Positions 1 through 64,000 of a stretch of 64,000 bases of DNA are shown piece after piece. Position 1 is the stretch's first letter; every line of letters begins with the position of its first letter. Under the pieces are notes generated by a model. The model made no database searches. It was not told the origin of the DNA and was given only the letters and a program-made list of their open reading frames with translations. The position numbers and the translations under genes were made by a program. Location of the stretch: the UHGV virus genome UHGV-0112180. One strand, given 5' to 3'. The stretch is from a virus.

Positions 1-212
1 CTGCGGATGATTTCCTGTCGGTGATTAACCCGGAATCGCTGGTGATCAAACAGGGTTTTGCTGAACCGTCGCTGAAAGAAGCGGTAGCGGGTAAAGCATT
101 CCAGTTTGAGCGTGAAGGTTATTTCTGCCTCGACAGCCGCCATTCTACGGCGGAAAAACCGGTATTTAACCGCACCGTTGGGCTGCGTGATACCTGGGCG
201 AAGTTAGGTTAA
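1..212 (+). CDS. glnS: Glutaminyl-tRNA synthetase, C-terminal fragment (5' end lies outside the window)
   Basis: Translation ...[68 protein letters not shown] matches the remembered C-terminus of enterobacterial GlnS; followed by a hairpin terminator. Confidence 0.65.
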
Positions 213-235
213 TAGGTATTTCGCCACATAAAAAA

Positions 236-262
236 GAAAACGCCGCTACTGCGGCGTTTTTT
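236..262. terminator. Rho-independent terminator, bidirectional (glnS on + strand, methylase gene on - strand)
   Basis: AAAACGCCGC-AGTA-GCGGCGTTTTTT: GC-rich stem flanked by A-run and T-run between convergent genes. Confidence 0.55.
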
Positions 263-1166
263 ACTTCATTATTGCAATTATATCGTTAGCAACTACACGT
301 TTTGACGCCTTGCAGGACACCGACCGTCTGGCTGCCATATGATGTACTTTAAACCCGTTTCCTTCATATAGTTCACGGATGTTTGGCGCACCACTATTTG
401 TTATCACTACCTTAGCGCCGCGCTGGTGGGCTTCCACCAATAGAGATACCAGCCGTTTCTGTTCGTCGAAACGGAAGCTATTTCCTGAATAACTGGTAAA
501 CCCTTCTGTATCCGGCAGCGGTTCATACGGCGGATCGCAAAAAATCACATCGCCTTCACCAGCCGCCTCGATGACGCCAGCAAAGTCACCTGATACAAAG
601 GACGTGTTTTTGAGGACGTCATCAGCCAAAAATGCCTCCATCTCTGCATGTGGGAAGTAGGGCGCTTTGTATTTGCCATACCCCACGTTGAACTCGCCAT
701 TTTGGTTGTACCGCGTTACGCCATTAAAACAGTGCCGATTAAGGTACAAAAAGGCGGCAGCATGATGTAGCTGGTCATACTTTCCTCTGTTAAATGCCTC
801 ACGCACTTCGAGGTAAGCGTCAGCGTTGTTGTAATTTTGGAAAAAACTATATGACAGCGTGACGAGCGAATGTCCTTCTCGCTGCAATGTCTGATAGAAG
901 TTAATCAGGTCACCGTTAATATCATTAAGCAGGTTGTGGCAAAATCCTGCATTCGTAAATACGGAACCGCCACCAACGAATGGTTCTATTAACCGCTTAC
1001 CGTGTGGTAGATGCTCAAGCACTGTAGGCAATTCTGAGAATTTACCACCTACCCATTTGAATATCGGACGCTCATATTCATCCGGAGTCCGAATGGTGCG
1101 CATATAGCTAATTTCAGCCATCGTATCCTGTTTTTCTATGGCTATGCTTGCTATAGATTTACTCAT
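261..1166 (-). CDS. Dam-family DNA N6-adenine methyltransferase
   Basis: FKWVGGKF, EPFVGGGSVF (AdoMet motif) and FCDPPY (DPPY catalytic motif). Start moved to ATG at 1166, preceded by AAGGGGG ribosome-binding site. Confidence 0.85.
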   Translation of the reverse strand: MSKSIASIAIEKQDTMAEISYMRTIRTPDEYERPIFKWVGGKFSELPTVLEHLPHGKRLIEPFVGGGSVFTNAGFCHNLLNDINGDLINFYQTLQREGHSLVTLSYSFFQNYNNADAYLEVREAFNRGKYDQLHHAAAFLYLNRHCFNGVTRYNQNGEFNVGYGKYKAPYFPHAEMEAFLADDVLKNTSFVSGDFAGVIEAAGEGDVIFCDPPYEPLPDTEGFTSYSGNSFRFDEQKRLVSLLVEAHQRGAKVVITNSGAPNIRELYEGNGFKVHHMAARRSVSCKASKRVVANDIIAIMK

Positions 1167-1809
1167 AGAGCACCCCCTTATTCGCTTCGAAAACTGCCTT
1201 TGCGAATCCATGTGGAGTAGCACTTCGAAAATTAGCCCTGTCAGGCCCTGGTGGCGCGGCATGGATTCTGTTATCTGGCTTGCCTAATGATTCGTCCATT
1301 AGGGCATCAGGCATGACAAAGCCCTGGCCGCTCCAGAGGCATGTTTTTTTGGTGTAGTTATCTTCCTGACAATATGCAGTGAAGAAGTAAGGGTGAAAGA
1401 TGTGATCTGGCTTACGCCAGAATGTCGATATTTTGCTGACCGGATTTTCAATCATGTACGGACAACCGATCATCTTTGCAATGTCATAACACTGCCAGAC
1501 AACCTGCATTGCTTTGAACTGGAAAAACGGATCTTTGTCAGCCTTATGCGCAAACCAGCGCGCACCGGAAACAGCAAGGTCCGTGCACGGCGGAAAACCA
1601 GCTAAAAACACAATACGTTGTAAATTATTTCGGAGAAAAGCATAAACTTCATCACTATCGATAATCGCACTGATACGTGTCAGAACTGCGCCTGATTGCA
1701 TCAGCTCATCTCTGGTCTCTGCGTGTTGTGGATCGACGATAACAGCATCTATACCATGCTCCAGCCAGGGGGCGACCATTTTCCCCGTGAAATCACAAAG
1801 ACTCACCAT
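1159..1809 (-). CDS. C5-cytosine methyltransferase-like protein, short (possible split or degenerate part of a P1 dmt-like gene)
   Basis: GFPPCTDLAVSG resembles C5-MTase motif IV (PC), YMIENP resembles motif VI (ENV); no clear target-recognition domain or motifs IX/X. Overlaps the downstream Dam gene by 8 nt. Confidence 0.4.
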   Translation of the reverse strand: MVSLCDFTGKMVAPWLEHGIDAVIVDPQHAETRDELMQSGAVLTRISAIIDSDEVYAFLRNNLQRIVFLAGFPPCTDLAVSGARWFAHKADKDPFFQFKAMQVVWQCYDIAKMIGCPYMIENPVSKISTFWRKPDHIFHPYFFTAYCQEDNYTKKTCLWSGQGFVMPDALMDESLGKPDNRIHAAPPGPDRANFRSATPHGFAKAVFEANKGVLYE

Positions 1810-1822
1810 CAGAGGTCTATTG

Positions 1823-2728
1823 TTAACGTTCTGCTTCACCACCAACGGCCTCCACCAGCGAAGTGAACATCGCGGATAATTCAGCAGTAAACAGGATAAA
1901 GTCAGCGTCAAATCGTTGCGCAACATCCTCTCGATCAATATCGTCGTTCTGGTCGTACAATTCGTCGCTGAACGACAAAGCCTTGATACTCATATCGTCA
2001 TTCAGTCTGAAAAATGCACGGTCTTGCCAGTTAACCGCAACTGTGGTTGCAACCTTACCAGCTTCTATATGACTCATGATCTCGTCGGATAGCAGGTCCA
2101 CTTTTTTGCAGCGGACCGCGCCGCCATCATCAAGCAATGCTTTTAAGGTCGCTTCCTCACCGGCACGGAAACCGTTCGGGAAGCCATTTTTAATCCAGCC
2201 AGTGATGGTCAGTTCTAATGGGTCTTTCGGAGAGAAGGGGACAACGGGCAAGCTGCCAAGCGATTTCCGTAACAAAGCCAGCTGATCCTCTGCTTTTTTA
2301 GCACTGCTGGCCTCGACAAAAACCAGATGATTGCTTCGGTCTATCAGGATTTTAGCGACTGATTTTCTCGTGAAAGCACGAGGAAGCAGAGAGTGAAGCA
2401 CTTCATCCTTCAGCGAATCTTTTTCAGTCTTCTTCAGCTTTCTGTCTTGCTCTTCTTCAAGTGTCAGGATTTTTTTCTGTAACTCTTCTTTGAGCACTTG
2501 AGAGGGTAGGATTTTTTCCTCTCGTTTATGCTGTATCAGAAGAAAACCCTGGTATTCATGGGTGAGGTTGTCACCAAGAACGGAGGTCCAACCAGCTTTA
2601 GCCATATCCTGAGAACCGCATGGGGTAAACACAAACTTGCTAAGGGCTGCATTTACTTCTGCAGTATCCCAGCTAACTTCGCGTGAAAGACGATAGATGA
2701 AGATATTTTTGAAAGCGACTGATCTCAT
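1823..2728 (-). CDS. RdgC-like recombination-associated protein (P1 HrdC analogue)
   Basis: Near full-length similarity to E. coli RdgC from memory: [83 protein letters not shown]. Confidence 0.85.
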
Positions 2729-2735
2729 GTCTCAC

Positions 2736-2779
2736 CATTTGTGTTAGAAAATACATATTAATTATCTAACACAAATGGG
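2736..2779. repeat. Palindrome: 13-bp inverted repeats (CCATTTGTGTTAG / CTAACACAAATGG) separated by an AT-rich spacer
   Basis: Read directly; lies between the RdgC-like start and the upstream gene end; contains the recurring TTCTAACA motif. Confidence 0.4.
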
Positions 2780-2787
2780 TGCATTTT

Positions 2788-3441
2788 CTATCCTTTCTTG
2801 AAATCGAAGTTGCCAGCAGTGGCCTGAAAGGTTCCTCCTGCCTTGAAAGCTATGTCTCCGTTAGCGGTGACAGCTATATTTTCCCCATTAACATTGATGT
2901 TGTTGGCTGATTTGACGTTAACACTCCCTCCTGCATTCACGATTACATCAGCCGGACCAATGATATATATCTGCCCGGACTCATTCATGCCAATCCTTGA
3001 GCCTGCTGCCGTATTGGCAATTTCATAGCCGCCACCAGCAGTTCGTACTTCAAGAATATTGTTGCGGTGAATAACGAAGTCTTTCGTTGCTGAGATTTGG
3101 GGGCGGGGAGGTGCTCCATCTACTTCCGGCGGCGTCCAGCCGTTGCCTTTGCCAGATGCTTCTGGTGCAACGTTTGGAATTCCTCCCGGTGCATCCTGAG
3201 CGGCACCAACTATCATTGGGCGTCTGGTGTCTATTCGACCGTTAACATCTAAATAAGGAAACTCTACCCAGACCAGGTCACCTTTGACTGTAGGTACAAA
3301 AGCGTTCCCGATGGGTAACTGGTATTCCGCCCAGGGTAGATCGTCATCAGGAACGCCATTCCAGTCAGGTAAAACACGGACTTGAGCACGCATAAGCCCT
3401 GCCGGGTGCACAGTTCCAACAATTTGCGCTCTACGCTTCAT
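2788..3441 (-). CDS. Baseplate hub/spike protein (gpV-like N-terminal OB fold plus beta-helical repeats)
   Basis: N-terminal pattern GTVHP...RAQVRVLPDW...GDLVWVEFPYLDVNG typical of baseplate assembly protein V; C-terminal GGSVNVKSANNINVNGENIAVTANGDIAFKAGG repeats. Confidence 0.5.
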   Translation of the reverse strand: MKRRAQIVGTVHPAGLMRAQVRVLPDWNGVPDDDLPWAEYQLPIGNAFVPTVKGDLVWVEFPYLDVNGRIDTRRPMIVGAAQDAPGGIPNVAPEASGKGNGWTPPEVDGAPPRPQISATKDFVIHRNNILEVRTAGGGYEIANTAAGSRIGMNESGQIYIIGPADVIVNAGGSVNVKSANNINVNGENIAVTANGDIAFKAGGTFQATAGNFDFKKG

Positions 3442-4418
3442 TTGTTAGGCACTCCCAATATCATTCGTGTTGTGTAGCCTACGCGGTCCTCAAAGTGCGC
3501 AACATTTTTTACTATCAGCTTACGGGGCATTGATTCATCAATGCGGTTTTCCTGGTCATAGCGGTATACGATAATCTCTATTACCATCCCCGGTTTTATA
3601 TCAGGATTGCCTGCGACTTCTATATCCATTTTGGGGACGAGAGACAGCTGCATATTGCGAAGAGTTTCCATATCAGAGTCGGATATATAACGCACTGGGA
3701 GTGAGCTATCGCCATATTCGACGTAGCCATCGGTCATGGAATACCCAACAAAACGATATTGATTCTTTGCTGTTGTCGCATGTTCCTGTTGGAGTAGGCG
3801 CATTTTGGACAAAGTGTATTCTGCTTTAGGGTTATTCCCCTCGTAGGTAAATGATGGCGTTTGCTTCATCAGATCAGCCAGGGTATAAAAGTTAAATTCC
3901 CCCCGACATACCCAACACAATGCACCTTTGTCTCGCGCTATCTCCGAAAGCATTTTTGACGGTTTGTCACCGGCATTCAGATGATATGTAACTGCGCGTT
4001 TTAGCACGCTGCTGGTAATTTTAAGTTTGCCGGAATATGCCTTGAATATAGCGTCTGGTGTTTTGTTGGTATGTAAATTTGTGCGCGGGGAGGGGATCTT
4101 AAACCTGCGCACGTCTTCACTGACAGCAATAACGGTAACAACATCACCAGCCAGCATTGCAGACGTAACAAAGAAATCTGTTTTAAAAGTGCCTGCATTA
4201 CCGTTTGGATCGCCCATTTCAGCCACCAGCGATGCACCGTATTTGGCTTTCCAGTCATCAATTACGGTGCCGGTAGCGTCATGAATTTCCAGTTTTAGCA
4301 AAGGGGCTTTGAGGCTGGTTTTTTCTACATATACTGCGGTAAAAATCCAGTCTCGTGGCACTTTGTTATCGTTAATGAGCACTGACTGTAGAAAATATTG
4401 TTGTAACTCCTGGGCCAC
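3438..4418 (-). CDS. Hypothetical phage protein (tail/baseplate region)
   Basis: 326-aa ORF coupled to neighbours (4-nt overlaps); no recognisable motif. Confidence 0.35.
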   Translation of the reverse strand: MAQELQQYFLQSVLINDNKVPRDWIFTAVYVEKTSLKAPLLKLEIHDATGTVIDDWKAKYGASLVAEMGDPNGNAGTFKTDFFVTSAMLAGDVVTVIAVSEDVRRFKIPSPRTNLHTNKTPDAIFKAYSGKLKITSSVLKRAVTYHLNAGDKPSKMLSEIARDKGALCWVCRGEFNFYTLADLMKQTPSFTYEGNNPKAEYTLSKMRLLQQEHATTAKNQYRFVGYSMTDGYVEYGDSSLPVRYISDSDMETLRNMQLSLVPKMDIEVAGNPDIKPGMVIEIIVYRYDQENRIDESMPRKLIVKNVAHFEDRVGYTTRMILGVPNK

Positions 4419-4421
4419 TTA

Positions 4422-5189
4422 TCACCCCATAGATATCGAGGTTTCGGTAATAATACGTTTTGCGTCCAACTCCCATGCTGTGATCACGTCTGCAATCACA
4501 CTTATCGGCGCTTGTGTGGCATAAATACGCTCTTCTCCAATTGGTGCTGAAACATCCGTAAAGCCGACTTCTTTGGCATCCTGTATCGAGCAAATCAGCG
4601 GGACCGGGACACGAACAAGGTGAGTGGTTGCTTCAAATTGTGTACCTGTCATCAGGCGAAGCCGTGCGCCCAGCGAATTACACATCAGACTCATGGTCGC
4701 TTTATCAGTTGCCATTAACGTAACGTCATACGTCAGAATGGCCTGGGTGTATTCCAGTTCTGCTAAAGGCATTCCGGTATCCGGTTCGCAAAAACTGGCT
4801 ACTTTTTTGCGGTCAATCTGCTGATCATCGTTGATATAATTGATATCCATAGTGCGTGAGATATTGACCAGGGGGAGAGCATCCCGGTTAATGTTCTGGT
4901 TTTCAGGTTTTCTCCCTTGCCCGGCATTTGCGCGACGAACTGCTTTAAGAAACTCGATCGCATTGTCGAAACGGGCCACATAGACACGCTCTGCTGGTGG
5001 ACGATTCAGGAATGACGCAAAGCGTTTTTCTTCCGGCGCGGGGGCCACCAGTAAGATATCAGAAAAAATGTTGCTGATTAGCGTCGCAAACGCGTTATCC
5101 ACGTTTTCAAAGCCCGTGGTCTGGAATTTTCCTGTGCGTGAGGTTTGCCATTCACCTGTTCGCGCCAGGAGGGTTTTATTTGAAGTCAT
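4422..5189 (-). CDS. Hypothetical phage protein
   Basis: 255-aa ORF in same-strand operon; no recognisable motif. Confidence 0.35.
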   Translation of the reverse strand: MTSNKTLLARTGEWQTSRTGKFQTTGFENVDNAFATLISNIFSDILLVAPAPEEKRFASFLNRPPAERVYVARFDNAIEFLKAVRRANAGQGRKPENQNINRDALPLVNISRTMDINYINDDQQIDRKKVASFCEPDTGMPLAELEYTQAILTYDVTLMATDKATMSLMCNSLGARLRLMTGTQFEATTHLVRVPVPLICSIQDAKEVGFTDVSAPIGEERIYATQAPISVIADVITAWELDAKRIITETSISMG

Positions 5190-5989
5190 TCGATCACTCC
5201 GTTTTGAGTCGTATCAAAATTCCTGGCAGGTATGCAGTAGTAAAGCGAACCAACATGCTGTGTGCCGTAGCTAAAAATACGGTGCACGTACCACCAGCGG
5301 CGCGCTACGCCGTTTACCATCTCTTCATTCCATTCAAGAATTGAGCCGACGGGGACGTTATTTGCTGCAATACGCAGAATCAGAACATCATCGGTTAAGC
5401 CATCCTGCTCACCGTCTGCGTCAATCGCATGGAAAGAGTCACGCCCGTCAGGGTTATCCAGCACATAAACGATTTCAGGTTCCTGGTAAGTCAGTTCGCG
5501 TTGGTTGTTATCCAGTTCAGTGAATGACTCTTCTCCTGTTTCGTCGCTGACTACCCCATATGTGCCAACATCTGGTCGATATAAGAGAGCCTGAAACGCG
5601 TCTGGGCTGGATTCAATAATCAGCATCCAGTCTGCGCGGATTTGGTCGTTAAAGGCTTTATGCCCGTTATAGCGTGCTTTTAACTGTGGAGTCGGTTCTC
5701 TGCCAGCCAGGGAAGATGGAAGTATGGCTATATCTGATTCGCCAGCATCCGGAGTAAGGCCACCGTTGCTATCAGCAAAATTATCATGGCTATCAGCTTG
5801 GGCGGCGGGTTGCTCTTCCAGAATGCTGAATGAATCCGAACCGGTATTGCCATGTTCCGGCGCGCCTCCTGCATTCGCTTCAATCGGCGCTGGCGTTTCT
5901 CTCTGCGTGCTGTCATGTTCTGACTCCTTACTTGCCAGGTTTGCATCGTCAGCAAACCATTCGTCAAAACGGCCCATAAGCATCCTCAA
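5186..5989 (-). CDS. Hypothetical acidic phage protein
   Basis: 267-aa ORF overlapping the downstream gene by 4 nt; acidic low-complexity N-terminus. Confidence 0.35.
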   Translation of the reverse strand: MRMLMGRFDEWFADDANLASKESEHDSTQRETPAPIEANAGGAPEHGNTGSDSFSILEEQPAAQADSHDNFADSNGGLTPDAGESDIAILPSSLAGREPTPQLKARYNGHKAFNDQIRADWMLIIESSPDAFQALLYRPDVGTYGVVSDETGEESFTELDNNQRELTYQEPEIVYVLDNPDGRDSFHAIDADGEQDGLTDDVLILRIAANNVPVGSILEWNEEMVNGVARRWWYVHRIFSYGTQHVGSLYYCIPARNFDTTQNGVIE

Positions 5990-6139
5990 AGGTCGATCTG
6001 TCAGGTATCGAAAGGAAGATTTTCTGGAGATTGTGATTTTGGATGAAGGAGGGGGAATTCATAAAATGCACTTGCGCACAGTGCAACGGTGCGCTATAGT
6101 TATGGCATTCGGTAATCATCACGGAGGATCAAATGACTA

Positions 6140-6442
6140 ATGACCAAAAAAATTAACATAAAGGATTTCAGGGATGCGTGGCTTGATGATTTTTTTGAAT
6201 TTTCAACACCACATAGAAAGATACCTCCTGATATTCATATGACATTGTCACGGAAGTTGGACATTATCAATGCCGCAACTACCTGTAAGGATTTAAGATC
6301 ACCACCAGGTAATCGGTATGAGGAACTGTCAGGGAAGCTAAATGGCTATTCATCAGTAAGGGTGAATAAGCAATATAGGTTAATTTTTAAGTGGGTTAAC
6401 GGAAAGGCCGAGGACTTGTATCTCGACCCTCACAAATACTAA
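6140..6442 (+). CDS. higB: HigB-family toxin (plasmid maintenance killer protein, RelE/ParE superfamily)
   Basis: KDLRSPPGNRYEELSGKLNGYSSVRVNKQYRLIFKW matches the HigB signature; followed by an HTH antitoxin gene. Confidence 0.85.
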   Translation: MTKKINIKDFRDAWLDDFFEFSTPHRKIPPDIHMTLSRKLDIINAATTCKDLRSPPGNRYEELSGKLNGYSSVRVNKQYRLIFKWVNGKAEDLYLDPHKY

Positions 6443-6512
6443 AACAGATACCCGGTTACGGACCGGGTTCTGACCAGAGTCCACTTAATACGCACGCTAG
6501 TAAGGGCAAAAA

Positions 6513-6851
6513 ATGAAACAGGCAACCAGAAAACCGACGACCGTAGGTGATATCCTGCTGTACGAATACCTGGAGCCGTTAGAGCTGAAGATCAACGAGT
6601 TAGCAGAAATACTTCATGTTCATCGTAACACCGTAAGTGCTCTTGTTAATAACAATCGTAAGCTAACGATGGATATGGCATATCGCCTGGCAAAAGCATT
6701 CGATACTTCTGTAGATTTTTGGATTAATCTTCAGACCGCAGTAGATCTGTGGGAAGTCGAAAATGATATGCGCGTTCAGGAAGAGTTAAGTCGTATCAAT
6801 ACTGCTGAAAAATTTATTTCTCAGCGGAACCTGAATAAAAAAGCAGCCTGA
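6513..6851 (+). CDS. higA: HigA antitoxin (Xre-type HTH)
   Basis: TVGDILLYEYLEPLELKINELAEILHVHRNTVSALVNNNRKLTMDMAYRLAKAFDTSVDFWINLQ is a typical HigA HTH. Confidence 0.85.
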   Translation: MKQATRKPTTVGDILLYEYLEPLELKINELAEILHVHRNTVSALVNNNRKLTMDMAYRLAKAFDTSVDFWINLQTAVDLWEVENDMRVQEELSRINTAEKFISQRNLNKKAA

Positions 6852-6870
6852 TATAGTAAAACACATACAA

Positions 6871-6900
6871 AAAGCCCACTTAGCAAGTGGGCTTTCCTTT
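6871..6900 (+). terminator. Rho-independent terminator after higA
   Basis: AAAGCCCACTT-AGCA-AGTGGGCTTT followed by CCTTTG. Confidence 0.55.
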
Positions 6901-6907
6901 GTAATTA

Positions 6908-7108
6908 ATGAACATTAAACCTATCCGTACAGAACAAGATTATGAGGCCGCACTGCGTGCGGTCGAACCGATGTTCGATAACGAACCGGAAATGAATACT
7001 CCGGAAGGTGATTTCTTTGAGGTTATGAGTCTTCTCATTGAGGAGTACGAGAAGAAACATTACCCAATTCAACCACCATCACCTGTTGAATCTTTTAACT
7101 ATCCATAA
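6908..7108 (+). CDS. Orphan antitoxin-like fragment: resembles the N-terminal (non-HTH) domain of two-domain HigA-type antitoxins; HTH half absent
   Basis: MNIKPIRTEQDYEAALRAVEPMFDNEPEMNTPEGDFFEVMSLLIEEYEKKHYPI then stop; the expected HTH is missing. Possibly a truncated gene. Confidence 0.4.
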   Translation: MNIKPIRTEQDYEAALRAVEPMFDNEPEMNTPEGDFFEVMSLLIEEYEKKHYPIQPPSPVESFNYP

Positions 7109-7129
7109 TAAAAGTAATCAGGATAAGCT

Positions 7130-7858
7130 ATGATGTCAGAAAAAGTTAAAGATAATCCGTCTATAAATGAAACAGAACTAAAATCATTTTCTGAAATAAT
7201 AAAAGATAAAATATTTAACAAGGTTTTTGCATATGTTGTCATTTCTTTTCTAATTTTTAACTGGAAGGATATTTTAATTATATTAAAGTCAAAGGACGAC
7301 ATCCTATATACATTATCTATTGTTTCTGTTGGTGGTAATGTCCCGTTCATTGATAATTGGATTGTATCCCCGTGGGTTTATCACGTTGTAATCCCATTTA
7401 TTTATGGAGTATTTGCATCTGTGTTAGCTCCTGTTCTCACACTGAAGATATCTAAGCTAACAAGTAAATTATACACTGAAATAAGATATTTAGATGAAGT
7501 TGCTGATTATGATAAAAGAATAGAATTGCAAAGAAAGAAAACAAAGTTAAATCAAGCAACCAATGACGCTAAATATTCAAAACAAATCTTAGATGAAAAT
7601 GAAAATAAACTTAATGACTTGGTTGCGAAACAGCGAGAAATTTGTGGCGCGATAAAACTATTGCATACTGATGTTGGCAGTATTATTGAACTATATAAAA
7701 ATAAGGGGGTTAGCATTGAATCTCCGCAAGATTTATGTGATTTTATAGTCGCTATAAAAAGCACATCATTCTATAATGATGACAAGCATTTTAATAAATT
7801 GGTGTCTGATATTTCCAGTTTGTTTGATAATACTGGAATTGATCTTTCAAAAAAATGA
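7130..7858 (+). CDS. AT-rich membrane protein of unknown function (hydrophobic segments plus coiled-coil C-terminus)
   Basis: Hydrophobic stretches VFAYVVISFLIFNW and VYHVVIPFIYGVFASVLAPVLTL; K/N/I-rich composition; much lower GC than flanking structural genes. Confidence 0.5.
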   Translation: MMSEKVKDNPSINETELKSFSEIIKDKIFNKVFAYVVISFLIFNWKDILIILKSKDDILYTLSIVSVGGNVPFIDNWIVSPWVYHVVIPFIYGVFASVLAPVLTLKISKLTSKLYTEIRYLDEVADYDKRIELQRKKTKLNQATNDAKYSKQILDENENKLNDLVAKQREICGAIKLLHTDVGSIIELYKNKGVSIESPQDLCDFIVAIKSTSFYNDDKHFNKLVSDISSLFDNTGIDLSKK

Positions 7859-7864
7859 AAGCCC

Positions 7865-7904
7865 AGCATAAACTACTAGGCTATGTGTGGTTTATGCTTT
7901 TTTT
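7865..7904. terminator. Stem-loop terminator between convergent genes
   Basis: AGCATAAAC...GTTTATGCT followed by TTTTTT; overlaps the last codons of the minus-strand gene. Confidence 0.45.
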
Positions 7905-9085
7905 ACATACTCCATGAACATTTTTTCAGCTTGTGCTGGTGGTGTTCCAGCCATGACAAGCGCATCAATGAACGCCTGCTTCTTCAGTGCGAACTGATCG
8001 GCAAGGCGTTGCTGAAGCTCCTTGTTTTTCTGTTTCTCACGTTGCAAGGCCGCTTCTTTTGCTGCCGCCCGTTTTTTCTGTGCATCTGACAACTTTCTGG
8101 CCTTGGTCAATTGGTCACGTAGTTTGTCGATCTTGCCGTTGTCCTTTGCCAGTTTTGTACTTAAAGCTGCCTGGCGCTTCTGATAGAGCCTCCATTCGCG
8201 TTTGGCGGCTTCAACGTTCGTTTTACTGCTACGATTGCGATTAAACTCCTTCTCGTCTTCTTTTGAGAAGTGTTTGGTTGTACGGCGGCGATCGTCACCA
8301 AATGCAATTTGCGTTGCAGCCTTTTGTAGCGCACGAGCAATACTCATTTGCCAACTGGCGGACTGTAACCGCGTCATTGAGTGGATCACGTGTTTACAGG
8401 CGACGCCTTGCAGCTTCGGGTTGCGAACTTTTGGATAGGCGTATTCTTTTGGCGGTGCCAGGGCAAAGTTACCCGCAGTGGCGATGTAACGATACCAGTA
8501 TTGATGACGACCACAGTCACAATCGAAAGACACTCGCCCGGCGCACAGTGATTTAGTGATTTTGAGAGCTGATTTATCGTCTTCTGCGATGTCATCAACC
8601 ATCTGATCCCATTCTTCAAAGCGTATCCGGACGATATGGTGCTGGTGGACGGATATATCCGATGCTTCTACGCGGATATTAATCACATTGTGGCGAAGAG
8701 ATACGGGTGTAGCTCTTTTGATACCAGATCCGTCATCCACGGCGTTATTTGCACGCTTAATATCGATTGCCTGGCTGGATGCCACCAGCTGGGCGTATGT
8801 GATGCCAGCCGTCTTGCTGTCATATTTTTCGCGCGTTTTACTCCGTAGCTTTTCGAAACCTTTCAGGTCGTCTCGCGTGAAGAACGTGCCGCCTTTTTTC
8901 TTCCCTAACTTGAGAATATCTTCGGCGGATTTGTTCCTCAGTCTACCTGGCGTCAGCGTCCGGTGAGCTTGTCGGCGCTTACGGGTTTGTTCTTTCCTGA
9001 TAAGGTCGAATAAACGCGTGAAGTCCTTAGAGGACAGGCCGTCAGTGATATAGCGCCCGTCCTGGTTTTTCAGGAAATCAGGCAT
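7892..9085 (-). CDS. SWIM-type zinc-finger protein with K/R/E-rich coiled-coil C-terminus
   Basis: CDCGRH-x(35)-CKH matches the CxC...CxH SWIM pattern; C-terminal KKRAAAKEAALQREKQKNKELQQRL tail. Confidence 0.45.
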   Translation of the reverse strand: MPDFLKNQDGRYITDGLSSKDFTRLFDLIRKEQTRKRRQAHRTLTPGRLRNKSAEDILKLGKKKGGTFFTRDDLKGFEKLRSKTREKYDSKTAGITYAQLVASSQAIDIKRANNAVDDGSGIKRATPVSLRHNVINIRVEASDISVHQHHIVRIRFEEWDQMVDDIAEDDKSALKITKSLCAGRVSFDCDCGRHQYWYRYIATAGNFALAPPKEYAYPKVRNPKLQGVACKHVIHSMTRLQSASWQMSIARALQKAATQIAFGDDRRRTTKHFSKEDEKEFNRNRSSKTNVEAAKREWRLYQKRQAALSTKLAKDNGKIDKLRDQLTKARKLSDAQKKRAAAKEAALQREKQKNKELQQRLADQFALKKQAFIDALVMAGTPPAQAEKMFMEYVKKA

Positions 9086-9407
9086 TTTCTATCTCCGGTT
9101 CCGCGCTTGCGTAATCACGGATCTTGTTCCTCAGCCATGCCACATCAGGAAGAGTTAACGTGGTCCCTGCGGGCATTTCTTCCATTTCTGACTCATGGCC
9201 CACCAGCACCCGGAATACCCAGCGCAAATCTGCATTGCCATACGCCCTGTAGGCTGCAAGGTCTGAACGATATACTTCATCAATCTTTATCGTGTACTGG
9301 AAATTATCAGAGTGATACTCCGATACCCGCTTAATCATTTCCTGGTGAAACAGCGCACGAAAAATATCGTCTTCAATGTACCTATCGTCGAGTCTGCTAT
9401 AGCCCAT
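9078..9407 (-). CDS. Hypothetical protein
   Basis: 109-aa ORF overlapping the downstream gene start by 8 nt. Confidence 0.35.
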   Translation of the reverse strand: MGYSRLDDRYIEDDIFRALFHQEMIKRVSEYHSDNFQYTIKIDEVYRSDLAAYRAYGNADLRWVFRVLVGHESEMEEMPAGTTLTLPDVAWLRNKIRDYASAEPEIENA

Positions 9408-9600
9408 AACAAAGCCTCTCAGTCATAACCTGGGGGAAACTGTATGCAGGGTGTGAAATGCGAGAAACAGACAGGCCACCAGTTCAGGGGGATGTGGTTC
9501 ATAAATCCCCTCACTGGTGACAAGTGACTTTCATTAATCTTTATGCGGGGGCCAGCTTCATTTGCTGGCATTAGATTAAAAATCAAACGGAGTAAATGAC

Positions 9601-9735
9601 ATGGATGTTATCTTCGAATTATTAATGCTAATTGATCTGTTTATGAACGCTTCATTGACCACTCAAATACTCGCGTCAATATTTTTGTTACTCTTCTACC
9701 TGGTATTGAGGGAGTTAACAAAGCTACTAATGTGA
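9601..9735 (+). CDS. Small hydrophobic peptide (44 aa), candidate membrane peptide
   Basis: ATG preceded by GGAG; MDVIFELLMLIDLFMNASLTTQILASIFLLLFYLVLRELTKLLM; its stop abuts the stop of the convergent 9736..10389 gene. Below the ORF-track length cutoff. Confidence 0.25.
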   Translation: MDVIFELLMLIDLFMNASLTTQILASIFLLLFYLVLRELTKLLM

Positions 9736-10389
9736 TCAAAGTATCACGGTATCTTCATCAACTTCTTTCCCAGTCAGCGACTTTGGCTGGGAGGTGCCTG
9801 CTTTAACTTTTTCATGCCCAATAATGGACAGGAACGAAGCGAGTATGCCTGTTTTTTGCTCTTTCTCGACTGTACCGGTCATCTGCTCTACGTAATCCGC
9901 ACTGGCAACATTGTGGTATACGGTCGCGTAGCAACACAGGATCATCAAAATATGTTCCGGCCTGATATCCTGCCAGTTCACCCGGTAAACTTCTTCTCCG
10001 TTACCGTTGTATTCGGTGTCAACGATGGAGTCGGGAATTTCGAAAGCACCTTTATTGTTTTGCGGCAGGGATAATAGCTTCTGGAGTTTTAGCTCTCTGT
10101 ATCTTTCCATCCCTACGATGATCGCAGCTCTGCCGTCGGCATGACGTGTCTTGAGTGTTACCTGGCTTGCTCCGGTGCCAGCGGAGATCGTTGGCGTAAT
10201 TTCGTCTACCAGCACCTTAAATTTGCTTTTCCGCAGGGCTGCTATAGCTGGAGGAATCTTTTGCTTTTGTTCCAATGCTGACGCGGGAAGGGGTTTTACT
10301 TCGTTAATCACGAGAGCACCGTCTTTCAGTATTGCAGTGAGCATTTGCGGTTTGCTGGTGGTCAGGCTGAATATTGCTATCTTCTCCAT
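9736..10389 (-). CDS. Hypothetical protein
   Basis: Start set at MEKIAIFSL (ATG at 10389) preceded by GGAGGAAGG ribosome-binding site. Confidence 0.45.
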   Translation of the reverse strand: MEKIAIFSLTTSKPQMLTAILKDGALVINEVKPLPASALEQKQKIPPAIAALRKSKFKVLVDEITPTISAGTGASQVTLKTRHADGRAAIIVGMERYRELKLQKLLSLPQNNKGAFEIPDSIVDTEYNGNGEEVYRVNWQDIRPEHILMILCCYATVYHNVASADYVEQMTGTVEKEQKTGILASFLSIIGHEKVKAGTSQPKSLTGKEVDEDTVIL

Positions 10390-10735
10390 TGTCCTTCCTC
10401 CACGGATGACGGATACAAAAAAAGGCCGCACATGGCGGCCTGCTTTGGCGTTATGACTCCCTACCGCGCTTCGGCTGAAAGTTAATCGTCAAAAGAACCT
10501 TCAACGGGAGCCGTTAGCGCGATGGATTATGTGCAGTTTGTGATTTCCAGAATAGTGTCAACCACTTTTTGAGGATTTTATTATTTGACCGAAACTTGGC
10601 CTAAATCATGTTGATGTAGTTGATTGTTTTTATAACATAAAACCTCATTTTGTTTACATGAAGGACGGGGTAGTGAAGTTAAGGGTTTTAGGGACCGCGC
10701 TCGCGGCTAAGATGGTAAAGTATGGAGTTAATGAA

Positions 10736-11569
10736 ATGTTTTTTATAAAAAATGGAAAAAGATGTTCCTCAACAATACTTGCTACTGTTGTTGCTCTCTC
10801 TGTTCCCACATTTGCCTTTGCTTATGATTTTAGCAAAATTGACTGTAATGCCCCTAAAACCAGACAGATGTTAATCGATGATTATAATGAACTGCTGAAG
10901 GACGATCAGGAAGCAATCTCTGTAATTGATGCTTATAATCAGATCAATGAGATAAGAGAAAAAAATAAGCTCCAATGTCTGGGAACGTATGAATTCTCTG
11001 ATGGAAGTGCGCTTAGGGTTAGATATAAGTTATATTTAAATAGCCTCGGCACACCCATATATGAATTTGCTCCAGTTGAGGAATTAACGCAGGATGATGT
11101 AAGCGCATCTATTCATAATTCCCCTGCAACTCCTGCAAGCATGGCTGGACATGATAAAAAAAATAATGGTGAAACGTATGCCTGTAAGGTGGCTGTAACT
11201 TACAAGGGGGAGCGTTCTAACTATATGGGGGATTCCGGAACATGGGATCGTGTGATTACTGACTATGGCACTTATTTTTCATGGGATTTGCCACGCGGAA
11301 ACCGAGGCAACAGCACAGGTCAGGATGCTTTTAGTGGCATGGACGAATCAAAGCCTGTATTAGAAAATCAGCTAGTGAGAAAGGAAACTGAAAAAGATGG
11401 TAGCGTGGTTGATGAATTTAGGACTGATGTAAGTTATGGGGAAAAACAACCAGTTCATAAGTTTGTATATGCTCGTAGAATAAAACCTACAGGCATGAGA
11501 GAGTATTATGTTACGGATTTAACAGACAAGCGGGCGTTTATGTTTCTGAATTGTCAGAGAGATTCGTGA
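10736..11569 (+). CDS. Secreted protein of unknown function (signal peptide), AT-rich
   Basis: Start chosen at MFFIKNGKRCSSTILATVVALSVPTFAFA (GGAG upstream); cleavable signal peptide ending AFA; Cys-containing mature part. Confidence 0.5.
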   Translation: MFFIKNGKRCSSTILATVVALSVPTFAFAYDFSKIDCNAPKTRQMLIDDYNELLKDDQEAISVIDAYNQINEIREKNKLQCLGTYEFSDGSALRVRYKLYLNSLGTPIYEFAPVEELTQDDVSASIHNSPATPASMAGHDKKNNGETYACKVAVTYKGERSNYMGDSGTWDRVITDYGTYFSWDLPRGNRGNSTGQDAFSGMDESKPVLENQLVRKETEKDGSVVDEFRTDVSYGEKQPVHKFVYARRIKPTGMREYYVTDLTDKRAFMFLNCQRDS

Positions 11570-11576
11570 TTGACAT

Positions 11577-11606
11577 AGCAGGCTTACTATTAAGCCTGCT
11601 TTTTGG
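11577..11606. terminator. Bidirectional rho-independent terminator
   Basis: AGCAGGCTTA-CTAT-TAAGCCTGCT followed by TTTTGG, between convergent genes. Confidence 0.55.
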
Positions 11607-11608
11607 CT

Positions 11609-11968
11609 TTACTCGGTAATAGTTTTGCAGTTGTTTTGATTTAATGACAATCCTAGCTTGCTAGCAGCCAACTCATTTTCTGTGTGAGAACCAGCAAAAA
11701 TGAAGCCTTGTTTTATCTTATTTACGGTGAAATATTTATTATACATGAACGCCCAGATAAATGAGGCAATCCACGGGCCAATTCCGGCTGTGAGGAATGC
11801 CAGTATCAGCATCACTACAAATACCCCAATAAAAGTTATAAAGTCTTTCCTGAACAAAGCTGGAAAAGCACCAAACAAGAATGTAGTCCAGGAAAAACCA
11901 TAAAAACCGGTGATTGATTCGCCAGTTTGAGGGTTTTCAAGTTTAATTTTAGTAGCCACGATTATCAT
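11609..11968 (-). CDS. Small inner-membrane protein of unknown function
   Basis: Two long hydrophobic segments (FGAFPALF...FIGVFVVMLILAFLTAGIGPWIASFIWAFMY). Confidence 0.45.
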   Translation of the reverse strand: MIIVATKIKLENPQTGESITGFYGFSWTTFLFGAFPALFRKDFITFIGVFVVMLILAFLTAGIGPWIASFIWAFMYNKYFTVNKIKQGFIFAGSHTENELAASKLGLSLNQNNCKTITE

Positions 11969-12104
11969 CCTTTTACATAAAAAACATATAGTTATAGTGC
12001 TGTGTGAGATTCTAATGTTACTAATTTACACTTTGTAATGCAATTAAATAACTTTAGGCAGTGGAAGTAACTATTCGTGGCAGACTATCGTTAAGACCTT
12101 TCAA

Positions 12105-12389
12105 TTATGGTTGCTGTAAATGGAGGGGAACAGCCTGTTCTATCATCCCGCGTATCAAGCCAACTTCAAGTAGTTCCTCGTATTCCCAGTATCTGTTTGT
12201 TACCAGATCCAGGCTGGCTATGACCTTGTGCCGGTCATTCGGCATAGCCAATTTTTCTGCTATAACCATCAGTGAAAACTCTTCATCCAGTAGAATTTGA
12301 TAGCAGTTTTTTGATAGTTCCACTTCCCTTATGAGACTGAAACGTCGCTGGATTGTGGCAGCAGAGTAAGTGAAATCTATTTTCTTCAT
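12105..12389 (-). CDS. Hypothetical protein
   Basis: 94-aa ORF; no recognisable motif. Confidence 0.3.
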   Translation of the reverse strand: MKKIDFTYSAATIQRRFSLIREVELSKNCYQILLDEEFSLMVIAEKLAMPNDRHKVIASLDLVTNRYWEYEELLEVGLIRGMIEQAVPLHLQQP

Positions 12390-12448
12390 CGTGCGGAGAA
12401 TCCGGTTATTTAGTAGTTAAAGCCCCGGACAGGCCGGGGCAACAGTAA

Positions 12449-12811
12449 TTAACTAACAATCCAGTCCGTAGCAACAACATCCTCTGGAGCTAAATCAATC
12501 GCATGGATTTTCCCATCCCGGATAGTGCGCCAGTGCTTTCGTGATCCACCTTCGGGCCACACCCATACACCTTCAGGCCAGGATACTCGACGGCATACGA
12601 TTGCATAGCCTGTTTTAATCCTCTCTCTGGCGGTATGCAACGACAGGTTTGCCTTTGGACTTTCAGGCACAGGATGGTGGATTGCCTGAAACATCCCCAT
12701 CTTTGGATGATACCAGCGTTTATTGCGTGGTTCTGCCTCCGACATCACCTGCTTAAAGGCTTTCCGGAAGGGGGGCCATGGCCACAATGGAGCGTCGCGC
12801 AAGCAAACCAT
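12449..12811 (-). pseudogene. Frameshifted 3' continuation of the antirepressor gene (copy 1), fused in-frame to a homologue of the small ORF that follows copy 2
   Basis: PPFRKAFKQVMSEAEPRNKRWYHPKMGMFQ parallels SPFMNAFNRMMSEAEHRGKRWYHPKMGQFQ at the end of 51363..52070; the tail VCRRVSWPEGVWVWPEGG parallels VCRRKVWSVGVWAWPDNY of 51166..51366. Confidence 0.3.
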
Positions 12812-13391
12812 CGGGAGTTAAAAACTCATGCGTATCGGTGGGAATCCGGAAAGCGTTAACCAGGTTGCGGCATTTGGCTTCAGTCAGGCCACATTTCGCC
12901 GCCAGCTGGCGGTAGCCAATGTAGCCTTCCGGAATATTGCCTTTCTTTATTTGCTCGAGTGTTTCAGCGACCATCGATACTTGTGCTGATACCTCGGCTA
13001 CCTGGGCATTTACGGCGTTGATCCGGCGTTCATGCTCAAGATGCATTTGCGCCATTTCAGCCAGAATTTCGGCTTTTGATTTTAACTGTACCCGGGCATT
13101 CTCCAGTTCGCGCCAGCGGTCCACCAGCCGGGCGGTGAATTCGGGAGAGAGCTGCGCGACGACGACAATACTATCGCGCTTGCCTTGCTCGCCTTCGAAG
13201 AAATAGGCTTTTGTGTATTTATTAGGGCTAAGTGATTGATTATTCTCAACTGTAGCCAATGGCGTATGTTGGATAACTCCTTTAGCAACAAGTCTTTCGA
13301 TGCTGCGTTTAACATCAGAGTGACGACTTCCCACCAGTTCCGCGATCTCAATGCTGGTCATTGTCGCTTTTTGAGAGATGGACAGATTCAT
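12753..13391 (-). CDS. Rha-type phage regulatory protein / antirepressor-like (copy 1; C-terminus altered by frameshift relative to copy 2)
   Basis: MTSIEIAELVGSRHSDVKRSIERLVAKGVI N-terminus and FEGEQGKRDSIVVVAQLSPEFTARLVDRWRELE core, near-identical to copy 2. Confidence 0.55.
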   Translation of the reverse strand: MNLSISQKATMTSIEIAELVGSRHSDVKRSIERLVAKGVIQHTPLATVENNQSLSPNKYTKAYFFEGEQGKRDSIVVVAQLSPEFTARLVDRWRELENARVQLKSKAEILAEMAQMHLEHERRINAVNAQVAEVSAQVSMVAETLEQIKKGNIPEGYIGYRQLAAKCGLTEAKCRNLVNAFRIPTDTHEFLTPDGLLARRSIVAMAPLPESL

Positions 13392-13606
13392 CAGTGCACC
13401 TCCACGCAGTTCATTGGCAGATTCCAGTAATTGAGGATCTCCATCGCATCAAGAGTGAAGCGAGCAGCAAAAATGCAGGGTTCTTCGGGAAGGTATGAGC
13501 GCGCCTCTGCTTCGGTAGCAGCCATTACGCAGATATAAAGGTGTTTTTGGCAGGAATAGAAACGCCAGATAAATTCAGAATGAGTTGGGGTAGGGATAGT
13601 AGCCAT
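13391..13606 (-). CDS. Icd-like small protein (P1 immI icd position, copy 1)
   Basis: 71 aa, EFIWRF...AATEAEAR motif; stop overlaps the ant start; AAGGAGG ribosome-binding site. Confidence 0.5.
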   Translation of the reverse strand: MATIPTPTHSEFIWRFYSCQKHLYICVMAATEAEARSYLPEEPCIFAARFTLDAMEILNYWNLPMNCVEVH

Positions 13607-13918
13607 ATTGGCAGCCTCCTTTGACTAAGTTAAGGAGCTACCGCGTGAGGTTCCAATCTCAATGGCGGTAGCACTGACTGGGTTGGAACTACCGGCGTCA
13701 AAGGGAACCGGCCTGCCTTTCGGCAGCCCAGCCAGCACTACCATTGATCTCTGAGCTAAACGCTAAGTATGGCTGTGCGATGGCATGACACAAAAAAAGA
13801 CGCGTTCGGCGTCTGTGTCGCCTTTGACATTATCCGGGGTTCCAATCCCGGCACCCGTTTTTCTAAGGTGCCGTAGAAATATACCCCACGATAATGCCAG
13901 GGCGCAACAGTCAGTATT

Positions 13919-14086
13919 TTATGCTTTGGCGGATTTCTTCCGGGCTTGCTTGCAGGCGTAGGCCATTGCTTTAGCTTTCACTTCATCCAGCTTCCCGGTG
14001 ATCACTTCTTTTCCGAGAGTGACAAACCAGTCATAGCAACCGCCAGTAATGTTCTTGATTTGAAAGTTGAGGTAGCGAACAGTCAT
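13919..14086 (-). CDS. Small basic protein (55 aa), hypothetical
   Basis: Read from sequence: MTVRYLNFQIKNITGGCYDWFVTLGKEVITGKLDEVKAKAMAYACKQARKKSAKA; below the ORF-track cutoff. Confidence 0.3.
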   Translation of the reverse strand: MTVRYLNFQIKNITGGCYDWFVTLGKEVITGKLDEVKAKAMAYACKQARKKSAKA

Positions 14087-14417
14087 TTTGACACCCCCAG
14101 CGCGAGTAAAGAATGCAGATTATCGCGTGAGTGGTGGACGACGAGTGATGGGAAAAGACTGTAGTTGTTCATAGTGTAGTGACTCCTTGCTTTCGGAGCC
14201 GCCATCGACTGTTCCACGGTCTGGTGGCGGCGCAATAAAGGCTGGAACACCGTGAGTCAACGGGGGCTTTTCAGCCACCTATATTGCACCGCCATAGGTA
14301 TGGCGGCGGCAATAATACGAAAAACTAAACAGTTTGTCTCAAAAAGTTGACCGGTGTGCCAATCGGTAGTGAATGTACATCGGTGAAATTCACAATTCAA
14401 CTTAAAATGTTAGAAAA

Positions 14418-14996
14418 CTAATTTATCAATTCAATCGCCATCTGATACAACGTCATTTCATCGGCATTGTGCCGCATGAAATCTGCTTTTCCGCCTATTT
14501 TTCCGTCAGCATGAACAGGGACCAGCCAGGGATATTGTTCTCGGACCTCGGCTGGCGCTGCGTACTGGTGGTGCCATTTACACAAAGGGAGGACATATTT
14601 ATGCGCGTTCTCTACCGTTCTCCCGAAGATATGGTGCAGGGATACCACAGGGCTATGTTGCCCGTGAATATGGCAGGCAATGCAGGGGAGAGTACCGATA
14701 GCGGTCTGTATCCGGCGTTCATCGGCTGTGAGTGATCTGCCCTTCAGGCCGCGTGACGTGCGTGTTTTTTTGGGCGGAGCGGATACCGCTTTATCTTTTC
14801 TCCGCTGTTCATATTGCTTTGCTTTTTCAATTTTCTTTTGCCGATATTCAGGCGATGCGGCTTTTTCTCTCGCTCGCTGCTGCTGGCGTTGAGCTTGTTG
14901 AAGGCGCTTTGCCCTTTGTTCCTCTCGCCAGGCTGGGTCAGCCAATTTTTGCATGGCTTTTTGTCTCTGTTTCTCCCAATAGCTCTGTTTCTGCAT
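14418..14996 (-). CDS. Ref-like recombination enhancement nuclease (HNH-type; P1 Ref analogue)
   Basis: Highly basic disordered N-terminus plus C-terminal His/Cys cluster LPCIACHIHGQHSPVVSLHHIFGRTVENAHKYVLPLCKWHH, matching the known architecture of P1 Ref. Confidence 0.55.
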   Translation of the reverse strand: MQKQSYWEKQRQKAMQKLADPAWREEQRAKRLQQAQRQQQRAREKAASPEYRQKKIEKAKQYEQRRKDKAVSAPPKKTRTSRGLKGRSLTADERRIQTAIGTLPCIACHIHGQHSPVVSLHHIFGRTVENAHKYVLPLCKWHHQYAAPAEVREQYPWLVPVHADGKIGGKADFMRHNADEMTLYQMAIELIN

Positions 14997-15268
14997 GATG
15001 GCAGTCTCTTACTTTTCAACGATTTTTCTATGATTGATCATAACCGTTAGATATTCAAAATTGATTTTCTAACACAAAACATTAATATCATCACTGATAA
15101 ATGTTTGGAGGACATGATGCTTATAGCTTTAAGTGCGATCCACCAGCCATCTGTGAATGAGATTGGCCTGTTCTATGTGTTGGTTTTCGGGGCGTTGGCG
15201 CTACTTGAGCTTGGTATTGAGCTTTTCGCAGTGCTTATGTTTTGCGTCACGATTCTGGGGAAATTTTG

Positions 15269-15880
15269 ATGGTGAAACGTGTTTTGAAAATTTACATCGC
15301 GGGGCCGATGACTGGTTATCCAGATTACAACCGTGCGGCGTTTAATGCGAAAGCGAGCGAGTTGATGGCTGAAGGGCATATCGTTCTGAATCCAGCTGTG
15401 TTACCTGGTGGCCTTTGTCAGAGTGAATACATGGATATTTGCCTGGCAATGGTGCGTTCTGCTGATGCGATCTACTTGCTCAATCGATGGGAGGAATCGA
15501 TTGGTGCTCGTGCAGAGCACGCGCTGGCTGAAAAGCTGGGGCTGACTGTAATTTATGAGTCACCAACCAACATTGAATGCCAGGTTGCTCCGCATATTTA
15601 CCGGGAACTGGTCAATGCACTGCGTGATATCGCTGCTGTATATCACGGCACAGAACAGCTTCGTGAGCGTTTAGCCCATACCATTTCCTATTACCTGTCT
15701 TTATCTCATGAGCACAAGCTCCGCCAGAAGGTAATGATCAAATTTATCATGAGGTTATCGAAATCCCTGGCAAACGCCGATCCAAAGAATCCATTACCGA
15801 AAGAGGCAATGAATTACCTGAAGTCCTGCAACGTTGTTTCTGAAGATGGCGTTCTTTTGGTTAGAAGGAGTTCTGCGTGA
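15269..15880 (+). CDS. DUF4406-like protein (nucleoside 2-deoxyribosyltransferase-like fold)
   Basis: N-terminal KIYIAGPMTGYPDYNRAAF motif; start set at MVKRV (ATG at 15269). Confidence 0.45.
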   Translation: MVKRVLKIYIAGPMTGYPDYNRAAFNAKASELMAEGHIVLNPAVLPGGLCQSEYMDICLAMVRSADAIYLLNRWEESIGARAEHALAEKLGLTVIYESPTNIECQVAPHIYRELVNALRDIAAVYHGTEQLRERLAHTISYYLSLSHEHKLRQKVMIKFIMRLSKSLANADPKNPLPKEAMNYLKSCNVVSEDGVLLVRRSSA

Positions 15881-16194
15881 GCTGGCGGGGATGGGGAAGG
15901 GCAGAAATCATGATACTCCGCCAGTGCGCCGGAACTATGACGGTCGAGAGTATTGGGAAGCTGATCGGTCGTACCGGTGATGCCGTCAGGACTAAAGCGC
16001 GGGAGTTGGGGATCAGCATGATTCTGAAAGGAGACTTTCATCCGTCAGCCAAATACCGGCAGAGCGATATAGAACTGGCACGGCAGCTTCATCAGTGTGG
16101 TGTTCCCCGCCGTGAGATCGCGGAAAAACTCGAAATGCCCCTGGGCATGATTAATCAGTACGTTTATTTCGAAAGGAGAGTGTATGAAGTCTGA
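15877..16194 (+). CDS. Hypothetical small protein, possible HTH
   Basis: 105-aa ORF coupled to upstream gene; TVESIGKLIGRTGDAVRTKARELG region. Confidence 0.3.
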   Translation: MSWRGWGRAEIMILRQCAGTMTVESIGKLIGRTGDAVRTKARELGISMILKGDFHPSAKYRQSDIELARQLHQCGVPRREIAEKLEMPLGMINQYVYFERRVYEV

Positions 16195-16672
16195 AGGTTT
16201 AACGCCCGCACAACTGGCAGAGCGTAACGCTGAGTATGTAACGGAAATTTCCCGACTTGAGAAAGCGTGTGCTGCGCTGGCGGCGGAGAATGCTGGGCTG
16301 AAACATGCAATGGCTGTAACTCTTGAGCATGTGTCGGTCACGGATGCAGGGCAGGCCGGAGTTGCTGCAATGATTATCAACGATGCCCTGCACCACAGCG
16401 AAACTCCAGCCACCAATGCTTTTCTGGCTGAAATTCGTGCGGCGGCTCGCAACGAGGGGATTAACTATACCGCAAGCCGTCTTGCTGCTGCTTTCAACCA
16501 CGGATTTATCAATAAGTCTTTACGTGAAGTTTTCGACGTTACGCGCATGATTCTGTCAGCGAAAGAAGAGTTGGCTAATGAACCGCACCCGATTGATGGC
16601 CTGTCCGGTGAATATGCGGAGAAATCCCTTGAAGAATGGGCGGAACAGATTCGCAAAGGAGCTGACAAGTGA
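16184..16672 (+). CDS. Coiled-coil protein, paralogue of 17088..17873 (tentatively Ead/Ea22-like)
   Basis: Shares ALAAENAGLK and FLAEIRAAARNEG...AAAFNHGFI segments with the ORF at 17088. Confidence 0.4.
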   Translation: MKSEGLTPAQLAERNAEYVTEISRLEKACAALAAENAGLKHAMAVTLEHVSVTDAGQAGVAAMIINDALHHSETPATNAFLAEIRAAARNEGINYTASRLAAAFNHGFINKSLREVFDVTRMILSAKEELANEPHPIDGLSGEYAEKSLEEWAEQIRKGADK

Positions 16673-17079
16673 AGAGGATGATTTTTGTGGCGGCATTGCT
16701 GACCATTACCCAACAGGCGCAGGCTTCAGCAGTTATTGTGGCATCTACCGCCGCGACCACGGCTGCTGTAGCTGCTGCGAACTCTGCGAATATCGCAAAC
16801 CAACAGTCACAGCGTGCTGCCAATGCATCAGCCAGTGTTCACCCGATCGCCATTAAGACCGGCAAGAAAAATATAGGTTTCATAACATGCGGCAAACGTT
16901 CTGACGAGGCTGTAGGTTCACTTGGATGTACGGTATATGGGGATAGTGAGAGTAGAGAAATTCCATGGAAAACGTGGCCCGGATACGTTCTCGGATCGAA
17001 GCTCCCTGCCAGCTACGAAGTAAATGCCGTATCGTTTGATCACTATAACGGCGTGGCAACTGTCTATTTTACATACTGA
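16669..17079 (+). CDS. Secreted Ala-rich small protein
   Basis: N-terminal signal peptide MKRMIFVAALLTITQQAQA; Ala/Thr-rich low-complexity region. Confidence 0.35.
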   Translation: MKRMIFVAALLTITQQAQASAVIVASTAATTAAVAAANSANIANQQSQRAANASASVHPIAIKTGKKNIGFITCGKRSDEAVGSLGCTVYGDSESREIPWKTWPGYVLGSKLPASYEVNAVSFDHYNGVATVYFTY

Positions 17080-17087
17080 GGCTCCGC

Positions 17088-17873
17088 ATGAAATTCTCCA
17101 AATTTTCTGAGTTGGTGAATCGTATTTTGTCCAACAACCACAGCCATCGTCGCGATATGGATGTAACGATCATTGTTCATTCGCCTGGCAGCATTGGTTC
17201 AACACCCTCAGTTGAGGTTCAGTCAATTCACGCTGGTTTTGATTGGGATTCCGGGAAAGTGCTGATTTTCCCTGCACAGCCACTGACTACGCTAACACCA
17301 GAACAGATTACTGATATTACTGATAGTGTGCGCAAAGGTCAGTCCTGGCACGCATATCAGGAATACAAGAAGCATAAAGAGCAGTTGGAAAAATTATCGA
17401 TTGAACTTGATACCGCAAAACAGCGCATTGCAGAGCTGGAGGGTAATCGCGCGGCGCTGGCTGCGGAGAATGCGAGACTGAAGGCGATATGTGAGGATCG
17501 CCGCACGTTCATTATGAATGGCGTGCAGCTTGGTTTTATCAAGGTGCCAACAGTGGAAATAGATCCAGCTCTTGAAACAATTCGTATCGCCCTATCACCA
17601 CAAAAAACCACTCCTGCGACCGACACTTTCCTGGATGAAGTGAAGACTGAAGCACGCAAGGAGGGCGCTTACTTTGTGGCGAACAGGATGCTGGCTGCCT
17701 GGAAAGCTGGTTTTATTGATGATACTGCGAAGAACGCCGCGGATATTGCCCGGATGATTCTTACCTCTACTGAGTTTATGGCTAATGCGCGGGAAGGCGA
17801 TTTTGACCGCTCATTCTCTGATGGCGTTCTCGAAGATATCGCCGAACAGCTTAGAAAAGGAGGTAAACAGTGA
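17088..17873 (+). CDS. Coiled-coil protein, paralogue of 16184..16672
   Basis: ALAAENARLKAICE and FLDEVKTEARKEGAYFVANRMLAAWKAGFIDD match the 16184 ORF. Confidence 0.4.
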   Translation: MKFSKFSELVNRILSNNHSHRRDMDVTIIVHSPGSIGSTPSVEVQSIHAGFDWDSGKVLIFPAQPLTTLTPEQITDITDSVRKGQSWHAYQEYKKHKEQLEKLSIELDTAKQRIAELEGNRAALAAENARLKAICEDRRTFIMNGVQLGFIKVPTVEIDPALETIRIALSPQKTTPATDTFLDEVKTEARKEGAYFVANRMLAAWKAGFIDDTAKNAADIARMILTSTEFMANAREGDFDRSFSDGVLEDIAEQLRKGGKQ

Positions 17874-18118
17874 GTAATACCGCACGACTACAGCTTGGTT
17901 TTTCACCGCTATCAAAAACCATCGTGTTGGCAAAAATGCGTGACTTAGGGGATGGAACAAAACGTCGTGTCGGCAATGATCGCGGTCGTGATGTAACCAA
18001 CGAGGCCGCACAACTCGTTTGGCATCTAGTCATGGCTGAAGGCGGTGAAATTAATTGGGAGCTGGATGATGGTTCTCGCATGGTATTGAAGGCAGAAAAG
18101 CAGGAGCCACCACAGTGA
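17870..18118 (+). CDS. Hypothetical small protein
   Basis: Translationally coupled chain of small ORFs (4-nt overlaps). Confidence 0.3.
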   Translation: MSNTARLQLGFSPLSKTIVLAKMRDLGDGTKRRVGNDRGRDVTNEAAQLVWHLVMAEGGEINWELDDGSRMVLKAEKQEPPQ

Positions 18119-18390
18119 ATATCGACACCACGATAACAATCGATACGGCCCTAAATACCGGTCTGGCACTTTTCGGTTGGCTTTACATCATGTCCCGTAC
18201 CTGGCGATGGCTGGGTTCCATTTTCCTAAAAGAGTGGAAAAAACGGCGCAAACAGGAACTACGCCAGAAGGCATTAGAAGCGTTCTATGACGCATTTGAG
18301 CTTAGCCGCATTGAACCAGGCACAACAGCCAGAATAGCGACAAAAGGCGACCTGATGATAGTGATGTTCAGACAGGAGAAAACCAAATGA
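18115..18390 (+). CDS. Hypothetical small membrane-anchored protein
   Basis: Coupled ORF; hydrophobic segment LALFGWLYIM. Confidence 0.3.
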   Translation: MNIDTTITIDTALNTGLALFGWLYIMSRTWRWLGSIFLKEWKKRRKQELRQKALEAFYDAFELSRIEPGTTARIATKGDLMIVMFRQEKTK

Positions 18391-18611
18391 CAGAACAGAC
18401 GATGACAAATCGCGAACTTGTTGATGCCGCGATTGAACTTGCTGGCGATTTTTATTCCATGATGGGTTACGAGCATCGACCTGGTTTTAAGTATTGGGAG
18501 TCACCGCATCCGCAAGAACAACAGGTGTTTGAAATGGCCTGCCGTGCTTTTGAGGTTATTCGCGGTTCTGATGTGATGGAGGCCGTTGCCGACTTGGAGG
18601 ATGAAGAGTGA
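18387..18611 (+). CDS. Hypothetical small protein
   Basis: Coupled ORF. Confidence 0.3.
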   Translation: MTEQTMTNRELVDAAIELAGDFYSMMGYEHRPGFKYWESPHPQEQQVFEMACRAFEVIRGSDVMEAVADLEDEE

Positions 18612-18919
18612 GCATCATTAAAGAAATGCCGGTAGAACGTGATGAATATGGCTGCTGGACACATCCGGAGTATGAGAAGTTTTGCGCAGGTCGTGAATAT
18701 ATTTCCACTGAGGAATTTGACGCCTGGATGAAGGAAAATAATCTTCAGTGGACTATTCGCAGTATGGATGAAGATGATTTTGATCTGGACGCAGCTGGAC
18801 CCGATATTGCCGCCTGGGAACCGGAGCGACCAGAGGGTGAAGGCTGGTTTGTTGGCTCTATCCATGACACTGAAGATGGTCCAGTTTGTATCTGGCTGCG
18901 GGAGAAGGTTGCCGCATGA
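18608..18919 (+). CDS. Hypothetical small protein
   Basis: Coupled ORF; stop overlaps the phosphatase start. Confidence 0.3.
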
Positions 18920-19608
18920 TCCAGGCTATGCATGAAGTGAATTTATATAGCCGTATTGATGGTTCTGGCTACAGAAACATATGGGTTGTTGGTGATCTGC
19001 ATGGTTGCTACACCAGACTGATGTCCGAACTCCATCGTGTGGATTTTGACCCGGCGCAGGATTTACTGATATCGGTTGGCGACCTTATCGATCGCGGCAC
19101 CGAAAATGTTGAATGCCTGGAGCTATTGCAGATGCCCTGGTTTCGGTCGGTTATGGGAAACCACGAGCGATTAATGATCGATGCGTTAAGTCCTGATGGC
19201 AACGTGAATAACTGGCTAATGAATGGCGGGCAATGGTTCTTCATGCTGGACGCTGATCAGGAAATATTAGCCAGGGCGCTGGTGGAGCTGGTAAGACGTC
19301 TGCCCTATATCATTGAGTTGAACACCGGGCATGAAACTATCGTTATAGCCCATGCCGACTATCCAGGTGGAGAGTACCAGTTCGGTAAGGATGTGTCGCT
19401 TTTTGATGTTGTCTGGTCGCGCAGTCGCGTCGGTGATTCGATAGATGGCATTGGTGGAGAAATCACAGGCGCAGATCGCTTTATCTTTGGGCACACACCG
19501 GTACGAAGACCAAAAGCATACTGGAATCAGCACTACATAGACACTGGCGCGGTTTTTTGCGGAAATCTGACGCTAATGCATGTGAAGGGAGGGCAGCTTA
19601 AAGTCTGA
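18916..19608 (+). CDS. Serine/threonine protein phosphatase (calcineurin-like metallophosphoesterase)
   Basis: GDLHG, GDLIDRG and GNHE metallophosphatase motifs. Confidence 0.8.
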
Positions 19609-19705
19609 TCAAATCATTTACGCACTCAAAATACGTTAGAACATTGATTTTAGTTTTCTAACATATTATTTTACCACTCGGAACAAAACAGAGTCGGTAT
19701 GCATT

Positions 19706-20701
19706 ATGAGTGCAATAATCACCCCATATGTCGTAAATGAAACTGGTGTGGCTGTCTTTCCTGTAGATAAGCCCACCAGCAATTACATCGGCGCAGGACG
19801 CCGTTTTCTTATATCCCCATTGCCGCGCGAACAGGTTGAAAACACCCCTGATGGCGTCGTGGACCTGAATTATTCCCTGGTTGCCAACCAGTCACTGACA
19901 CCCTTTTTTCAAAGTGAGCGCGTATTTAATGCGTTAGGTGGTGAGGATTCTATCGTTCACTGGGTTAGCACCAACATTCACGATTGCCAGGCGCATGATA
20001 AGCGTGATTGTAGCCACCAGCTAACCACTCACTTCTATAACGGTTCTGCCGTTCGCCTGTGCTGGAAGCATGATGCGGAATACATGATGAAGGGGTACGG
20101 CAAGCTTGACGACCAGCTATCCCTGAATCGCGCCAACTGGATTATGAACTGGGCCGCCAGCGAGTTAAAACTTCCGCCAGACCGCGATCTTAGCATGGTT
20201 GAACTCACCTTTTGGGCCATTCGCCGGAATCTTAAAGACGAGCTACCTGATGAAGCTGGTCGCATTGCATTTTGTCAGCCAAAGCCTGAGATCCCTACAG
20301 GCACTCTGAAAGAGTCGGATATCACCTGGGAGCACAGCACCCGCGAGCTGGTGGATATTACCGCAGAGCAGATCGTCAACCTGTCTGTAGATGAAGATTC
20401 CGGCCTGCTTTATATGCGCCGACCAAAAACGGTCCTCGGTAAAAGCCCGGCTTATCTCCGGTTTGTGGTTTCTCGTCCGTGCATCGGATGCGGTGGAAAA
20501 GTTAATCACCCGTTCATGTACCGCGCCCGCTCGTTAAACGAACACGATCGCTGGGCTGTTCCTCTTTGCGATGAATGCGCCAGAAGCGCAGAAAACGATG
20601 TCCGGGCATGGGAAAAAACGCATGGCATACGCCTTTACGTAGCCGCTAACCAGCTTTTCGATTTCGCCATCGAGCGCGGAGTGATCACGTTCAATAACTG
20701 A
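19706..20701 (+). CDS. Hypothetical protein with C-terminal Cys-rich metal-binding motif
   Basis: CIGCGG...HP...PLCDECA near the C-terminus. Confidence 0.4.
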   Translation: MSAIITPYVVNETGVAVFPVDKPTSNYIGAGRRFLISPLPREQVENTPDGVVDLNYSLVANQSLTPFFQSERVFNALGGEDSIVHWVSTNIHDCQAHDKRDCSHQLTTHFYNGSAVRLCWKHDAEYMMKGYGKLDDQLSLNRANWIMNWAASELKLPPDRDLSMVELTFWAIRRNLKDELPDEAGRIAFCQPKPEIPTGTLKESDITWEHSTRELVDITAEQIVNLSVDEDSGLLYMRRPKTVLGKSPAYLRFVVSRPCIGCGGKVNHPFMYRARSLNEHDRWAVPLCDECARSAENDVRAWEKTHGIRLYVAANQLFDFAIERGVITFNN

Positions 20702-20714
20702 TGGGAACAATGCA

Positions 20715-21014
20715 ATGAGTCAAGGTAATGGTGACGGAGCTGCAAAGTGCAGAATCTCCACTTGTTTGATTAATGACAAAAAAATAGAACCGTGCGCGGC
20801 GTTGGCACAATCCCTGGAGCAGGATGCTGAATACACGACGCGGAAAGGTCTGCTGAAATACAAAATCTATAACCATGAATTAATTCATTCACAAGACCTG
20901 ATCATGCTGCGGTCAGGCGAGCTTTCTAAATCGCCGATTCGAATTTCATTTTGCCCGTTCTGTGGTGAAAGTCTGAAAACGTGGGAAGCGGAGGCAACCA
21001 GTGATCAAAATTAA
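20715..21014 (+). CDS. Hypothetical small protein, putative zinc ribbon
   Basis: CPFCGESL motif; overlaps next gene. Confidence 0.3.
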   Translation: MSQGNGDGAAKCRISTCLINDKKIEPCAALAQSLEQDAEYTTRKGLLKYKIYNHELIHSQDLIMLRSGELSKSPIRISFCPFCGESLKTWEAEATSDQN

Positions 21015-21810
21015 CTATCAAGAACTGCGCGAGGCGGCGGAACAGGCAACGCAAGATGAATGGGTAGCATATATTTTGCCGGGTCATAACGGCATTTATC
21101 CTGCGCGCACGTCTGAGGGTAGGCATTGCGGATACTTTATTGACTGGCCTGGCATTGATGGACAAAGGAATGCTGGTGCTAATGCCCGTTATATCGCGTC
21201 TATCCCACCAAAAGTTGCGCTGGCACTCCTGGCCGAAATTAAGTGCCTGGAAGACACAAATATTGATGCCATGTGCCGAATTGCAGAACTGGAAAAACAA
21301 TGCGCTGAATGGGAGCGAAAAGCATTAAGCAACTTTGAAGAGTGTGCTGCTATGGCTGAACGTATCGAAGAGTTGCAGACAAACTCTGCACCAGGTTCGT
21401 TTGGCATCATCGGTGAAAATATTCGAACACAGGATAATCGAATAACGTCAGACCCTATGTTTTGTGTGTATCAAAAGCGCGAAATCGTTGTTGATGCTGA
21501 TTATGACTATGACCGGATTGTCTGGGTTGATGAAGATGGCAATGAAGCCAATAAACGCCAAAGTCGTCGTCTCGAACTACTTCACGAAAACTTTCGAGAG
21601 CCACCAGAAAAATGGCGGCGCGTTGCTGTGAAAGATATTGATGAATTCGTGACCTGCTGTTTCACCGAGCAGGGTTGTAAAGACTACTTGGCAGCCAATG
21701 GTCACAATCTTCGCTTGCCTTTTATATATGTAAAAAGCGGTTTCAGGAACGCTGAATATATCGGCATAAGAAACTGGCTTGCTGGCATTCGCATCAAAGG
21801 AGGTGAGTAA
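21001..21810 (+). CDS. Hypothetical protein
   Basis: 269-aa ORF, coiled-coil mid-region. Confidence 0.35.
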   Translation: MIKINYQELREAAEQATQDEWVAYILPGHNGIYPARTSEGRHCGYFIDWPGIDGQRNAGANARYIASIPPKVALALLAEIKCLEDTNIDAMCRIAELEKQCAEWERKALSNFEECAAMAERIEELQTNSAPGSFGIIGENIRTQDNRITSDPMFCVYQKREIVVDADYDYDRIVWVDEDGNEANKRQSRRLELLHENFREPPEKWRRVAVKDIDEFVTCCFTEQGCKDYLAANGHNLRLPFIYVKSGFRNAEYIGIRNWLAGIRIKGGE

Positions 21811-21982
21811 TGCGTGTGGCATGTATCGGCTTGTTACCGTACCCGACTCGTTTTTGGGCTTCTGCGCTAATTGCAAAGCCACATGTCCTGATGGCTGACA
21901 ACATCATCCCGGCACCAAAGCGCCGCCATACCGGTATTGCAGCGGCACGACGAGCAGCAAAGAAACGCAGGAGAGCAAAACG

Positions 21983-22165
21983 ATGAAAAACCGTAAAGCA
22001 AAGATTCTGTTAGTTCGTAGAAACGCCCCTAGCGTCTGGCAGTGGGTGAGACTCAGCAACCGACGGATGGGGTTGATGAAATATTACGGGATGATGGATT
22101 GTTGTTTTTGCAAAAAGCCTACCGCGGCACAGAACAGGCGGAAGAAAGGGTACGCAGTACGATGA
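21983..22165 (+). CDS. Small basic protein, tandem paralogue 1
   Basis: MKNRKAKILLVRR...; repeated immediately downstream. Confidence 0.25.
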   Translation: MKNRKAKILLVRRNAPSVWQWVRLSNRRMGLMKYYGMMDCCFCKKPTAAQNRRKKGYAVR

Positions 22166-22353
22166 AAAACCGTAAAGCAAAGATGCTTATTTCCCGTGTA
22201 TACAGACGTTGCCATCCCAGCCAGTGGTTGAGAGTTAGCAATCGCCGTGTGGTGTTGTACTTATATTCTGGAATTGCCAGAGAGGGAGTCCGAGATAAGC
22301 GCAGCGCGGCGCAAAACCGCTGGAAAAACCACCTGCGCACTAAAGGAGACTGA
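22162..22353 (+). CDS. Small basic protein, tandem paralogue 2
   Basis: MKNRKAKMLISRV...; shares N-terminus and SAAQNR motif with paralogue 1. Confidence 0.25.
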   Translation: MKNRKAKMLISRVYRRCHPSQWLRVSNRRVVLYLYSGIAREGVRDKRSAAQNRWKNHLRTKGD

Positions 22354-22354
22354 T

Positions 22355-22564
22355 ATGGCTATTGCCGCAAGTTACACCATGCATCTCTACTGTGATTGTC
22401 GCCAGTGTACAAATGGTAAATATCAAACGCCAGACTTCGGTGAGTATATCGGTACGTCATGGGCTGGCTGTGCAAAAGAGGCGCGCAAGGACGGCTGGCG
22501 AATAAGCAAAGACAAAACACGTGCTTTTGCGCCCGGGCATAAAGTTTTGAGGATTAACAAATGA
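22355..22564 (+). CDS. Small Cys-rich protein
   Basis: Start at MAIAASYT with AAGGAG ribosome-binding site; YCDCRQC...C cluster. Confidence 0.35.
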   Translation: MAIAASYTMHLYCDCRQCTNGKYQTPDFGEYIGTSWAGCAKEARKDGWRISKDKTRAFAPGHKVLRINK

Positions 22565-23421
22565 CAACTATTACCAGAGAAAACGCGGAAATTAAATCAT
22601 TCATCACTGGTTTCCTGAGCGACCCGGCGCACGACAACCAATCTACAGACAGCCTGCTTGCCAATGTGTTTCGTATCGCACAGGCATCGCTGGAAGCAGA
22701 GCCTATTGGTGAAGTTTCAGAGAAGCGACACGGCCTTGTTATGGATGGAACGGTAGACCTTGGCGGGAAATCAACTTATCGCATCATTAAGGGAGAAAAA
22801 GCGATGAAGTTGTTGCCGTTGGGGACGAAGTTTTATACCGCACCGCCAGCGCCGGTAATACAGGCTGATGTCGCGCAAGCAATTGAAAATCTCAAGCAGA
22901 AATTAGTGGAATGCAATCGCTATAACTACTGCGCAGATGCAGTTAAGGGCGTAGAGGATGCCTGCCACGCTGCCATGCTTCAGGGTATCCAACCTGTAAG
23001 CCAAACTTACAACTTGCCAGAATTAATCGAAGGGATGGAAGTTTCCATTGATGTAAGCACTTGTGATGCTGATTTAGGTAATCGCTATTTCGGCACCGTC
23101 ACCGAGGCGTTAGAACTTGATACAGCCAAGAATGGTTACATCCTCCTGGTTCAGGACGCAGAGCCAAACTTCGATGTAAATGGCAACTCTCCGGTAACTC
23201 CGGATAGTTGGATAAGCTGTAGTGATCGAATGCCTGAAAAGGGCCAGAACGTGCTTATTTCGGTGAATTTCGATAGCTCTCTGGTTGAACCGCTAATATG
23301 CTCCGCACGCTATACCGGAAGCACCTTTCGGCGCGGAGATGCAACGATTAAGCCGGGTAATGGTATTGAGCAAGCAACTCACTGGATGCCGCTACCGGAA
23401 CCGCCGCAGGAGGCGAAATGA
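22561..23421 (+). CDS. Hypothetical protein
   Basis: 286-aa ORF, coupled to neighbours. Confidence 0.4.
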   Translation: MTTITRENAEIKSFITGFLSDPAHDNQSTDSLLANVFRIAQASLEAEPIGEVSEKRHGLVMDGTVDLGGKSTYRIIKGEKAMKLLPLGTKFYTAPPAPVIQADVAQAIENLKQKLVECNRYNYCADAVKGVEDACHAAMLQGIQPVSQTYNLPELIEGMEVSIDVSTCDADLGNRYFGTVTEALELDTAKNGYILLVQDAEPNFDVNGNSPVTPDSWISCSDRMPEKGQNVLISVNFDSSLVEPLICSARYTGSTFRRGDATIKPGNGIEQATHWMPLPEPPQEAK

Positions 23422-23678
23422 TGGATGTAAAAGAGAAGGTTTTGCAGGTGATGCGTTCCCGGGCTGCCCTGCAAGATAAAGCTCTCGGCGGGGAATATCC
23501 ATTCAGGATGGCAACCTGGAATTTGCGGTTGGCAATGGAGAAGGAATTTCCTGATGAAGAATGGCGTTCGGCAGATTTGCGAAAAATCCTTATGGAGATT
23601 GCTAAAGACGGAACAGTATCTAAAGATAACCATGCCAGCCGGATTGGTCAGGCGGTATGGAGACTGGAGGTGCGGTAA
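23418..23678 (+). CDS. Hypothetical small protein
   Basis: 86-aa coupled ORF. Confidence 0.3.
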   Translation: MMDVKEKVLQVMRSRAALQDKALGGEYPFRMATWNLRLAMEKEFPDEEWRSADLRKILMEIAKDGTVSKDNHASRIGQAVWRLEVR

Positions 23679-23959
23679 TGGCTAACCTGCAACTTGCCGT
23701 CAAAGGTGAATACTTCGATGCCATGATTCGCGGAGATAAAACGGAAGAGTATCGCCTGTGTAATGACTACTGGAATAAGCGAATCATGTTCCGGGAATAT
23801 GACCGCCTGATTATCACAAAGGGATATCCGAAGCGCGACGACTCCAGCCGCAGAATTGATGTTCCGTATGACGGATATGAAATCAAGACAATCACACATC
23901 TGCACTTCGGCGATAAACCGGTAAAGGTGTTCGCGATAAAAGTGAAGATTAATAGCTAA
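23678..23959 (+). CDS. ASCH/PUA-like small protein (tentative)
   Basis: Start MANLQLAVKGEYFDAMIRGDKTEEYR with GGAGG upstream; resembles ASCH/DUF3850-type proteins. Confidence 0.35.
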   Translation: MANLQLAVKGEYFDAMIRGDKTEEYRLCNDYWNKRIMFREYDRLIITKGYPKRDDSSRRIDVPYDGYEIKTITHLHFGDKPVKVFAIKVKINS

Positions 23960-23982
23960 ATTTCAATTAACACGGAGTAATT

Positions 23983-24276
23983 ATGTGGCGCGGTAATAAT
24001 CATGGCGGAAGTCAGATGATACTTACCGAATATACGTTCGACCACAAAACCAATAAATCACGTTCAGTATATTTGCTTCGGCACAATAGCCGCGTAAGAA
24101 ATACCGTTCTGGAGCAAAATCTGACCGTTGAAATGGATAATTTGGGAAACTTCAAGCCAACAATATCGCTTGATGATTTTCCGTGTGGTTTAAGCGAAAG
24201 AGAAGCAATGCTGAAATTAGCAGAATGGTTACAAAGATTGAGCATTGCTATTGAAGATAACTGGATTCAACCATAA
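23983..24276 (+). CDS. Hypothetical protein
   Basis: 97-aa ORF. Confidence 0.3.
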   Translation: MWRGNNHGGSQMILTEYTFDHKTNKSRSVYLLRHNSRVRNTVLEQNLTVEMDNLGNFKPTISLDDFPCGLSEREAMLKLAEWLQRLSIAIEDNWIQP

Positions 24277-24300
24277 TGAAAAACAGAAAGAAAGATTGCT

Positions 24301-24510
24301 ATGACAACATTTAGTAAATTCGCAGTAATTATGATTTTATTAATCCCTCTCACTGTTACAGCAGGGGAACAGCAACATTGCACAAAAGAGAATGAACACC
24401 CTTTCATCGTTATTCAATGCGATGACGGAACGGTGACTGTGGTTAATGTAAGAAATGACCGTGTAGCTGTTTGCCGTAAAGGCGAACCATGCAAGGAAAT
24501 AAAACTATGA
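24301..24510 (+). CDS. Small secreted protein (signal peptide), AT-rich
   Basis: MTTFSKFAVIMILLIPLTVTAGE signal peptide; paired cysteines. Confidence 0.35.
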   Translation: MTTFSKFAVIMILLIPLTVTAGEQQHCTKENEHPFIVIQCDDGTVTVVNVRNDRVAVCRKGEPCKEIKL

Positions 24511-24625
24511 CAAGAATCACTAAAGAGCGTATTTCAGATATTATTTCCCGTATCGAAATGTATGGTCACGGTGCTGGATACACAGCAGATGAAGTATTGG
24601 AGCTTGCCAAAATAGCTTTAGCGCC

Positions 24626-25255
24626 TTGCAAGGAGGTAAAGCTATGACACTGATTGACTTGTTAGTGAAGGAATTATCTAAGGGGCGTGGATGGCCTGAT
24701 GGAAAAGATTTTTGCCATCTATCCATTACGATGCCAGGTAGTAGTCGCGCTACGGTTCTTTTTGGTACGCGCCATAAAAATTACCAATCATCAAAGAATT
24801 ATTCCATTGATGGCATTATTTGTGATATCAGTGACCTTGATCGCAGTGCGTTTACATCGGTTGTCACTCGTGAACAGTATGAAGCAGCTCGCATAGCGTC
24901 TCAGAAAGTCAAGTCTGAAAGTAAGGCTTACAAGTTAGATTTTGAGCAATGGCTGGAGCAGCAACGCGGGGAAATCGATGTGGACTGCGGTTGTGTGTCT
25001 GCGGAAACATTCATGCACTGGTTGCGGGTAGCTTATGAGGCTGGGAACCATCCGGTTCTTCCGGATAGTTCCCAACAAGCGCCCAGGAAAAGCGTAAAAA
25101 CCACTCTGGAAAGAGGCTATCTTGAGGCCGCATTAAAGATTAAGCCGGGCCATACGCTAGGCGTCATTGATGCCATGTTGGTTCATGAAATGGCTAAGGC
25201 TTTATTGCCGCTGGTGGCTGATAAACATGAGGCGGGCCATGCCAACGAAAGCTGA
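24626..25255 (+). CDS. Hypothetical protein
   Basis: 209-aa ORF. Confidence 0.35.
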   Translation: MQGGKAMTLIDLLVKELSKGRGWPDGKDFCHLSITMPGSSRATVLFGTRHKNYQSSKNYSIDGIICDISDLDRSAFTSVVTREQYEAARIASQKVKSESKAYKLDFEQWLEQQRGEIDVDCGCVSAETFMHWLRVAYEAGNHPVLPDSSQQAPRKSVKTTLERGYLEAALKIKPGHTLGVIDAMLVHEMAKALLPLVADKHEAGHANES

Positions 25256-25523
25256 GTTACAGGCTCGCGTAGAGATTCTTGAAAAAGAAAATGCGAGTCT
25301 AAAAGGAATGCTGGCGCGGGCGGAAAGGGAATTATCAGGCAAATTATTGCCAGAAGAGCTGCCACCAGCAGATATACCTGATCGAGTGTCCTGGTGGATG
25401 AAGTATTTCCGTGCACCGTGGGAGGCGTTTTGGTGCTACGACCATCGCAGATGGTGTGATGAGCTTGATAGCAGTTTCCCCTATTTTGCGGAAGGGAACT
25501 CTTGCCCTGAATGTAGGAGTTAA
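25239..25523 (+). CDS. Hypothetical protein (coiled-coil N-terminus)
   Basis: Start set at MPTKAELQARVEILEKENASLK with GAGG upstream. Confidence 0.3.
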   Translation: MPTKAELQARVEILEKENASLKGMLARAERELSGKLLPEELPPADIPDRVSWWMKYFRAPWEAFWCYDHRRWCDELDSSFPYFAEGNSCPECRS

Positions 25524-25753
25524 TGATGACCGGCGAGCTTTATTTTAAAATGTTTCTCGTTAGGAGTGCAGTCAAAATTTTTGGGCAATACAGGATCGAG
25601 AGGAATGCGATTAGGCATAGCCAATTCCTTATTAACTGATTGGCAACGAGGTTACGCTGATCCGTTGGTGATGAATAGTAGCAAAGCGCACAAAATCATC
25701 TGCGGTGGTTGATGTACATAACGCGTTTGCACCAAAGGTGTCTCTTTAATGTA

Positions 25754-25773
25754 TACTGTATAAATGAACAGTA
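25754..25773. promoter_or_regulatory. LexA box (SOS operator) upstream of humD
   Basis: TACTGTATAAATGAACAGTA fits CTGT-N8-ACAG, about 20 bp upstream of the humD start. Confidence 0.6.
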
Positions 25774-25792
25774 TTATTGAGGTGAAAACGCT

Positions 25793-26182
25793 ATGGGCTT
25801 CCCTTCTCCTGCGGCGGATTATGTTGAAAGCCGAATTTCTCTTGATCAGCAGATAATTAGACATCCATCAGCAACCTACTTCATGCGGGCAGCTGATAGC
25901 CATCACCGTGAGGGAATATTGCAGGGTGCTTTGCTGGTGGTTGATTCTTCGCTTACTCCAGTTGATGGTTCGCTGCTTGTGTGCGCTATGGAGGGTGAAT
26001 ATCGCATAAAGAGATACAGGAAGTATCCGCGCCAGCACCTGGAGGATTTAAGCACCGGGAAGAAAGAGGCGTTACCAGTAGATGACGATGGTTACACGGG
26101 TAGTAATGCTGTTTTTGGTGTGATCACTCATGTCATCAATGATGCCCGAAGTGGGGAATTTGATGATTGTCCGGTCATTTAA
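25793..26182 (+). CDS. humD: UmuD'-like protein (P1 HumD homologue), S24 peptidase fold
   Basis: MGFPSPAADYVE...HPSATYF...VFGVITHVIN aligns with E. coli UmuD from the GFPSPAADYVE region onward. Confidence 0.8.
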   Translation: MGFPSPAADYVESRISLDQQIIRHPSATYFMRAADSHHREGILQGALLVVDSSLTPVDGSLLVCAMEGEYRIKRYRKYPRQHLEDLSTGKKEALPVDDDGYTGSNAVFGVITHVINDARSGEFDDCPVI

Positions 26183-26254
26183 GCTGCAAAGTGCTGGTGC
26201 TTTATGCCTGTGAAGTTTATAATTGTGTACACATAACGAGTACACGAGGTGTTT

Positions 26255-26476
26255 ATGCAATCCATTAACTTCCGTACCGCGCGCGGCAACCTTTCTGAAG
26301 TGCTCAACAATGTTGAAGCCGGGGAAGAGGTTGAAATCACCCGCAGAGGCCGTGAGTCAGCAGTAATTGTCAGCAAGGCTACTTTCGAAGCCTACAAAAA
26401 AGCGGCGCTGGATGCTGAATTTGCATCCCTGTTTGACACCCTGGACTCCACCAACAAGGAACTGGTTAACCGATAA
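26255..26476 (+). CDS. phd: Phd antitoxin (prevent-host-death)
   Basis: [32 protein letters not shown]... essentially matches remembered P1 Phd; stop overlaps doc start. Confidence 0.9.
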
Positions 26477-26856
26477 TGAGGCATATATCACCGGAAGAAC
26501 TTATTGCGCTTCATGATGCGAATATAAACCGCTACGGCGGCCTGCCGGGAATGTCAGATCCGGGTAGGGCAGAGGCCATTATCGGGAGAGTTCAGGCCAG
26601 AGTTGCCTACGAAGAGATCACCGACCTTTTCGAAGTCTCCGCCACCTACCTGGTGGCTACAGCGAGAGGGCATATATTCAATGATGCCAATAAGCGTACC
26701 GCGCTAAACAGTGCGCTGTTATTTCTACGCCGTAACGGGGTGCAGGTATTTGATTCACCTGAACTGGCAGACCTTACCGTAGGGGCTGCGACCGGAGAGA
26801 TATCTGTATCTTCTGTCGCCGACACGTTACGTAGATTGTATGGTTCCGCGGAGTAG
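26476..26856 (+). CDS. doc: Doc toxin (death-on-curing, Fic fold)
   Basis: [17 protein letters not shown]... with [12 protein letters not shown] Fic-like motif; essentially matches remembered P1 Doc. Confidence 0.9.
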
Positions 26857-27062
26857 ATTAATGGCACGTAGATACAACAAATTGTCCCGTGAAGCGTTAA
26901 AGATGCTTCTTGATGGCGTGAGTCGCCGCGAGGTAAAGCAATACCTGATTGGTAAGCAAATTGGCGCCAGGACCGCTATTGCTGTGTTATGCCGTCAGGA
27001 AATGGTTGTGCTTAAACAGAGAATGCTTGGTAGCAGACAAAGTGCTTCCAGTATTTGAAAAG

Positions 27063-27091
27063 AAGCCCGCCATACCAAGCGGGCTTTTTGT
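27063..27091. terminator. Bidirectional rho-independent terminator
   Basis: AAGCCCGC-CATACCAA-GCGGGCTTTTTG between convergent genes. Confidence 0.55.
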
Positions 27092-27867
27092 TATTTCACC
27101 TCTTCTGCCGCTGTATCATTGGACTGTTCTTCTTTGGCCCGTTCTGCAATCGCCGCACGGCATTTCGCCCTGGCTATAGCGATTGCTTCAGCTCGCACAT
27201 CGTCTGGAATCGTTGACGTGATATACATATCCAGTTCTTCGGCACGGAATACTGTTTGGTCCAGATATTCGCGTAGCATCCAGGTAAATTCGAAATCACA
27301 CGCGATAATCTCTGCGCTACCTTCTGCACCATTTGGGAAATGAATAAATGCCTGTTTAGCCAAACCGATAACACGACATGCGGTTGCCAAAACAGCGACA
27401 ACCAGGTTTACATTTTCACACGCTACGGGCTGATTAACGCCGGAGATTACTCCATTTAACTGTCGGTTATATGGAAGGTAGTTTGAGATGCGTTCTACGC
27501 GCCATGTGCCAGTCAGGCTGCCATTTTTAAAGATAATTGGTGTAACGGATAGCCCAAGCTCGCGTATAAGTCGTTGCGCTATAGCAGGATCATTAAACAG
27601 GTCTAATGCTACACATTCGAAAGACTGCGCAAGGGCAAACAGTTCTTCCAGAGAGTAGTCTTTGCCCCTGGCGGTGATGTAACGACGAACGCCGCTGTCC
27701 GCATCACTCCATATAGCTACGCCATGCTCTTCATTCAGTTCTTCATTAAAGCCGAGATACGTCATGATAGTGCGTTCAATCGTGTCAAACGGCAGTGACA
27801 TGTCGGCGTTAACATCCACCAGCAGACCATTACGCAAGCGGTATTGAATTGCTTTAGTATTTTCCAC
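27091..27867 (-). CDS. Hypothetical protein
   Basis: 258-aa ORF. Confidence 0.4.
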   Translation of the reverse strand: MENTKAIQYRLRNGLLVDVNADMSLPFDTIERTIMTYLGFNEELNEEHGVAIWSDADSGVRRYITARGKDYSLEELFALAQSFECVALDLFNDPAIAQRLIRELGLSVTPIIFKNGSLTGTWRVERISNYLPYNRQLNGVISGVNQPVACENVNLVVAVLATACRVIGLAKQAFIHFPNGAEGSAEIIACDFEFTWMLREYLDQTVFRAEELDMYITSTIPDDVRAEAIAIARAKCRAAIAERAKEEQSNDTAAEEVK

Positions 27868-27873
27868 GTTAAA

Positions 27874-28536
27874 TCACTCCACTACAAACCAGTCACATGC
27901 CAGTAAGTCGCCTACAGAAGGAACCCACGGAACAACTACACCTTGTGCATTTTTTAAGGCGAAATAAGCACCATACGGAACGAGGTCGCCGGGGAAATAT
28001 CCCTTAATGGCTTCCATTCGTGCCGGGTACTGTCCTTCAGGAACCAGCCAGCAGAATTGGTTTTCACCGTTCCACCCGCGTCGAGCAACTTTCTTTCCTT
28101 CCTTCAGCCACATCAGCGCGTCAGAAAAGTCGGCTGCTTCAAGGTCGATTTCTTCTTGCTGGGTGGTGATGCCACCAGCAGAAATAGTTACGCTTCCGGA
28201 AATATTAATGTTCACGCCGTTGTCATCCGTAATGATGACCGTGGTCCCATTTTCGGAGGTGTCGTTAACCCGGCTATAGCATTTTTCAAATGCTTTCTCT
28301 GGCACATAGACCGGATAGCCATTTTCAGCAGTGACGAGATATCCTCCTATTTGCGGTCGGAATCTTTCCAAGAACACACCATCAACACGAAGCGTCATTC
28401 CTTTTGGCTCAACGACTTCGATACTGCCCAAAATGGGCGCATCAGTTTCGCCGACAATAACAATATCTTTGATTTTCGATGCCCGAATGATGCTGTGGCT
28501 TTTGTATTTGGGGAACACCTGAAAAGTGCTAGCCAT
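27874..28536 (-). CDS. DUF2829-domain protein (Tad2-like C-terminal domain) with an N-terminal beta-rich domain
   Basis: C-terminal FSDALMWLKEGKKVARRGWNGENQFCWLV...VVVPWVPSVGDLLACDWFVVE fits the DUF2829 signature. Confidence 0.5.
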   Translation of the reverse strand: MASTFQVFPKYKSHSIIRASKIKDIVIVGETDAPILGSIEVVEPKGMTLRVDGVFLERFRPQIGGYLVTAENGYPVYVPEKAFEKCYSRVNDTSENGTTVIITDDNGVNINISGSVTISAGGITTQQEEIDLEAADFSDALMWLKEGKKVARRGWNGENQFCWLVPEGQYPARMEAIKGYFPGDLVPYGAYFALKNAQGVVVPWVPSVGDLLACDWFVVE

Positions 28537-28550
28537 AATCTTTCCTCTAC

Positions 28551-29045
28551 TTAAAACTTTTCGTACTGAAGCGGTGTACGCTTGATTTCAACGCGGTCTT
28601 CCGATGTACTACCAAAGCCACCAGCACCTCGCTCTGTTTCATCGAGTTCATCAACTTCTACCAGCGATACCGGTTCAACACGCTCAAAAATGCCTTGCAT
28701 GACAGCCATTCCAGGCTTGAGGCAAATGCCTTCCCCGCCGGGATCAGCAATCAGTTTTGCCATGATTTCACCGCGATAATCGGAGTCGATAATTCCTACG
28801 CAGTTAGCCAGGCGAGTATGTTTTTTGCAGCCCAATCCGGATCGTGGATAGAGTTTCAGACACCAGCCGGGCGGGATCTCCATAGCCAGTCCGGTATACA
28901 CCCACCAGCTTGAGGAAATTGCACCATTGCTATCGACGCATGGTTTTATTTCAACAGCCTCAAAATCCATCGCCGCCGATCCGGAGGTGGCATAAGCTGG
29001 AAGTTTTGCTGCCGGATGTAGGCGTTTCACTTTTACGTAAATCAT
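28551..29045 (-). CDS. dut: dUTP diphosphatase (dUTPase)
   Basis: Conserved dUTPase motifs RSGLG, GIIDSDYRGE, and C-terminal GAGGFGSTS. Confidence 0.8.
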   Translation of the reverse strand: MIYVKVKRLHPAAKLPAYATSGSAAMDFEAVEIKPCVDSNGAISSSWWVYTGLAMEIPPGWCLKLYPRSGLGCKKHTRLANCVGIIDSDYRGEIMAKLIADPGGEGICLKPGMAVMQGIFERVEPVSLVEVDELDETERGAGGFGSTSEDRVEIKRTPLQYEKF

Positions 29046-29518
29046 TGTTTTTTAGCTCTCTGCGTGAAGGTGTAAACCCGACGTTTGATATGTGGAACGG
29101 TAGGAACAGGAAGACAGGAACTTTCAATAACCCCTTGCTCCTCCAGCGATCGCACCGCCCGCAAGAACTGCGACGTGTCGCCGCCAAACTGGCGGGCATA
29201 GGTGCTGCCGTTAAGAAGTATTTGAGCTATTACCCGAGCTTTTGTCTGGCTGTCACGATATGCGAATAGCCGCACGGCCTCTTCTGGCGCAATCGCTAAC
29301 TGATAGCCTTTCCCGGCACGGTGTCGAATGAATCCATGCGCCAGTAGGTTTTTGAGTTCGTTACGAGTGCGAACAGATCCGTAATCCAGGAAGTGTGGAT
29401 TGATAACGACTGGCTTAAACCATTCCGTAGGTGCTTTAGATAATAGAGCTAACAGCTTCCCGGATAATTCTGGATAGGAAGACGGGTAACAATTCAGAGA
29501 TGGGTAATAAGTTTTCAC
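29042..29518 (-). CDS. Hypothetical protein
   Basis: 158-aa coupled ORF. Confidence 0.35.
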   Translation of the reverse strand: MKTYYPSLNCYPSSYPELSGKLLALLSKAPTEWFKPVVINPHFLDYGSVRTRNELKNLLAHGFIRHRAGKGYQLAIAPEEAVRLFAYRDSQTKARVIAQILLNGSTYARQFGGDTSQFLRAVRSLEEQGVIESSCLPVPTVPHIKRRVYTFTQRAKKQ

Positions 29519-29859
29519 CGACGCCCCCTTGCAGGATATCGACCTGCATTAGTATCCGGTGCAATAAAGCCGGTAGTGGGGCGAGTGAAAGCGAGATTAA
29601 TCTTCTCGACCATAGTGCGATAATTTTCCTGATAGTGGGCCAGGAGTTTTTCGGCGGCAATGATGGTTACTTTCCGGACGTAGCTTTCTGCTTCCTCCAG
29701 ATTTCGCCAGTTTTTTTCGAGGGTAAACACAGGGACGGCCTCAAGCCCGGTCATGATGCCGAACACAACGACAGCATGACTGTTCTTAACACCAGCGGCG
29801 AAGGTTACGGTGTAACCATCCACCTTGAAGCGTCTTGATTCCGTGATTTGACTCTGCAA
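29515..29859 (-). CDS. Hypothetical protein (P1 cra position, downstream of recombinase)
   Basis: 114-aa ORF. Confidence 0.3.
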   Translation of the reverse strand: MQSQITESRRFKVDGYTVTFAAGVKNSHAVVVFGIMTGLEAVPVFTLEKNWRNLEEAESYVRKVTIIAAEKLLAHYQENYRTMVEKINLAFTRPTTGFIAPDTNAGRYPARGRR

Positions 29860-29932
29860 AGCACCCTCCTAAATAGGCGAGGGTACTTTACAGCAAAGAC
29901 GTTAATCTAAAAAGATGTGTTAGAAATTTAAT

Positions 29933-30961
29933 TTACGAATCCATCAGGCGGCTATTAGCCCCCACAGACACGCCGCCACGGCGAAGATACCGCATAAGTG
30001 TTTCCGGTTTCTTCCAGGTTCCTTCCTGCATGATCTCCACCATAGACACCTGCTTTTCAGCCATATCAATAGCGGCCCCGACGCGTGCACTATGCCCGGT
30101 CCACGTCCGGTATCTTCCTTTGTTTGGCGTAGCATCTCTTTTATTCAGCAACACCCAGGCGTCGCTGAATATTTTCTCCATTGCAGGTGCAGTAAGGGGC
30201 GTTATCGTGATCCTGGCCTTATTGCTACGGTGTATCGGCGGGAACAGCACTGCGTCAGGATGTTCGCGAAGCCCGGAAACATCCAGCCAGTCATTCAGCA
30301 CAGCGGTAGTGCGACGGGAAAGCACCTTATCAAGCCCGGCGGCGGTCGTTATTGTCTTCGTGTGTGAAATATGTAGCGTGACAGTGTCACCTGTTTGGTC
30401 CAGATCTCCTACACGAATACGCGAGATTTCCGACATACGCATCAGCGTATTGTATGCAACAAAGAGAAAAGCCCGGTTGCGCAGGTCCACCAGCCGTTCT
30501 GACCTGGACAACAGGACGTCGAGCAGTTTCAGATCGTCCCACCGCAGCGGTATAGCCTGGCCTGTTCGTTCGCCTTTTTCCGTTGCCGCTTCACGCCGGA
30601 TGCGCCGCATAGCCAGAGAAACACTTTTATCATCCGAAAGTGGCGGAAGGCCACAATGCGAAAGCAGCATGTTAAGCATGGCGTAGTGCTTATCAATGGT
30701 GGTCGAAGCCAGATCAGCATCATGCAGCTGAAGAAAATACTCGCGGGCCATCTCTGGTGAGATCGGGAACCAGGCGAGCTGGCGAGCGTGACACCATCTC
30801 GCCCAGGAGTGAAACACTAACCGGAGATCGCGCAAAGTATTCGGCGCATAAGCCCCCTGGTCATTCATGAACCGCATAAAGTTTTCTGCGGCCTCCTGGT
30901 ACTCTTTGCCAATGTTGCGCAGAAAACCACCGGAGCTGCCAGAGATAATTAATTCACTCAT
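29933..30961 (-). CDS. dre: Cre-family tyrosine recombinase, Dre-like (phage D6 type)
   Basis: 342 aa; aligns to Cre over LSVCRSWAAWC/LVFHSWARWC, MRRIRKE/MRRIRRE, and catalytic region TWTGHSARVGAAIDMA...MRYLRR (Cre GHSARVGAARDMA...MNYIRN); adjacent rox-like site. Confidence 0.85.
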   Translation of the reverse strand: MSELIISGSSGGFLRNIGKEYQEAAENFMRFMNDQGAYAPNTLRDLRLVFHSWARWCHARQLAWFPISPEMAREYFLQLHDADLASTTIDKHYAMLNMLLSHCGLPPLSDDKSVSLAMRRIRREAATEKGERTGQAIPLRWDDLKLLDVLLSRSERLVDLRNRAFLFVAYNTLMRMSEISRIRVGDLDQTGDTVTLHISHTKTITTAAGLDKVLSRRTTAVLNDWLDVSGLREHPDAVLFPPIHRSNKARITITPLTAPAMEKIFSDAWVLLNKRDATPNKGRYRTWTGHSARVGAAIDMAEKQVSMVEIMQEGTWKKPETLMRYLRRGGVSVGANSRLMDS

Positions 30962-31113
30962 GAAACTATTTCACCTCTATATACAGATGACGCTACGCGA
31001 AAAATATAAAAATGACAGGGTAGCTATAAGTTAATTTTCAAAATACAACCCTTTGATTCGATGCACGTATTTTCAGTGATGTCAACACTGTTCATCTACA
31101 CATGATTATAGCC

Positions 31114-31145
31114 TAACTTTAAATAATGCCAATTATTTAAAGTTA
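31114..31145. other. rox-like recombination site (lox-family target of the Dre-like recombinase)
   Basis: TAACTTTAAATAAT-GCCA-ATTATTTAAAGTTA: perfect 14-bp inverted arms, 4-bp spacer, about 150 bp upstream of the recombinase gene; matches the rox site as remembered. Confidence 0.75.
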
Positions 31146-31355
31146 TAAAATGCCGATTTTTTTTAATCCATCATAGATTGATGATGACCAGTAACACGTT
31201 GCCTTCATGGTCTTTAATTTGCGAAGTGTGGTTTCTACGGTTGGTTTTCTAAAATTGATGACAAAAAATCACAGTTCGATCCTTTACTCACTCTGTTATT
31301 CGACATAAATTTGTCATAGTAATTTTATGTTAGAAAACTAAATCGAGTAGGAATA

Positions 31356-32393
31356 ATGAGTAAGAAGTCGATCGAGAAAGAGTACAAACGGTTCCTGCAA
31401 ACCGCTGAACGGTGGAAAGAGCTGGTGGTCGCAAACTCTGTTTTCCATGATACCAGTTATGCTGGCGAGGAATTCCGCCATGTTGCATTAACGCATGACC
31501 AAAACATATTAGAAGAAGCTGAAAAATGTCTTGCTGAATGGAAAGCCTTCGTTGACATGTGCCGCGATGCCGACGGCAAAGCGTCGAACATTGTTGAGTC
31601 TGTATATTCTCCGATCCCATTCATCATTGAGGACACCAATCAAAGCACGCATGTCGTTGTGCAAAGCGCTACAACAACACGTACATTTACACGTGAACAA
31701 TTGCTAAAAAAATACGACAAAATCATAAAGAAAAGCCTTAAAAATAGGGTTTTTTCTCAAATCGTAGGTGATCTTGAAGAAGAACAGCGCTTCTTTGAAG
31801 CTGAGCCTGAAGGCGAGATCTACCGGGCGCGTAAAGAGGCATATACAGATGTTGTGCTGACAACAAACATCGAAGGCAGCAATGCCCTTTCTCGCTTTAG
31901 AGTTGGCGCACATGGTGCATTGGTTTTCGCAAGACTACCGAAGACAACGATCCCCGTTGTCAATAATGTTGGTGAACGCCGGAGCATTACAATTTATTCT
32001 GGCGTCGAATCGGTACCTTGCAGCCTTCTCGGCGATTTTAACTTATATCGTGTTCGTGACCTGGAAAAACACCAGCCAAGCTATGTTGCGAAGTCGTACA
32101 TCTTAAGGAACATCGATATTCGCAATGAAAGCCTTAAGCAGAAATCCGCTAAGATGCTGGAGGATGCCGATCCGGCTATTCGCCATATCATTGAGCGTAA
32201 GATACGTACATCACGTGAAGCAATGGCAAGGCTGGATAAAATGGATCTGGAATTGTTAGACGTAATGATGGCCTCTGGAGACGACCTGACCGGCATTAAA
32301 CTGAATGAAGCTCGTAAAAAATACGGCAAAGCAATCGAAGAACGTTACGGATACACATTCCCCCAAACGCAGTACGCCGCGAAGCTCTGGTAA
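31356..32393 (+). CDS. Hypothetical protein at the P1 immC (c1) position
   Basis: 345-aa ORF convergent with pacB; two copies of the TTTCTAACA-type motif in its upstream region; no sequence-level confirmation. Confidence 0.35.
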   Translation: MSKKSIEKEYKRFLQTAERWKELVVANSVFHDTSYAGEEFRHVALTHDQNILEEAEKCLAEWKAFVDMCRDADGKASNIVESVYSPIPFIIEDTNQSTHVVVQSATTTRTFTREQLLKKYDKIIKKSLKNRVFSQIVGDLEEEQRFFEAEPEGEIYRARKEAYTDVVLTTNIEGSNALSRFRVGAHGALVFARLPKTTIPVVNNVGERRSITIYSGVESVPCSLLGDFNLYRVRDLEKHQPSYVAKSYILRNIDIRNESLKQKSAKMLEDADPAIRHIIERKIRTSREAMARLDKMDLELLDVMMASGDDLTGIKLNEARKKYGKAIEERYGYTFPQTQYAAKLW

Positions 32394-32401
32394 TCACAAC
32401 C

Positions 32402-32428
32402 GGCCCCGCATCGCGGGGCTTTATATAT
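32402..32428. terminator. Hairpin terminator between convergent genes
   Basis: CCGGCCCCGC-ATCG-CGGGGCTTTATAT. Confidence 0.45.
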
Positions 32429-33929
32429 CCAGATCCGGCATTTCGATATCCGCCAGAACCTGATCTCGGAAAGTTGCCATTTCGGCACCAATATCTTCAT
32501 TAGCAGGCACATAGTCCACCAGCATAGTGAAGCAGTAGGTATCCCATCGGTCAGGCGATTTGATGTTTAGCTTTTGCCGCATGTGCTCTTTGCGCATCAT
32601 CGCCATTTTCCCTTCTTCATTCAGTAAAAAGGGGATTTTTGACGCTTGCTCTGCCGTTTTAGGGTCACTGTCTATCCGCATACGCCCTGACTTTATGGCA
32701 TCACGCGCCATAATGTTTGCGTAGGCACGCTGATTAACAAATCGCTCCCTGTCTTTGTTCGCAAACATGGGTTTTCCCCACCGAATACGTACCGGGTTCG
32801 CACCACGACGCACCAACTGCGCACACGTATCAGAACCAAAACCATCAGCATCAACCGCGATTGTTATATTCGGGTATTTTTCCGGCGTACATTCGTTATA
32901 TATGAAGTCAGCAAAGGCCAATGGGTCCATAGTGCCAGGCATCTCCATTACCTTAAAGTTAACAACGCGCCGCTTATCCCTGTGACCTGATACCTTGCAG
33001 ATGTTGAGGACCGACTTATCTCGCCCATTACCAACGTCAGCCGTTGCCACCCATCCCCAGTTTTTCTCCAACAACACCTTGCGGCGAGCAGCGCGATCGC
33101 ATTCATCACGACCAAGCAAATAGCCGTTAATTTCTCGTGGGAACTGACCAAGCACCTTGACCATGTACTCAATAGAATCGCGCCCGCCATATTCCAGAAG
33201 CTTCTCCTTGATGAATTGTGGTGTGACGAACGGTGATTCTTCCGAGTTAAGAACAATTGCTGTCCAGATCCCTTTCGGGTTGTCTGGGGTTTTTGCTCGA
33301 GAATGGTGCGAATCGTAGAAATAACCACTTGGCCTTGTTGGCTGGGATAGCATCAACATCCGGTTATCTTCTTCAGTAAGAGCACCGGTCATTACGCCGA
33401 TCGCCTTATCAGATATACCAGATGCTTCATCCAGAATTAGAAGCAAATGTGCCGCGTGTTCCCCCGCCAGCGCTTCTTCGTTGCCGAGTCGATAACCTTT
33501 GCAGAGAACTTCCCAAATCCCCTTACGGGAGCGCTCATAAAACATGGTGTCAGAGAGGACAAAATAGGTCTGCAACCACCCATGACGCTTAACTGCATTC
33601 GCCCAATACTGTTTAACGTATTTGAATACGCCTGTTTTTACCTGGCCTATCTTGTTAGCAACAATGATGACACGGGCATCGGGGAACAGGATCATAAAAA
33701 TCAACAGCAACATCGCGGTAAGGGACGACTTCCCCGTTCCGTGTCCGGACGTGACGGTCGTCCTACTCCCCGTTTCCTGCACTGACTGAATGATCTGCTG
33801 CTGCTGGTGGGAGGGGAACATCCCAAAAATATCGACTACAGCCTGGGTAAAGTTGTAGCGGTATTTGATTACCATATCGCGCCAGCGTGGATCGCTGGTG
33901 ACGCATTTAATCTTGCGCCCGCCAGCCAT
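32421..33929 (-). CDS. pacB: Terminase large subunit (PacB-like)
   Basis: Walker A VTSGHGTGKS, Walker B-like LLLILDEASGI; size and position after pacA as in P1. Confidence 0.75.
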   Translation of the reverse strand: MAGGRKIKCVTSDPRWRDMVIKYRYNFTQAVVDIFGMFPSHQQQQIIQSVQETGSRTTVTSGHGTGKSSLTAMLLLIFMILFPDARVIIVANKIGQVKTGVFKYVKQYWANAVKRHGWLQTYFVLSDTMFYERSRKGIWEVLCKGYRLGNEEALAGEHAAHLLLILDEASGISDKAIGVMTGALTEEDNRMLMLSQPTRPSGYFYDSHHSRAKTPDNPKGIWTAIVLNSEESPFVTPQFIKEKLLEYGGRDSIEYMVKVLGQFPREINGYLLGRDECDRAARRKVLLEKNWGWVATADVGNGRDKSVLNICKVSGHRDKRRVVNFKVMEMPGTMDPLAFADFIYNECTPEKYPNITIAVDADGFGSDTCAQLVRRGANPVRIRWGKPMFANKDRERFVNQRAYANIMARDAIKSGRMRIDSDPKTAEQASKIPFLLNEEGKMAMMRKEHMRQKLNIKSPDRWDTYCFTMLVDYVPANEDIGAEMATFRDQVLADIEMPDLDI

Positions 33930-35293
33930 TAATCATCCTCCGGCGGTTCTATCGCGATATCATCATCTCCGGCGTCATACCCTGCATCAGATGCATCATA
34001 ATCACCGTAAATTTCAGCCGTTGCCGAAGGGTCAATATCCAGCTCTTCGTCGTTGGCCTCGAATTCTCCAGCTTTACGCTCGCCATTGCGGTCGTAATCT
34101 CCGCACCCCAATTCTTCAACAATGGTTGCCACATCCGCCCGGCGCTCTGCCAGCCATTGCGGATGGTTAGCCTGAAGCGTTGCAAACTCCCTTGCCTCTT
34201 TGTCCAGCTGTTCATCATCAACATCATTGACGTCAGAAACAGGTGGTTCGAGAAGAGTGATAGCTTTCGCCGCGCGCGCCGCGAGGATAGCCGGGACGCT
34301 GACACCCTGGCGCTCGATGTATTCAGCAACACCGATATCATCCAGTTCCTCGCGCTCACGCATACGTATAGCGGCGGCGATAACTCTGGCTGCGCGTGCG
34401 TCAGCGCCAATGCGATATTCAATCTCTTTGCCACGCTGTTCGGCCTGTAGGCGTGCTAATTCGAGTTTTTCTCTGGCCTCAGCCTCTTTGAATGCTTGCT
34501 GGCGAGCGCTCTGACGAAGCTTTTCATCCCCCTGTCGCAGCTTTTGTTCGGACTGATATATAGCTGCCAACCTACTGATAAAATCATTCATGTAGTAGGC
34601 CGCGTCACTGATTAGACCGAGAAGGCGCTGCCCAGGGTGCATTCCTTCTGGCTCTTTATCGCCCAAGGCGTCTATTTCCGCCTGTAGACGTTCGGCCTCC
34701 TGATCAACAATGCTTTGATACTGAAGTGCGCGCTCTTGCGCCATTTGAATTGCTAACCGCAGGTGTTCTTCTGCGCCGTTCTTCATCATATCGCGAGCCA
34801 CATTCGTAGTTGGCAATGTGGCACGCTGCACAGCACCGTCAGGGATCATTGCAGAAGATCCCTCAATTTTTGGGGCGTTTTTATCTTCTTCGGGGATCAT
34901 TTTCGCCATTTTTTCGCGCAATGATCTCCTGACGGATTCTTTTATCTCATTGTTATTATTTGAATTATTTTCATGATCCGAAGTTTTCTTTCTCGGCATA
35001 CTTCGGAAAGAACCTGCGCCCTGCGAATTGTCAATTTCTGTAAATTTTGTTTTTTCTGCACCCTCTTCCAGCTTTTTTGTTGCTCTTCCCGCCCGTTTTT
35101 TTTCAGGTGATTTGGTGCTTTTTTTTGTTGTCTTTACCTGCGACCGCACCTCATTTTTTTTCATATTGAGATGCTTTCTGGCTGTATTGAAGCTAAGGCC
35201 ATGCTCCTCACAGTATTCCTTTACAGTGATCCCTTTTTCTTCACGCAACGCTATAAAGCGGGCGCGGTGCTCCTCCCAATTAACCAGACTCAT
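33929..35293 (-). CDS. pacA: Terminase small subunit (PacA-like)
   Basis: N-terminal HTH-like segment (ITVKEYCEEHGLSFNTARKHL); coupled to pacB; GATC cluster inside 5' part. Confidence 0.55.
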   Translation of the reverse strand: MSLVNWEEHRARFIALREEKGITVKEYCEEHGLSFNTARKHLNMKKNEVRSQVKTTKKSTKSPEKKRAGRATKKLEEGAEKTKFTEIDNSQGAGSFRSMPRKKTSDHENNSNNNNEIKESVRRSLREKMAKMIPEEDKNAPKIEGSSAMIPDGAVQRATLPTTNVARDMMKNGAEEHLRLAIQMAQERALQYQSIVDQEAERLQAEIDALGDKEPEGMHPGQRLLGLISDAAYYMNDFISRLAAIYQSEQKLRQGDEKLRQSARQQAFKEAEAREKLELARLQAEQRGKEIEYRIGADARAARVIAAAIRMREREELDDIGVAEYIERQGVSVPAILAARAAKAITLLEPPVSDVNDVDDEQLDKEAREFATLQANHPQWLAERRADVATIVEELGCGDYDRNGERKAGEFEANDEELDIDPSATAEIYGDYDASDAGYDAGDDDIAIEPPEDD

Positions 35294-35682
35294 AAAGCAA
35301 CACCACGCTTTTTAACGGCGGCATTCCACAGCTTATTCGCCATGTCCACCAGCTCTCGTTGCTCTTTTCGCGCCTGTTCGACTGATTTCCTGCTACAGTT
35401 TTTAACCAGTAAACTGCCATATTCAGGGGTTCGCCCACGCACCTTGAACTGATATCCGTTCAGGCCATGCAACCAGTATTTTCGTGGGTAAACACGATCA
35501 TCAAGCTCACAGATTGCCCTGCTTGAACGAACAAAATGACGAATGATGTTAGTTACACTTACTCGTGAAACATGGAGATGAGGGTATTTTTCTTTGGCGA
35601 GAGTGGTAATTTCAGTGACTGTCAGATAGCAGTCAGCCCTGATCATGATATCCGCAATTTCTGCGCTGCTGATTTGTTCCAT
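35290..35682 (-). CDS. Hypothetical protein (P1 lpa position)
   Basis: 130-aa ORF overlapping pacA start by 4 nt; position only. Confidence 0.3.
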   Translation of the reverse strand: MEQISSAEIADIMIRADCYLTVTEITTLAKEKYPHLHVSRVSVTNIIRHFVRSSRAICELDDRVYPRKYWLHGLNGYQFKVRGRTPEYGSLLVKNCSRKSVEQARKEQRELVDMANKLWNAAVKKRGVAL

Positions 35683-35790
35683 TAATCCCCCGGGCAGGAA
35701 ATGACCGAGGGGATGATAATGAGAATGTTAAAACTGTATAGACTGGTAAAAAGATGATTGTATTAGAAAATTAATACTAAATATCTAATG

Positions 35791-36183
35791 CTACCAGCGA
35801 GACAAACGAACAACATGTTTCACTTTTGCGATCCACTGTCCGCGATAACTATTGATTACGGCCTGTGCCAGCTTCAAATTGGCTTCAAAATCAGCCTTAC
35901 TACCATCAGACTCCACCAGCATTCCTCCATCTATTTCTGGTAAACATAGATAATCCTGCTCAACCTGCAGCGGCATTGATGGCTCTCTGAATGGGGTTAC
36001 TTGCTCTGCTTTCCAGCGAAATCTAACCCTTATCCCCCTGGTGGTCATTACTAGATAGCCTGTTATAGTGCTTTTATGGCCCACATCAGTACGCGTGGCA
36101 TTGCATGACACGATCTTACAGTTAGCGATAGACCACTCCATATTGGTGGCCTGTTGAGTGCTTAATTTGGTAGTCCCGTACAT
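35791..36183 (-). CDS. Hypothetical protein
   Basis: 130-aa ORF. Confidence 0.3.
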   Translation of the reverse strand: MYGTTKLSTQQATNMEWSIANCKIVSCNATRTDVGHKSTITGYLVMTTRGIRVRFRWKAEQVTPFREPSMPLQVEQDYLCLPEIDGGMLVESDGSKADFEANLKLAQAVINSYRGQWIAKVKHVVRLSRW

Positions 36184-36758
36184 CAGAAAGCCTCCCAGTC
36201 AGTCGCGATAATATCCACACCAGTTGCAAACCAGTCTGTCTGCGCCTGTAAATCACCATTCATCATTACCAGGCGAGGCATCACCATCACATCGCACCCT
36301 TCCACAATATCGAATGCCTCTTCCGGCAAGAATTCGAAGAGCTTTTCTTTGCTGCCAATGCTGCCACGGAACATCGATATATAGCTCCCTTTAGGCCATG
36401 ATGTCCGCCGGGCATCAAGCCCTTTCATCATCCAGTAAAAAGCCGAGGAAAAAGGGATATTCTTTTTGCCAATGATTACATTATTCGCTTCTGTGTACTT
36501 CAGGAACTTAACTAACCTTACCATTGACTCGGATAACGCAACGTATGGCTCATGATTGATTGCTGACACGCTTACACCGTGCAATCCAACGCTTACCACT
36601 GTCATATCGCCGCTCTGTGCGGTTTCGATATTGACGCCTTTGCGAACTAATGAGGCGTAAAGTTCCTCTCGCTTTTGGGTCCAGCGTTCCCGCTTCCCTA
36701 TGAAGTCACTCAAAATGAGATCTTCTTCTGCATATGCGTTATCGTTCGCCATTAACAT
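36183..36758 (-). CDS. Protein with DUF2829-like (Tad2-like) C-terminal domain
   Basis: AFYWMMKGLDARRTSWPKGSYISMF...TDWFATGVDIIATDWEAF resembles the DUF2829 signature. Confidence 0.4.
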   Translation of the reverse strand: MLMANDNAYAEEDLILSDFIGKRERWTQKREELYASLVRKGVNIETAQSGDMTVVSVGLHGVSVSAINHEPYVALSESMVRLVKFLKYTEANNVIIGKKNIPFSSAFYWMMKGLDARRTSWPKGSYISMFRGSIGSKEKLFEFLPEEAFDIVEGCDVMVMPRLVMMNGDLQAQTDWFATGVDIIATDWEAF

Positions 36759-36962
36759 AACGTCTCCTTTTTACACGCGCGACCATCTCTCGGTTAAACC
36801 GATAGAGATGTCGAAACTTCGTATTAATTAAGGGTTACAGCCTGAGCGGCTATATGATGAATTGAAAGGAGTTGTGGCGGTGGTGCCTCCACCTGCCAGG
36901 TCAGCCACGCCCGGCGACGACACTTATCAGAACCTCAATGAATGAAAATGGCTTCGTCACGA

Positions 36963-37030
36963 GCGCATAGCCGCAATTACCACAACGGAAACGGCGCTCG
37001 CGTTAATTAAACGCCTTTTCCTGTTGTGCG
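36963..37030. repeat. Hairpin element, member of the ACAACGG...CCTGTTGTG family (unit R1)
   Basis: GCGCATAGCCGCAATTACCACAACGG...CCTTTTCCTGTTGTGCGCC; shares its 5' box with the unit at 38141. Confidence 0.35.
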
Positions 37031-37212
37031 CCGTACTCTTCCGGCTGTCACACCGAATCGCCAGGATGGTGAGTCCTCGGTCCGACGATATGAACGGGGC
37101 TTGCACATTCCGGCTACCTGGTTTGTTGCCTGAGCTAGGGGAAAAGGTAACCCCTTTAACGTCACCAGACCGCTAACGACGCATGTGCCAGACGCCGTGT
37201 TACAACCAAATA

Positions 37213-37288
37213 TGGTGGCCCCTACCGGACTTGAACCGGTGACCGTGCGATTATGAGTCGCCAGCTCTAACCACTGAGCTAAGGGGCC
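37213..37288 (-). tRNA. tRNA with CAU anticodon (Ile2/lysidine-type, ileX-like; Met not excluded)
   Basis: GGCCCCTTAGCTCAGTGGTTAGAGC...GACTCATAATC...GGTTCAAGTCCGGTAGGGGCCACCA; 7-bp acceptor stem, canonical D and T arms, encoded CCA. Confidence 0.8.
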
Positions 37289-37297
37289 AATTAGTTT

Positions 37298-37411
37298 TTA
37301 TTTTCGACGCCTGAGATTCTTCGCTACTTGTTCTACTCCGTATACGATCACAAGCAGAAATAGCAAAGACCATCCAGGGTTCTTATCAATATACGTCCAA
37401 AAATCCATCAT
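37298..37411 (-). CDS. Small membrane peptide (37 aa), tci-operon member
   Basis: MMDFWTYIDKNPGWSLLFLLVIVYGVEQVAKNLRRRK; start overlaps upstream stop (ATGA). Confidence 0.25.
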   Translation of the reverse strand: MMDFWTYIDKNPGWSLLFLLVIVYGVEQVAKNLRRRK

Positions 37412-37572
37412 GAGTTCCTGAACGCAGCTTTAATAATCGGCAATAGCAATACCACAGCTACTGAAACCAGTGCCCCATCAGCCAACACCGACATCACTTT
37501 GCTGGTGAAATCCACCAGCACGGACAAAACGAGAAAACCAATGGCGCACGCAATACGCGCCTTGCCAATCAT
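37408..37572 (-). CDS. Small membrane protein (54 aa), tci-operon member
   Basis: MIGKARIACAIGFLVLSVLVDFTSKVMSVLADGALVSVAVVLLLPIIKAAFRNS; start overlaps the TerB-like stop (TAATG). Confidence 0.35.
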   Translation of the reverse strand: MIGKARIACAIGFLVLSVLVDFTSKVMSVLADGALVSVAVVLLLPIIKAAFRNS

Positions 37573-38006
37573 TACAGATAATCTTCCACACGAAGGCCCA
37601 AACGACGGCCTACTTCTTCCAGTACTTTGTGTTCTGCTGGCTCGATTTCACCGTCCGCTTCTGCAATCGTCAGCATGTTAACGAATACTTCTTCCGCTTC
37701 TTTTGGATCATTTTTGATATCTTCAATTTCGCGAAGGATATTCATGCGACCAACACGGAAACCAGCTTCCAGTTGCTCAGTAAAACGGGTGATTGTTGCG
37801 GTAATTTCGTTGCCAAAATGACTTAAGCGAGGATTAGAGCGGACAAGCTGATCAAGTTTCGCTGTTTCTTCCTTTTCGATTTCACCATCTGCGGCAGACA
37901 CCAACAAACAGCCACCGATAATGGCCTCCATCAGATCGCGATTCTCAACCCTTTTCAGCTCTACTTTTGCTGAAGCGACTTTCTTACCGAAAAATTTACC
38001 GAACAT
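37572..38006 (-). CDS. TerB-family tellurite-resistance-like protein (P1 TciA analogue)
   Basis: Two AADGEI / AEADGEI TerB-type repeats in a 144-aa protein. Confidence 0.65.
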   Translation of the reverse strand: MFGKFFGKKVASAKVELKRVENRDLMEAIIGGCLLVSAADGEIEKEETAKLDQLVRSNPRLSHFGNEITATITRFTEQLEAGFRVGRMNILREIEDIKNDPKEAEEVFVNMLTIAEADGEIEPAEHKVLEEVGRRLGLRVEDYL

Positions 38007-38273
38007 TGGTTATCCCTCAATAAACATGACGTATTTATTAGGTTGCGGTGCCTGGTGCCTCCAGGTGACGTTAACCAGTTAACAATTAACGCCGGGATGT
38101 TTGACTTAACCACTAAGGAGGATTGTTTTAACTGTTCCGCGTGCGCATAGCCGCATTCACCGCAATGGTAAGAGCACTTGGCTGGCTGGGCGGCGATGAC
38201 GCCTGTACGCATTTGGTGATCCGGTTCTGCTTCCGGCATTCGCTTAATTAGCCAAATACTCTTAACGTTGCAC

Positions 38274-38360
38274 TGGCGGAGAGTAATGGAATCGAACCAT
38301 CATCGCTTGCGCAATGGGACGGTTTTCAAGACCGTTTGAGCACCATGCTCCCTACTCTCC
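38274..38360 (-). tRNA. tRNA-Ser(UGA)-like, type II with long variable arm and atypically short D-loop (possible pseudo-tRNA)
   Basis: Acceptor GGAGAGT/ACTCTCC + G + CCA; anticodon arm ACGGT-CTTGAAA-ACCGT; T-arm GATGG-TTCGATT-CCATT; D-loop only about 5 nt. Confidence 0.45.
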
Positions 38361-38462
38361 AGTGATTGTGATGGTCGGTGCTGAACTCCGACACAGGGTT
38401 GTAGCAAGCCCCGCAAAGCGCGCACTACTGTAGTTGCGGCACATCAGCCTGTGCATTCACCA

Positions 38463-38552
38463 CAATGTTGAGAACACTGGTTGTCACGCTGCAACGCAAC
38501 ATTTATTCGTAGATTGGGATATGACCCCGTTACGCCAGTGTTCTCAACGTTG
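38463..38552. repeat. Hairpin element of the tRNA-array repeat family (18-bp near-perfect inverted repeat)
   Basis: CAATGTTGAGAACACTGG ... CCAGTGTTCTCAACGTTG with about 55-nt loop. Confidence 0.45.
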
Positions 38553-38690
38553 TAGTGCCGGTTACGGTTCCGGCCAGGCCTCTTCCTCAACGGGGTGTTC
38601 TCCATACGGACTACCGTTTATTGGTCGTTCCTGCGGTTTATGTTGTGAAGCCAGATGCTTATCTTCTGGTTGCTTCAAAGAGCTGCACTT

Positions 38691-38770
38691 CATCACAACG
38701 GTAAGAGCACTCGATGCATTTAAGCCAAGCCCCATAAGGGAGAATGCCCTTACCTGTTGTGTTGTGATGA
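38691..38770. repeat. Hairpin element of the tRNA-array repeat family
   Basis: CATCACAACGGTAAGAGCAC ... GCCCTTACCTGTTGTGTTGTGATG. Confidence 0.45.
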
Positions 38771-38884
38771 CCGGTGCTGATCTCCGGCTTGCGGTTATTT
38801 CAGACTCTCACGGGCGTTTATTTGCCCCGCCGAACAGCTCTTTTCCGCAATAGCTGCAATGTCTTTCGCGCATCAGCCTGCGCA

Positions 38885-38977
38885 TTCATCACAACGGTAA
38901 GGGTACTTCGTAGGGATTCGAACCCTCTGCCAAGCACGGCGATCTCCGACGTCGCAAAATACCCTTACCTGTTGTGT
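38885..38977. repeat. Hairpin element of the tRNA-array repeat family; interior carries a tRNA T-arm-like GGGATTCGAACCC
   Basis: CATTCATCACAACGGTAAGGGTAC ... TACCCTTACCTGTTGTGTTGG, ending immediately before tRNA-Thr. Confidence 0.45.
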
Positions 38978-39054
38978 TGGTGCCGGTTAACGGACTCGAA
39001 CCGCTGACATCCTGCTTACAAGGCAGGCGCTCTACCAACTGAGCTAAACCGGCA
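38978..39054 (-). tRNA. tRNA-Thr (UGU)
   Basis: TGCCGGTTTAGCTCAGTTGGTAGAGCGCCTGCCTTGTAAGCAGGATGTCAGCGGTTCGAGTCCGTTAACCGGCACCA; perfect acceptor and anticodon stems. Confidence 0.8.
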
Positions 39055-39057
39055 ATT

Positions 39058-39144
39058 TGGTGGGGAGTGATGGAGTCGAACCACCCGAGTCGCAATGACA
39101 GTAGATTTACAGTCTACCCCGCTACCCCTACGGACTAACTCCCC
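39058..39144 (-). tRNA. tRNA-Tyr (GUA)-like, type II
   Basis: Acceptor GGGGAGT/ACTCCCC + A + CCA; anticodon arm GTAGA-CTGTAAA-TCTAC; long variable arm; D-arm somewhat atypical. Confidence 0.55.
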
Positions 39145-39149
39145 TGAAT

Positions 39150-39226
39150 TGGCGATGGTGGGTGGATTCGAACCACCGACCGACAGCTTAGAAGGCTGCT
39201 GCTCTATCCTACTGAGCTACACCACC
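39150..39226 (-). tRNA. tRNA-Arg (UCU)
   Basis: GGTGGTGTAGCTCAGTAGGATAGAGC...CCTTCTAAG...GGTGGTTCGAATCCACC...GCCA; anticodon loop CUUCUAA as in argU. Confidence 0.75.
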
Positions 39227-39426
39227 ACTGTGCCGGGTACGTCTCCGGCGAGGGCTTCCACCTCCGTATGCTTTTCGGCGCACCGCGCCCTGGCTGCAAT
39301 TCAGTAACAGGGGATGCATAACCCTGGCTTCCAGCGTGATTAGCGCCTTCAGCATGACGGGATATACCCGTAACCAACAAACTTTCCCATATACCATCAA
39401 GCAATGGCTGTTACGCGGGAGGGACG

Positions 39427-39505
39427 TAACAGGTAAGGGCGCTGACCAGAAAGACCTGACCCTTCTCATTCATCTGGTTAATCACACCAGCGCCCTTGCC
39501 TGTTA
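39427..39505. repeat. Hairpin element of the tRNA-array repeat family (17-bp inverted repeat)
   Basis: TAACAGGTAAGGGCGCTG ... CAGCGCCCTTGCCTGTTA. Confidence 0.45.
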
Positions 39506-39730
39506 TGCCTCCCCGTTCCCTAATACACAGACGGGGACACTCTGCGGTCGATTTTTTGACGGGGGACGACTCATACCCCGTGGCGTCAGGCTTCTTAGGC
39601 CGCTACCATCATCAGATCATCGTTTGCATTTACTTTAATGGTCGGGTTCTAAACCGCCGCAAAGTCGCTAACCATGACGAAAACCCTAAAAAAGCCCACC
39701 CGAAGATGGGCAAATACGCTACATCTCACA

Positions 39731-39809
39731 CAAGAAAGAAGCCGACTGCCTGAGCTGGATTCACTTTCAAATGCCCGCTGAAAGGGATCACAAGTCGGCT
39801 TCTTTCTTG
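39731..39809. repeat. Large hairpin (17-bp perfect inverted repeat) in the noncoding region
   Basis: CAAGAAAGAAGCCGACT ... AGTCGGCTTCTTTCTTG with about 45-nt loop. Confidence 0.4.
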
Positions 39810-40461
39810 ATGCGGCACTCTCTCCGCCCGTCACCGCTCTGTCTCGGTTGTCGCGTTTGCCACGCCAGCCATAACGAGGTTTAAAGTCTTTTCACGTTCC
39901 CATCACTCGACTGCCGTCTGTGGCTGTTCGTTGCAGCGGGGGTGCCTCCCCCTGGGGATATCCCCGGCCTTACCCCATTCTTTCAAGACACAATGCAAGG
40001 CCACATCCGCATAGGTGCATTACCGCAACATTAAGGAGACTCAGGGCAAAAGGTAACCGCCACAAAAATCCCTATGCCTCCTTAATGTTGAAGATGTGCA
40101 TTGATGATTAGATGCAGCATGTACCGTTACTCTCTGCCGGACCATCATCAATGAACACCTTAAAAAGACCTTCCGTGGCTCAACATGTATTGTCGTTTAC
40201 TCCGCAAAGTGCTCTCTCTGAAACCACTTTCCGCACTAAACCTGTTGAACTTTGGTCTGCTCGGTGCCAAAGCGTGCTCTTGGTTTACTATACTTTTCTA
40301 ACACTTTAATTTGTTAATTGCTGGTGGGCAAACAATAACCAATAAGTGACTATCAAGCCCAGCAAGCGAAACGTGGGTACCGCCCACCAGCAAGGAAAAT
40401 TCTATGTTAAGTCATCTTCACAATCAATACATTCGAATTGTGATTTTAGATTTCTAACACA

Positions 40462-41670
40462 TTATTTCCCATAAAGATCTTCTACACCCCCATTCTTCTT
40501 ATCCCATTCGTTCGCCCATACCCGGCAAGCGTCAATGATTTCCTGACGACGATCTCCTTGCATGAACGGAATGCTTTCATGGAAACAGCTTGGAATGCAG
40601 GCCACACTGAATACAGTATCAAACTCCGTCTGCTTGATTGCCTCCAGCGTCTCCGGACGCATTTTTAATTCATCGATTGGCGCATCCTTAGAGTCCATAA
40701 TCCGGCGATATAAGCGCGGAAAATCCGTCTCCAGGTACGCCATAATTTTATCTGCGAGACATTCGTCTATGTCGGTATTCCAGTCCTTTTCGAAGCCCGG
40801 CAGGCGATAGTAAAGCGGCGTTCCCCATACCGATGGGATCACATCCATCGTTAACAGGCGATTAGTTCTGATTTGTTGATGGTAATTAGCCGTCAGCAGT
40901 GCTTCGCCACGCTGCCCAGTTTCCGCAACCAGGCCGTGCGGATACTCATGGATGTAGGCAATGGCATCCCTTCCATCATACATAAGTGGAAATGTCTCTG
41001 GTCTTTGTCCCATGCCACAAGCACGGTTCAGATCGTGACCAAGCTGTGAGCACTCTCGCTTTAATGTTTCGATAATGCTCTGCGCTGTAGCCAACTTTTT
41101 ACGCAGTGTGACGCCTTCGCCTTGATAATCAATGCATTGCTGATTGAGCTTGGTTAAACGCTCTTTTAGTTCCCGGCGCTCTCTTTTCAGCGTGCGGTTA
41201 TCCTTCTCCGCAACATCCAGCCGCTTTGTCAGGCTGGGCGGATAGTCTTTTTTGTAACGGTTCAAATCGGCTTCGGCAGATTTACGCAGTGTATTTGCCT
41301 GTTCAAGACGCGCTTCCAGATTGCCGATCTCATTACGCATATTCGCGGCAAATTGATTAACTGCATCGCCCAGGCTTTCAACTGTCGCTGATACGCCTGT
41401 GACTTGTGAAAAACGGATCAAGCCATCATTAACGGCTTGTTGGTATTCCTCAAACTGATCCACCAGCTTATTGTAATCAACTGCCCCATCATCAAGCAGC
41501 TTGTTGATTTCCGCCACCAGGTTATCTGTAGTGGCAATGACACTCTCGTGCAGTCGCTTTGACAGGTCATCTCCCGGATTCCGTTTCTGTATAAGAGCGA
41601 TTTGTGTGCGCAGCGTTTCAATTGCTGTCGAGATAATTTCCAGATTAGAAGTATCAGTGTGTTGACTCAT
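40462..41670 (-). CDS. Hypothetical coiled-coil protein
   Basis: About 400-aa ORF; start ambiguous (GTG at 41685 or ATG at 41670). Confidence 0.4.
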   Translation of the reverse strand: MSQHTDTSNLEIISTAIETLRTQIALIQKRNPGDDLSKRLHESVIATTDNLVAEINKLLDDGAVDYNKLVDQFEEYQQAVNDGLIRFSQVTGVSATVESLGDAVNQFAANMRNEIGNLEARLEQANTLRKSAEADLNRYKKDYPPSLTKRLDVAEKDNRTLKRERRELKERLTKLNQQCIDYQGEGVTLRKKLATAQSIIETLKRECSQLGHDLNRACGMGQRPETFPLMYDGRDAIAYIHEYPHGLVAETGQRGEALLTANYHQQIRTNRLLTMDVIPSVWGTPLYYRLPGFEKDWNTDIDECLADKIMAYLETDFPRLYRRIMDSKDAPIDELKMRPETLEAIKQTEFDTVFSVACIPSCFHESIPFMQGDRRQEIIDACRVWANEWDKKNGGVEDLYGK

Positions 41671-41783
41671 TGCTGTTCCCGTCACTTTGTTAAATTAGTT
41701 TTCTAACATATTTTATTAGTTTGATGACGGTATCGGAAGATGCAATAAACAAAAAACCCGCTAATTGGCGGGTTTTTATGCAA

Positions 41784-42098
41784 TTACTGTGTTGCAGCCT
41801 GATAAATAAGATACGCGATAAATACAGGTACGATGGCCCATTGCAGCAATGAAAGTAGCCTCATTACTGTTATTGGGGTAACTCCATCCACGTATTGTTT
41901 CTCTGACATTTTCCCTAACCAACTAACCGACAACAGTGCCGAGTTTTCCCCCAATTCCAGCTCTCTGAGAGCTTCACGGATTAACGGCGCTGTCACAGCC
42001 TTAACCGGTGTGCTCAACGTGATACTCCGCGTCCTCCCCGCATCGTCAGCGAACGCCAGACTCACATAATATTTTTTGCTCAATGTACAAACTCCCAA
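41784..42098 (-). CDS. Small membrane-anchored protein
   Basis: C-terminal hydrophobic segment LLSLLQWAIVPVFIAYLIYQ. Confidence 0.3.
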   Translation of the reverse strand: MGVCTLSKKYYVSLAFADDAGRTRSITLSTPVKAVTAPLIREALRELELGENSALLSVSWLGKMSEKQYVDGVTPITVMRLLSLLQWAIVPVFIAYLIYQAATQ

Positions 42099-42294
42099 TC
42101 ATCAGCGCTTGCACTTTCCGGGGTTATGTGAACCTTATCGCCAGTAACAATATTGCGAGCTTCAAAACTTCCATTGATACGTTTCGAGATCTCAATACAT
42201 AGAGCCTGCTGCCATGAGCGACGACGAGCGATAGCATTAGTTCCTGCAGGGATAAGTTCTGCCACGTTAAGTAAACGCAAAACGATTTCTCCGT

Positions 42295-42789
42295 TTAATC
42301 AAGACAAACATACTCCGTGATAGCTTTTATGGCTTCAGCGGCACTGCGCGCCTCAAAGCAGTAGTAACCGGCTTCAGTGAGGCGGGTCATCCAGACGAGT
42401 TGTTCGGGAGTCAGGCGATTTCTCCCATGTTTCATCTCAATGCGCATTCCGTGGTATCCCCCACAAGCAAGGTCTATAGAAAGATCGGGATATCCCTTCT
42501 TTTGGCCCTCTGCCACCATTTTTATTGCCGTCCTTATGCCTCGCAGGCCACCGTTTGGAGTGGCGTGAGTATGCTCATACACATAACGCATATTGCGATA
42601 CAACCAGTCCAGGACGCGAACCTGCTCGTAATGCTCATGGTTCCTTTTGATTAGATCTGGGTTTTTCTCCAGTTCTCTAAGAGCTGCGGCATGTGGGGAT
42701 GTTTCAGAATATTCACTGCGACGCCTTCTCTTTCGCGCTATTTTTCTAACACACCCATTGATGGTAAATATGCGAAATAATAACAACAA
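42295..42789 (-). CDS. VRR-NUC domain nuclease-like protein
   Basis: KKGYPDLSIDLACGGYHGMRIEMKHG resembles the VRR-NUC (PD-(D/E)xK) core; N-terminal extent uncertain. Confidence 0.45.
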   Translation of the reverse strand: MLLLFRIFTINGCVRKIARKRRRRSEYSETSPHAAALRELEKNPDLIKRNHEHYEQVRVLDWLYRNMRYVYEHTHATPNGGLRGIRTAIKMVAEGQKKGYPDLSIDLACGGYHGMRIEMKHGRNRLTPEQLVWMTRLTEAGYYCFEARSAAEAIKAITEYVCLD

Positions 42790-42925
42790 CGTTAGATTTG
42801 TAAAACAAGAGAGATACTACTCAAGGATGGTCTATATGCAACAGGTCGGATTTGCTTTTAGAGTAAAGAGTGACCTTAATCAACAAGGAGGGTAAATCGC
42901 ATGGCATTTACCCAACCTGTTATTT

Positions 42926-43186
42926 TTAAAGGGTTATTTTATCCTGTTCGGATAATTCTTTGATTGTCTTGTCGATTGCGATCAACCAACCTTCATAGGT
43001 TAAATCATCAACAAGTTCTACCAACTTATCATCGGTGTGAGGAAAGTATATCCAGCTCCAGTTCGCAGGGTTTTCTGCTTTTCGCAGCGTAAAAACCTTC
43101 TTGTAACGGTGGAACTCAAGGACATACCCCTTCGATATGGAATATTCCTTTAGGTCTTCGACCGTAAACCTACGATTCTTTCGCAT
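42926..43186 (-). CDS. Hypothetical small protein
   Basis: 86-aa ORF. Confidence 0.3.
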   Translation of the reverse strand: MRKNRRFTVEDLKEYSISKGYVLEFHRYKKVFTLRKAENPANWSWIYFPHTDDKLVELVDDLTYEGWLIAIDKTIKELSEQDKITL

Positions 43187-43188
43187 GG

Positions 43189-43623
43189 CTACCCCATGAT
43201 TCGATATTTCTCTATAGACTCGTCGTAACTTATGTACACGTATGGCTCGGTATCATCAGCATAAGGTGCGACTTCCAGAGCATGAACGGGATTGTATACC
43301 GCGTCATTTTCCAGGCGATCGCTCGAATACAGATGCCCAGCCAAAACCGTAAGCGCCGGGCGACTCATTTTGTAGATCTCTGCCACATCACTATCTACAA
43401 CTTGTCCAAATGATATGTCGCCGCGCTCCAGCAATATCGTTTTGAGCGCGGGCCACCACGGACCATAAAGGTGATAAAGCTGTGGATTTTTCTTCAGTCT
43501 TTCTACCATGCCATCAAGATAAACTGTCAGGTATTCTTCTTCACTCCTGCCATTGAGCGCCTGCGGCAAAATGTCCTCAAGGTAGGATTCCGTCGGTTTT
43601 ACAGTGTCAATTAATGTCGTCAT
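43189..43623 (-). CDS. Hypothetical protein
   Basis: 144-aa ORF. Confidence 0.3.
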   Translation of the reverse strand: MTTLIDTVKPTESYLEDILPQALNGRSEEEYLTVYLDGMVERLKKNPQLYHLYGPWWPALKTILLERGDISFGQVVDSDVAEIYKMSRPALTVLAGHLYSSDRLENDAVYNPVHALEVAPYADDTEPYVYISYDESIEKYRIMG

Positions 43624-43659
43624 TCAAATTCGGCCCCGGTTGGGGCCGCTCCTTATCTG

Positions 43660-46600
43660 TTAGGCCGCATCGGCGATTATTTTACGCAGTTCATCTACCG
43701 AGTAACGCGTAGATACCATCCATGCAGGACGGTCAAAGTTCACATCAGCAACCGGGTTTGCTTCAAAATTCCAGAAACGCCCGCCAATCTTCTTAATCGC
43801 GTCTTTGGCGTTCCGTATTGTCGAGGAACCTGGCTGGTCGGCAATGAGATAAACCGCGCCAACGTCTTCGCTGACGCTCCACCAGCGCCCGCGAACACGC
43901 GCCTTAGCGCGAATCGGCTTATCATTAACCACAATGATATAGTCATCATTCGCCGCTTCATCAGCTCTTGCTTCAGCCACTGCCGCCTGCTCTTCTCTTT
44001 TGCTTTCAGCCTGCTCAAGCCTTTTCGCGATCTCTGATTCAGTGGCCCCGCCGTTTTTCAGCGATACATAGTCCTGCCACGTTGCCGATTTGAGCGCATC
44101 CGGCAACTCATTCACATAGTCGCCGTCTTTCAACTCACGGGCGCGACGGGTAGCCATTTCTACCAGGCGATTAACAGAAACAGCATCAGCAAAATCGTCC
44201 TTACTAATGTGTTTTTCATCAAATGCATTGATGACAGCCCCAACCTTAATCCACTGTGCTGCCGGTGATTCCAAGGGGTTATCAGCCTGAACAATGGCGA
44301 GTTTCGCTCCATCTACCCCATTATTCGCCAGCTGTTCCAATGCCGCCCATCCATCTGCATCACTGAGTGATTTATATTGCTCAAACAATGCATCGCGCCA
44401 GGCCACCAGCGCAGAACGTGTTTTTTCGATCTTCGCCTTAATTTTCGCGATCTTGACCTGATTAAACATCCGTTCAATATCATCGATATTGCTAAAGGCT
44501 TTCATCCTGCCCTGGAATAAACGGTATGCCAGCACGGTCCTCCAGAATGATTCCAGACCTTCTCCGGACGGTTTACGGAACAAGCTAAGAATATCTTCAG
44601 AAGTGACTTTATTAAGCGAACGACCTGACAGACCACGCCCAGCCATCCAGTTTTCGAACTCCTGGGCAACATCATCCATCGTTGCTTGTGCGCCCCATGC
44701 CTGCATTCCCTGGATGTAATCATACCCATACAATGCCTGGAGGAATCCCTCTCCGTCCACGATATTCAGCGGATTATCACTGGCTTGTATTTTTGCCACT
44801 TCACGCTTCAGCGCCTCATTGTTGATATCAGGGTAAATCCACTGCTCTGGTGCAATATCCGATGTACGCCCGATTTTCTGTCCTATCATGCCATCATAGG
44901 TCGATGACAGCGCGATCTGACCATCATCTGTGCGATAAGCCCAGTATTTAATAGCTGACCCACCGCCCCATGCATTACCAGGTTTACCAGCAATAACATT
45001 CATTACCCCATTGCGAATAGCATCATAGAACTGATCGCGAGTAAGTATTGTTGATAGCTGGTGGCACTGAACACCACGCGCAGCCGTTGCGCGCGATTCA
45101 GCTACCCCCTCTTCAAAAGTTACCGCTTCAATCACAGAGTCAAACGGCAATGTAACGATTGACCCCGGTGCTCGAGCGTAACGACTTGCTCTATCCAGCC
45201 AGGCGATACGGCAGAGGTATTGTGCTTTTTCACCGTCAATTTTTTCCACCCGGACAATCGCTGTTGTTTCGCGATCATCAATGACTGCACGGTAATAACT
45301 ACCTTTATGCAACAGGATATTCTTGTCAGTGCGCATATATTCCTGTGGGTTCTGAATAACATCGATACTGATATCCAGCACACCAGACTTAATAGCGCGC
45401 TCCACATCACCACGAGAGCGTTTCATTATGGTATCCGCGTCTTTTGCCCTGGTGATCGCAAACCGCAGCACCCGCGCACGTTTTCTGTAGCTACTCAACT
45501 GCTCAAGCGCGTATTTTTGCCCATTCCTGTTCGTACCCGCTTTTATCAGGTCGTCAAGATTGCGCTGGTAATACTCTATCTGTTCCATCGCGCTTTTCAG
45601 TTCTGTCTCCATCATGCCGATATCTTTTCCGGCGGCGTTTGCCGCTTTCAGGTAGATATCGAGAGCATTGTTGGCCTCGCGCTGTGCTTTCAGTTTCAGA
45701 CGTTCTTCACGCTCTTGCGCCTGGCGAGCCATGATTGCGCGGCGTTCTTCCGGGTTTGCCGCCAGCATAATGGCGCGTTCATCAGCATCATCCGCATCAC
45801 CATTGGCGATCTCTGACATGTCGGAGGTCATCACCATCTTGATCCAATCTTTCTTACGTTTCAGCGTATCCAGACGGAAGTCGTCGAATGTGCCTTTGCC
45901 ACAATAGTAGTGAACATTGACCTTCTCTTGCGGTGAACCTACGCGCGCACCGCGCCCATTTCGTTGGTCGATACTGGCTGGTGTCCAGGGTAGTGTCAGG
46001 TGGTGGATATCGGTTGTCCCGATGTGCAGGTTAATACCTACTTCAGCCTTCTTGTTACAGATTATGATACGCGTGCGACCTTCGTTATAGTCGGCGGCAA
46101 TACCTTCCATGCCCTCAAGGCCAGCATCATTTTTAGCTGAGAGATAATCCTCATATTGGGCAAGTTTGCTGTAGTAGGTTTCCCATGCCCCTTCTTTGTA
46201 TTCACCGTTTTTGTTTGGAGTAGGTTCGGTCGGCTTATTCACCTTCTTCAGCTTGATGCCGCCAGCCTGGCTAACTGTCGTTGCATTGATAATGCCAATC
46301 TCCTGCTCCGGCATTTGCAGTGCACTGGCGATAATACGGCGCAGCTTCTGGTGCTGGGCTTTTTCATCAATAAAGACGATCTGCTTACCGTTCTTCAGAC
46401 CTTCACGAAGATTTTCGATCAGCGCGGCATACTTCGGCGGGATGGGGTGCGATACCTGCTGCATATCAATACCGGCAGCCGCAATGGCCTTAAGTATTTC
46501 AGCTTCCAGTTCAATGCTGGCACGTATTTCAACATGCGTCGGATGTTCACTAAAAGCGGTCTTCACTACCTTGCTGGTACGCGTACTGACCAGCCCGCCA

Positions 46601-49600
46601 GCGCCGTCTTCCTCGGCCTCATCAACATCATCTGCCACTTTACCGCCAGCTACTTTTGGCAAGGCATCAGCAATAGCTTTTACCTGGTCTGCAAGCTCAA
46701 CGGGGAACTGGAATGTAATCGCACTGGCATACAGATCCGGGTCTATAGCAACCTTGTCCATGTCACGGATGATGGAGAAGATGAAATCATCCGGTTTGTC
46801 GTTAGTGATATGCCCGTTTTCATCGACTGTCAGCTCATCATTGCGACTTAACTCCTGAGCACGCTTACGAAGCTCTTCATAAGCAGTCTCCTGCTCCCCT
46901 GTCATCGGGATCTGCAAGGTGTTCTCAATGATGTCGGGAATTTTAACCGTTGCTCCGACATCTGCAGCAGTCTTCAGAGTGGTCCAACGATGGAAAATAC
47001 CACGCAGGCCGTCAAGGTTCTGGAAGCCCACCAGCCCCTGCTTCTCTTCCACTTCCCCGGAAATTTTCTGGACCTGAACTGTGGCTGTTTTGCCAAACAC
47101 ACGAACGAAATCATCAGGCGTAATGATGCCCATGCGCATCCACTCTTCCTGCGGAATGACAGTAGACAGCATGTTGAAGGCATCAATCGGACTGTTCACC
47201 AGCGGAGTTGCCGTCAGCATGACTACACCACGCCCGTTGTTGCGTTTCATCATGTACGCAGCTTTTACAGCCATGTCGCGGGCCATCTTGGATACTGCCG
47301 GGTTAGGCAAATATGCCAGTTGTCCCGCTTCACGCCCGGCATTAAAGGAGTTGCGGTAGTTATGCCCCTCGTCGGCAATCACGCTATCGAAGTTCATATC
47401 CTCAAAGTACGGGATATTCTGCTTCTTCGTTGTACCGGTATTCGCGGCCTGATCCTTAATCTTGTTCTTCTTCTGCGCATCACGGTGTTTACCGGACGCC
47501 AGGTCAAGACGCCCCATTTCCACAGCATTAAAGACAGCTTGCTGTGAGTTCTCCTCGATGGTTTTTTCTCGTAGCGGGATAGACGCGAATTGTTCTTTTG
47601 TCATGATGACCGTTCGCCAATTTGACGACGGGATCATGTTCATGCGCTGAACGATAACGGCGCTGGCGGACTCTTTCACAACATTTCTGGTAAGAGGCTG
47701 CCCGTTACTGTCGAGGCGTGGTTCGCCATTTTCATCAAGCACCGGCGCGGTCAGAATATTTCCGCTGTCATCACGAACTTCATCCAAACCGATAAACATC
47801 ATATTGGCGAAGGCATCAGCACTGTAGAAACTCTGTGCCTCGTGATACCAGTTCTGATAAACCGCCTTCGGAACAACAATACACGTGCGTTTAGTGCGAC
47901 CTGTTTCGAAGTTATACGCCTCAAGCGCAAGCGCGGTCGTGGTTTTACCCAGCCCGGTACCAAATCCCATGATGCCGCGCCCATCTTCTGACAAGCGCCG
48001 AACTTCTTCATTCTGATAAGTAAGAGGAATGCGCTTTCCACTAAGCCCTTCCAGGCCAAGCGGTGCGTCAGAATGCGTGAACGGAATGAAACCATTGAAT
48101 GCGTCGTTATACTCGCGGGCTATCTGATCAGCCTGCGGGTGAGTGCGTAACCAGTCGTTAAAACTAACTTCCAGTTGAGCAATTTTATCCAGGTACTCGT
48201 TAGCGTTCTGCCCACGCGGTTTAACACCGTTCAGGTAGTTTTCTAACTGGTTCAGGAAGCCGTCTTTATTGTTGGCCTTCTTGAACTCATTCCCGTTTTT
48301 GCCGTTTACGGTTCGTAGCTGATAGCCGGTAAATACCCCGTCCTTACCTTCGTAATCGTCCGGAGATACCAGAATGCCATCGACGACCTTCAGATCAGGT
48401 TCAGTGTACTTAAACTCGTCATAGCCCTGCTCTGCCAGGAACTCTTTTATCAAGCGGCGATCCAGCCAGCGGGCATTCAGATTAACGGTGACTTTATTTA
48501 GTGGCGTGAAAATACGTTTCTCTTCGATTTTCGCCAACTGACGCTCAAAGTTCGCTTTCTGCTCACCTGTTGACGCATCACGCCAGCCCATCAGCAATGC
48601 TGTTTTGGTTGCAATATCGCCGCTGGTGGCGCGGTCCATCGGCAGCAGGCAGCCATACCCATCAATAGCGATATCATCAAATTTCGCCAGGTATTCAAGG
48701 GCCGCGTCGTCGTCCTCTGGCAGTTCACCAGCAAACGCCTCACGAAAGTCTCCCAGCGTTATAGGATTAAGGGCTACATCACTGAAAAGATGTGCTATCA
48801 CTTGTTCAGGACGTGTAAAGTCAATACCGGCAGCACCATCCGTTACATCAAGTCGCCCTGCCAGAAGGTCAGAAGTGGAACCATCCTGTTTCACATTGCC
48901 AGTGAACGTCATCCAGTTTTTAGCGCCAGCTTCAGCAAGCCCATTCAGCTTAATGGCGTGCGGTGGCCCATACTTCGCAACTTCTGCTGCCGCCAGGCGG
49001 GATGCATCTGCCAGTTTGTCATCAACGTTCACACCCAGGTTACGCAAATCAAGTGCCTTGTTGATCAACTGACCTATCAGCGCACCGCGCATAACGCGCT
49101 CCCTGTCTTTTTCTCGCTGCTTGCCAGCAAAGCGAATCATTGCTGCCACTTCATCACTGACAACCGATGGATAGTCGGACGCGATCGCCGATATCTGGTC
49201 CCATGACAAAGCCAGAATCCCGTTTGTTGACTGGAACGCGATCTGCAGATCGCCAAACGTCGAAACACCATATCGACTTACATCAAGCGCGGAGGATTTG
49301 GTTGTCGTGTCCTTAACCCATTTCAGACCATCAAACTCATGCCAGATACCGCCTACAAGGCGTTTATCGCCCACTTTCGCGCCCTGCCATGCCTGAGTAG
49401 TTACGCCGAGCAAATCCCAATTGATGCGACTATCAAAGCGACGAGATAGCGCGGTTTTCATCGACTCATTGGATACACGACCGTCTTTTTTCACCACCAG
49501 GGTATTGCGGAAGCTGGTACGTTCCATGTCGCCGTAAACAAATCGCTTCCCTTCGGTTGTAAACCATTTTCCTTTGAGGAAGGTATCCCAAAGGACGTTT

Positions 49601-50496
49601 GCCGATTTGAGTGTTGAATCATCCGTGTCGGGGATCATCTCCAGGAAGGTTTCCGGGTGTTTACGCAATACCCATACGTCCACCACGGTATCTGTACCGG
49701 ATTCGCTGAACGTACCGGAAGGCATACGATGTGCGCCCAAAAATTCCGCTTTACGGCTGACTTTATCGCGCAATTTTTTATATTTCGCACCATCGGTCAT
49801 GCCATTTGGCACCACCAATACGATAAGCCCACCAGGCTTAACCTTGTCGATCGTGCGCAGCACAAAGTAATTGCCAACGTTCTTCTCGTTTGCATATGCC
49901 GGATCAAGCCCGGCAACGCCGGAACGCCCTTCACCAAACGGTACGTTACCAACAGCGTGGTCATACATTGCATCTTTCGCCGCCAGCGCCTCAAACGCCC
50001 CGATATTCACATCGTCTTCCGGGTGCAAAAGCTGGTTTATTCGACCAGAAATCGGAGACAGTTCGGCGCTGGTCATTATCATGCCCTGCCGTTTTGTCTC
50101 CTGGAAAATACCTGTGCCCGCTGATGGTTCCAGTACGTGCCCGCCATCAATACCGTAGTCAGCAAACAGATCCCATATACCTTCAGCCATAAACTGTGGC
50201 GTGTAGTATTCGTATTGGCTGCCCTCACCATCTGTCAGGCCGCCTTCACCGGTATACCCAGCAAGAATCTGACGTTGTTCGTCAGTTAATTTCGCCCCAT
50301 CGAAGCCGGGCGGAAGGGAATTAAGAAGATTTACTGCGGCATTGTTTGCTGCCCGGCGTGTTTTCTGAATACTGACGCCATCGGCTTTCCTGACGCCAAA
50401 GGTCGCAACAGCACGTAATTTATGCAACCGACTAACAATTTCAATCAGTTCGCCTAAGCTGGAGGCTTCACTGATTGAATGAAGTAGTTTGTCCAA
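43660..50496 (-). CDS. darB: DarB-like giant methyltransferase-helicase (P1 defence-against-restriction type)
   Basis: 2278 aa; N-terminal N6-adenine MTase motifs (VLEPSAGTGIF, GNVPFG); DExH helicase motifs (GTGLGKT, VIADEGHNYRN); size matches P1 DarB. Confidence 0.8.
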   Translation of the reverse strand: MDKLLHSISEASSLGELIEIVSRLHKLRAVATFGVRKADGVSIQKTRRAANNAAVNLLNSLPPGFDGAKLTDEQRQILAGYTGEGGLTDGEGSQYEYYTPQFMAEGIWDLFADYGIDGGHVLEPSAGTGIFQETKRQGMIMTSAELSPISGRINQLLHPEDDVNIGAFEALAAKDAMYDHAVGNVPFGEGRSGVAGLDPAYANEKNVGNYFVLRTIDKVKPGGLIVLVVPNGMTDGAKYKKLRDKVSRKAEFLGAHRMPSGTFSESGTDTVVDVWVLRKHPETFLEMIPDTDDSTLKSANVLWDTFLKGKWFTTEGKRFVYGDMERTSFRNTLVVKKDGRVSNESMKTALSRRFDSRINWDLLGVTTQAWQGAKVGDKRLVGGIWHEFDGLKWVKDTTTKSSALDVSRYGVSTFGDLQIAFQSTNGILALSWDQISAIASDYPSVVSDEVAAMIRFAGKQREKDRERVMRGALIGQLINKALDLRNLGVNVDDKLADASRLAAAEVAKYGPPHAIKLNGLAEAGAKNWMTFTGNVKQDGSTSDLLAGRLDVTDGAAGIDFTRPEQVIAHLFSDVALNPITLGDFREAFAGELPEDDDAALEYLAKFDDIAIDGYGCLLPMDRATSGDIATKTALLMGWRDASTGEQKANFERQLAKIEEKRIFTPLNKVTVNLNARWLDRRLIKEFLAEQGYDEFKYTEPDLKVVDGILVSPDDYEGKDGVFTGYQLRTVNGKNGNEFKKANNKDGFLNQLENYLNGVKPRGQNANEYLDKIAQLEVSFNDWLRTHPQADQIAREYNDAFNGFIPFTHSDAPLGLEGLSGKRIPLTYQNEEVRRLSEDGRGIMGFGTGLGKTTTALALEAYNFETGRTKRTCIVVPKAVYQNWYHEAQSFYSADAFANMMFIGLDEVRDDSGNILTAPVLDENGEPRLDSNGQPLTRNVVKESASAVIVQRMNMIPSSNWRTVIMTKEQFASIPLREKTIEENSQQAVFNAVEMGRLDLASGKHRDAQKKNKIKDQAANTGTTKKQNIPYFEDMNFDSVIADEGHNYRNSFNAGREAGQLAYLPNPAVSKMARDMAVKAAYMMKRNNGRGVVMLTATPLVNSPIDAFNMLSTVIPQEEWMRMGIITPDDFVRVFGKTATVQVQKISGEVEEKQGLVGFQNLDGLRGIFHRWTTLKTAADVGATVKIPDIIENTLQIPMTGEQETAYEELRKRAQELSRNDELTVDENGHITNDKPDDFIFSIIRDMDKVAIDPDLYASAITFQFPVELADQVKAIADALPKVAGGKVADDVDEAEEDGAGGLVSTRTSKVVKTAFSEHPTHVEIRASIELEAEILKAIAAAGIDMQQVSHPIPPKYAALIENLREGLKNGKQIVFIDEKAQHQKLRRIIASALQMPEQEIGIINATTVSQAGGIKLKKVNKPTEPTPNKNGEYKEGAWETYYSKLAQYEDYLSAKNDAGLEGMEGIAADYNEGRTRIIICNKKAEVGINLHIGTTDIHHLTLPWTPASIDQRNGRGARVGSPQEKVNVHYYCGKGTFDDFRLDTLKRKKDWIKMVMTSDMSEIANGDADDADERAIMLAANPEERRAIMARQAQEREERLKLKAQREANNALDIYLKAANAAGKDIGMMETELKSAMEQIEYYQRNLDDLIKAGTNRNGQKYALEQLSSYRKRARVLRFAITRAKDADTIMKRSRGDVERAIKSGVLDISIDVIQNPQEYMRTDKNILLHKGSYYRAVIDDRETTAIVRVEKIDGEKAQYLCRIAWLDRASRYARAPGSIVTLPFDSVIEAVTFEEGVAESRATAARGVQCHQLSTILTRDQFYDAIRNGVMNVIAGKPGNAWGGGSAIKYWAYRTDDGQIALSSTYDGMIGQKIGRTSDIAPEQWIYPDINNEALKREVAKIQASDNPLNIVDGEGFLQALYGYDYIQGMQAWGAQATMDDVAQEFENWMAGRGLSGRSLNKVTSEDILSLFRKPSGEGLESFWRTVLAYRLFQGRMKAFSNIDDIERMFNQVKIAKIKAKIEKTRSALVAWRDALFEQYKSLSDADGWAALEQLANNGVDGAKLAIVQADNPLESPAAQWIKVGAVINAFDEKHISKDDFADAVSVNRLVEMATRRARELKDGDYVNELPDALKSATWQDYVSLKNGGATESEIAKRLEQAESKREEQAAVAEARADEAANDDYIIVVNDKPIRAKARVRGRWWSVSEDVGAVYLIADQPGSSTIRNAKDAIKKIGGRFWNFEANPVADVNFDRPAWMVSTRYSVDELRKIIADAA

Positions 50497-50647
50497 AGGA
50501 TTTCCCCCTCTAAACCGTAAAAAATTCCGCTATGCGGTACGGTTGAGAGGGTATGGAGAATGTTATTTTCAGGGGGACGATACTACCGTCAAAATCACAT
50601 ACTCCCCATAGTTTGCCTACTTATTAACCCATGACCGGGAGAAAAAT

Positions 50648-51133
50648 ATGGCAAACATTGAACCTCGCTGGCTAATTGAAGCCCGTAAGCACATTGGCCT
50701 GACTGAAATAAAAGGCGCTAAACACAACCCTGAAATCGTTCAGTTCTGGCGCGACATCAAGCGCGGCGGAATTAAAGACGATGAAACGCCGTGGTGCGCA
50801 GCATTTGTCGGTGCAATGCTGGAACGTGTAGGCATCCGCTCAACAAGATTTGAGTCGGCAAAATCCTATCTGGATTGGGGCGAAAAATTAGATACACCGG
50901 CATACGGATGTATCGTTGTATTTACCCGCGTAGGCGGTGGGCACGTAGGCTTCGTTGTCGGACGCCGTGCCAATGGCGATCTGCTTGTCCTGGGTGGGAA
51001 CCAGGGGGATGCTGTTAATATTCGCGCATTCCCAACATCAAGAGTGTCTGGCTATCGCTGGCCTGCTGGCGAACCACGCAATACCGCTCTGTTACCAGTC
51101 GGAGACGCAGCAACCTCAACTAATGAGGCATGA
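50648..51133 (+). CDS. CHAP/NlpC-P60-like peptidoglycan hydrolase family protein (tentative)
   Basis: Putative catalytic Cys (ETPWCAAFVG) and His (GGGHVGFVVG) in a 161-aa protein. Confidence 0.5.
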   Translation: MANIEPRWLIEARKHIGLTEIKGAKHNPEIVQFWRDIKRGGIKDDETPWCAAFVGAMLERVGIRSTRFESAKSYLDWGEKLDTPAYGCIVVFTRVGGGHVGFVVGRRANGDLLVLGGNQGDAVNIRAFPTSRVSGYRWPAGEPRNTALLPVGDAATSTNEA

Positions 51134-51136
51134 AAA

Positions 51137-51164
51137 AAGCCCCGGCCAGGCCGGGGCATCACGC
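51137..51164 (-). terminator. Rho-independent terminator (minus strand)
   Basis: On minus strand GCCCCGGCC-TGG-CCGGGGC followed by TTTTTT. Confidence 0.5.
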
Positions 51165-51165
51165 T

Positions 51166-51366
51166 TCAAGTCACGATCCAATCATTACCGACTATATCAG
51201 CCGTCGATAAATCAACTTCCCGGATCTGGAGTCCATTAATACAAAACCATCCGGTAGTAGAGTAATTATCAGGCCAGGCCCATACACCAACACTCCATAC
51301 TTTACGGCGGCACACTTCAGCCTGTCCTTCCCTGATTTTTTTTACCGCCTGCATGATGTCCATCAC
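51166..51366 (-). CDS. Small protein downstream of ant (copy 2)
   Basis: 66-aa ORF overlapping the ant stop; homologous segment is fused in copy 1. Confidence 0.35.
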   Translation of the reverse strand: MMDIMQAVKKIREGQAEVCRRKVWSVGVWAWPDNYSTTGWFCINGLQIREVDLSTADIVGNDWIVT

Positions 51367-52070
51367 TCACCTCCCCAACCGATCACCTGGAATTGCCCCA
51401 TTTTGGGGTGATACCAGCGTTTTCCTCGGTGTTCAGCCTCCGACATCATCCGGTTAAAAGCATTCATGAAGGGAGATAAGGCCACGATTGAACGACGCGA
51501 CAATACCCCCTCTGGAGTTAAAAACTCATGCGTATCTGTGGGGATCCGGTAAGCGTTGACCAGGTTGCGGCATTTGGCTTCGGTCAGGCCGCATTTTGCC
51601 GCCAGCTGGCGGTAGCCAATGTAACCTTCCGGCATGTTGCCCTTCTTGATTTGCTCGACGGTTTCTACCACTTGGCTAACCTTTGACTCAACAACATGAA
51701 GCCGCTTTTGCTGCTGAACTGCATTTGCAGCCATTGCGGCGATCATCTCTATTTCGGTCAACGGCTGGCGTGCTTGTTCTTCCAGTTCGCGCCAGCGGTC
51801 CACCAGCCGGGCGGTGAATTCGGGAGAGAGCTGCGCAACGACAATAATGCTGTCTCGTTTGCCTTGCTCGCCTTCGAAGACGTAAGCCTCGACACTACGG
51901 CGTAGTCCTAAGTTATTGATTTTTTCGAAAACCTGCAATGCAGGAAGTTGAATAACTCCAGATTTAGCCAGGCGCTCTATTGATATTTTTACGTTATCTG
52001 GACGACTTCCCACCAGCTCCGCGATCTCAATGCTGGTCATTGATGGCTTTTCAAGAATGCAGATATCCAT
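51363..52070 (-). CDS. Rha-type phage regulatory protein / antirepressor-like (copy 2, intact)
   Basis: MTSIEIAELVGSRPDNVKISIERLAKSGVI and FEGEQGKRDSIIVVAQLSPEFTARLVDRWRELE; single 235-aa frame. Confidence 0.55.
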   Translation of the reverse strand: MDICILEKPSMTSIEIAELVGSRPDNVKISIERLAKSGVIQLPALQVFEKINNLGLRRSVEAYVFEGEQGKRDSIIVVAQLSPEFTARLVDRWRELEEQARQPLTEIEMIAAMAANAVQQQKRLHVVESKVSQVVETVEQIKKGNMPEGYIGYRQLAAKCGLTEAKCRNLVNAYRIPTDTHEFLTPEGVLSRRSIVALSPFMNAFNRMMSEAEHRGKRWYHPKMGQFQVIGWGGE

Positions 52071-52294
52071 CAGTGTGCCTCCGCAATTCCGGGATTGGTA
52101 ATATTGCGATACCAGGGATTAGTGTTTGGTTGTGGGGAAGTAGAGAAACGACCAGTAAGAACACCATGCTGATCAGGGATCAGAGAACGGGCTTCTTTTT
52201 CGGTTGCGGCAATTGCGAAGTGATCGCAGTGTTTTTGCAGGGAGTGGAAACGCCAGATGAATTCTGGACGTGAGCAAGGATTGGCATTAACCAT
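52070..52294 (-). CDS. Icd-like small protein (copy 2)
   Basis: 74 aa, EFIWRF...AATEKEAR motif; stop overlaps the ant start. Confidence 0.5.
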   Translation of the reverse strand: MVNANPCSRPEFIWRFHSLQKHCDHFAIAATEKEARSLIPDQHGVLTGRFSTSPQPNTNPWYRNITNPGIAEAH

Positions 52295-52707
52295 AGTTAC
52301 GGCCTCACTAACAGGTTTAACAACCTGCTACCCGCTGTCAAACAGGTGGCAGGACGTGACAGGGTTGACAGACTGGCGTTAGTGAAACCAGCAGGCCGAA
52401 GCCTCCCCATCACGCCCCACCATAATTCGGGCGTAACGCGGTTTACGGACACAAAAATACCGCAATATCGGAAATCTGCGGTTGTCCGCACTAACATTCA
52501 GGCTGTCAAACCTGGTCGCAGAATTTGCTACGACGGCATGAATATAAGCCTGAAAACATGGAAGATCAACTAAAAATTTCAGCAATGGATGACTTCAGTC
52601 GATGATGCAGATCATACATTCCGATTTAGAAACAGCAAATTAATTTTCTAACACAGATTATCGAGCGAGCATTTTCCGATCATTGGGATGTTTTGTAGAC
52701 ACACAGG

Positions 52708-53670
52708 TCATCCCCTAAAGCCCGCCGGGATTGACCAATCCTCACGGTCAAATTCAGACCGATAGCCACGCTGTTTCATCAGGTCAAAGGCTTCACCAAT
52801 GGTTGCACACCCCAGGGAGCCAGAATAATCCATTGAGAAATCCAGGGCACTGGATTGTTTAGGCTTATTCACTGCGGTAGCGGCACTACGTATCCATGCA
52901 AATTTTTTTGCCAGCTTTTCAGCGGTACGATACAGAGCCTGCCGTTTTGCGTGCCCCTCGTCTGAACGACGCTTTGCAGCTCTCGCTTTTGCCGCCGCCA
53001 GGCAGTGGTTGGTATGTTCTTCCCTGATTACTGGTTTTTTATCCAGCACCCCATTATCCGCTTGAGAACTATCTGCTGGTGAAGCCTTTGGCTGAACCGC
53101 GCATGATCTTTCTCTTCTTTTTGCTATAGAGTGACTCTTATTTTCTATTGGCTGTTCATTTTGAACATGGGGGGACTTGTTCAATTTGAACAGGGGGTTC
53201 CCAGTTTCAAAAAAATAACGAACCTTTGAAATCAACTGCTTAACCAGTTTTGTGGCGTTGGCAAATTTGATGCCCTGCTTACCCCCTATCTCCATTGCTA
53301 CATGAATGAAGTGGAGAAATTGTGTCGTAAACCGATATACGTTACACACCTGGGCATTGTTATTCGCTACCTGATGTTGCTTAACAAGCATTCCGCACTT
53401 CGTCGCTTCAGCAAATGCCCGGCGCACAGTAGAAATACTGCGTCCTGTAATCTCGGACATATCAGCATATGAGCGACGGATCATGTATTCATCGGTAGAC
53501 CCTGCCAGGTTGGCGAACTCGGCAATAATGGCGCTATGTGAAGGGGAAAGAAGACCGCTATGACGAGCAAAAAAACTCAACTGATGACCTTTGATTTTTT
53601 TGTGGTATTCAGTGTTGTTTTTATACTCAGAAGTGTTGAAAGTTACTGAAACTGAATTTAAAATACTCAC
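52708..53670 (-). CDS. HTH-containing protein, possibly a RepL-type replication or regulatory protein
   Basis: HTH-like MSEITGRSISTVRRAFAEATKCGMLV; position upstream of the immI-like module. Confidence 0.3.
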   Translation of the reverse strand: MSILNSVSVTFNTSEYKNNTEYHKKIKGHQLSFFARHSGLLSPSHSAIIAEFANLAGSTDEYMIRRSYADMSEITGRSISTVRRAFAEATKCGMLVKQHQVANNNAQVCNVYRFTTQFLHFIHVAMEIGGKQGIKFANATKLVKQLISKVRYFFETGNPLFKLNKSPHVQNEQPIENKSHSIAKRRERSCAVQPKASPADSSQADNGVLDKKPVIREEHTNHCLAAAKARAAKRRSDEGHAKRQALYRTAEKLAKKFAWIRSAATAVNKPKQSSALDFSMDYSGSLGCATIGEAFDLMKQRGYRSEFDREDWSIPAGFRG

Positions 53671-53870
53671 CAGATAGTTCCGTGAAAAAATCTATCTACC
53701 GTATAAATCTATGGCAGTGGATTTATACACCCAAAAAGCCGCTTCTCAGCGGCTTTTGCTTTTTTGGCAGTCGCTACCGGAGCAGTGACCGCGATCCTAC
53801 TCGATCCCATCCACCAGGATCAACAGTGTATATAAATACACTATGTTAGAAATTTAACTTAACAAGGCAA

Positions 53871-54869
53871 TCACCCCCTTCTAGAAACGAAGAGTAACGG
53901 GGTGGTGTTTTTGTTCTCCTTCGGTGATAACTCTGGTTCTTTCTTGCCTGATACCGGTAAGCCATAAGTAGCATTTGCCCCAAGAGATTCAAGCATCGCA
54001 GCCACTATGCGGGCATCATCTTCAGACTGCATACGGCAGAGCGCCCGGCGCTGTTCTGCGCTGATAAAAACAGGCATTTCCTGGATAGCGTCACGCAAAA
54101 TCCGGCGGCATTGCTTTGCATTTTCCCCTTGGCTTTCCATCATCGCTGTTTGAGCGCGCAGCTTATCTCGAAGCTGTATGTTTTCCACTTCAAGGAGCAT
54201 CAATTCTGATTCCAGGGCTTCACGATGTGCAGATTCGAGCATGGCTTGCTGATTTTTCATTGCTGAAAAGTGGTGAACCAGATCCGTAGCTGCGTTATCG
54301 GTAAAACCTTGTTCGATAAGTGCTGCATGAATAGCCGCATCGCGCTCTTCTACTGATTCAAGCATCAGGCTTTTCTTGTCGAGGCTGATATAGTTAGGCA
54401 CAGTTACGTAATCAAAGCCGTGGAAAGACTTTACCAGGGATACCGATGAATCTGGACCAGATGTAGCCCACGACCAACCACCAGCACCAGAATTAATCAT
54501 GCCCTGAACAATACGCCCGGTGTCTGTATCCAGTATTTCCTGCGTATGAGTAACAATGCCGTTGTCGTCAATCGAAATGTCGATAGTCCTGTTTGACGGC
54601 ACGTTCTCCAATACAACAGGCTTCCCATCTACCATCACAACAGAGACTTCCGGCAAGTTCAGGCTTTTCGTTTTGTTATAGTGCATCGCCCGGCGACCAT
54701 GACCGTAATAACCATACATCTCACCCAGCGCGATACGCTCTTTTGTTTCTGGCGAGTTGAATGTGTCTCGTACCGACTGAATGACGTAATTTCGGTTGTT
54801 CTGCGGTGTGTGTTTGCGGATTTTCTCTACCAGGGAGAAGCGATCCGTAACAGTATTCAGTGATTGCAT
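53871..54869 (-). CDS. Head morphogenesis protein (possible prohead protease or scaffold; P1 pro position)
   Basis: 332 aa immediately downstream of the putative portal gene; assignment by size and position only. Confidence 0.3.
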   Translation of the reverse strand: MQSLNTVTDRFSLVEKIRKHTPQNNRNYVIQSVRDTFNSPETKERIALGEMYGYYGHGRRAMHYNKTKSLNLPEVSVVMVDGKPVVLENVPSNRTIDISIDDNGIVTHTQEILDTDTGRIVQGMINSGAGGWSWATSGPDSSVSLVKSFHGFDYVTVPNYISLDKKSLMLESVEERDAAIHAALIEQGFTDNAATDLVHHFSAMKNQQAMLESAHREALESELMLLEVENIQLRDKLRAQTAMMESQGENAKQCRRILRDAIQEMPVFISAEQRRALCRMQSEDDARIVAAMLESLGANATYGLPVSGKKEPELSPKENKNTTPLLFVSRRG

Positions 54870-54882
54870 TATTTCCCTCCGG

Positions 54883-56565
54883 TTAATTGCTCATCACAAA
54901 TTTTGCAAAGTTTATTAACTGTTCTGGCGTCCAGTTTTCCGGATCGTCACCGGACGACAACGGCGCGGATTCGTACATACCATGCTCGCTGTTTTGCTCT
55001 GATTCATTCGCCTTAAACTCTTTGATCATGGTGTTGAGAGTGTCATCGTCGATGTGCAACTGCTCGGTGAACAGATAACGCATAAACGCGTCACTACCAG
55101 CCAGTTTCGGGTTGTTCTGGATCTGGTCCATAATTTGGGAGATGACAGCAACAAAGTTGGCGCGTGCATCCAGTTCTCGGTTTTCCTCTTCCTGGATAGC
55201 AGTGTTCATTGAGTTGAATTGCACGTCATAAGGGCGGTTTGTTTCGGTGTAAACCTTGCCGTATTTATAAGCGAGGTGAATGTCCAGAAGCCGATAAATA
55301 GTTCGCTGGGCGGCCTGTCTGATCCAGTTCGCACGCAATGCAGCCTGGATAGCAGTTTGCTGCCAGCCGCCTTCTCCAAGCCCTCCGCTCATCTGATCAG
55401 CCCAGCCAAGCATTGTTGCGTCAATGCCGAGGCTTGCAGCAAGCTGCCGGAGGTGAAACATAACGTCTTCGATACCACTGATATCTGCGGGTATGGATTG
55501 CGTATCAATGGTGATGCCGTTCTTCCCGTCTCCCATAACAGGTATCAGATGGTTAAGCACAGTCGGAATAGCGTTAGCATTAATCGACCTTTGCGCCACC
55601 AGGTCACTATGACGCTTCAATGCCTGGCTGACGCCACGCGTATAGTTCGCCGCATTAACCGGGTCCAGTGTGTTCGTCGTAAGAGCAATCAGGCGGTCAA
55701 TTTTGGCTGCATTATTTCGCGTTGATTTCAGCGCGGCGAGCGAAGCACATAAATTAAGGTAAGGTTCATAGCTGTATTCCAGGAATGAAGTTCCGTAATT
55801 CTGCGTCTCCATTAACGGCTTATCAGCCTGATCACTTAACAGTGAGTACCCTTTTGTGCCGTAGCTAACCGGAATAACTTTATGCTGTGGCGTCCAATAG
55901 GGATTTTTCATGGAAACCAGATTCCACGGTTCGGTTATTACTCTGCGCAAACTATGCGTATCCAGGATGTAATCACCACTGAATCCAACCAGCTGGCTAC
56001 CGCGATAAAATTCCTGGACGAAATGTGGCAGAGTGTAATAACTGGACTCAATGCCTGTTATCCCCCTGCCCTGTTCAGCATAAGGTCGGACATAAGACAC
56101 CCCAAAGATCGCCATGATCATGGCCCATGAAGGAAGTCCGTCATTAATCATCGCCCCCAAATCAGCGGTTAACTCTTCACATCTACTTACTGCCTCGGCA
56201 TCGGAACCATCCTTTGGCGAAAGGATGAATGCCTGTCCGGTTTTTTTTGAAGGCGCAAGCGCATGTGCAATGTGAATGTTTAAAGCCGTCGAGATAGTCG
56301 GGCTTTTAGCCATCGTTTCCAGGATGTTGTACTTTTGCAGGCGCTCGCCGGGCAGTTCAGCGGATAAAGAAATTGAATCTGCCTCACTCGTCATGCCATC
56401 GCTATTGCTCCCCAGGATGCCTGGACGTAAAGCAGACAGGCCGGAACGAGCAACGACACTATGTCCGCTCGTAAAAACGACCGGATCGGCGGGCGTAACA
56501 TCACCACCGTTGAAGGCTTTCTTCAATGCTGACAGAAAGCCTTTATTTTTGTCTTTCGTTGCCAT
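54883..56565 (-). CDS. Putative portal protein (P1 prt position)
   Basis: 560 aa; size and position only. Confidence 0.35.
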   Translation of the reverse strand: MATKDKNKGFLSALKKAFNGGDVTPADPVVFTSGHSVVARSGLSALRPGILGSNSDGMTSEADSISLSAELPGERLQKYNILETMAKSPTISTALNIHIAHALAPSKKTGQAFILSPKDGSDAEAVSRCEELTADLGAMINDGLPSWAMIMAIFGVSYVRPYAEQGRGITGIESSYYTLPHFVQEFYRGSQLVGFSGDYILDTHSLRRVITEPWNLVSMKNPYWTPQHKVIPVSYGTKGYSLLSDQADKPLMETQNYGTSFLEYSYEPYLNLCASLAALKSTRNNAAKIDRLIALTTNTLDPVNAANYTRGVSQALKRHSDLVAQRSINANAIPTVLNHLIPVMGDGKNGITIDTQSIPADISGIEDVMFHLRQLAASLGIDATMLGWADQMSGGLGEGGWQQTAIQAALRANWIRQAAQRTIYRLLDIHLAYKYGKVYTETNRPYDVQFNSMNTAIQEEENRELDARANFVAVISQIMDQIQNNPKLAGSDAFMRYLFTEQLHIDDDTLNTMIKEFKANESEQNSEHGMYESAPLSSGDDPENWTPEQLINFAKFVMSN

Positions 56566-56629
56566 GAATCACCGCAAATTGTTTCCAGTTTTGCGGCAGC
56601 ATAATCAGTATGTGATTTCAGCGGTTGGT

Positions 56630-58027
56630 TTAGTTTTCCGTACGGCAATTATTTAGATCTGTAGAATTTTCAAACATAGCAAAGTTCAGACCTTTCCCTT
56701 CGCCAAATTCACCCTCAATTTCATCAGATACAGCAGACAAAATACGACGCAGATCAACATCGCCACCGCCGAACATATCGCCCAATGCCTGTTGTTTATG
56801 AGTCAGCTCGTCGTTGATTTTTTGCGCCATTTTTTTGAATGCTGTCCCCATACGCTTCGCACTGCGATTATTTGCTACGATGAATAGCGCCAATGCCTCA
56901 GCTTCTGGTGTACTGTCGCCGAATAACCCCCTTTGGGCGATCACTTCTTCAACGGCCTGACCGTTGTCTTTGGCTTCACGTACAAGATTAATTGCTTCCT
57001 GGAGTGCTGCTATCGCCTGTGTATCCAGGCCATTAACCTGCTCTATACCGTCCACTAAGCCTGTTACTGCGTCATGGTGAGCGTCGCCAGACAGCGACTG
57101 CATTTGCGCAAAATCGCTGGCTGCCGTATTTAATGCGGTCAGGATATTACGCATTTCCGGATCTGGCTCTTCCGACACCAGCCGAACAAGCCTTTCATCC
57201 TTGTACGCTTTGGCAAAAATTGCATTCTGGATGCGATCGATAAGCTGTTTCGTGGGACGCCCATCGGCAGTAAGCAAGCCTGCCGTCGCTGTATCGCCAA
57301 TTTCGCGCAAAAACGCACGAATAAACGCATCATTGGACCGCGCCAGCAGATTTCCATCATCTGAAGGATTAAATAGCGCCATGACGCTCTCAGTGAGAAA
57401 TTGCGCATCCGCATACGCTTTTTCACTTGCTGCCATCTCTTGCAGATCGCTAATGTTTGAATCGCGGGCAAATTGAGCGCGGTCTACATCTGTGAGTCTT
57501 TCTCGCACCAGTACGGGCATAGACATTTGCGAAATTTCGTCAGGATTCAGACCAAACTCTTTCGCATGGTCGATCAGGTACTGGCGATACTCATCCGCCT
57601 GTCCTTGCTCATAGGCACGCCAGATACCCATACTCCTTCCGTTGCCGGATTCAACAACGTTGTCCGGACCAACTATCGGCGCTCCGTGGCTGCTCATACC
57701 GGAATCCGTTAATTGTGCCGGGCGTAAATTGGAGGCAATACGGTTAACCTGGAGTTTGCTGGATAGCCGGGTACGATCTCGTGGTTGGAGTTCTTCCGGG
57801 AAGGCCGGGTTAATCGTACCGTCAAGGTTGTTCGAAATGATCAGACTGCTGGCATCAACGACCTTAAAAGCCGTCTTTACCTCTGCACCTTTGCTGGTGA
57901 CTACGTAGCTACTTCGCCCCAGGCGTGTTTCTTTCCTCTCTAATGAAGAAACCAGAGCAATGACGCTGTTAATATCTGCGGCCCCGGAAAGCGCAGAAGT
58001 AACTGATTTGTTCAAAATACACTCCAA
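56630..58027 (-). CDS. Hypothetical protein (dar-operon region)
   Basis: 465-aa ORF. Confidence 0.3.
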   Translation of the reverse strand: MECILNKSVTSALSGAADINSVIALVSSLERKETRLGRSSYVVTSKGAEVKTAFKVVDASSLIISNNLDGTINPAFPEELQPRDRTRLSSKLQVNRIASNLRPAQLTDSGMSSHGAPIVGPDNVVESGNGRSMGIWRAYEQGQADEYRQYLIDHAKEFGLNPDEISQMSMPVLVRERLTDVDRAQFARDSNISDLQEMAASEKAYADAQFLTESVMALFNPSDDGNLLARSNDAFIRAFLREIGDTATAGLLTADGRPTKQLIDRIQNAIFAKAYKDERLVRLVSEEPDPEMRNILTALNTAASDFAQMQSLSGDAHHDAVTGLVDGIEQVNGLDTQAIAALQEAINLVREAKDNGQAVEEVIAQRGLFGDSTPEAEALALFIVANNRSAKRMGTAFKKMAQKINDELTHKQQALGDMFGGGDVDLRRILSAVSDEIEGEFGEGKGLNFAMFENSTDLNNCRTEN

Positions 58028-58109
58028 CTATAGAGAAAGCTGTGAGTGTAAAAAGTGTGTGATTTATGTGAGAACAGATAAGTGAAAGGGGCATTTCAGC
58101 CCCTTTTGA

Positions 58110-58478
58110 TTACCCGGCATAACCGTTAGCTTTCACCCAGCTTATGGTCTGCTCTTTAGCCTGCTCCAACGTAAGGAACTCGCCAACATAGTTTGAGATC
58201 CCACGCAGCGCATCAATAAATTCCATTTGTGTGGACTTTGTGAAGACACCGCCCAGGAAGTCAGTCACTATCTTAGGGACTTCATCTACAACAGGATCAG
58301 TCTGTTGTTGCGGTTCCGCTGCCGGTTGCGCGGCAGTCCCCAGGCCCAATTTCAGCATCACATCAACAATCTGCTTACCAATGGTGACGCGTTGCAATAC
58401 TGGCGCAGTTTTCTGCGCCTGCATTAGATCTGATAGCTCTTTACCTAATTTCAGGCGGTCTAAAACAGAGATGGTCAT
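58110..58478 (-). CDS. Hypothetical protein (dar-operon region, DdrA-like size)
   Basis: 122-aa ORF. Confidence 0.3.
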   Translation of the reverse strand: MTISVLDRLKLGKELSDLMQAQKTAPVLQRVTIGKQIVDVMLKLGLGTAAQPAAEPQQQTDPVVDEVPKIVTDFLGGVFTKSTQMEFIDALRGISNYVGEFLTLEQAKEQTISWVKANGYAG

Positions 58479-60415
58479 TAAGCACCTCCCTGCTGAATTT
58501 CAGCCAGAATGTTGATCAGGTAGTCAACTGCTGCACCAACAGTGGCTTCGTTCTCGTCGTATCGACCTGCACTGATTAGAGCGTTTGCTGCTTCCTGCAC
58601 ATGATCAAGTTCAGCACTAATGACCGTCAGATCGCGGGATGTAAACTGCTCCGGCACGGATTTCAGGTACTCCAGTGCTTTATCTGCCTCCTGATCAGCT
58701 TCATTTGCTGATTCACCCGTTTCTTCTGGCTCCTGTTCTGGTGCTGGTTGTGGTTGTGGTTGTGGTTGTGATTCTGGCTCAACCATATGCTCTGTTTTTA
58801 CTTCGCTTGAATGATTTTGAAGGGCGTTATACACGTCCATAATGAAAAGGTTCTCCCCATCACTAAGTGGATACGCCACGTTTGGAAACGCTTTGCGGAA
58901 AAGAATTTTCACTTGCGCCTTGAATGTTTTCAGGTCACTGCCAAACAGGTCCACATAGCCATCAATATGTTTCGACATGCTGGACGCAACCAATTGGTCT
59001 GCAAAATCTTTCAGCTCATCTTCATCAGGAAGATAGAGCAACTCGTACTGGCTGACTTCTTCATCTGTCAGTTTACGGTCATACGTAATGATACCGTGAC
59101 GAGCATATTCGTAATACTGATCAGCCTGGTCAGGACGATCAAGCACGGCTTTATTTCCATCCGGAACAGCACCAACACCAGCCGGGCGAGATTGAAGTGC
59201 ATAGTGGTATTTACCTACATCTTGGCTCTCTGGTTGTAATACTGGGTTCGTTTCGGGGTCTGTCTGTGGTGGTTCGGAGTCTTCCAGCTGGCCTGGTAAC
59301 ACATCAACTTTATATTTATCTGCGTTATGCTCTCGGTAGGCTTTAAGTAATTTGGTTGCAGCATCTGCCAAACTGCCTCCTTTGACAGCACTGGCATCAA
59401 TACTGAATTTACCTTCAGGTGCTACTATCGTAACGAAATTATCACTGCCGGACGTGACATAATTAACTTCAGCTCCATTATCCAGCACTGTTTTTCCGTC
59501 AATGGCAAGATTATGTTTTACATGTCGCAGCTGGTCACTAAACGCTCGTTCTTTCGTTTTTTCACCTTTAGCAGACAACAATTTATCGCGTTTTGCTTGT
59601 AATTCCTCGTTGATGGCTTTCTGGGCATCAAGTTTTTTTTGCATCTCCGTAAGAGCAGCACGCTTTTCAGTCAGCCCACGTTGCGCAACTTCCACCTGAT
59701 CAATCATTATTGACCGTTCTTCTGCCAGTTTATCTGCTTCATTGAGATAACTCTCAATATCTGCCTTCATTTTGTCCTGGCGCTCTTTTGCTTTCTTAAA
59801 TTTTTCGCTGTTACGCTCAATCAAATTAGATAGCGCCTGGCATACCTGGCTTAAAGAAACATCTCTCCCACCAATCGGGGCGACAACGTGAGTTACGTTA
59901 CGTTTATTAAGTAAAAACTGAAATGCAACAAGCTCGTCGTTACTCTTTATTTTTGCCCCGTCAGCTGTTGGAGAGTGGAAAATTATGCTTGTACTCTGCC
60001 CGTCAGTAAGCGGTATCTGCGCGGTCAAAACAGGGATATTAGCTACCCGACGTACACGACCGATAATCGCACCACCAATACAATTACGTCCATTTTCATC
60101 GGTCCCAGCTTCATCAGTCCCTGCCATAATATTCGTACCATTCAGGCCACGATTCAGCGCACGGACGAAAGCTCGCATTGTTTGAGCTAACCGAATTCTG
60201 GTTGTAGTTATGGACTCAAACATAGCTTCGTCAGACACAACCAGAATTTCATTGCCCATATAGGCAAGCTCAATATCTTCTAAGGTCGCCGCCTCAAAAA
60301 TCAGGTCATCTTCGCTTAATTCTTCTGAAGACCAGCGACTTGGCATATAGCCGGGGATCGTATCAGCAAAAGTAGACTGAATATTAATTCGTAAAGGATT
60401 GTTAATCATGCTCAT
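58478..60415 (-). CDS. Large coiled-coil protein with acidic QPQPQP repeat (P1 darA position)
   Basis: About 645 aa; start set at MSMINNPL with GGAGG upstream; central coiled coil. Confidence 0.35.
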   Translation of the reverse strand: MSMINNPLRINIQSTFADTIPGYMPSRWSSEELSEDDLIFEAATLEDIELAYMGNEILVVSDEAMFESITTTRIRLAQTMRAFVRALNRGLNGTNIMAGTDEAGTDENGRNCIGGAIIGRVRRVANIPVLTAQIPLTDGQSTSIIFHSPTADGAKIKSNDELVAFQFLLNKRNVTHVVAPIGGRDVSLSQVCQALSNLIERNSEKFKKAKERQDKMKADIESYLNEADKLAEERSIMIDQVEVAQRGLTEKRAALTEMQKKLDAQKAINEELQAKRDKLLSAKGEKTKERAFSDQLRHVKHNLAIDGKTVLDNGAEVNYVTSGSDNFVTIVAPEGKFSIDASAVKGGSLADAATKLLKAYREHNADKYKVDVLPGQLEDSEPPQTDPETNPVLQPESQDVGKYHYALQSRPAGVGAVPDGNKAVLDRPDQADQYYEYARHGIITYDRKLTDEEVSQYELLYLPDEDELKDFADQLVASSMSKHIDGYVDLFGSDLKTFKAQVKILFRKAFPNVAYPLSDGENLFIMDVYNALQNHSSEVKTEHMVEPESQPQPQPQPAPEQEPEETGESANEADQEADKALEYLKSVPEQFTSRDLTVISAELDHVQEAANALISAGRYDENEATVGAAVDYLINILAEIQQGGA

Positions 60416-61037
60416 CCTCCAGGCGCGCGATTTCTTCTTTAAGAGCACGTGTCTTAGCTACTTCCTGAGACAAGGCAGCTTTAACATTACCCGTATCTTG
60501 CATTACTTTGTCTGACTTGCTCTGGAGTTTAGACAGTTTGTCGTTAGCATTAGCGATATCTTCACGGAGTGCATCACGTGATTCTTTCGCTTCAGCTAAT
60601 TTCTGAGCGTTAGATTTAACTCCCTGCCGCTTCTTATTTCCGTCATCAATATTTTTTGCTGCACGAGCAAGTTTTCGAGCTAATGACTTCTGGAAAGAAG
60701 TTGCTCCACGATTAAATAAAGCCGCAAGAGATTGCCCCAAAGCCGACATTGTTTTTACTGGCTTGAACGGTACTGTTTTACCATTCAGTTTGATCCCAGA
60801 TATATCACCGGTATCGTTAACCTGAACTTCCATTGTCTGTTCATCAATACCAATAAGGGTAAACGTGCGCGTCATGATCCCATCTTTCTTCCTGCCATTA
60901 CTTGCAGGGATCACCCTCGCTATCTTGTAACCACCTTTGCTGATTTCTTTGACGAGTTTTGCCAGCCCCTTTTCGTTTAACTCATCATAATTAAGAAGAA
61001 CATAATTATTCTTATTTGACATCCCAGTCTCCTTCAC
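60402..61037 (-). CDS. Hypothetical protein (P1 hdf position)
   Basis: 211-aa ORF with K-rich coiled-coil C-terminus. Confidence 0.3.
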   Translation of the reverse strand: MKETGMSNKNNYVLLNYDELNEKGLAKLVKEISKGGYKIARVIPASNGRKKDGIMTRTFTLIGIDEQTMEVQVNDTGDISGIKLNGKTVPFKPVKTMSALGQSLAALFNRGATSFQKSLARKLARAAKNIDDGNKKRQGVKSNAQKLAEAKESRDALREDIANANDKLSKLQSKSDKVMQDTGNVKAALSQEVAKTRALKEEIARLEDEHD

Positions 61038-61458
61038 GCTTTTCGATCGTAAACTGGCGCTCTATGCAGTCATTGATAGGGAAAATGCGATAAAGCGGAT
61101 TCAGTCGGCAGTTACCGTTAGTCAATGTGACTTTCAGATCCCACTTCGTTGGCTCAAGATATTTCGTATCGATGAGCAAATACTCTTCTCTCTCACCGCG
61201 TTTTGAGGCGTCAACTGGTCGCGTTTTCCCTGAAATAACCACAGATGGATTTTTCAGGTCTTGCAACCAATATTCGATTTGAGCATTGCTGACCCAGCTT
61301 CGCTTAACACGTAGCGAAACAGGAAATGCTATAGCTGATTCTTTCACTACAGCGTCACCAATACTCAAAATCTCAACACTCTTGCGACGAAAAATGAAAC
61401 GGTCAATGATGGCAACAAATGCCATGATAAAAATGAAATAATTTCCAAAGTTACCCAT
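61012..61458 (-). CDS. Membrane-anchored protein, putative antiholin (P1 LydB position and size)
   Basis: 148 aa with N-terminal hydrophobic anchor; directly downstream of the holin-like gene. Confidence 0.35.
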   Translation of the reverse strand: MGNFGNYFIFIMAFVAIIDRFIFRRKSVEILSIGDAVVKESAIAFPVSLRVKRSWVSNAQIEYWLQDLKNPSVVISGKTRPVDASKRGEREEYLLIDTKYLEPTKWDLKVTLTNGNCRLNPLYRIFPINDCIERQFTIEKREGDWDVK

Positions 61459-61784
61459 TATTTCTCTCCACCTTTTCCCCCATTCGCTATTACGCTTAAG
61501 AGATTCAAGACGTTACTAGCTCTGGACTTCAAGCCCTGTAAAATTTCACTACCGTTGTTACTGGCAATCAGAACAACGCAGAAAATGATGCCTTCAGGCC
61601 ATTCTTGGCTAACCGCCACCCCATACCCCGCAAGCCCGGCTGTTACCGCAGTAAACAATTCACTCGCAAGATTGAGCAGGGACGCAGAAATGCGCCCGTC
61701 TCTAACTCCGAGAAGGAATACGCCGGTTCCACTTAGTAGGGATGTTATGACTACTACAGCCAGATTTTCATAATCTGCAAACAT
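61458..61784 (-). CDS. Holin-like protein (multi-pass membrane, 108 aa; P1 LydA position and size)
   Basis: Three hydrophobic segments with charged C-terminal tail KGGEK. Confidence 0.45.
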   Translation of the reverse strand: MFADYENLAVVVITSLLSGTGVFLLGVRDGRISASLLNLASELFTAVTAGLAGYGVAVSQEWPEGIIFCVVLIASNNGSEILQGLKSRASNVLNLLSVIANGGKGGEK

Positions 61785-61889
61785 ACCCCTCCAGAAATAA
61801 CATCTAATGCGCCACTAACTTAGTCAGTTTGTTATTTCCTTACAGGACATCTTCTAAAATCTCCCCCCTTAACATACTAGGGGGGACAT

Positions 61890-62450
61890 ATGCTTATTGG
61901 ATACATTCGCGTATCAACTAATGACCAAAACACCGCTTTACAACGAAACGCCCTTGAAAGCGCAGGATGTGAGCTAATTTTTGAGGATAAGGCGAGCGGC
62001 AAAAAGGCTGAACGCCCAGGGTTAAAAAAGGTTCTGCGTATTATTTCCAGAGGTGACACCCTGGTCGTATGGAAGTTAGATCGTCTTGGGCGCAGCATGC
62101 GTCACTTGGTTGTGCTGGTGGAAGAGCTGCGTGACAGAGGCATTAACTTCCGAAGTCTCACTGACTCCATCGACACCAGTACACCAATGGGGCGCTTTTT
62201 CTTTCACGTAATGGGGGCGCTGGCAGAAATGGAACGTGAGCTTATCGTTGAACGTACACGCGCTGGACTTGATGCAGCTCGCGCAGAAGGTCGTATAGGT
62301 GGGCGTCGGCCTAAATACAAAGAAGAAACATGGCAGCAAATGCGGCGATTGCTGGAGAAGGGCATCCCCCGTAAGCAGGTTGCAATCATCTATGATGTGG
62401 CTGTTTCCACGCTTTATAAGAAGTTTCCGGCGTCATCATTTCAATCCTAA
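61890..62450 (+). CDS. cin: Cin DNA invertase (serine recombinase, Hin/Gin/Cin family)
   Basis: MLIGYIRVSTNDQNTALQRNAL...TLVVWKLDRLGRSM...FFHVMGALAEMERELI...RIGGR near-identical to remembered P1 Cin. Confidence 0.9.
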   Translation: MLIGYIRVSTNDQNTALQRNALESAGCELIFEDKASGKKAERPGLKKVLRIISRGDTLVVWKLDRLGRSMRHLVVLVEELRDRGINFRSLTDSIDTSTPMGRFFFHVMGALAEMERELIVERTRAGLDAARAEGRIGGRRPKYKEETWQQMRRLLEKGIPRKQVAIIYDVAVSTLYKKFPASSFQS

Positions 62451-62464
62451 ACCTTGGTTTAAGA
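62439..62464. other. cix-like crossover site at the cin-proximal end of the invertible segment
   Basis: CAATCCTAAACC-TT-GGTTTAAGAGAA: AAACC-NN-GGTTT core as in gix/cix/hix sites; overlaps the cin stop codon. Confidence 0.45.
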
Positions 62465-64000
62465 GAACTCGGTACCAGCGGTGAAAAGATCCCCCTGTTG
62501 AGTACGGCTAACACATGGAGTGCGCGCCAGACTTTCAACGGCGGGATCACCGGGGCGCTGACAGGGAACGCCGACACCGCTACGAAATTAAAAACAGCCA
62601 TAAACATTAATGGCGTCAGGTTCGATGGTTCTACGAACATTTCGATACCAACAATTACGTCTAGAGGACGCGTTACTGCGCTTACCGGTACAACGCAAGG
62701 TGCTGCTACTGGATTGCAGATGTATGAGGCATACAACAATGGTTATCCAACGACTTACGGGAATGTACTTCACCTGAAGGGAGCAGCATCCACTGGTGAA
62801 GGCGAGTTGCTCATTGGCTGGAGTGGCACAAATGGCGCTCATGCACCTGCTTTCATTCGATCCAAAAGAGATAGCACTGCTGCGGCATGGTCCGAATGGG
62901 CGCAGATCTATACGTCAAAAGATTCCGTTCCCGGCGTCAATGCTAAAGGGGATCAGGATACCTCTGGTAATGCGGCTACAGCGACTAAATTGCAGACAGC
63001 ATGTACTATTAACGGTGTCTCGTTTGATGGTTCTAAAAATATTGAGTTAACGGCGGAAGATTTAAATCTTGAGCAAACCGTAGAATTAGCCGCTGGATCA
63101 TTGCAGAAAAACCAGAACGGCGCAGATATTCCAGGAAAAGATACCTTCACCAAAAATATTGGTGCCTGCCGCGCATATAGCTCATGGCTGAATATTGGTG
63201 GCGATAGTCAGGTCTGGACAACCGCGCAATTTATTTCGTGGCTGGAGAGTCAGGGAGCATTTAACCATCCTTACTGGATGTGCAAAGGCTCATGGGCTTA
63301 TGCAAATAATAAGGTCATTACAGATACAGGTTGCGGAAATATTTGTCTTGCAGGTGCTGTGGTGGAAGTTATTGGCACTCGCGGCGCAATGACCATACGC
63401 GTTACTACGCCGAGTACGTCCAGCGGCGGCGGAATTACTAACGCTCAATTCACCTATATTAATCATGGTGATGCTTATGCTCCTGGCTGGCGACGAGACT
63501 ACAACACGAAAAACCAGCAGCCTGCATTTGCTTTAGGGCAAACAGGAAGCACTGTCGGAAATGATAAAGCTGTTGGCTGGAACTGGAATAGCGGGGTCTA
63601 TAACGCAAATATTGGTGGCGCATCGACATTAATCCTCCACTTCAATATGAATACGGGGAGCTGCCCTGCTGTACAGTTCCGCGTGAATTACAGAAATGGC
63701 GGAATCTTTTATCGTTCAGCGCGTGATGGTTATGGCTTTGAAGCTGACTGGTCAGAGTTTTACACCACAACCCGCAAACCCTCTGCGAGAGATGTTGGTG
63801 CATATACGCAGGCAGAATGTAACTCAAGGTTTATTACAGGTATTCGCCTTGGCGGTCTGTCATCTGTTCAGACATGGAATGGTCCCGGCTGGTCTGACAG
63901 GTCAGGTTATGTCGTTACTGGTTCAGTTAACGGAAACCGTGATGAATTAATTGATACAACTCAGGCAAGGCCAATTCAGTATTGCATTAATGGAACGTGG
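62451..64000 (+). CDS. Tail-fibre variable C-terminal segment in silent orientation (Sv'-like), partial, runs past window end
   Basis: Stop-free frame from 62420 to 64000 (absent from ORF track because no stop in window); G/T/S/N-rich translation ...GTSGEKIPLLSTANTWSARQTFNGG...; no upstream constant part in this orientation. Confidence 0.55.

Follow-up and report, generated by a model that had tools for sequence, protein, structure and literature searches.

The region analysed here is, with very high probability, the Dre/rox module for site-specific recombination carried by an E. coli phage-plasmid of the D6 type (P1 subgroup 2). It lies in a stretch of DNA of 64,000 nucleotides, the whole of which is called the window in the following. 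The module is an already known and ordinary one, found in its normal place. The Dre/rox system of phage D6 was reportedly described by Sauer and McDermott in 2004. The identification in itself has little discovery value because the system has been known since that year and is a standard tool of genome engineering, and because D6-type phage-plasmids are a recognised group. As an anchor, dre and rox together fix the identity and the orientation of the window, and rox is the conventional coordinate origin of the D6-type phage-plasmid. One mildly new point is a near-consensus promoter that has its -35 hexamer in the rox spacer and hints at an autoregulation of Dre. The features are collected in Table 1.

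Table 1. Positions of the Dre/rox module and of the surrounding genes in the window
Feature	Position	Strand	Remarks
dre, Dre tyrosine recombinase	29933..30961	minus	342 aa, ATG start, allele I253; from the list of open reading frames and the match to D6
dre leader, between rox and ATG	30962..31113	minus	152 bp; holds 6 of the 7 intergenic mismatches to D6
Putative dre promoter overlapping rox	31105..31132	minus	sigma-70 consensus scan, 11/12 match
rox, 32-bp recombination site TAACTTTAAATAATGCCAATTATTTAAAGTTA	31114..31145	plus	unique in the window; identical to D6 and published rox
c1, prophage repressor	31356..32393	plus	99.7% aa identity to D6 C1; divergent neighbour of rox
pacB, terminase gene	32421-33929	minus	99.4% aa identity to D6 PacB
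pacA, terminase gene	33929-35293	minus	98.9% aa identity to D6 PacA
humD	25793-26179		D6 orthologue
phd	26255-26473		D6 orthologue
doc	26476-26853		D6 orthologue
darB	43663-50496		D6 orthologue
cin	61890-62447		D6 orthologue
tRNA genes (n=5)	37213-39226	minus	Met, Ser(tga), Thr, Tyr, Arg(tct)

The recombinase and its crossover site

A preliminary description of the same DNA had recognised a recombinase that is related to Cre yet clearly diverged from it, and had called it Dre-like. The first part was borne out, and the name proved even too cautious, as the protein is Dre itself with one substitution. It shares 341 of 342 residues with D6 Dre (AAV84949.1), T253I being the sole change, versus 41% identity (133/322 residues) with P1 Cre. 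The 342-residue product matched the Pfam family Phage_integrase (E=1.9e-16) together with an N-terminal SAM-like domain. When the PDB was searched with Dre, the matches were all Cre chains or engineered Cre derivatives, aligned end-to-end with E values of ~1e-68; the copy of the PDB that was searched yielded no chain of Dre. The full-length alignment to solved Cre chains at 41% identity suggests that Dre would adopt the two-domain Cre fold. The catalytic residues R175, E178, K202, H290, R293, W316, and Y325 are intact and stand in register with R173, E176, K201, H289, R292, W315, and Y324 of Cre. The numbering of the Dre catalytic residues in PMC4777119 agrees with the positions present in the window protein.

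The gene differs from D6 dre by 36 nucleotides, of which 35 are synonymous and one is nonsynonymous, which argues that dre is functional and under purifying selection. The substituted residue 253 pairs in the alignment with A252 of Cre, a position that we take to lie in a loop at some distance from the active site. Two IMG/VR contigs encode exactly this I253 protein. The I253 allele presumably matches T253 Dre in activity.

The arms of the crossover site (TAACTTTAAATAAT, 31114-31127 and 31132-31145) are 14-bp perfect reverse complements of each other about the 4-bp spacer GCCA (31128-31131). The earlier reading of a rox-type site with this architecture was confirmed at all 32 positions, both against the rox feature (misc_recomb) annotated in the D6 record AY753669 and against the wild-type rox sequence printed in PMC4777119. 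The distance to the gene, previously given as about 150 bp upstream, was measured as 152 bp from the dre ATG, and the site lies 210 bp before the ATG of c1, a spacing as in D6. The extent assigned to the feature was accurate except for its end at 31146, which is one base past the site and immaterial. The identity of the protein to Dre and the match of the site to rox in arms and spacer had been named as the points on which the reading could fail, and neither comparison went against it. Within the intergenic region of 394 bp between dre and c1, there are seven differences from D6, none of them within rox. Megablast of the dre-rox region against phage records returned only phage D6, whose record labels the corresponding features "dre: tyrosine recombinase" and "region of crossover (rox) site for Dre recombinase".

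The sequence TAACTTTAAATAATGCCAATTATTTAAAGTTA occurs a single time in the 64-kb window. No second copy with up to three mismatches was found in the window or in 100 shuffles, and no extra half-site with up to two mismatches was found in the window; this rules out, for the 64 kb, a second rox with which an invertible or excisable segment could be delimited. In PMC4777119 as well as in PMC12331466, rox is given as a pair of 14-bp inverted repeats that flank an asymmetric 4-bp spacer. According to the same two papers, Dre originates from phage D6 and shows no cross-reaction with Cre/lox, and work cited there has the T253 protein alone, without an accessory protein, recombining rox and not lox.

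The D6-type setting and its relation to P1

The order pacA-pacB-c1-rox-dre is shared with D6 (AY753669, MF356679), and the neighbours are the same on both sides, namely orf117, orf116, and dut beyond the recombinase gene and c1, pacB, and pacA beyond the site. The D6 lineage had been proposed with phd-doc, humD, pacAB, darB, cin, and the tRNAs as further anchors. All of these are present, the genes as D6 orthologues, and the lineage held up in a local BLAST comparison of the window with the complete D6 genome. The two are collinear over a stretch that starts at D6 61375, crosses the coordinate origin at rox, and ends at 33691, and D6 covers ~90% of the window at ~96% identity. When the three thirds of the window were compared with phage records by megablast, D6 covered 91%, at least 52%, and 100% of them, as against 3%, 6%, and 11% for P1. 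Twenty-nine D6 proteins were found in the window at 86-100% identity, including C1, PacA, PacB, Lpa, DarB, DarA, Cin, HumD, Phd, Doc, Ref, Mat, and RepL. D6 itself is placed in subgroup 2 of the P1-like phage-plasmids (P1g2) in PMC10879196.

The nearest record is an E. coli plasmid, pF16EC0589-1 (CP088384.1), which is circular, non-mobilizable, and 91.9 kb long. Its c1 counterpart is annotated as a phage repressor, and a comparison over 41.5 kb gave 99.95% identity between the plasmid and the window. We rejected the possibility that the window is this plasmid itself, given 18 mismatches and one gap in the 41.5 kb. The genes for plasmid replication and partition, repA and stbAB (45.8-58.4 kb in D6), fall outside the window, and the plasmid lifestyle is therefore deduced from relatives. 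The earlier assignment to a P1-family phage-plasmid thus stands with respect to D6-type collinearity, whereas the plasmid label is not demonstrable from the window alone and rests on CP088384.1.

Besides I253 in place of T253, the 35 silent changes in dre, and the seven intergenic changes, the window differs from D6 in being mosaic, with ~10% of it absent from D6, and in carrying another set of tRNA genes. Segments 16442-18112, 21033-22158, and 22565-25106 are absent from D6 and present in CP088384.1. They hold small genes resembling those of lambdoid and Stx phages (ead/Ea22-like, DUF551, eaa, and ASCH), match RCS47, P1-like, and Stx-converting phages, and make up an accessory region of mosaic character that lies between ref and humD. 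The orf114 homologue (27874-28536, minus strand) encodes 220 residues (DUF2829) versus 146 in D6, its N-terminal part (28254-28533) having no D6 match. Positions 38712-39147 have no D6 counterpart either. In D6 (6084-7850), the tRNA genes predicted by ARAGORN are those for Met, Ser, Thr, and Asn, and they lie on the minus strand. The D6 record lacks Met and places the other three on the plus strand, so the strand in the record looks wrong and one tRNA looks unannotated. Two related modules of the icd/antirepressor type (12695-13403 and 51396-51928) are ~75% identical to each other's D6 counterparts; D6-type elements thus carry two immI-like regions. The invertible tail-fibre segment downstream of cin (62444-64000) is the most diverged structural region, with S' at 86% amino-acid identity to D6. 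Parts of it are nearer to P7 and RCS47 (96% at the nucleotide level) than to D6, suggesting an exchange of host-range cassettes.

The resemblance to the Cre/loxP system of P1 extends beyond the 41% identity over 322 residues and the identical catalytic residues. In both elements the site is flanked by c1 and the recombinase gene, lies a few kb from the pac genes, and is a short palindrome that works without accessory factors. The architecture of the sites differs (13+8+13 in loxP versus 14+4+14 in rox), and the two systems do not cross-react. In P1, cra and three promoters occupy the ~430 bp that separate lox from cre, whereas rox is 152 bp from dre in the window. Beyond the recombinase gene, P1 has c8-ref-mat where D6 has orf117-orf116-dut.

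Probable roles and alternative readings

By analogy with Cre, each 14-bp arm of rox would be bound by one Dre monomer, and a tetramer would join two rox sites. Strand exchange would then proceed in two steps via a 3'-phosphotyrosine intermediate at Y325 and a Holliday junction, with the asymmetric GCCA spacer presumably giving the site its polarity and direction, and no accessory protein would be required. Such recombination might resolve head-to-tail plasmid dimers, leading to faithful segregation of the low-copy prophage, and might circularise the terminally redundant phage DNA after infection. By comparison with P1, dimer resolution and circularisation are most likely the roles of Dre/rox, although they are less certain than the identification of the module. 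In P1, Cre/loxP can also circularise the terminally redundant infecting DNA, and the pac site lies within pacA, a few kb from lox. P1 plasmid multimers are resolved by Cre/loxP, leading to stable inheritance (PMC2409434). The conserved order pacA-pacB-c1-site-recombinase, the overwhelmingly plasmid location, and the purifying selection on the gene support P1-like roles for the present module. XerCD at cer or dif and other systems of plasmid multimer resolution presumably do the same job of keeping a replicon monomeric for segregation. XerCD is host-encoded and consists of two recombinases, whereas Dre is encoded by the element and acts alone. At plasmid sites, Xer recombination requires the accessory proteins PepA and ArgR.

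The distribution of the module bears on whether Dre could instead be an integrase that inserts the element at a chromosomal attachment site rather than a system of resolution and cyclisation. Among 5,426 complete E. coli genomes, 124 carry dre-rox, at 127 places, and megablast found the region in 144 plasmids of PLSDB. Three of the 127 places are chromosomal, PMC10879196 reports a few integrated P1-like elements, and the protein belongs to the Pfam family Phage_integrase, all of which would suit an integrase. The other 124 places are on plasmids, almost always of ~90 kb. The site is a simple lox-type palindrome of 32 bp without arm-type sites, its sequence is the one shown to support simple excision and inversion, and the protein is identical at 341 of 342 residues to Dre. 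Taken together, we regard an integrase function as very improbable. The three chromosomal places may be integrated D6-type elements.

Equally improbable in our judgement is that the window carries a drifted relative of Dre, either as a new heterospecific pair or as a decaying remnant. The substitution T253I and the spacer variants ACTA, GCTA, and CCCC in other relatives might be read as signs of drift. The rox site of the window is wild type at 32 of 32 positions, the reading frame is intact with all catalytic residues present, 35 synonymous changes stand against a single nonsynonymous one, and the changed residue aligns with Cre A252 in the presumed loop away from the active site. Since Dre/rox is widely used in genome engineering and the site has exactly the sequence of the engineered wild-type rox, a laboratory construct or vector contaminant also has to be considered. 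Here, dre is embedded in 64 kb of collinear D6-type DNA with native flanks, and 35 synonymous changes set it apart from the D6 gene from which the tools derive, and on these two grounds we exclude contamination for practical purposes. Near-identical DNA is also found on clinical and animal E. coli plasmids worldwide.

A putative promoter overlapping rox and natural variants of the module

The putative dre promoter consists of a -35 hexamer TTGGCA (31132-31127) and a -10 hexamer TATAAT (31110-31105) separated by a 16-nt spacer. The -35 hexamer is made up of the rox spacer and one base from each arm, TATAAT begins 3 bp beyond the edge of rox, and transcription is predicted to start near 31098. 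No other place on either strand of the 64-kb window reaches 11/12 or better; among shuffles of the AT-rich intergenic region, 3.6% yield such a match. Of seven aligned relatives, six have TATAAT at the same offset, as do all 22 IMG/VR loci and the homologue of 70% protein identity, whereas the flank of rox on the c1 side is highly variable among relatives. The variant spacers weaken the -35 hexamer. A perfectly conserved TTGACA at 31085-31080 (minus strand) was not called a promoter, as no acceptable -10 hexamer follows it at a distance of 16-18 nt.

The position of this element suggests an autoregulation of Dre, because Dre bound to rox would occlude the putative promoter. We put forward only tentatively, as a possibility less likely than not, that rox doubles as part of the dre promoter and that Dre bound there represses its own transcription in an autoregulatory loop. 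If this holds, autoregulation would keep the recombinase low in the prophage, and natural spacer variants would alter promoter strength and recombination specificity together. P1 Cre/loxP has no such loop: the annotated cre promoters are at least 90 bp from lox and do not overlap it, whereas the promoter-like element of the window overlaps rox. A search for Dam sites upstream of dre, such as those of the P1 cre promoters, gave one GATC only, far from dre. A literature search, covering work other than the original description of Dre, returned nothing relevant on Dre autoregulation or a promoter embedded in rox.

Homologues of Dre in plasmids and viral contigs range from 100% to ~89% protein identity, with a single viral-contig homologue at 70%. 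All relatives examined retain the rox arms with no more than one base changed, and the distance to the ATG is 152-153 bp throughout. Of the 22 IMG/VR loci, 20 have the spacer GCCA; other spacers were found with identical arms, as GCTA in the IMG/VR locus with the 70%-identical Dre, as CCCC in an IMG/VR locus with a 99%-identical Dre, and as ACTA beside IS26 in an IncFIB conjugative Salmonella plasmid (CP060135.1). These spacer variants are possibly heterospecific sites. A single-base variant of the arm, ATTATCTAAAGTTA, is present in two plasmids. We also scanned species-representative genomes for the two rox arms, allowing any spacer sequence between them. The lone match, with exact arms and a TAAT spacer in an uncultured Clostridia MAG (OZ007016.1, 6381-6412), was judged coincidental because it has the look of an AT-rich hairpin or terminator flanked by runs of A and T and has no Dre homologue nearby.

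For recombinase engineering, nature thus offers Dre variants down to 70% identity with identical rox arms, in addition to the spacer variants ACTA, GCTA, and CCCC, and it may likewise be of interest that the native rox might sit inside the dre promoter. The proximal ~75 nt upstream of the dre ATG (30962-31040) are almost unchanged in the 70%-identity homologue, and the dre leader is therefore more conserved than the coding sequence.

Follow-up and report, generated by a model that had tools for sequence, protein, structure and literature searches.

Phage T7 has a set of early-region RNase III sites, R1.1 among them, which are related hairpins within a single phage that segment a polycistronic early transcript. 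Sites of the R1.1 type have an upper and a lower stem with an asymmetric internal loop or bulge, and a cut at the 3′-side junction leaves a protective 3′ hairpin; we know of no sharing of these sites among unrelated phage groups. Integron attC sites and the promoter–stem-loop (PeSL) cassettes of T4-type phages take the form of imperfect inverted repeats in which the ends are conserved, the centre varies and a base is extrahelical, and they mark the boundaries of exchangeable modules. In the Escherichia coli operon metY–nusA–infB, an RNase III hairpin lies between the tRNA metY and rimP (Régnier and Grunberg-Manago 1989); cleavage of this stem-loop, just 3′ of a tRNA in a mixed tRNA–mRNA operon, frees the tRNA and decides what becomes of the mRNA downstream. 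In the dicBF operon (ydfABC–dicF–dicB) of the E. coli K-12 prophage Qin, a 190-nt precursor of DicF has a 5′ end that depends on RNase III, in agreement with Faubladier 1990, and the bands of the ydfA upstream transcript are undetected in an rnc mutant (Ragunathan et al., J Bacteriol 2023). What has been published on Qin is the position of a cut and describes no family of hairpins.

The DNA analysed here, referred to as the window, is a stretch of 64,000 nucleotides from a phage-plasmid of the D6/P1-like type. A covariance model places seven related hairpins (units A to G) in this 64-kb window, all within 3.1 kb (36975–40097). An earlier note on this DNA had counted at least five and ended the feature at 39510; the family is borne out by the covariance model and by the folds, but it has seven members in the window, and unit G carries its end to 40097. 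The model was built on 16 seeds that include all seven window units, which therefore match by construction (44–72 bits, E-values 3.5e-10 to 7e-18, minus strand); relatives outside the window that were not among the seeds also match. No further convincing match was found in the 64-kb window, the sole extra candidate being a weak one at 6861–6909. We assign a probability of roughly 60% to the reading that the units are RNase III processing stems through which tRNA, sRNA and mRNA pieces are cut out of long untranslated early transcripts, that their conserved arms are also recombination breakpoints at which modules are shuffled, and that the loops carry tRNA debris, the units not being simply decayed tRNAs.

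The five minus-strand tRNAs listed in the earlier note were all recovered by ARAGORN, which called no others in the region: tRNA(CAU) at 37213–37288, whose P1 homologue is annotated as tRNA-Ile2, tRNA-Ser (UGA) at 38274–38360, tRNA-Thr (UGU) at 38978–39053, tRNA-Tyr (GUA) at 39058–39144, and tRNA-Arg (UCU) at 39150–39226. Four of the five reach the Rfam tRNA threshold; for tRNA-Ser the top Rfam match is tRNA-Sec, at 45.1 bits slightly under the threshold of that family. The last three stand in tandem in the order Arg–Tyr–Thr (38978–39226, minus strand), with spacers of 5 and 4 nt. On the same strand as the tRNAs and the hairpin units, the ORF list and the annotations of D6, P1, and P7 give tciA, a TerB-like ORF (37572–38006), and tciB (37408–37572), which together are the mRNA portion of the minus-strand transcription unit that also holds the tRNAs. 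The tciA leader (38044–38164, minus strand) starts at a GGUGAAUGCGG motif 3′ of unit B; the 3′ flank of unit B and this leader match the central part of Rfam STnc100, a model of STnc100/PasD prophage sRNAs (model positions 31–147), partially and at 40.1 bits against a gathering score of 47. By the ORF list and the P1 annotation, the tRNA and hairpin region corresponds to over 2 kb of RNA, most of it untranslated, that lies upstream of coding genes, and its transcription is suggested by the annotation of the P1 ban operon. A promoter-like site lies at 40399–40427 (minus strand), upstream of unit G. The only convincing terminator found by a terminator scan of the tRNA and hairpin region is a terminator-like hairpin, GCCCAUCUUCGGGUGGGC followed by U6, at 39694–39711 (minus strand), common to the 3′ end of the annotated "dicF-like region" of P1.

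Two of the units directly follow a tRNA. The stem of unit B (38155–38277, minus strand, 66.9 bits; stem 38161–38272) begins 1 nt past the CCA of tRNA-Ser, encloses a large loop and extends to about 26 bp, and that of unit E (38884–38981, minus strand, 65 bits; stem 38890–38976, with a bulged A) begins 1 nt past the CCA of tRNA-Thr. Unit A (36975–37033, minus strand, 47.4 bits, fold z-score −4.4; stem 36981–37028, which has a bulged A; its apical region is short) sits 184 nt downstream of tRNA(CAU); between the two, CTGAGCTAGGGG at 37130–37141 looks like a decayed tRNA copy. Units C, D, and G have no intact tRNA directly upstream. Unit C (38455–38559, minus strand, 71.7 bits, z-score −8.3; stem 38461–38554) has GUUGAG/CUCAAC arms, lacks a bulge and is preceded by what sequence comparison identifies as a remnant of a tRNA-Thr 3′ end (38556–38568). 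Unit D (38688–38766, minus strand, 65 bits; stem 38694–38761, with a bulged A) is present in P7 and absent from P1 and D6, and unit G (40018–40097, minus strand, 48.6 bits, z-score −5.3; stem 40024–40092) has AUUAAG/CUUAAU arms. The strand of unit F (39422–39512) is ambiguous: its stem (39427–39505) is perfect and without a bulge, and it scores 44 bits on the minus strand against 31 bits on the plus strand, with 18 base pairs on the minus strand and 20 on the plus strand. Unit F is distinct from the region annotated as "dicF-like" in P1. Two smaller hairpins recur among the units on the minus strand. The first, GUCGG-AGUUCAGCA-CCGAC in the RNA (hp2), is conserved 13 nt before tRNA-Ser (38374–38392), and its variants at 38771–38787 and 38651–38669 differ by compensatory stem changes. 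The second, GCACAGGCUGAUGUGC in the RNA (hp1), lies 3′ of unit C after GUGAAU (38439–38454), with a copy after unit E (38868–38883) and shorter forms after unit B (38144–38155) and unit A (36964–36975).

Each unit folds as a single long hairpin, with z-scores of −4.3 to −8.3 against 200 shuffles, none of which folds equally well. The common anatomy is a lower stem of 6 bp (CACAAC/GUUGUG), an optional one-base bulge, an upper stem of 14 bp holding a conserved U·G wobble, and an unrelated variable loop. The bulge (in the transcribed, minus strand an A of the 5′ arm, seen on the plus strand as a T of the 3′ arm) had been described as general, but in the window it is limited to units A, D, and E and missing from the other four. 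Likewise, the loops are not confined to 45–60 nt: the sequence beyond the 20-bp stem runs from about 7 nt in unit A to about 70 nt in unit B. The conserved parts are the two arms of inverted repeats at irregular spacings, in keeping with the earlier statement that these are not CRISPR repeats.

When the 16 seeds were folded together with RNAalifold, 12 of 19 pairs were maintained through changes on both sides. When 28 loop types were aligned by their stems only, 95.5% of cells were paired and both sides had changed in 15 of 20 pairs; no shuffle out of 500 attained these values, and in slid controls 33–54% were paired. Read on the tRNA strand, the stems hold 47 G·U pairs against 12 A·C mismatches (p = 5e-6), or 29 against 12 when the conserved wobble is left out (p = 0.012), and the excess is found in 20 types and reversed in none. 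This excess places the fold in an RNA of the transcribed (tRNA-sense) strand. The folding and alignment of the units, with strong stem covariation and wobble asymmetry, thus support the structured RNA element that had been suggested. Intrinsic terminators were rejected as an identity for the units: their stems are followed by RUGAAU with no U runs, and none of the seven full stems was called in a terminator scan. The two plus-strand calls of that scan within unit A (37000–37014) and unit D (38735–38752) are small apical sub-hairpins on the non-transcribed strand.

Outside the window, the family was found in P1, P7, D6, SSU5-like phage-plasmids, an rV5-like virulent phage, Pantoea and Mixta prophages, and the dicBF operon of E. 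coli K-12 Qin. No Rfam family covers any unit, at gathering or permissive thresholds, the matches to units C and F being just spurious, sub-threshold ones to miRNA precursors. Across 128 sources, a unit begins 1–2 nt past the CCA after 108 of 108 tRNA-Thr and 42 of 42 tRNA-Ser, in a sample ascertained by the way the loci behind these 150 cases were gathered, that is, by a hairpin-pattern search. The same arrangement after tRNA-Ser was read by eye in the rV5-like phage, whose locus had been found through tRNA similarity and not through the hairpin.

The match in Qin (L133:1669–1763) lies between ydfC and dicF and was obtained with a covariance model that contained no Qin seed (29.4 bits, E = 2e-7). 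This score is much weaker than those of the P1-type units. The Qin copy has the same layout of lower stem, bulge and upper stem, with the bulge position and the U·G wobble as in the family. It also shares their mosaic context: the GGUGAAUGCGG… leader downstream, in the dicF–dicB spacer, aligns closely with, and is almost identical to, the tciA leader of the window. The operon around it is likewise an early, repressor-controlled one. Unlike the window units, the Qin copy is single, not adjacent to a tRNA and diverged (CAUAAC, G bulge). A count of 190 nt upstream from the 3′ end of DicF (1935–1941) leads to 1746–1752, within the Qin 3′ arm (1739–1758); with the start A939 read from the promoter, position 813/814 falls between CUUCCG and GUUGUGG, opposite the Qin bulge. 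This mapping combines a gel length (190 nt) with an inferred transcription start and is accurate to a few nucleotides only. The RNase III-dependent end of the 72-nt DicF isoform lies 6 nt before a GUGAAU motif and a coverage-based call at 1649470 just past it, both in the Qin segment that aligns with the 3′ arm and flank of unit B. In another E. coli prophage locus (L134), the order is a weak hairpin match, DicF and an STnc100-like segment. RNase III accommodates a duplex of about 22 bp (PMC6212723), which the unit stems of 20–26 bp fit.

Processing, which the earlier note had offered as one possibility, is the best-supported function by homology to the Qin dicBF stem. The hairpins would sit in the tRNA-sense (minus-strand) RNA of a long early transcript, untranslated for most of its length and homologous to the leader of the P1 ban operon, where host RNase III would recognise the stem and cut at or near the junction of lower and upper stem. 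Such a cut would part the last tRNA of each cluster from the downstream RNA and, with the hairpin starting 1–2 nt past the CCA, would leave exonucleases a short 3′ trailer; it would also separate the intervening noncoding modules and the downstream mRNAs (tciA–tciB and the genes beyond) from one another. That RNase III cuts the copies in the window, at what site, and in one arm or both, we infer. If cleavage were confined to the 3′ arm, as mapped in Qin, it would by itself leave the upstream tRNA unreleased. Conservation of the arms at the DNA level would in turn provide short homologies for the duplication, deletion and exchange of hairpin–spacer–tRNA modules, both inside a phage lineage and across lineages, the loops turning over and gathering tRNA debris. 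The loose sequence preferences of RNase III alone leave the conservation of 12–13 nt per arm unexplained; common descent, recombination or a sequence-specific partner may contribute. The likeness drawn to the metY hairpin is one of position, and that hairpin is a single chromosomal site, whereas the units are a repeated, mobile family. The T7 sites differ from the units in sequence and are not known to be associated with tRNAs.

The foremost alternative, though an unlikely one, is that the primary role lies at the DNA level, with the conserved inverted repeats delimiting modules or acting as recombination sites for the exchange of tRNA and small-RNA cassettes between phages, on the analogy of the PeSL cassettes or of folded single-strand sites such as integron attC. 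The 128 sources contain about 80 distinct array architectures with fixed spacer lengths, and otherwise unrelated P1-like and SSU5-like phage-plasmids have identical modules in common. As had been proposed for a recombination element, the arms coincide with the breakpoints between P1, P7, D6 and the window, which lie inside the 3′ arm for P1 and D6 and inside the 5′ arm for P7; the arms also hold AAC…GTT with one extrahelical base in about half, which reads as in attC sites. Crossovers in both arms, however, fit general homologous recombination and not a site-specific cut, and any conserved repeat is expected to recombine as a by-product. Recombinase genes are not regular neighbours (L007 has an integrase at a distance of 2 kb, but the annotations of L008, P1, D6, the rV5-like locus and Qin show none), and both the surplus of G·U relative to A·C on one strand and the conserved U·G wobble suggest that selection acts on RNA, not on duplex or cruciform DNA. 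Nor do the units contain a promoter, a further difference from the attC and PeSL elements. Their identification as integron attC sites was rejected: an integrase is annotated beside no array in P1, D6, P7, L008, the rV5-like locus or Qin, and the crossovers in different arms contradict a fixed crossover position of the attC type.

Slightly less probable again is that the stems are carriers whose apical part (a small regulatory RNA, a decoy or a tRNA-like piece) is the product freed by stem cleavage, like the cargo of a pri-miRNA. The unit B loop is about 88% identical to the sequence following tRNA-Ser in the rV5-like virulent phage, where the surrounding stems differ, and Qin dicF lies between CUGCAACG, which resembles the start of a B-type 5′ arm, and the segment aligning with the unit B 3′ arm, where the 72-nt isoform ends. 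The degenerate stem proposed around dicF, though, gave no convincing fold. A payload would not be required in a family with about 30 unrelated loop types, some of just 7–8 nt (unit A), and several loops hold obvious tRNA debris. The good conservation of loops within a type is weak evidence, as it reflects recent common ancestry and loop and stem rates are inseparable in that analysis.

It is improbable that the hairpins act without RNase III, whether as stabilisers or barriers (3′ hairpins against exonucleases, 5′ hairpins shielding the RNA downstream from RNase E, or structure keeping Rho off the untranslated leader) or by mimicking an RNase P substrate to set the 3′ end of the last tRNA. Such roles would suit more than 2 kb of mostly untranslated RNA ahead of coding genes; the hairpin also takes the place of a downstream tRNA in a tandem array, small conserved hairpins precede the hairpins and tRNA-Ser, and the loss of the ydfA upstream bands in the Qin rnc mutant fits a role of the 3′ hairpin after processing. 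A generic need for structure, however, leaves the fixed geometry of 6 + 14 bp, the bulge position and the conserved wobble unexplained, and the RNase III-dependent end in the Qin homologue unaccounted for. As for RNase P, the 3′ flank is RUGAAU and not the RCCA that aids this enzyme, and the first base of the stem reads as C where G is usual.

That the units are merely decayed tRNA genes or other non-functional repeat debris is hardly credible. The T-arm-like segment GGGATTCGAACCC reported earlier for unit E is present, reading AGGGTTCGAATCCCT then ACGAAGTA on the tRNA strand as part of a T-arm and acceptor-like remnant; this 20-nt T-arm matches a tRNA-Ile of phage SUSP2, GGGGTCATATCCC in unit C and AGAGTTCGACTCTCT in a type from L006 are likewise T-arm-like, and tRNA 3′ and 5′ remnants adjoin units C and A. 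Such segments occur in some loops (E, C and a few types elsewhere) and are absent from most; the conserved part, a 20-bp stem with compensatory changes, has no tRNA counterpart. No loop matches a tRNA in an Rfam search of 36700–40500, even at E up to 5, none of the units in the 128 sources encloses a tRNA, and the family persists in prophages lacking a tRNA within 8 kb; because of the stem covariation, a reading as decayed tRNAs only is already contradicted.

The hairpin family is thus real, an uncatalogued set of RNA stems of about 20 base pairs. Because the Qin copy, the one relative studied by experiment, lies where RNase III cuts, the units are most likely RNA-processing sites and not dead tRNA genes, and the stems punctuate the leaders of early operons and the tRNA arrays in several enterobacterial phages that are unrelated to one another.

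The stretch at 36800-39700 has 96.9% identity to phage D6 and 92% identity to parts of P1 and P7, and a 1 kb piece is 100% identical to a 93 kb E. coli plasmid. Its homologue in P1 is the ban operon leader, which is controlled by C1 and runs promoter, 'dicF-like region', trnA, trnT, tciA-tciB-tciC, trnI, and ban. Its counterpart in the window is entirely on the minus strand, with tciA and tciB at 37408-38006, and contains all five tRNAs that the earlier note had listed: CAU (37213-37288), Ser-UGA (38274-38360), Thr-UGU (38978-39053), Tyr-GUA (39058-39144), and Arg-UCU (39150-39226). No match to the P1 C1-operator consensus could be detected in the window at up to three mismatches, and a promoter scan returned fewer sites than were seen in shuffles; no promoter was assigned to the tRNA/hairpin transcription unit. 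Two separate immunity-type RNA loci were also observed on the minus strand of the window, C4 antisense RNA with isrK (13661-13871) and C4 with its a1/b1 target (52342-52547), all above the Rfam gathering scores.

Direct and inverted repeat searches recovered the conserved arms of the hairpins (families D1 and D5, pairs I3 and I9), and every candidate unit folded as a long hairpin on either strand. When 16 copies from the window, P1, and four plasmids were aligned, 12 of the 19 pairs in the consensus stem were found to be kept with changes on both sides. A 20 bp stem served as the basis for a covariance model, which matched seven units in the 64 kb window between 36975 and 40097, all on the minus strand: A (36975-37033), B (38155-38277), C (38455-38559), D (38688-38766), E (38884-38981), F (39422-39512), and G (40018-40097). 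The hairpin family described in the earlier note is thus real, with its count raised by the model from five units to seven and its extent carried to 40097. Fold z-scores of the individual units ranged from -4.3 to -8.3 relative to shuffles. No convincing match to the model was found elsewhere in the window; a weak one at 6861-6909 on the plus strand (22 bits, E = 4e-4, 37% GC), far from the array, is probably an unrelated hairpin.

On the transcribed strand, the consensus reads 5'-CACAAC-(A)-GGUAAGRGCAUUGG ... CCAGUGCYCUUACC-GUUGUG-RUGAAU, with lower and upper stems of 6 bp and 14 bp and, in roughly half the types, a bulged A. Compensatory arm variants include GUUGAG/CUCAAC, AUUAAG/CUUAAU, GGAAAA/UUUCC, and ACAGCG/CGCUGU. 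Covariation was assessed on a stems-only alignment of 28 different loop types, from which bulge bases had been taken out. In this alignment 95.5% of cells pair, a percentage inflated by the partial selection of units by pairing, and 15 of 20 pairs carry changes on both sides, a count unaffected by that selection. None of 500 shuffles reached any of these measures, and sliding the partner as a control lowered pairing to 33-54%. One conserved position is U·G in 18 of the 28 types, with C·G or U·A in the rest. Overall, 47 G·U stand against 12 A·C, and 29 against 12 without the conserved wobble column, with no type reversed; this excess argues for selection on the RNA fold of the tRNA strand, rather than on duplex DNA or the opposite strand. 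Unit F has a perfect stem, and its orientation is ambiguous.

Readings of the hairpins as attC sites, as intrinsic terminators, or as a CRISPR array were rejected, the last as the earlier note had already held. In P1 (locus L001), the genes upl and plp are annotated at 2660-3229 on the plus strand of the locus, opposite the tRNAs, and the homologous segment of the window is at ~38430-38980 on the plus strand. In P1, plp crosses units C and E and shares 30 nt with trnT, and upl overlaps a third unit (L001 2612-2701); neither gene is annotated in P7 or D6. The plp frame cannot be conserved in the window, where the additional D module brings in 196 nt, a length not divisible by 3, and with this frame broken a protein-coding reading of the plus strand across the hairpins was rejected. 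The upl and plp genes of P1 may not be real.

In the window, unit E starts 1 nt past the CCA of tRNA-Thr and unit B 1 nt past the CCA of tRNA-Ser. This placement was followed across 119 viral contigs from a pattern search together with phage and plasmid loci, using a unit detector that combined arm HMMs with a pairing check in place of a regular expression, which had been too noisy or too strict. The collected loci yielded 527 units, representing 102 distinct sequences and ~30 unrelated loop types. A unit lies 1-2 nt downstream of every tRNA-Thr (108 of 108) and every tRNA-Ser (42 of 42) in these loci, a sample biased by having been found via the hairpin, and no unit among them encloses a tRNA. 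In an rV5-like virulent phage found via tRNA similarity, a model match follows tRNA-Tyr and a unit B homologue, read by eye, lies directly after tRNA-Ser. Remnants of tRNAs precede units C and A; between tRNA(CAU) and unit A (37035-37150, minus strand), part of a tRNA 5' end is present as a second copy (CCCCTAGCTCAG), together with a GTTCATATC segment resembling those in some loops, and a decayed tRNA seems to lie directly upstream of unit A. Two small hairpins also recur between units with compensatory changes, namely GCRCAGGCUGAUGYGC, following RUGAAU, and a stem with the loop AGWUCAGCA, ahead of the next unit or of tRNA-Ser. In phage EmilHeitz (L128, minus strand), ARAGORN calls a tRNA-Ser(UGA) at 863-953 that is unannotated in the GenBank record, and gives unknown identity and a 4-base anticodon for the 97-nt tRNA-Lys annotated at 666-764.

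The family recurs in P1-like, D6-like, SSU5-like, rV5-like, and lambdoid elements. When one genome per species was scanned, copies with the exact pattern were confined to Pantoea, Mixta, an Escherichia species, and one uncultured bacterium. Two or three units, with no tRNA within 8 kb, are present at the loci of Pantoea and Mixta; those of Pantoea are placed just downstream of a CI-like repressor gene and its promoter region, before the first ORFs, and end with the STnc100-like leader also seen before tciA. Single units in other viral contigs follow promoter-like sequence (L021 and L083) or a terminator-like hairpin (L102), and Rfam gave no match for the units of these three loci.

A covariance model free of Qin sequence matched E. 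coli K-12's Qin prophage (locus L133, 1669-1763) between ydfC and dicF, scoring 29.4 bits (E = 2e-7 over 3 kb). The Qin unit folds as CCAUAAC(G)CG(A)AAGCGCAUGG ... CCGUGCGCUU(C)CGGUUGUGG, its bulge placed as in the rest of the family and its U·G wobble retained. The tciA leader of the window (38044-38164, minus strand), the source of a partial, sub-threshold match to Rfam STnc100, can be closely aligned with the Qin dicF-dicB spacer (L133 1961-2080) from GGUGAAUGCGG on, and is also homologous to a Pantoea prophage operon leader (L129 ~5690-5850). From this arrangement, STnc100-type prophage sRNAs may be processed leaders whose start directly follows one of the hairpins. A second E. coli prophage locus (L134, CP088669.1) has a weak unit match, DicF, and an STnc100-like segment in that order. 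There, the minus strand at 2223-2901 continues with a c4 target, isrK, and C4 RNA, such that dicBF-type and P1 immI-type RNA modules are joined within one transcript-sized stretch, ahead of genes for a Rha-family regulator and a cell-division inhibitor.

For the Qin unit, published transcript ends could be compared with the predicted stem. A 190-nt DicF species is lost in an rnc mutant, with its 5' end placed "between positions 813 and 814" by primer extension, and a 53-nt form requires RNase E (Ragunathan et al. 2023); Faubladier et al. (1990) agree on the RNase III-dependent 190-nt species. The sequence in Fig. S1 of Ragunathan et al. (2023) starts within the loop of the Qin unit. Set 190 nt upstream of the DicF 3' end (L133 1935, at most 1941 with the U tail), the 5' end falls at 1746-1752, within the 3' arm (1739-1758). 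If transcription starts at A939, as inferred from TTGACC-17-TAATCT, 813/814 corresponds to G1751|G1752, which is the junction of lower and upper stem, opposite the bulge. Bands of the upstream ydfA transcript are undetected without RNase III (Ragunathan et al. 2023), which fits a cut after which the upstream piece keeps the hairpin at its 3' end. A 72-nt DicF isoform supplies a second end that depends on RNase III, its 3' end, ~6 nt before GUGAAU, and a coverage-based site in the dicF-dicB spacer (1,649,470) is ~4 nt past this motif, inside the small hairpin; both lie in the segment aligning with the unit B 3' arm and flank. A folded stem around dicF itself was unsupported by minimum-free-energy folds.

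Unit F was also considered as the 'dicF-like region' of P1, an assignment that proved wrong: the P1 feature (L001 3809-3910) is ~170 nt further upstream than unit F (L001 3557-3637) and corresponds in the window to the terminator region at ~39694-39711. A 'distant' search of E. coli genomes with unit F returned P1-like plasmids only and no dicF locus, and no match to DicF was found in the window. On the minus strand, a strong terminator-like hairpin (39694-39711) follows a long inverted repeat (~39733-39812), and the 3' part of this segment (39690-39830) is common to the annotated region of P1. The segment could encode a terminator-ended small RNA where Qin has DicF.

The loops look dispensable and changeable, since they differ wholly from type to type, some measure only 7-8 nt, and tRNA debris is sometimes found in them. 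The exception is the unit B loop, which is ~88% identical in an rV5-like phage with different stems. A search with the unit E loop found no intact ancestral tRNA; loops may plausibly have arisen when the 5' arm of one unit paired with the 3' arm of its neighbor downstream and internal sequence was then deleted. About 80 different tRNA/unit orders occur among the loci, with fixed spacer lengths, and the same modules are found in SSU5-like phage-plasmids of E. coli and Klebsiella (~110 kb) that share only short segments with the region. Units E and D stand in tandem in the window, separated by a spacer; in P1 and D6, the 5' arm and loop of E are joined to the 3' flank of D, and in P7, D directly follows tRNA-Thr. 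These arrangements place the crossover within the 3' arm for P1 and D6 and within the 5' arm for P7, positions that point to homologous recombination between short conserved repeats rather than a site-specific system. It is conceivable, though we consider it unlikely, that the stem is a general-purpose, RNase III-cleavable holder of exchangeable RNA cargo, with loop contents (tRNA pieces, DicF-type regulators, and the conserved B-loop RNA) swapped by arm recombination and each released from the early transcript by the host enzyme. DicF itself would then be the cargo of a degraded holder, and the family would unite a system for exchanging small-RNA cassettes with a counterpart, in bacterial viruses, of pri-miRNA hairpins.

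We favor a reading of the units as RNase III processing stems. RNase III would cut the stems and split an untranslated early transcript into the precursor of a tRNA cluster, carrying a short 3' trailer, the noncoding pieces in between, and mRNAs starting at GUUGUG-RUGAAU. For the window units this step would follow by homology from Qin, the one case with experimental support, to within a few nucleotides. A precedent is the metY-nusA-infB site, a hairpin after a tRNA in a mixed operon at which RNase III cleavage frees the tRNA. RNase III stem-loops in phage early transcripts and bacterial operons, including the dicBF and metY sites, are well known, and the family therefore extends existing knowledge without introducing a new principle. 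A sequence-conserved, covarying hairpin family that abuts phage tRNA 3' ends, recurs across the P1-like to lambdoid elements, and marks breakpoints of module exchange was not found in Rfam or the searchable literature, a scope that excludes most subscription journals. The family is an RNA motif not in Rfam. It explains a hotspot of modular variation among P1-like plasmids and links regions so far studied separately, namely the P1 ban operon leader and its tRNAs, the tRNA arrays of SSU5-like phage-plasmids and rV5-like virulent phages, and the E. coli K-12 dicBF operon. The family also provides a testable account of how the 3' boundary of phage tRNAs is set within mixed operons and how downstream mRNAs are separated from the tRNAs.

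Follow-up and report, generated by a model that had tools for sequence, protein, structure and literature searches.

An RNA resembling the message-bearing half of tmRNA in the probable leader of a tRNA array in a D6-like phage-plasmid

The question addressed here is what may be specified, if not protein, by about 1.2 kb of phage DNA that lies beside a tRNA array and carries long hairpins. The segment (39230-40460) belongs to a 64,000-nucleotide stretch of UHGV virus genome UHGV-0112180, referred to as the window, and had been put forward in an original prediction as a possible origin, structured RNA or regulatory hub. The window is a D6-like, P1-family phage-plasmid: the segment is 98% identical to phage D6, and the 485 nt that adjoin the tRNAs are approximately 91% identical to P1. 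P1 is one of the most studied phages. For the homologous segment, the P1 record offers no more than the label 'dicF-like region', and no annotation stands there in D6 or in almost any of the matching plasmids that were examined. The reading that we favor, and consider probable, is that the segment comprises a repressor-controlled promoter and the structured leader of a minus-strand tRNA unit, together with a tmRNA-like RNA.

The segment had been placed "downstream of the tRNA array", which does not hold functionally. The five tRNAs, like the flanking pmgS-like gene, are all carried on the minus strand, so that 39230-40460 is the 5' (upstream) side of the array, and the first tRNA after the leader is tRNA-Arg(UCU) (39150..39226, minus strand). 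The tRNA content and the order of modules vary among close relatives. At the homologous place, the P1 record lists Pban, Op72ab, the 'dicF-like region', tRNAs, tciABC and ban, and sequence comparison suggests that the segment matches the leader of the C1-controlled "ban operon" of P1. That leader runs from Pban/Op72ab through the 'dicF-like region' to tRNA-Asn and tRNA-Thr, and has in common with the window region its genomic position and strand logic, a repressor operator at the promoter (a putative one in the window) and a terminator conserved at the matching place. The two differ in that about 130 nt separate operator and terminator in P1, whereas in the D6 lineage this interval is taken up by some 570 nt of structured, unrelated sequence, and in the upstream gene, which is dmt in P1 and pmgS in the window.

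The original claim that the segment lacks genes was borne out. The transcribed minus strand of 39230-40460 has only short ORFs with non-ATG starts and no ATG-started ORF of 30 aa or more; conventional small ORFs were considered and rejected as not conserved among relatives, where indels of 1-2 nt and 7 nt disrupt every candidate frame. It is very improbable, given these broken frames and missing starts, that the segment encodes small proteins overlooked by ORF criteria, as might be read from the 'hypothetical protein' that the SJ46 and JL22 records carry over the P1-homologous part and from a UAAGGAGG sequence at approximately 40076-40083. The UAAGGAGG sequence is, however, paired within a hairpin (I5, below), the sequence that follows it is replaced in one lineage, and the segment is without an annotated gene in 108 plasmids and 97 E. 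coli genomes. A replication origin or partition site, for which solely the presence of inverted repeats and the absence of genes would speak, can be set aside with near certainty. Iterons and tandem repeats are absent from the region, GC content is 50-58% across most of it with no GC-skew switch or inflection, and an AT-rich block is found only at the promoter segment. The replication origins of P1 are located elsewhere, and the homologous P1 segment is a promoter and leader, annotated with Pban, Op72, the 'dicF-like region' and tRNAs rather than with oriL or oriR. The 'dicF-like region' is itself a label in the P1 record only; the DicF covariance model (RF00039) had no match in the window region at E of 10 or below, nor in that P1 region at E of 1 or below.

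The two operator-like motifs that had been noticed proved to be real and highly non-random, as members of a dispersed TGTTAGAAA motif. This 9-mer has 12 exact copies in the 64-kb window against 0.6 expected, and the 17-mer AAWTAAWGTGTTAGAAA has 7 matches (with 3 mismatches or fewer) against 0.76 expected. The motif consensus, TRTGTTAGAAAAYTAAWTT, is asymmetric and 17-19 nt long. Within the segment, the motifs and promoters are arranged as follows.

40443..40459, minus strand: putative operator O1 (TGTTAGAAATCTAAAAT), a D6-type motif that begins 3 nt past the stop codon of the pmgS-like gene
40399..40427, minus strand: sigma-70-like promoter P1 (TTGATT-17 nt-TAGAAT), predicted by promoter scan
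40287..40317, minus strand: putative operator O2 (TGTTAGAAAAGTATAGT, 40287-40303), from the motif, overlapping a putative second promoter

O1 is kept in all D6-like relatives. The TTGATT-17-TAGAAT promoter was the sole promoter-like site in a scan of 38900-40700, and its hexamers are kept across the D6-like lineages (with TAAAAT in L007 and L032). The putative second promoter is weak and poorly spaced in the window (TTAACA, 19 nt spacer, TATAGT) and has good spacing in L007 (CTAACA, 17 nt, TATAAT). Immediately past pmgS, two motif copies border or overlap sigma-70-like promoters, in keeping with the regulatory hub once offered as an option. We infer that the TGTTAGAAA sites are occupied by a C1-type repressor and, likewise, that the promoters are used. 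P1-type C1 operators are similarly asymmetric 17 bp sites, with many copies dispersed over early promoters, among them those of immI (c4) and of the ban operon; one TGTTAGAAA copy (52645-52653) is placed upstream of the c4 antisense-RNA locus, matching Op51 of P1 in position. The P1 operator consensus ATTGCTCTAATAAATTT had no match (3 mismatches or fewer) in the 64 kb, and the window operators, judged by their sequence, would be of a different specificity class from those of P1, with the AAxxAATTT-like half alone being shared. As a set, the TGTTAGAAA sites are candidate operators of the D6 immunity type.

In the prophage, a C1-type repressor would sit on the two TGTTAGAAA operators at the pmgS end and shut one clear and one putative sigma-70 promoter. 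Upon derepression, RNA polymerase would transcribe a structured leader of approximately 570-700 nt that is specific to the D6 lineage, in the order I12, I6, I5, core A, module B1 and I8, and then a conserved intrinsic terminator.

40318..40393, minus strand: hairpin I12, with a 12-13 bp stem (UUGCUGGUGGGC / GCCCACCAGCAA), between the two operators (z = -3.4)
40091..40161, minus strand: hairpin I6 of the D6-lineage leader (z = -4.1)
40026..40090, minus strand: hairpin I5, whose stem sequesters UAAGGAGG (z = -5.3)
39930..40025, minus strand: core A, about 97 nt and nearly invariant, with three small hairpins (from lineage comparison)
39818..39929, minus strand: module B1, 81% identical to a Pantoea phage-plasmid
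39731..39809, minus strand: hairpin I8, with a perfect 17 bp stem and a 45 nt loop
39688..39711, minus strand: intrinsic terminator GCCCAUC-UUCG-GGUGGGC + U6 (terminator scan; 7 bp stem, UUCG loop)

The structured RNA option gained support, and the D6-specific 5' half (39716-40280) appears to be a structured leader, built as a chain of conserved hairpins that ends in the intrinsic terminator. I12 (helix 1) is paired in 93% of cells and its stem sequence is almost invariant, and I6 (helix 2) is paired in 96% and has a G.U pair that is possible solely in minus-sense RNA. I5 (helix 4) is 100% paired, with 2 pairs changed on both sides and minus-sense G.U pairs, and its stem is retained in the lineage in which the loop was replaced. 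In the L004 lineage, I8 (helix 8) has compensatory changes at 2-3 pairs and one broken pair. The terminator (helix 10) is 100% paired, with changes of the G.U to G-C type that fit minus-sense RNA only; it is kept in P1-like and all D6-like sequences, and homology to P1 begins there. Core A is 98-100% identical in lineages whose flanks are 52-75% identical and is unlikely to be coding, since one lineage has a 1-nt insertion; it flags a second conserved RNA or DNA element. A Shigella dysenteriae plasmid has the 'dicF-like' module of P1 in place of module B1.

Two inverted repeats with perfect 17-bp stems had been singled out originally. I8 has such a stem (39731-39747 / 39793-39809). The other, at 39427..39505, is actually 18 bp with one T:G / C:A (wobble/mismatch) position, and it sits in 27-nt arms that are 81% complementary (39418-39444 / 39488-39514). 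Both hairpins greatly exceed shuffled sequence in stability, with z of -5.7 (minus) and -8.7 (plus) at 39412-39520 and of -5.3 and -6.0 at 39725-39815. Three further hairpins (40318-40393, 40091-40161 and 40026-40090) had gone unlisted. On the whole, the original observation held in part: the lack of ORFs, the motifs and one perfect stem stood, and the second perfect stem and the downstream position did not. The imperfect hairpin belongs to a repeated family.

39418..39513, minus strand: H1, of the repeated long-hairpin family ACAACAGGYAAGGG... / ...CCCUUACCUGUU

This family recurs through the tRNA array, and P1 and L007 retain the H1 stem with the help of minus-sense G.U pairs. It could be argued that such hairpins are DNA-level elements (miniature inverted-repeat mobile elements or tRNA-cassette recombination sites) rather than functional RNA structures. 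The conservation of the stem sequence itself, beyond its pairing, in the ACAACAGGTAAGRGC family would fit, as would the occurrence of at least 6 family members in the window and of further ones in Pantoea, siphoviruses and others, and the differences in tRNA content and module order between close relatives. We nevertheless find this improbable, as the G.U pairs are confined to the minus sense and the changes are compensatory, the orientation of the hairpins and their 3' neighbour (GUGAAUGCRC...) are constant, unlike those of random insertions, and the perfect 17 bp hairpin I8 is unrelated in sequence to the ACAACAGGTAAGRGC family. The G.U pairs in the hairpins and the terminator fit the minus sense only, which points to an RNA read from the minus strand.

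The terminator would be a likely attenuation point or the 3' end of a small RNA. Read-through would give an RNA of about 450 nt that is conserved with P1, and then tRNA-Arg/Tyr/Thr, tRNA-like units, tRNA-Ser, tciAB and tRNA-Met, all of which would form an early, minus-strand, non-coding transcription unit that is processed into its parts. The conserved half carries an unannotated RNA that, by its sequence, looks like the message-bearing (mRNA-like) half of tmRNA. Its anatomy in the window is given below.

39498..39684, minus strand: core of the tmRNA-like RNA (match to model R1)
39628-39684, minus strand: 5' domain of the tmRNA-like RNA
39595-39627, minus strand: tag frame, GCA AAC GAU GAU CUG AUG AUG GUA GCG GCC UAA
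39589-39601, minus strand: stop-codon hairpin, with the stop codon in its loop
39559-39581, minus strand: stem-loop of pseudoknot PK2, with loop GUCG (39567-39570) paired to CGAC (39547-39550)
39511-39546, minus strand: pseudoknot PK3, in which CGCAG pairs with CUGUG in the loop
39232..39249, minus strand: T-arm-like hairpin GCCGG-AGACGUAC-CCGGC, 5 nt before tRNA-Arg, so named by analogy

The tag frame has no start codon, and its 10 codons read ANDDLMMVAA*, compared with ANDENYALAA* for the E. coli tmRNA tag; upstream, the frame is closed by a UAG at a distance of 8 codons, and the intervening codons include no AUG, GUG or UUG. A closing helix sits just upstream of the GCA 'resume' codon. The helix upstream of the tag is nested, and a true PK1 is therefore not established. 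A 5' UUUUCG : CGAAAA 3' closing helix was considered for the window copy and discarded, as it is not conserved in other phages on reading of their sequences, and a global RNAalifold fold of all 500 nt gave nothing informative. Among the nearest systems compared was tmRNA (Rfam RF00023, and the two-piece/permuted RF01849-RF01851 and RF04321). Like the phage RNA, it has a closing helix and an A/U-rich UAAAU sequence ahead of a GCA resume codon, and a start-less frame of 10 codons that begins AN(D/E) and has hydrophobic-A-A or A-V-A at its end; the stop codon is presented by the loop of a short hairpin (helix 5), and two pseudoknots follow directly. In some phage copies only, the likeness extends to an acceptor stem of 7 bp, a T arm, A73 and CCA.

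The phage RNA was found to be widely distributed among enterobacterial phages, hundreds of which carry it besides the P1/D6 type. A covariance model (R1), built only from non-P1 phage copies, matched the window at 39684-39498 over its full length (model positions 1-180; 81.2 bits, E 2e-17), and scored 81.8 bits on P1 and 79.8 bits on D6. A second R1 match at 19758-19843 (19 bits) is weak and looks like chance, and R1 did not match E. coli ssrA. By BLAST, at least 720 phage records, spread over several families, contain the element. In the loci examined, it lies in or beside tRNA arrays, and this embedding sets the phage element apart from tmRNA.

Both the fold and the frame show signs of selection in the family. 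Pairing holds in 95% of cells across the stems and both pseudoknots, against 39-54% in slid controls, and 9 pairs change on both sides, in counts that come from related sequences and represent few independent events. For PK2 and PK3, pairing stands at 99% and includes double changes; covariation is also seen in the stop-codon hairpin (GGC/GCC vs UAGCC/GGCUA), and the window/P1/D6 copy preserves both pseudoknots with sequences of its own (GUCG:CGAC and CGCAG:CUGUG). When copies were located by scanning for a motif that lies outside the tag, each of the 103 that were parsed had exactly 10 sense codons before its stop; among them, alanine and valine codons vary synonymously and the stop may be TAA, TAG or TGA. 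The constraint is of the coding type, with a pN/pS of 0.55 in the tag frame and of 1.69 and 0.98 in the other two. Tag peptides of the family include ANDDVVLMAA, ANEEMYLAVA and ANDEQFLAVA. The P1-like copies are too alike mutually to reveal selection within their own lineage; the frame is intact in every one examined, with the conservative variants ANDNLMMVAA and ANDDLMMAAA.

T-arm scans and acceptor-strand searches gave no evident canonical tRNA-like domain in the P1/D6 copy; the window element comes after a terminator hairpin, and from it a non-canonical T-arm-like hairpin and 5 nt lead to tRNA-Arg. By its position, the hairpin at 39232-39249 would correspond to the GCCGG-AGAUCAGCA-CCGGC or canonical GGUUCGAnUCC arms that end the element in other phages. 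The domain is likewise missing from Felixounavirus-type and several other copies, the former having a strong promoter of their own and an intact tag. Several copies from other phages have a 7 bp acceptor stem, a T arm and ACCA, and convincing tRNA-like ends occur only in some non-P1 phages (L233, L163, L166 and L139-type). The L233 copy has UGUGGCG/CGCCACA-A-CCA and a canonical T arm, but with U3-A70, and the G3:U70 alanine identity pair of tmRNA is absent even in the relatives with the best tRNA-like ends. The T loop in the family is often non-canonical (AGAUCAGCA), and in the search for tRNA-like ends the 5'-most UGUGGUG strand competes with an internal duplicate. The tRNA-like topology may be one-piece, or may involve a separate tRNA-like unit.

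The covariance-model scan was positive for R1, and the Rfam matches all fell below the gathering score. For tmRNA_permuted (RF04321), whose threshold is 47, the window scored 22.8 bits and the relatives no more than 39.9, and RF00023 gave 6.5 bits on the window. Sub-threshold tmRNA_permuted matches, also present in P1 and SSU5-like plasmids (up to 39.9 bits), are driven by the tag region, and the tag regions align in register. ARAGORN at its default found no tmRNA in the window or in 117 related loci; at an 80% threshold it returned the ANDDLMMVAA frame with implausible halves of a tRNA-like domain, alongside obvious false positives, and this result was rejected. The best local alignment to E. 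coli ssrA places the tag in register with scores that do not exceed those of shuffles, and outside the tag there is no significant similarity to ssrA.

The tRNA cluster of phage T4 offers a parallel of another kind in two stable small RNAs, species 1 and 2. These are also non-tRNA structured RNAs that are co-transcribed and co-processed with a phage tRNA cluster, but they are not known to have a tag frame. Phage-borne tmRNAs are known from the mycobacteriophage Bxz1 group and Bacillus phage G, and an incomplete form with the tRNA-like domain only is known from mycobacteriophage DS6A (PMC4131195), in a survey that reported no tmRNA from phages or plasmids of enterobacteria. The tmRNAs of the Bxz1 group and phage G differ from the present family in being canonical enough for standard tools, and DS6A retains the tRNA-like half, whereas the P1/D6 copy retains the opposite, mRNA-like half. 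Within the searchable literature, no description of the tag-bearing phage RNA was found.

A copy without either acceptor strand, with the terminator hairpin before it and tRNA-Arg 5 nt after its T-arm-like hairpin, could also be understood as part of a processing leader and nothing else. The hairpins would then be RNase III/E/P sites that mature the tRNA precursor, and the tag frame would be an inactive relic of a once-complete phage tmRNA, conserved in P1/D6 merely through linkage to a needed structure. The stems of 16-27 bp that recur between the tRNAs do resemble substrates of double-strand RNases, and in one P1-like plasmid (L137) an IS/TnpB insertion has replaced the 5' domain without removing the rest. 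This alternative is unlikely, in our judgment, as a relic agrees poorly with a frame that stays intact in all P1-like copies examined and varies only conservatively, with PK2 and PK3 pairings that P1/D6 preserves in its own sequences, and with the Felixounavirus-type copies, which also have no tRNA-like domain and keep both promoter and tag.

In the preferred reading, that of a repressor-controlled leader with a tmRNA-like RNA, the most likely role of the ANDDLMMVAA frame, on present sequence comparisons, would be trans-translation, by which the frame would be decoded to place a phage-specified degradation-type tag on stalled nascent chains. As tRNA-like ends are not evident, the P1/D6 copy may need a partner RNA or may act differently. 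A broader proposal, which we make tentatively, is that P1, D6, SSU5-like phage-plasmids and many virulent phages of enterobacteria (Felixounavirus, Ackermannviridae, Schitoviridae and 46-kb siphoviruses) carry a new phage tmRNA-like class that would be expressed together with the tRNA arrays, redirect ribosome rescue during infection and add phage-specified tags (ANDDLMMVAA, ANDDVVLMAA, ANEEMYLAVA and others) by way of a degenerate or non-alanine tRNA-like domain, or of a partner RNA.

If the RNA is a working template, several phage families would supply their own RNA for ribosome rescue and tagging besides their tRNAs. This would bear on how phages handle host shut-off, codon starvation and the defence nucleases that make nonstop mRNAs, and on how tmRNA may function and evolve without a canonical alanine tRNA-like domain. 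The RNA can be put to the test, with a defined tag, defined pseudoknots and the easy genetics of P1. Should the proposal be true, trans-translation would gain a new mechanistic variant, and phages an added layer of takeover or of counter-defence against immunity that cleaves mRNA or tRNA.

The region at 39230-40460 lies in a D6-like phage-plasmid of the P1 family. Positions 39231-40460 are 98% identical to Escherichia phage D6 and 100% identical to the E. coli plasmid NZ_CP047013.1, and the tRNA-proximal 485 nt (39231-39714) match P1, P7, SJ46 and their relatives at ~91%. The five tRNAs called by ARAGORN and Rfam (Met, Ser, Thr, Tyr and Arg-UCU, the last at 39150-39226) and the flanking ORF of 407 aa (40462-41685), identified by the D6 record as the P1 pmgS homolog, are all on the minus strand, so that in the sense of transcription the region is upstream of the tRNA array, and not downstream as the original prediction, in most other respects largely right, had it. 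In the homologous place, the P1 record has Pban with the bivalent C1 operator Op72ab, a "dicF-like region", tRNA-Asn, tRNA-Thr, tciABC, tRNA-Ile and ban. The predicted lack of credible ORFs was borne out: the minus (transcribed) strand has no ORF with an ATG start and none reaching 62 aa, and in the relatives all candidate frames are broken by indels of 1, 2 and 7 nt and by whole-loop replacements. Some match to the D6-specific part is found in 120 plasmids, none of the 108 that carry most of it has a gene annotated there, and the same is true of all 97 carriers among 5426 complete E. coli genomes, in which it is always plasmid-borne.

The array opens with tRNA-Arg(UCU) in the window and several plasmids, and with tRNA-Asn(GUU) in P1 (L001, 3922-3997), D6 (L002, 3925-3997) and the compared locus L007. 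Acceptor stems and flanks hardly differ, and the change is confined to the interior (the anticodon arm and portions of the D and T arms), a pattern suggestive of internal replacement that switched the anticodon or identity; tRNA-Tyr is extra in the window. The D6 record (MF356679; L002, 3292-3997) puts its three tRNAs on the other strand from that to which ARAGORN and Rfam assign their window homologues, probably a strand mistake of the deposited entry.

The region is a putatively repressor-controlled promoter with a long structured RNA leader, and its parts are as follows.

Features of the promoter and D6-specific leader
40459-40443, minus: candidate operator O1, starting 3 nt past the pmgS stop
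40427-40399, minus: promoter TTGATT-17-TAGAAT, following O1, kept in all lineages compared
40393-40318, minus: hairpin of 12-13 bp between this promoter and O2
40303-40287, minus: candidate operator O2, overlapping a weaker putative promoter
40161-40091, minus: hairpin I6
40090-40026, minus: hairpin I5
40025-39930, minus: core A, a leader segment
39929-39818, minus: module B1, a leader segment
39809-39731, minus: perfect hairpin I8
39711-39688, minus: intrinsic terminator, also in P1, where P1 homology starts

The two operator-like boxes of the original prediction proved to be copies of one motif, TGTTAGAAA (asymmetric consensus TRTGTTAGAAAAYTAAWTT), present 12 times in 64 kb against 0.6 expected; shuffled sequence never reached 12, with a maximum of three. 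One copy is upstream of a C4 antisense-RNA locus, a position occupied in P1 by Op51, and the P1 operator consensus has no match in the 64-kb window. The motif would belong to a system like that of P1 with another immunity specificity. In a promoter scan, TTGATT-17-TAGAAT was the sole consensus promoter of the region, and the suspected regulatory hub can be read as a promoter region under repressor control, with repressor binding that we infer. A replication origin, also proposed, is not supported: an iteron analysis showed no iterons or tandem repeats, no skew inflection is seen across the region, and the GC content is 50-58% outside the promoter part.

Further copies of TGTTAGAAA are at 2742, 14408, 15066-15074, 19655-19663, 29918, 31328, 41700-41708, 42743-42751, 52645-52653 and 53844, including one just upstream of the pmgS-like start (41685) and two near each of two C4 loci, and the set as a whole offers a candidate map of the repressor regulon in the D6 immunity type. 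These separate C4 loci (RF01695; 13661-13871 and 52342-52547, minus), one adjoined by an isrK-like RNA and the other with an a1/b1 target element, suggest two immI-type modules within a single phage-plasmid.

The structured-RNA reading is upheld by the leader itself. In an alignment of 13 D6-like sequences, behind which there are few independent lineages, the proposed hairpins are 96% paired, versus 40-51% with partners slid; I5 and I8 have compensatory changes, and several G.U pairs are possible only in minus-sense RNA. Of the two perfect 17-bp stems predicted, that of I8 (39731-39747 with 39793-39809) is as described, and the other is of 18 bp with one wobble/mismatch, within 27-nt arms; both fold far better than shuffled sequence (z -5.3 to -8.7). 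Core A (97 nt) is 98-100% identical across D6-like lineages, with flanks at 52-75%, and is non-coding because one lineage carries a 1-nt insertion. A Shigella dysenteriae plasmid has B1 and I8 swapped for the P1 "dicF-like" module, E. marmotae-type plasmids have both in tandem, and a Pantoea phage-plasmid has B1 alone, beside a long hairpin and an aberrant tRNA. In the Pantoea plasmid NZ_CP034366 (L008, 2261-2359, minus), an aberrant 99-nt tRNA-like gene, with 45 bits as an Rfam tRNA and no ARAGORN call, is interrupted at its anticodon region by a long insertion and directly abuts a long hairpin of the family described next.

The imperfect hairpin (39513-39418) belongs to a long-hairpin family with the conserved stem sequence ACAACAGGYAAGRGC, with at least six copies in this operon and others in other phages. 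The stem consensus is ACAAC[A/G]G[G/T]TAAG[A/G]G ... C[T/C]CTTACC[G/A]TTGT, and each hairpin is followed by GTGAATGCRC and a small hairpin. Copies lie at 38160-38990 and 36975-37030 (minus), and in L008 (2370-2480), L165 and L233, and the family is also present in Pantoea plasmids and in unrelated siphoviruses, beside the tmRNA-like RNA described below; one loop (38912-38935) holds the T-arm-like GAGGGTTCGAATCCCT. They may mark sites of processing, act as mimics or bound cassettes at the DNA level. Between them are two tRNA-shaped, tag-less units (38761-38895 and 38365-38466, minus), called as tRNAs by no tool, each closed by a stem of 9 bp (GUUGUGAUG / CAUCACAAC) and carrying a D-like hairpin, GCGCAGGCUGAUGCGC, a T-arm-like CCGG-AGAUCAGCA-CCGG, and the motifs UUGCGG and UUCGGCG, shared with the tag-bearing RNA. 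Just upstream of tciA (TerB-like), the Rfam sRNA STnc100 matches in the window (38044-38164, minus; 40 bits, threshold 47), P1 (L001, 3146-3265), L004 (1121-1258) and L186 (2223-2436), with 48.7 bits, above threshold, in an Ackermannviridae contig.

With relaxed settings, the Rfam model for permuted tmRNA (RF04321) matched below threshold at 39700-39595, as it did at the corresponding position in P1 and other relatives. What carries the score is UAAAU GCA AAC GAU ... GUA GCG GCC UAA, which aligns in register with the tag region of the family; the frame encodes ANDDLMMVAA*, compared with ANDENYALAA* in E. coli tmRNA, has no start codon and is preceded eight codons upstream by an in-frame UAG. 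SSU5-like Klebsiella phage-plasmids have this tag element at 77% identity (RF04321 up to 39.6 bits, ANDDVVLMAA*), and their copy as a BLAST query matched 720 phage records, among them Ackermannviridae, Felixounavirus/Suspvirus, Schitoviridae, 46-kb siphoviruses, P1 and others. At the loci examined it lies within or next to tRNA arrays, shares the strand of the tRNAs and carries no annotation. In a scan that used a 5' motif outside the tag as its anchor, all 103 parsed copies have exactly ten sense codons and then a stop (TAA, TAG or TGA), with synonymous variation at Val and Ala codons and peptides such as ANDDVVLMAA, ANEEMYLAVA, ANDEQFLAVA, ANDDLMLMAA, ANDNTFLAVA and ANDSEVLMAA; pN/pS is 0.55 in the tag frame versus 1.69 and 0.98 in the others. 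In the K. pneumoniae IncY mcr plasmid NZ_MH781719 (L137, 1286-2520), a TnpB-family (IS200/IS605-type) gene immediately upstream takes the place of the 5' domain, with the tag frame and downstream structures kept.

In 37 non-P1 copies, the stop codon is in the loop of a covarying hairpin, and the stem-loop that follows pseudoknots with the next strand (CCGA:UCGG, CCAG:CUGG or CCAA:UUGG), after which a further strand base-pairs with the next hairpin's conserved loop (CGCAC:GUGUG, CGCAU:AUGUG, CGCAG:CUGUG, CGGAU:AUCUG or CGUAC:GUAUG). Of the cells, 95% are paired, against 39-54% in slid controls, and nine pairs changed on both sides. A covariance model of these copies alone found the window element at full length (39684-39498, minus; 81.2 bits, E 2e-17), with P1 and D6 scoring equally, and both pseudoknots are retained in the window copy through sequences of its own, GUCG:CGAC and CGCAG:CUGUG.

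A tmRNA requires a tRNA-like domain, and ARAGORN found none of the tmRNA type in the window or 117 related loci. In some phages the element is surrounded or followed by tRNA-like ends, most clearly in L233, with UGUGGCG on the 5' side and a canonical T arm preceding CGCCACA-A-CCA; in many others the T arm is degenerate (GCCGG-AGAUCAGCA-CCGGC) and CACCACA-A comes after it. The G3:U70 alanine identity pair is absent from all of these, and the topology is ambiguous because of an internal duplicate of the 5' strand. The P1/D6 copy has a terminator hairpin before it and a T-arm-like hairpin (39249-39232) at its end, 5 nt before tRNA-Arg, without acceptor strands, and the Felixounavirus copy has its own strong promoter and runs straight into tRNA-Arg(UCU). 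Because of these findings, together with Rfam tmRNA matches that never reach threshold and a likeness to E. coli ssrA that is confined to the tag region, the element is filed as working like the mRNA-like half of a tmRNA, not as a demonstrated tmRNA.

Among phages, a 2014 census of tmRNA genes reported them for mycobacteriophages and Bacillus phage G alone (PMC4131195). A search of full-text literature on tag peptides and phage tmRNA-like RNAs, which did not cover the P1 and D6 genome papers, found nothing relevant. The element is well supported as an RNA that is conserved and structured and whose tag frame is under constraint, and it may act by a mechanism of the trans-translation type. The main interest of the region lies in this tmRNA-like element, which probably descends from the mRNA-like half of a tmRNA.

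Follow-up and report, generated by a model that had tools for sequence, protein, structure and literature searches.

Dar, head-maturation, lysis and immI/repL genes of virus genome UHGV-0112180 in D6-type order, with a short-form ddrB

Positions 43,189 to 61,784 of the window (the whole 64,000-nucleotide stretch of the virus genome UHGV-0112180 that was analysed) were found to contain the genes and features listed in Table 1. The DarB-like giant protein, the portal, the protease, the dar block and the holin/antiholin pair were all found on the minus strand where a sequence-only reading of 43660-61784 had placed them, and ulx was found to sit just beyond the left edge of that interval. The dar block (56630-61022) was found to contain the ddrB-like gene, ddrA, darA and hdf, followed by the presence of lydB and lydA (61012-61784).

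Table 1. Features of the region, with coordinates in the window and the basis of each assignment
Feature	Coordinates	Strand	Basis or description
ulx, Ulx-like antirestriction accessory protein	43189..43623	-	49% identity to P1 Ulx, 94% to D6 orf14; PHROG 1629 'Ulx-like anti-restriction' 7.5e-59
darB, 2278 aa, N6-methylase + SNF2/helicase giant virion protein	43660..50496	-	43.5% identity to P1 DarB (residues 1-1935), 99% to D6 orf15
orf16, CHAP/TIGR02594 peptidoglycan hydrolase	50648..51133	+	Pfam CHAP 2.7e-7; PHROG endolysin and tail-lysozyme families
orf17, 65 aa, function unknown	51166..51363	-	98% identity to D6 orf17; PHROG 7385 unknown function
ant, Rha/Roi-type antirepressor	51363..52070	-	Pfam HTH_24 and Phage_pRha; PHROG 63 'anti-repressor Ant' 2.7e-47
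icd, cell-division inhibitor	52070..52294	-	61% identity to P1 Icd, 99% to D6 orf19
C4 antisense RNA, immI-type module	52342..52427	-	Rfam RF01695, 68.8 bits (gathering score 45)
a1/b1 target element of C4	52495..52547	-	Rfam RF03163, 54.4 bits (gathering score 46.7)
repL homolog, lytic replication initiator, 320 aa	52708..53670	-	29% identity to P1 RepL, E = 4e-27; 98% to D6 orf20 'lytic replication protein'; PHROG 2418
G+C-rich hairpin, terminator-like	53734..53757		10-bp stem, A and T runs on either side; lies between pro and repL
pro, prohead protease	53871..54869	-	43% identity to P1 Pro
prt, portal protein	54883..56565	-	50% identity to P1 Prt, 99.6% to D6 orf22; weak Pfam Portal_T4
50-bp filler of cargo slot	56619..56668	-	between DdrB codon ~450 and conserved prt leader; breakpoints vs D6, pB2C_96, pMUB-MIN14-1
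short-form ddrB, 461 aa	56630..58015	-	N-terminal DdrB module (ParB/Srx-like domain and helical region), without C-terminal zincin half
hairpin	58085..58106	-	directly after ddrA stop, opens 94-bp ddrA-ddrB gap
ddrA	58110..58478	-	33% identity to P1 DdrA, E = 2e-21; PHROG 1855 'DdrA-like anti-restriction' 4.8e-50
darA, 643 aa, internal head and antirestriction protein	58478..60409	-	39% identity to P1 DarA, E = 7e-139; Pfam DarA_N 4.5e-40, DarA_C 9e-19
hdf	60402..61022	-	40% identity to P1 Hdf; Pfam DarA_N 8e-18; PDB 9ukm_H Hdf 3.1e-25
lydB, holin antagonist	61012..61458	-	Pfam LydB 1.1e-24; 34% identity to P1 LydB
lydA, holin	61458..61784	-	43% identity to P1 LydA, E = 1e-22; weak Pfam Phage_holin_3_3

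All the Dar (Hdf, DarA, DdrA, DdrB, DarB, Ulx), head (prt, pro) and lysis (lydA/lydB) genes were found to have P1 homologs, at a protein identity of only 33-64%. The six Dar proteins and LydB were each also assigned by Pfam, PHROG or PDB; such support was weak or absent at the sequence level for LydA, Prt and Pro. The only gene without any assignment was orf17, for which no Pfam or PADLOC match was found. DarB was found to contain the Pfam domains N6_Mtase, SNF2-rel_dom, ResIII and Helicase_C and a Walker A motif (GLGKT at 848), followed by a stretch of ~680 residues at the C-terminal end with only ~25% identity to P1. The sequence-only reading had called two proteins of 465 and 656 aa unrecognisable (these lengths come from the longest ORFs and become 461 and 643 aa with the annotated starts of an identical plasmid), whereas BLASTP, Pfam, PHROGs and PDB readily recognised them as the short-form DdrB and DarA. 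In the PDB, DarA matched the P1 DarA chain of a solved structure (9ukm_I, 'Defense against restriction protein A', 9.2e-122), and the D6 annotation of the two genes reads 'similar to P1 gene ddrB / darA'. The orf16 product was found to contain Cys50 and His99 motifs and no N-terminal membrane segment; no P1 Lyz homolog was found in the window or annotated in the D6 stretches examined (8283-85300), and orf16 is probably the endolysin. Neither a late promoter of the P1 type nor a C1 operator was found in the region.

By homology with P1, for which the Dar mechanism has been described (PMC12810830, PMC9024508), the inner capsid surface would be bound by Hdf and DarA, which would recruit DdrA, DdrB, Ulx and DarB, and the Dar proteins would be packaged and ejected with the DNA, to which they would give protection in cis against type I restriction. 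Here, all three steps (packaging, ejection, protection) are carried over by analogy between proteins of 33-64% identity. Prt would act as the portal and Pro as a gp21-like prohead protease, lysis would be timed by LydA/LydB with the orf16 CHAP hydrolase as the likely endolysin, icd and ant would be repressed by the C4 antisense RNA and lytic replication would be driven by RepL.

The region was found to be 100% identical to the E. coli plasmid pF16EC0589-1 (CP088384.1) and 97.5% identical in nucleotides to phage D6 (MF356679 / NC_050154), and 101 plasmids of PLSDB covered at least 80% of it. Every gene had a D6 counterpart (protein identity 91-100%), and from ulx to cin the genes, their order and their orientation were those of Escherichia phage D6 and D6-like plasmid prophages. 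The dar block was more diverged from D6 (94% nucleotide identity) than the rest (98%). The only difference in synteny was a 1110-bp cassette of orf23 and orf24 (DUF4145), present between prt and ddrB in D6 and replaced by 50 bp in the window, and the 12-aa tail of DdrB also differed; apart from this cassette and orf17, comparison with P1 and D6 returned the D6 order with functions assigned. Gene arrangements of this kind are termed D6-like in the literature, and D6-like plasmids share with the window two c4/icd regions and a peptidoglycan hydrolase adjoining immI (PMC6799933). Positions 43189-61784 therefore very probably represent the Dar, head-maturation, lysis and immI/repL region of the P1 family in its standard D6-type form, carried by an E. 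coli plasmid prophage of ~92 kb, and the arrangement is not new, being already deposited and annotated for phage D6. A rearrangement peculiar to this element, with two new and highly diverged injected antirestriction proteins, had been proposed from a gene order unlike that of P1; it was ruled out by the synteny with D6 and at least 101 plasmids and by the membership of both proteins in the Pfam families that bear the names of DarA and DdrB, and its probability is taken to be negligible.

Relative to P1, the order lydA-lydB-hdf-darA-ddrA-ddrB was found to be conserved, and ulx adjoins darB in both. The genes prt-pro abut darB in P1, whereas in the window they are inverted and adjoin ddrB, and so now lie downstream of the dar operon in the same direction. 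As had been noted from the sequence, the portal and protease genes are apart from darB. In between lie the CHAP gene, orf17, ant, icd, the C4 RNA and its targets and the 320-aa gene. The darB-ddrB segment is inverted relative to P1 and differs in contents, containing lysis genes, ssb and IS1 in P1 and the hydrolase, a second immI module and repL in the window. The P1 genes lydE/lydD/lyz, ssb, isaA, IS1, isaB and hxr were missing from this interval and were found to be replaced by the CHAP hydrolase, the c4-icd-ant module and repL. An isaA-like ORF was found elsewhere in the window (27142-27873). Given a gene order unlike that of P1, with an immI-type module between darB and the head genes, modular reshuffling is a correct description relative to P1, though not as a novelty.

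The immunity module inserted between darB and the head genes was found to be real (C4 RNA, targets, icd and a Rha/Roi-type ant) and joined to repL, but it is one of two c4-icd-ant modules in the window, the other of which occupies the P1-syntenic position with a different C4 sequence. The adjoining gene, taken earlier for an HTH protein, is a RepL lytic-replication homolog, in agreement with the D6 annotation. A 237-bp run (52274-52510) spanning the first icd codons, the leader and the C4 RNA was 100% identical to P1; the a1/b1 element had seven mismatches to P1. The P1 immI (c4, icd, ant1/2, then kilA-repL) shares with this module the C4 RNA, the a1/b1 element and icd, whereas the antirepressor is Ant1/2 in P1 and of the Rha/Roi type, related to lambdoid roi genes, in the window. 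No BLAST match of ant to P1 Ant1 was found, and it is not an Ant1 homolog; positions 51779-52041 within it showed ~90% nucleotide identity to roi of Stx phages. The module is without kilA, and repL lies upstream of it and not downstream as in P1.

DdrB contained 995 aa in P1 and 461 aa in the window, the latter without the zincin half. The short DdrB was found to contain the Pfam ddrB-ParB domain and to be 64% identical to P1 DdrB residues 2-442, and its 12-aa tail is encoded by the 50-bp filler. The slot between ddrB and prt was found to be polymorphic, containing full-length ddrB with hxr, the DUF4145 cassette, HicAB, JukA, IS200/IS605 or 50 bp; the window carries the commonest allele, in which DdrB is only the N-terminal ~450-aa module. 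Between the same breakpoints, pB2C_96 and two IMG/VR contigs (L011 and L022) contained a 1013-aa DdrB and hxr, and a cut contig (L012) contained the same DdrB C-terminal end and hxr. In an E. marmotae plasmid without ddrB, similarity was found to resume at window position 58085, the left edge of the slot in that plasmid; the hairpin at 58085-58106 reads AAAGGGGC-TGAAAT-GCCCCTTT.

The 461-aa ddrB might be read as a decaying remnant, a functionless ORF left by a 3' deletion that destroyed DdrB, since residues ~451-1013 of the full-length allele, HExxH zincin motif included, are missing, one related plasmid is without any ddrB and P1 ddrB is non-essential for plaque formation (PMC10695390). Such decay is very improbable against a dN/dS of 0.04-0.07, found even between independent short alleles diverged to dS = 1.2, an ORF intact in most of ~120 plasmids, stand-alone module homologs of 437-485 aa common on 85-95-kb contigs of other genera, and retained ParB-type invariant residues (QPRDR, ESGNGR). 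The substitution ratios indicate that the short ddrB is under purifying selection, and it is an allele, not decay. Among polyvalent virion proteins the DdrB-ParB domain is likewise N-terminal, alone or fused to varied effectors, namely zincin MPTase (P1), InPase (Vibrio), LPD3 and ART (Iyer et al. 2017, PMC5512222); in the window it stands alone.

Pro showed no match to T4 gp21 at the sequence level, and the top three Foldseek matches of its AF2 model were T4 gp21 (5jbl, probability 0.97, E = 0.035, a weak value) followed by herpesvirus assemblins. His57 and Ser133 were invariant and His108 nearly so, the C-terminal half contained four conserved MxES motifs, and the model suggests a gp21-like prohead protease. 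In a supplement table, the row directly before DdrB, which is Pro by table order, has an HHpred match to T4 gp21 at 99.44% (PMC9024508).

The only experimentally determined P1 cleavage site (sites, candidate ones included, are marked here by ↓) is that of gp23, KAMLE↓SVAAEM by Edman (PMC9024508), and the D6 gp23 equivalent contained KAMFE↓SVAQSM. In P1 DarA the site is LLE(68)↓A, with the cryo-EM model beginning at residue 70 (PMC12810830), and EAMFE(65)↓SITT of the window DarA aligns with this propeptide site. P1 DdrB contained GGLFE↓SVSG and full-length D6-like DdrB FAMFE↓SVSG; in the family as a whole, this motif marks the end of the conserved module, or the module stops directly after '..LF'. 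Within the region, [LM][FL]E[SA] was confined to two proteins, DarA and Pro, with three matches in the latter (4 matches in all vs 0.97 expected, P = 0.018), and was absent from Hdf, a protein reported unprocessed. Cleavage in T4 follows Leu/Ile-x-Glu, and the SPN3US protease gp245 is presumably related to T4 gp21. The candidate sites likewise follow Glu with Ser next, with Met or Leu at P3, and resemble A-x-E↓S of giant phage SPN3US, where the protease cleaves behind A-x-E and favours Ser at P1' (PMC10052503).

The conserved module of the short DdrB closes with 'AMFE', a motif shared with the Edman-verified capsid site, and we therefore infer that the left edge of the slot ('..AMFE↓') is a candidate Pro cleavage site. 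The motif is short, and in the reading frame of the window's own DdrB it is followed by Asn and not Ser or Ala, so that its tail may not be removed. Alternatively, the breakpoint at codon ~450 may be a mere domain boundary where allele homology ends, with DdrB maturing by its C-terminal metallopeptidase, as proposed by Iyer et al. (PMC5512222), and the resemblance to the capsid site coincidental. The motif is of only 4-5 residues, HExxH is conserved in full-length alleles, homologous recombination in conserved flanks would produce the same apparent boundaries, and a cut at P1 residue 441 predicts ~49- and ~61-kDa fragments vs the reported ~76 kDa, about 700 aa (Iyer 2017, PMC5512222). This alternative is nevertheless rather unlikely, as A-M-(L/F)-E↓S recurs at the gp23 site and the DarA propeptide boundary, persists at the end of the module in the peptidase-less InPase fusions, and occurs only in proteins for which processing is known or expected. 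A motif of the prohead-protease type at the boundary to the variable part suggests that Pro, rather than the protein's own peptidase, does the processing. If Pro does cut there, the short allele would yield essentially the same mature N-terminal product as would be released from full-length DdrB, and the 12-aa tail would be dispensable.

The region (window 43660-61784) was found to be 100% identical to the E. coli plasmid pF16EC0589-1 (CP088384.1), a 91,937-bp circular, non-mobilizable plasmid of a blood isolate, and 101 plasmids of PLSDB were found to cover at least 80% of it. Escherichia phage D6 was found to share 97.5% nucleotide identity with the region over 100% of its length, in two aligned blocks. 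These matches place the window within a D6-like, P1-family plasmid prophage, as judged from high nucleotide identity to D6, collinearity with it and residence in a circular non-mobilizable plasmid of ~90 kb. The sole interruption between the two blocks was found between ddrB and prt, where D6 contains 1110 bp encoding orf23 and the DUF4145 protein orf24 and the window contains 50 bp (56619-56668). Both D6 records were found to annotate the same genes in the identical order, with notes of similarity to P1 genes darB, pro, prt, ddrB, ddrA, darA, hdf, lydB and lydA; the gene arrangement is hence already known from D6.

The genes named in the sequence-only reading were all found to be present at the positions it gave, and its separation of prt and pro from darB, unlike in P1, agrees with the gene order. 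The HTH protein which it placed between darB and the head genes is there and is a RepL homolog. Its modular reshuffling holds in that the order differs from that of P1, but the same order already occurs in D6, where synteny was found to be essentially identical with functions assigned. The two proteins it called unrecognisable, and candidates for diverged injected antirestriction proteins, belong to named families with P1 homologs, namely a short DdrB (461 aa) and DarA (643 aa), and the inserted immunity module is real but is one of two in the window. The interpretation is thus partly supported only, and the region as first described adds no knowledge. The only leads are a cargo slot between ddrB and prt and an inferred consensus for the prohead protease Pro, which concern the P1 family generally and not this window specifically.

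Features of the region and of the second immunity module (window positions)
Feature	Position	Strand	Remarks
ulx	43189-43623	-	
darB	43660-50496	-	
orf16, CHAP/TIGR02594 gene	50648-51133	+	
orf17	51166-51363	-	
ant	51363-52070	-	
icd	52070-52294	-	
C4 RNA	52342-52427	-	Rfam
a1/b1 targets of C4	52495-52547	-	Rfam
repL homolog, 320 aa	52708-53670	-	29% identity to P1 RepL, E = 4e-27; D6 'lytic replication protein'
pro	53871-54869	-	
prt	54883-56565	-	
ddrB-like	56630-58015	-	
ddrA	58110-58478	-	
darA	58478-60409	-	
hdf	60402-61022	-	
lydB	61012-61458	-	
lydA	61458-61784	-	
cin	beyond lydA	+	
Second immI-type module	13409-13871	-	C4 RNA, isrK match and icd-like ORF; accompanied by a Rha/KilA-type ant, beside simB and pmgF, P1-syntenic position
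Second C4 RNA	13661-13748	-	RF01695, 77.1 bits
isrK Rfam match	13793-13871	-	RF01394, 61.3 bits
Second icd-like ORF	about 13409-13585	-	63% identity to P1 Icd

The gene order of P1 is ulx-darB (-), prt-pro (+), lydE-lydD-lyz (-), followed by ssb, isaA, IS1 and isaB, then hxr-ddrB-ddrA-darA-hdf-lydB-lydA-lydC (-) and cin (+). Compared with P1, prt-pro was found to be inverted and not to abut darB, so that both genes now follow ddrB and are read in its direction. From the gene order, a single inversion of the darB-to-hxr/ddrB interval accompanied by replacement of content would explain the difference; in support, the related plasmid pB2C_96 was found to contain two small genes after prt followed by hxr-ddrB. 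P1 Lyz, LydC/D/E, Ssb, Hxr, KilA and Ant1 gave no match in the window by tblastn. Homologs of P1 simB (10796-11083, 49% identity) and isaA (27142-27873, 48% identity) were found outside the region.

In P1, the Dar proteins are packaged in the head, ejected with the DNA and protect it in cis from type I restriction, which is known for P1 only. All six Dar components (Hdf, DarA, DdrA, DdrB, DarB and Ulx) were found to be encoded, with BLASTP E values of 2e-21 to 0 to the P1 proteins and with Pfam and PHROG assignments; DarA and Hdf matched PDB 9ukm. DarA contained both Pfam domains (DarA_N, 4.5e-40; DarA_C, 9.1e-19), and its residues 35-642 aligned with 38-636 of 9ukm_I, collinear with P1 DarA. 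DarB was also collinear with its P1 counterpart, with methylase and helicase parts 34-63% identical per 200-residue segment, a Walker A GLGKT kept and the last ~680 residues ~25% identical. LydB (PF16084, 1.1e-24) adjoins a LydA-family holin, which was 43% identical to P1 LydA and scored under the threshold of PF16083. The CHAP-type hydrolase encoded by orf16 is soluble, lacking any membrane segment, and has Cys and His motifs; as the window contained no Lyz homolog and none is annotated in the D6 stretches covered (D6 8283-85300), orf16 is likely to be the endolysin working with LydA/LydB.

The short DdrB was found to contain the N-terminal DdrB-ParB domain and to end at residue 461, with the HExxH motif absent; residues 443-995 of P1 DdrB had no match anywhere in the window. 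The DdrB of pB2C_96 (1013 aa) was found to be 96% identical to the window protein over its first 450 residues and collinear with P1 DdrB over its full length (44% identity), with a zincin HEIGH at 890 and, as in P1, a following hxr homolog. The E. marmotae plasmid contained no ddrB at all. In D6-like elements, full-length, short and absent alleles of DdrB can replace one another, so that no other Dar component is as dispensable or as often exchanged. Pairwise dN/dS over the N-terminal 450 codons of ddrB was found to be 0.04-0.07, and between short alleles 0.074 for the window and D6 and 0.055 for the window and plasmid MIN14 (dS = 1.2); the short ddrB is predicted to be functional. Among the D6-like elements, dS was 0.19-1.43 in ddrB, 0.05-0.09 in prt and 0.007-0.02 in hdf; the ddrB values are 5-50 times those of these neighbours. 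Values so far above the flanks point to ddrB alleles much older than their surroundings or imported from other lineages, and indicate exchange between lineages. In a large protein collection, the ~450-aa module often occurred by itself, as a protein of 437-485 aa, on 85-95-kb contigs of Pantoea, Leclercia, Vibrio and Photobacterium, and elsewhere it was fused to InPase, LPD3 or ART domains, in agreement with the description of 'polyvalent proteins' by Iyer et al. (PMC5512222).

The interval between ddrB and prt was compared in 60 plasmids sampled from 120 matching ones. The compact form of the window was found in 45 of the 60, followed by the DUF4145 cassette in five, IS200/IS605 in three, other inserts in two and HicA/HicB in one; the interval was cut by a contig end in one, and in three, including pB2C_96 and the E. 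marmotae plasmid, similarity stopped at the junction. Fifteen IMG/VR contigs contained the compact (10), D6-type (2) and full-length (3) forms. A further content of the interval was the C-terminal half of ddrB with hxr and XRE. In the E. marmotae plasmid, a JukA homolog (PADLOC, 5e-71), an HTH regulator and a transposase were found between the hairpin after ddrA and the prt leader. The alleles keeping ddrB were all found to break after the codons for FAMFE, and all alleles break directly before AATCACATACTGATTATGC, upstream of prt. These break points hold even in a lineage only 78-87% identical, and three unrelated inserts were found to share exactly identical end points. The stretch from DdrB codon ~450 (or the ddrA hairpin) to the prt leader is a cargo slot with fixed boundaries and variable contents, which also carries toxin-antitoxin and defence genes.

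D6 orf24 (D6 locus 17368-17925) was found to contain a weak DUF4145 match (Pfam E = 7.6e-4, under the gathering score), and orf23 (16991-17323, 110 aa) belonged to no family. PADLOC gave no matches for orf23/orf24, orf13, orf17 or the short DdrB, so there is no basis for naming the D6 cassette a defence system. The 50-bp filler of the window showed no similarity to the D6 and pB2C_96 cassettes. Its derivation from the prt leader by duplication and divergence was rejected (the local alignment scored 14, and shuffled sequences averaged 12.3; p = 0.24).

The conserved module of the DdrB family was found to end at (L/M)F(E). Many stand-alone modules stop directly after LF or MF, and others run through FES into unrelated extensions. 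The mature capsid protein gp23 of P1 starts with SVAAEM by Edman sequencing, 120 residues being removed, and this is the sole experimentally determined P1 maturation site (PMC9024508); the site is therefore KAMLE↓SVAAEM. The D6 counterpart contains KAMFE↓SVAQSM. All sites other than that of P1 gp23 were placed by alignment. P1 DarA contains TDLLE(68)↓AISS, its cryo-EM model starting at residue 70 (PMC12810830), and window DarA contains EAMFE(65)↓SITT at the aligned position. P1 DdrB contains GGLFE(441)↓SVSG, and the full-length D6-like DdrB contains FAMFE(449)↓SVSG. The single cleavage verified by Edman sequencing yields a consensus, A-(M/L)-(L/F)-E↓S, which is seen again at the propeptide of DarA, at the boundary of the DdrB module and within Pro. 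In the 19 proteins that the region encodes, [LM][FL]E[SA] was found once in DarA and three times in Pro only (4 hits, 0.97 expected, P = 0.018). P1 Pro contained it four times, and it was also present in P1 DarA and DdrB. The motif was absent from Hdf, DarB, Prt, Ulx and DdrA, and Hdf is reported not to be processed.

In the Pro family alignment, His57 and Ser133 did not vary and His108 hardly did, and four MxES motifs were conserved in the C-terminal half. The window Pro contained MLES at residues 169-172, 210-213 and 292-295, and P1 Pro contained four copies (one MLES, two (L/M)FES and one LLES), which fits autoprocessing of its predicted helical C-terminal half. With Foldseek against PDB, the top three matches of the Pro model were T4 gp21 chains of 5jbl (probability 0.89-0.97, E = 0.035-0.066, TM on target 0.44-0.47); herpesvirus assemblins/proteases ranked next, and no hit reached E <= 0.001. 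Sequence-only searches of PDB and Pfam with Pro gave chance-level hits only. T4 cleavage sites follow the rule Leu/Ile-x-Glu, and gp245 of SPN3US is related to gp21. The SPN3US protease cuts after A-x-E with Ser at P1' (PMC10052503). In the supplement of PMC9024508, T4 gp21 is listed as an HHpred match (99.44%) in a row attributed to Pro by table order.

The motif at the module end, the gp23 and DarA sites, the motifs and fold matches of Pro and the cutting after Glu by such proteases together incline us to the view that Pro cuts DdrB at the module boundary. The short allele would then approximate the mature N-terminal product of DdrB, with a dispensable 12-aa tail. Against this view, Iyer et al. 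proposed that DdrB is autoprocessed by its zincin domain; a mature size of ~76 kDa is reported for P1 DdrB, which does not fit a cut at residue 441, and the residue following the motif in window DdrB was found to be Asn. The consensus site offers a directly testable alternative to this published autoprocessing hypothesis and might be used to load foreign proteins into capsids of the P1 type. Cleavage by Pro can be extended, tentatively and at rather less than even confidence, to the slot as a plug-in site beginning at the scissile bond and ending at the prt leader. In P1-family phages, the DdrB N-module with (L/M)(F/L)E↓S would then be a cleavable capsid-delivery carrier, of which the short allele would be the empty form. 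In-frame C-terminal effector domains (zincin, InPase) or free cargo (HicAB, JukA, the DUF4145 cassette) would be exchanged between lineages, and DdrB would be matured by Pro and not by its own metallopeptidase.

The C4 RNA of the region (RF01695, 68.8 bits) and its a/b targets (RF03163, 54.4 bits) were found over their gathering scores upstream of icd, which was 61% identical to P1 Icd. Downstream of icd, the gene at the Ant1/Ant2 position showed no similarity to P1 Ant1 and was found to encode a Rha/Roi-type antirepressor; at 51779-52041 its nucleotide sequence is ~90% identical to roi of Stx phages. The module is preceded upstream by repL, and kilA is absent. A 237-bp run (52274-52510), which covers the C4 RNA in full together with the leader and the opening codons of icd, was found to be 100% identical to P1 (263 bp with two mismatches). 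The a1/b1 element differs from P1 by 7 mismatches in 53 nt. A run of this kind amid diverged proteins implies that the exchange was recent and that the C4 specificity is probably shared with P1. The proteins of the element are otherwise mostly 29-64% identical to those of P1, except for Cin (97%). The second module was found to be the counterpart of D6 orf82/orf83. Its C4 sequence differs from that of the region, and the two circuits probably have different specificities. A duplicated module and a peptidoglycan hydrolase beside immI have been noted in D6-like plasmids (PMC6799933).

The P1 late-promoter box (AAGTGACTT-N3-5-YANNNT, at most one substitution) matched the window only at 9522, which is outside the region. 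As a D6-type late box, AACAAACTGACTAAGT was dropped, being a unique sequence. ACTGAYTA was found seven times (2.9 expected) and was rejected as a late box; its only intergenic copies, those upstream of lydA and of prt, were not aligned with a -10 element. Upstream of repL (53671-53870), a near-perfect palindrome AGTGTATTTATATACACT with one central mismatch and a second pair, TGTATAAAT...ATTTATAC, were found. Because the P1 C1 operator ATTGCTCTAATAAATTT gave no hits in the window at up to three mismatches, both are regarded as candidate operators. A cluster of four tRNA genes (37216-39226, - strand, Rfam tRNA 42-75 bits) was also found in the window, as has been reported for D6-like plasmids.
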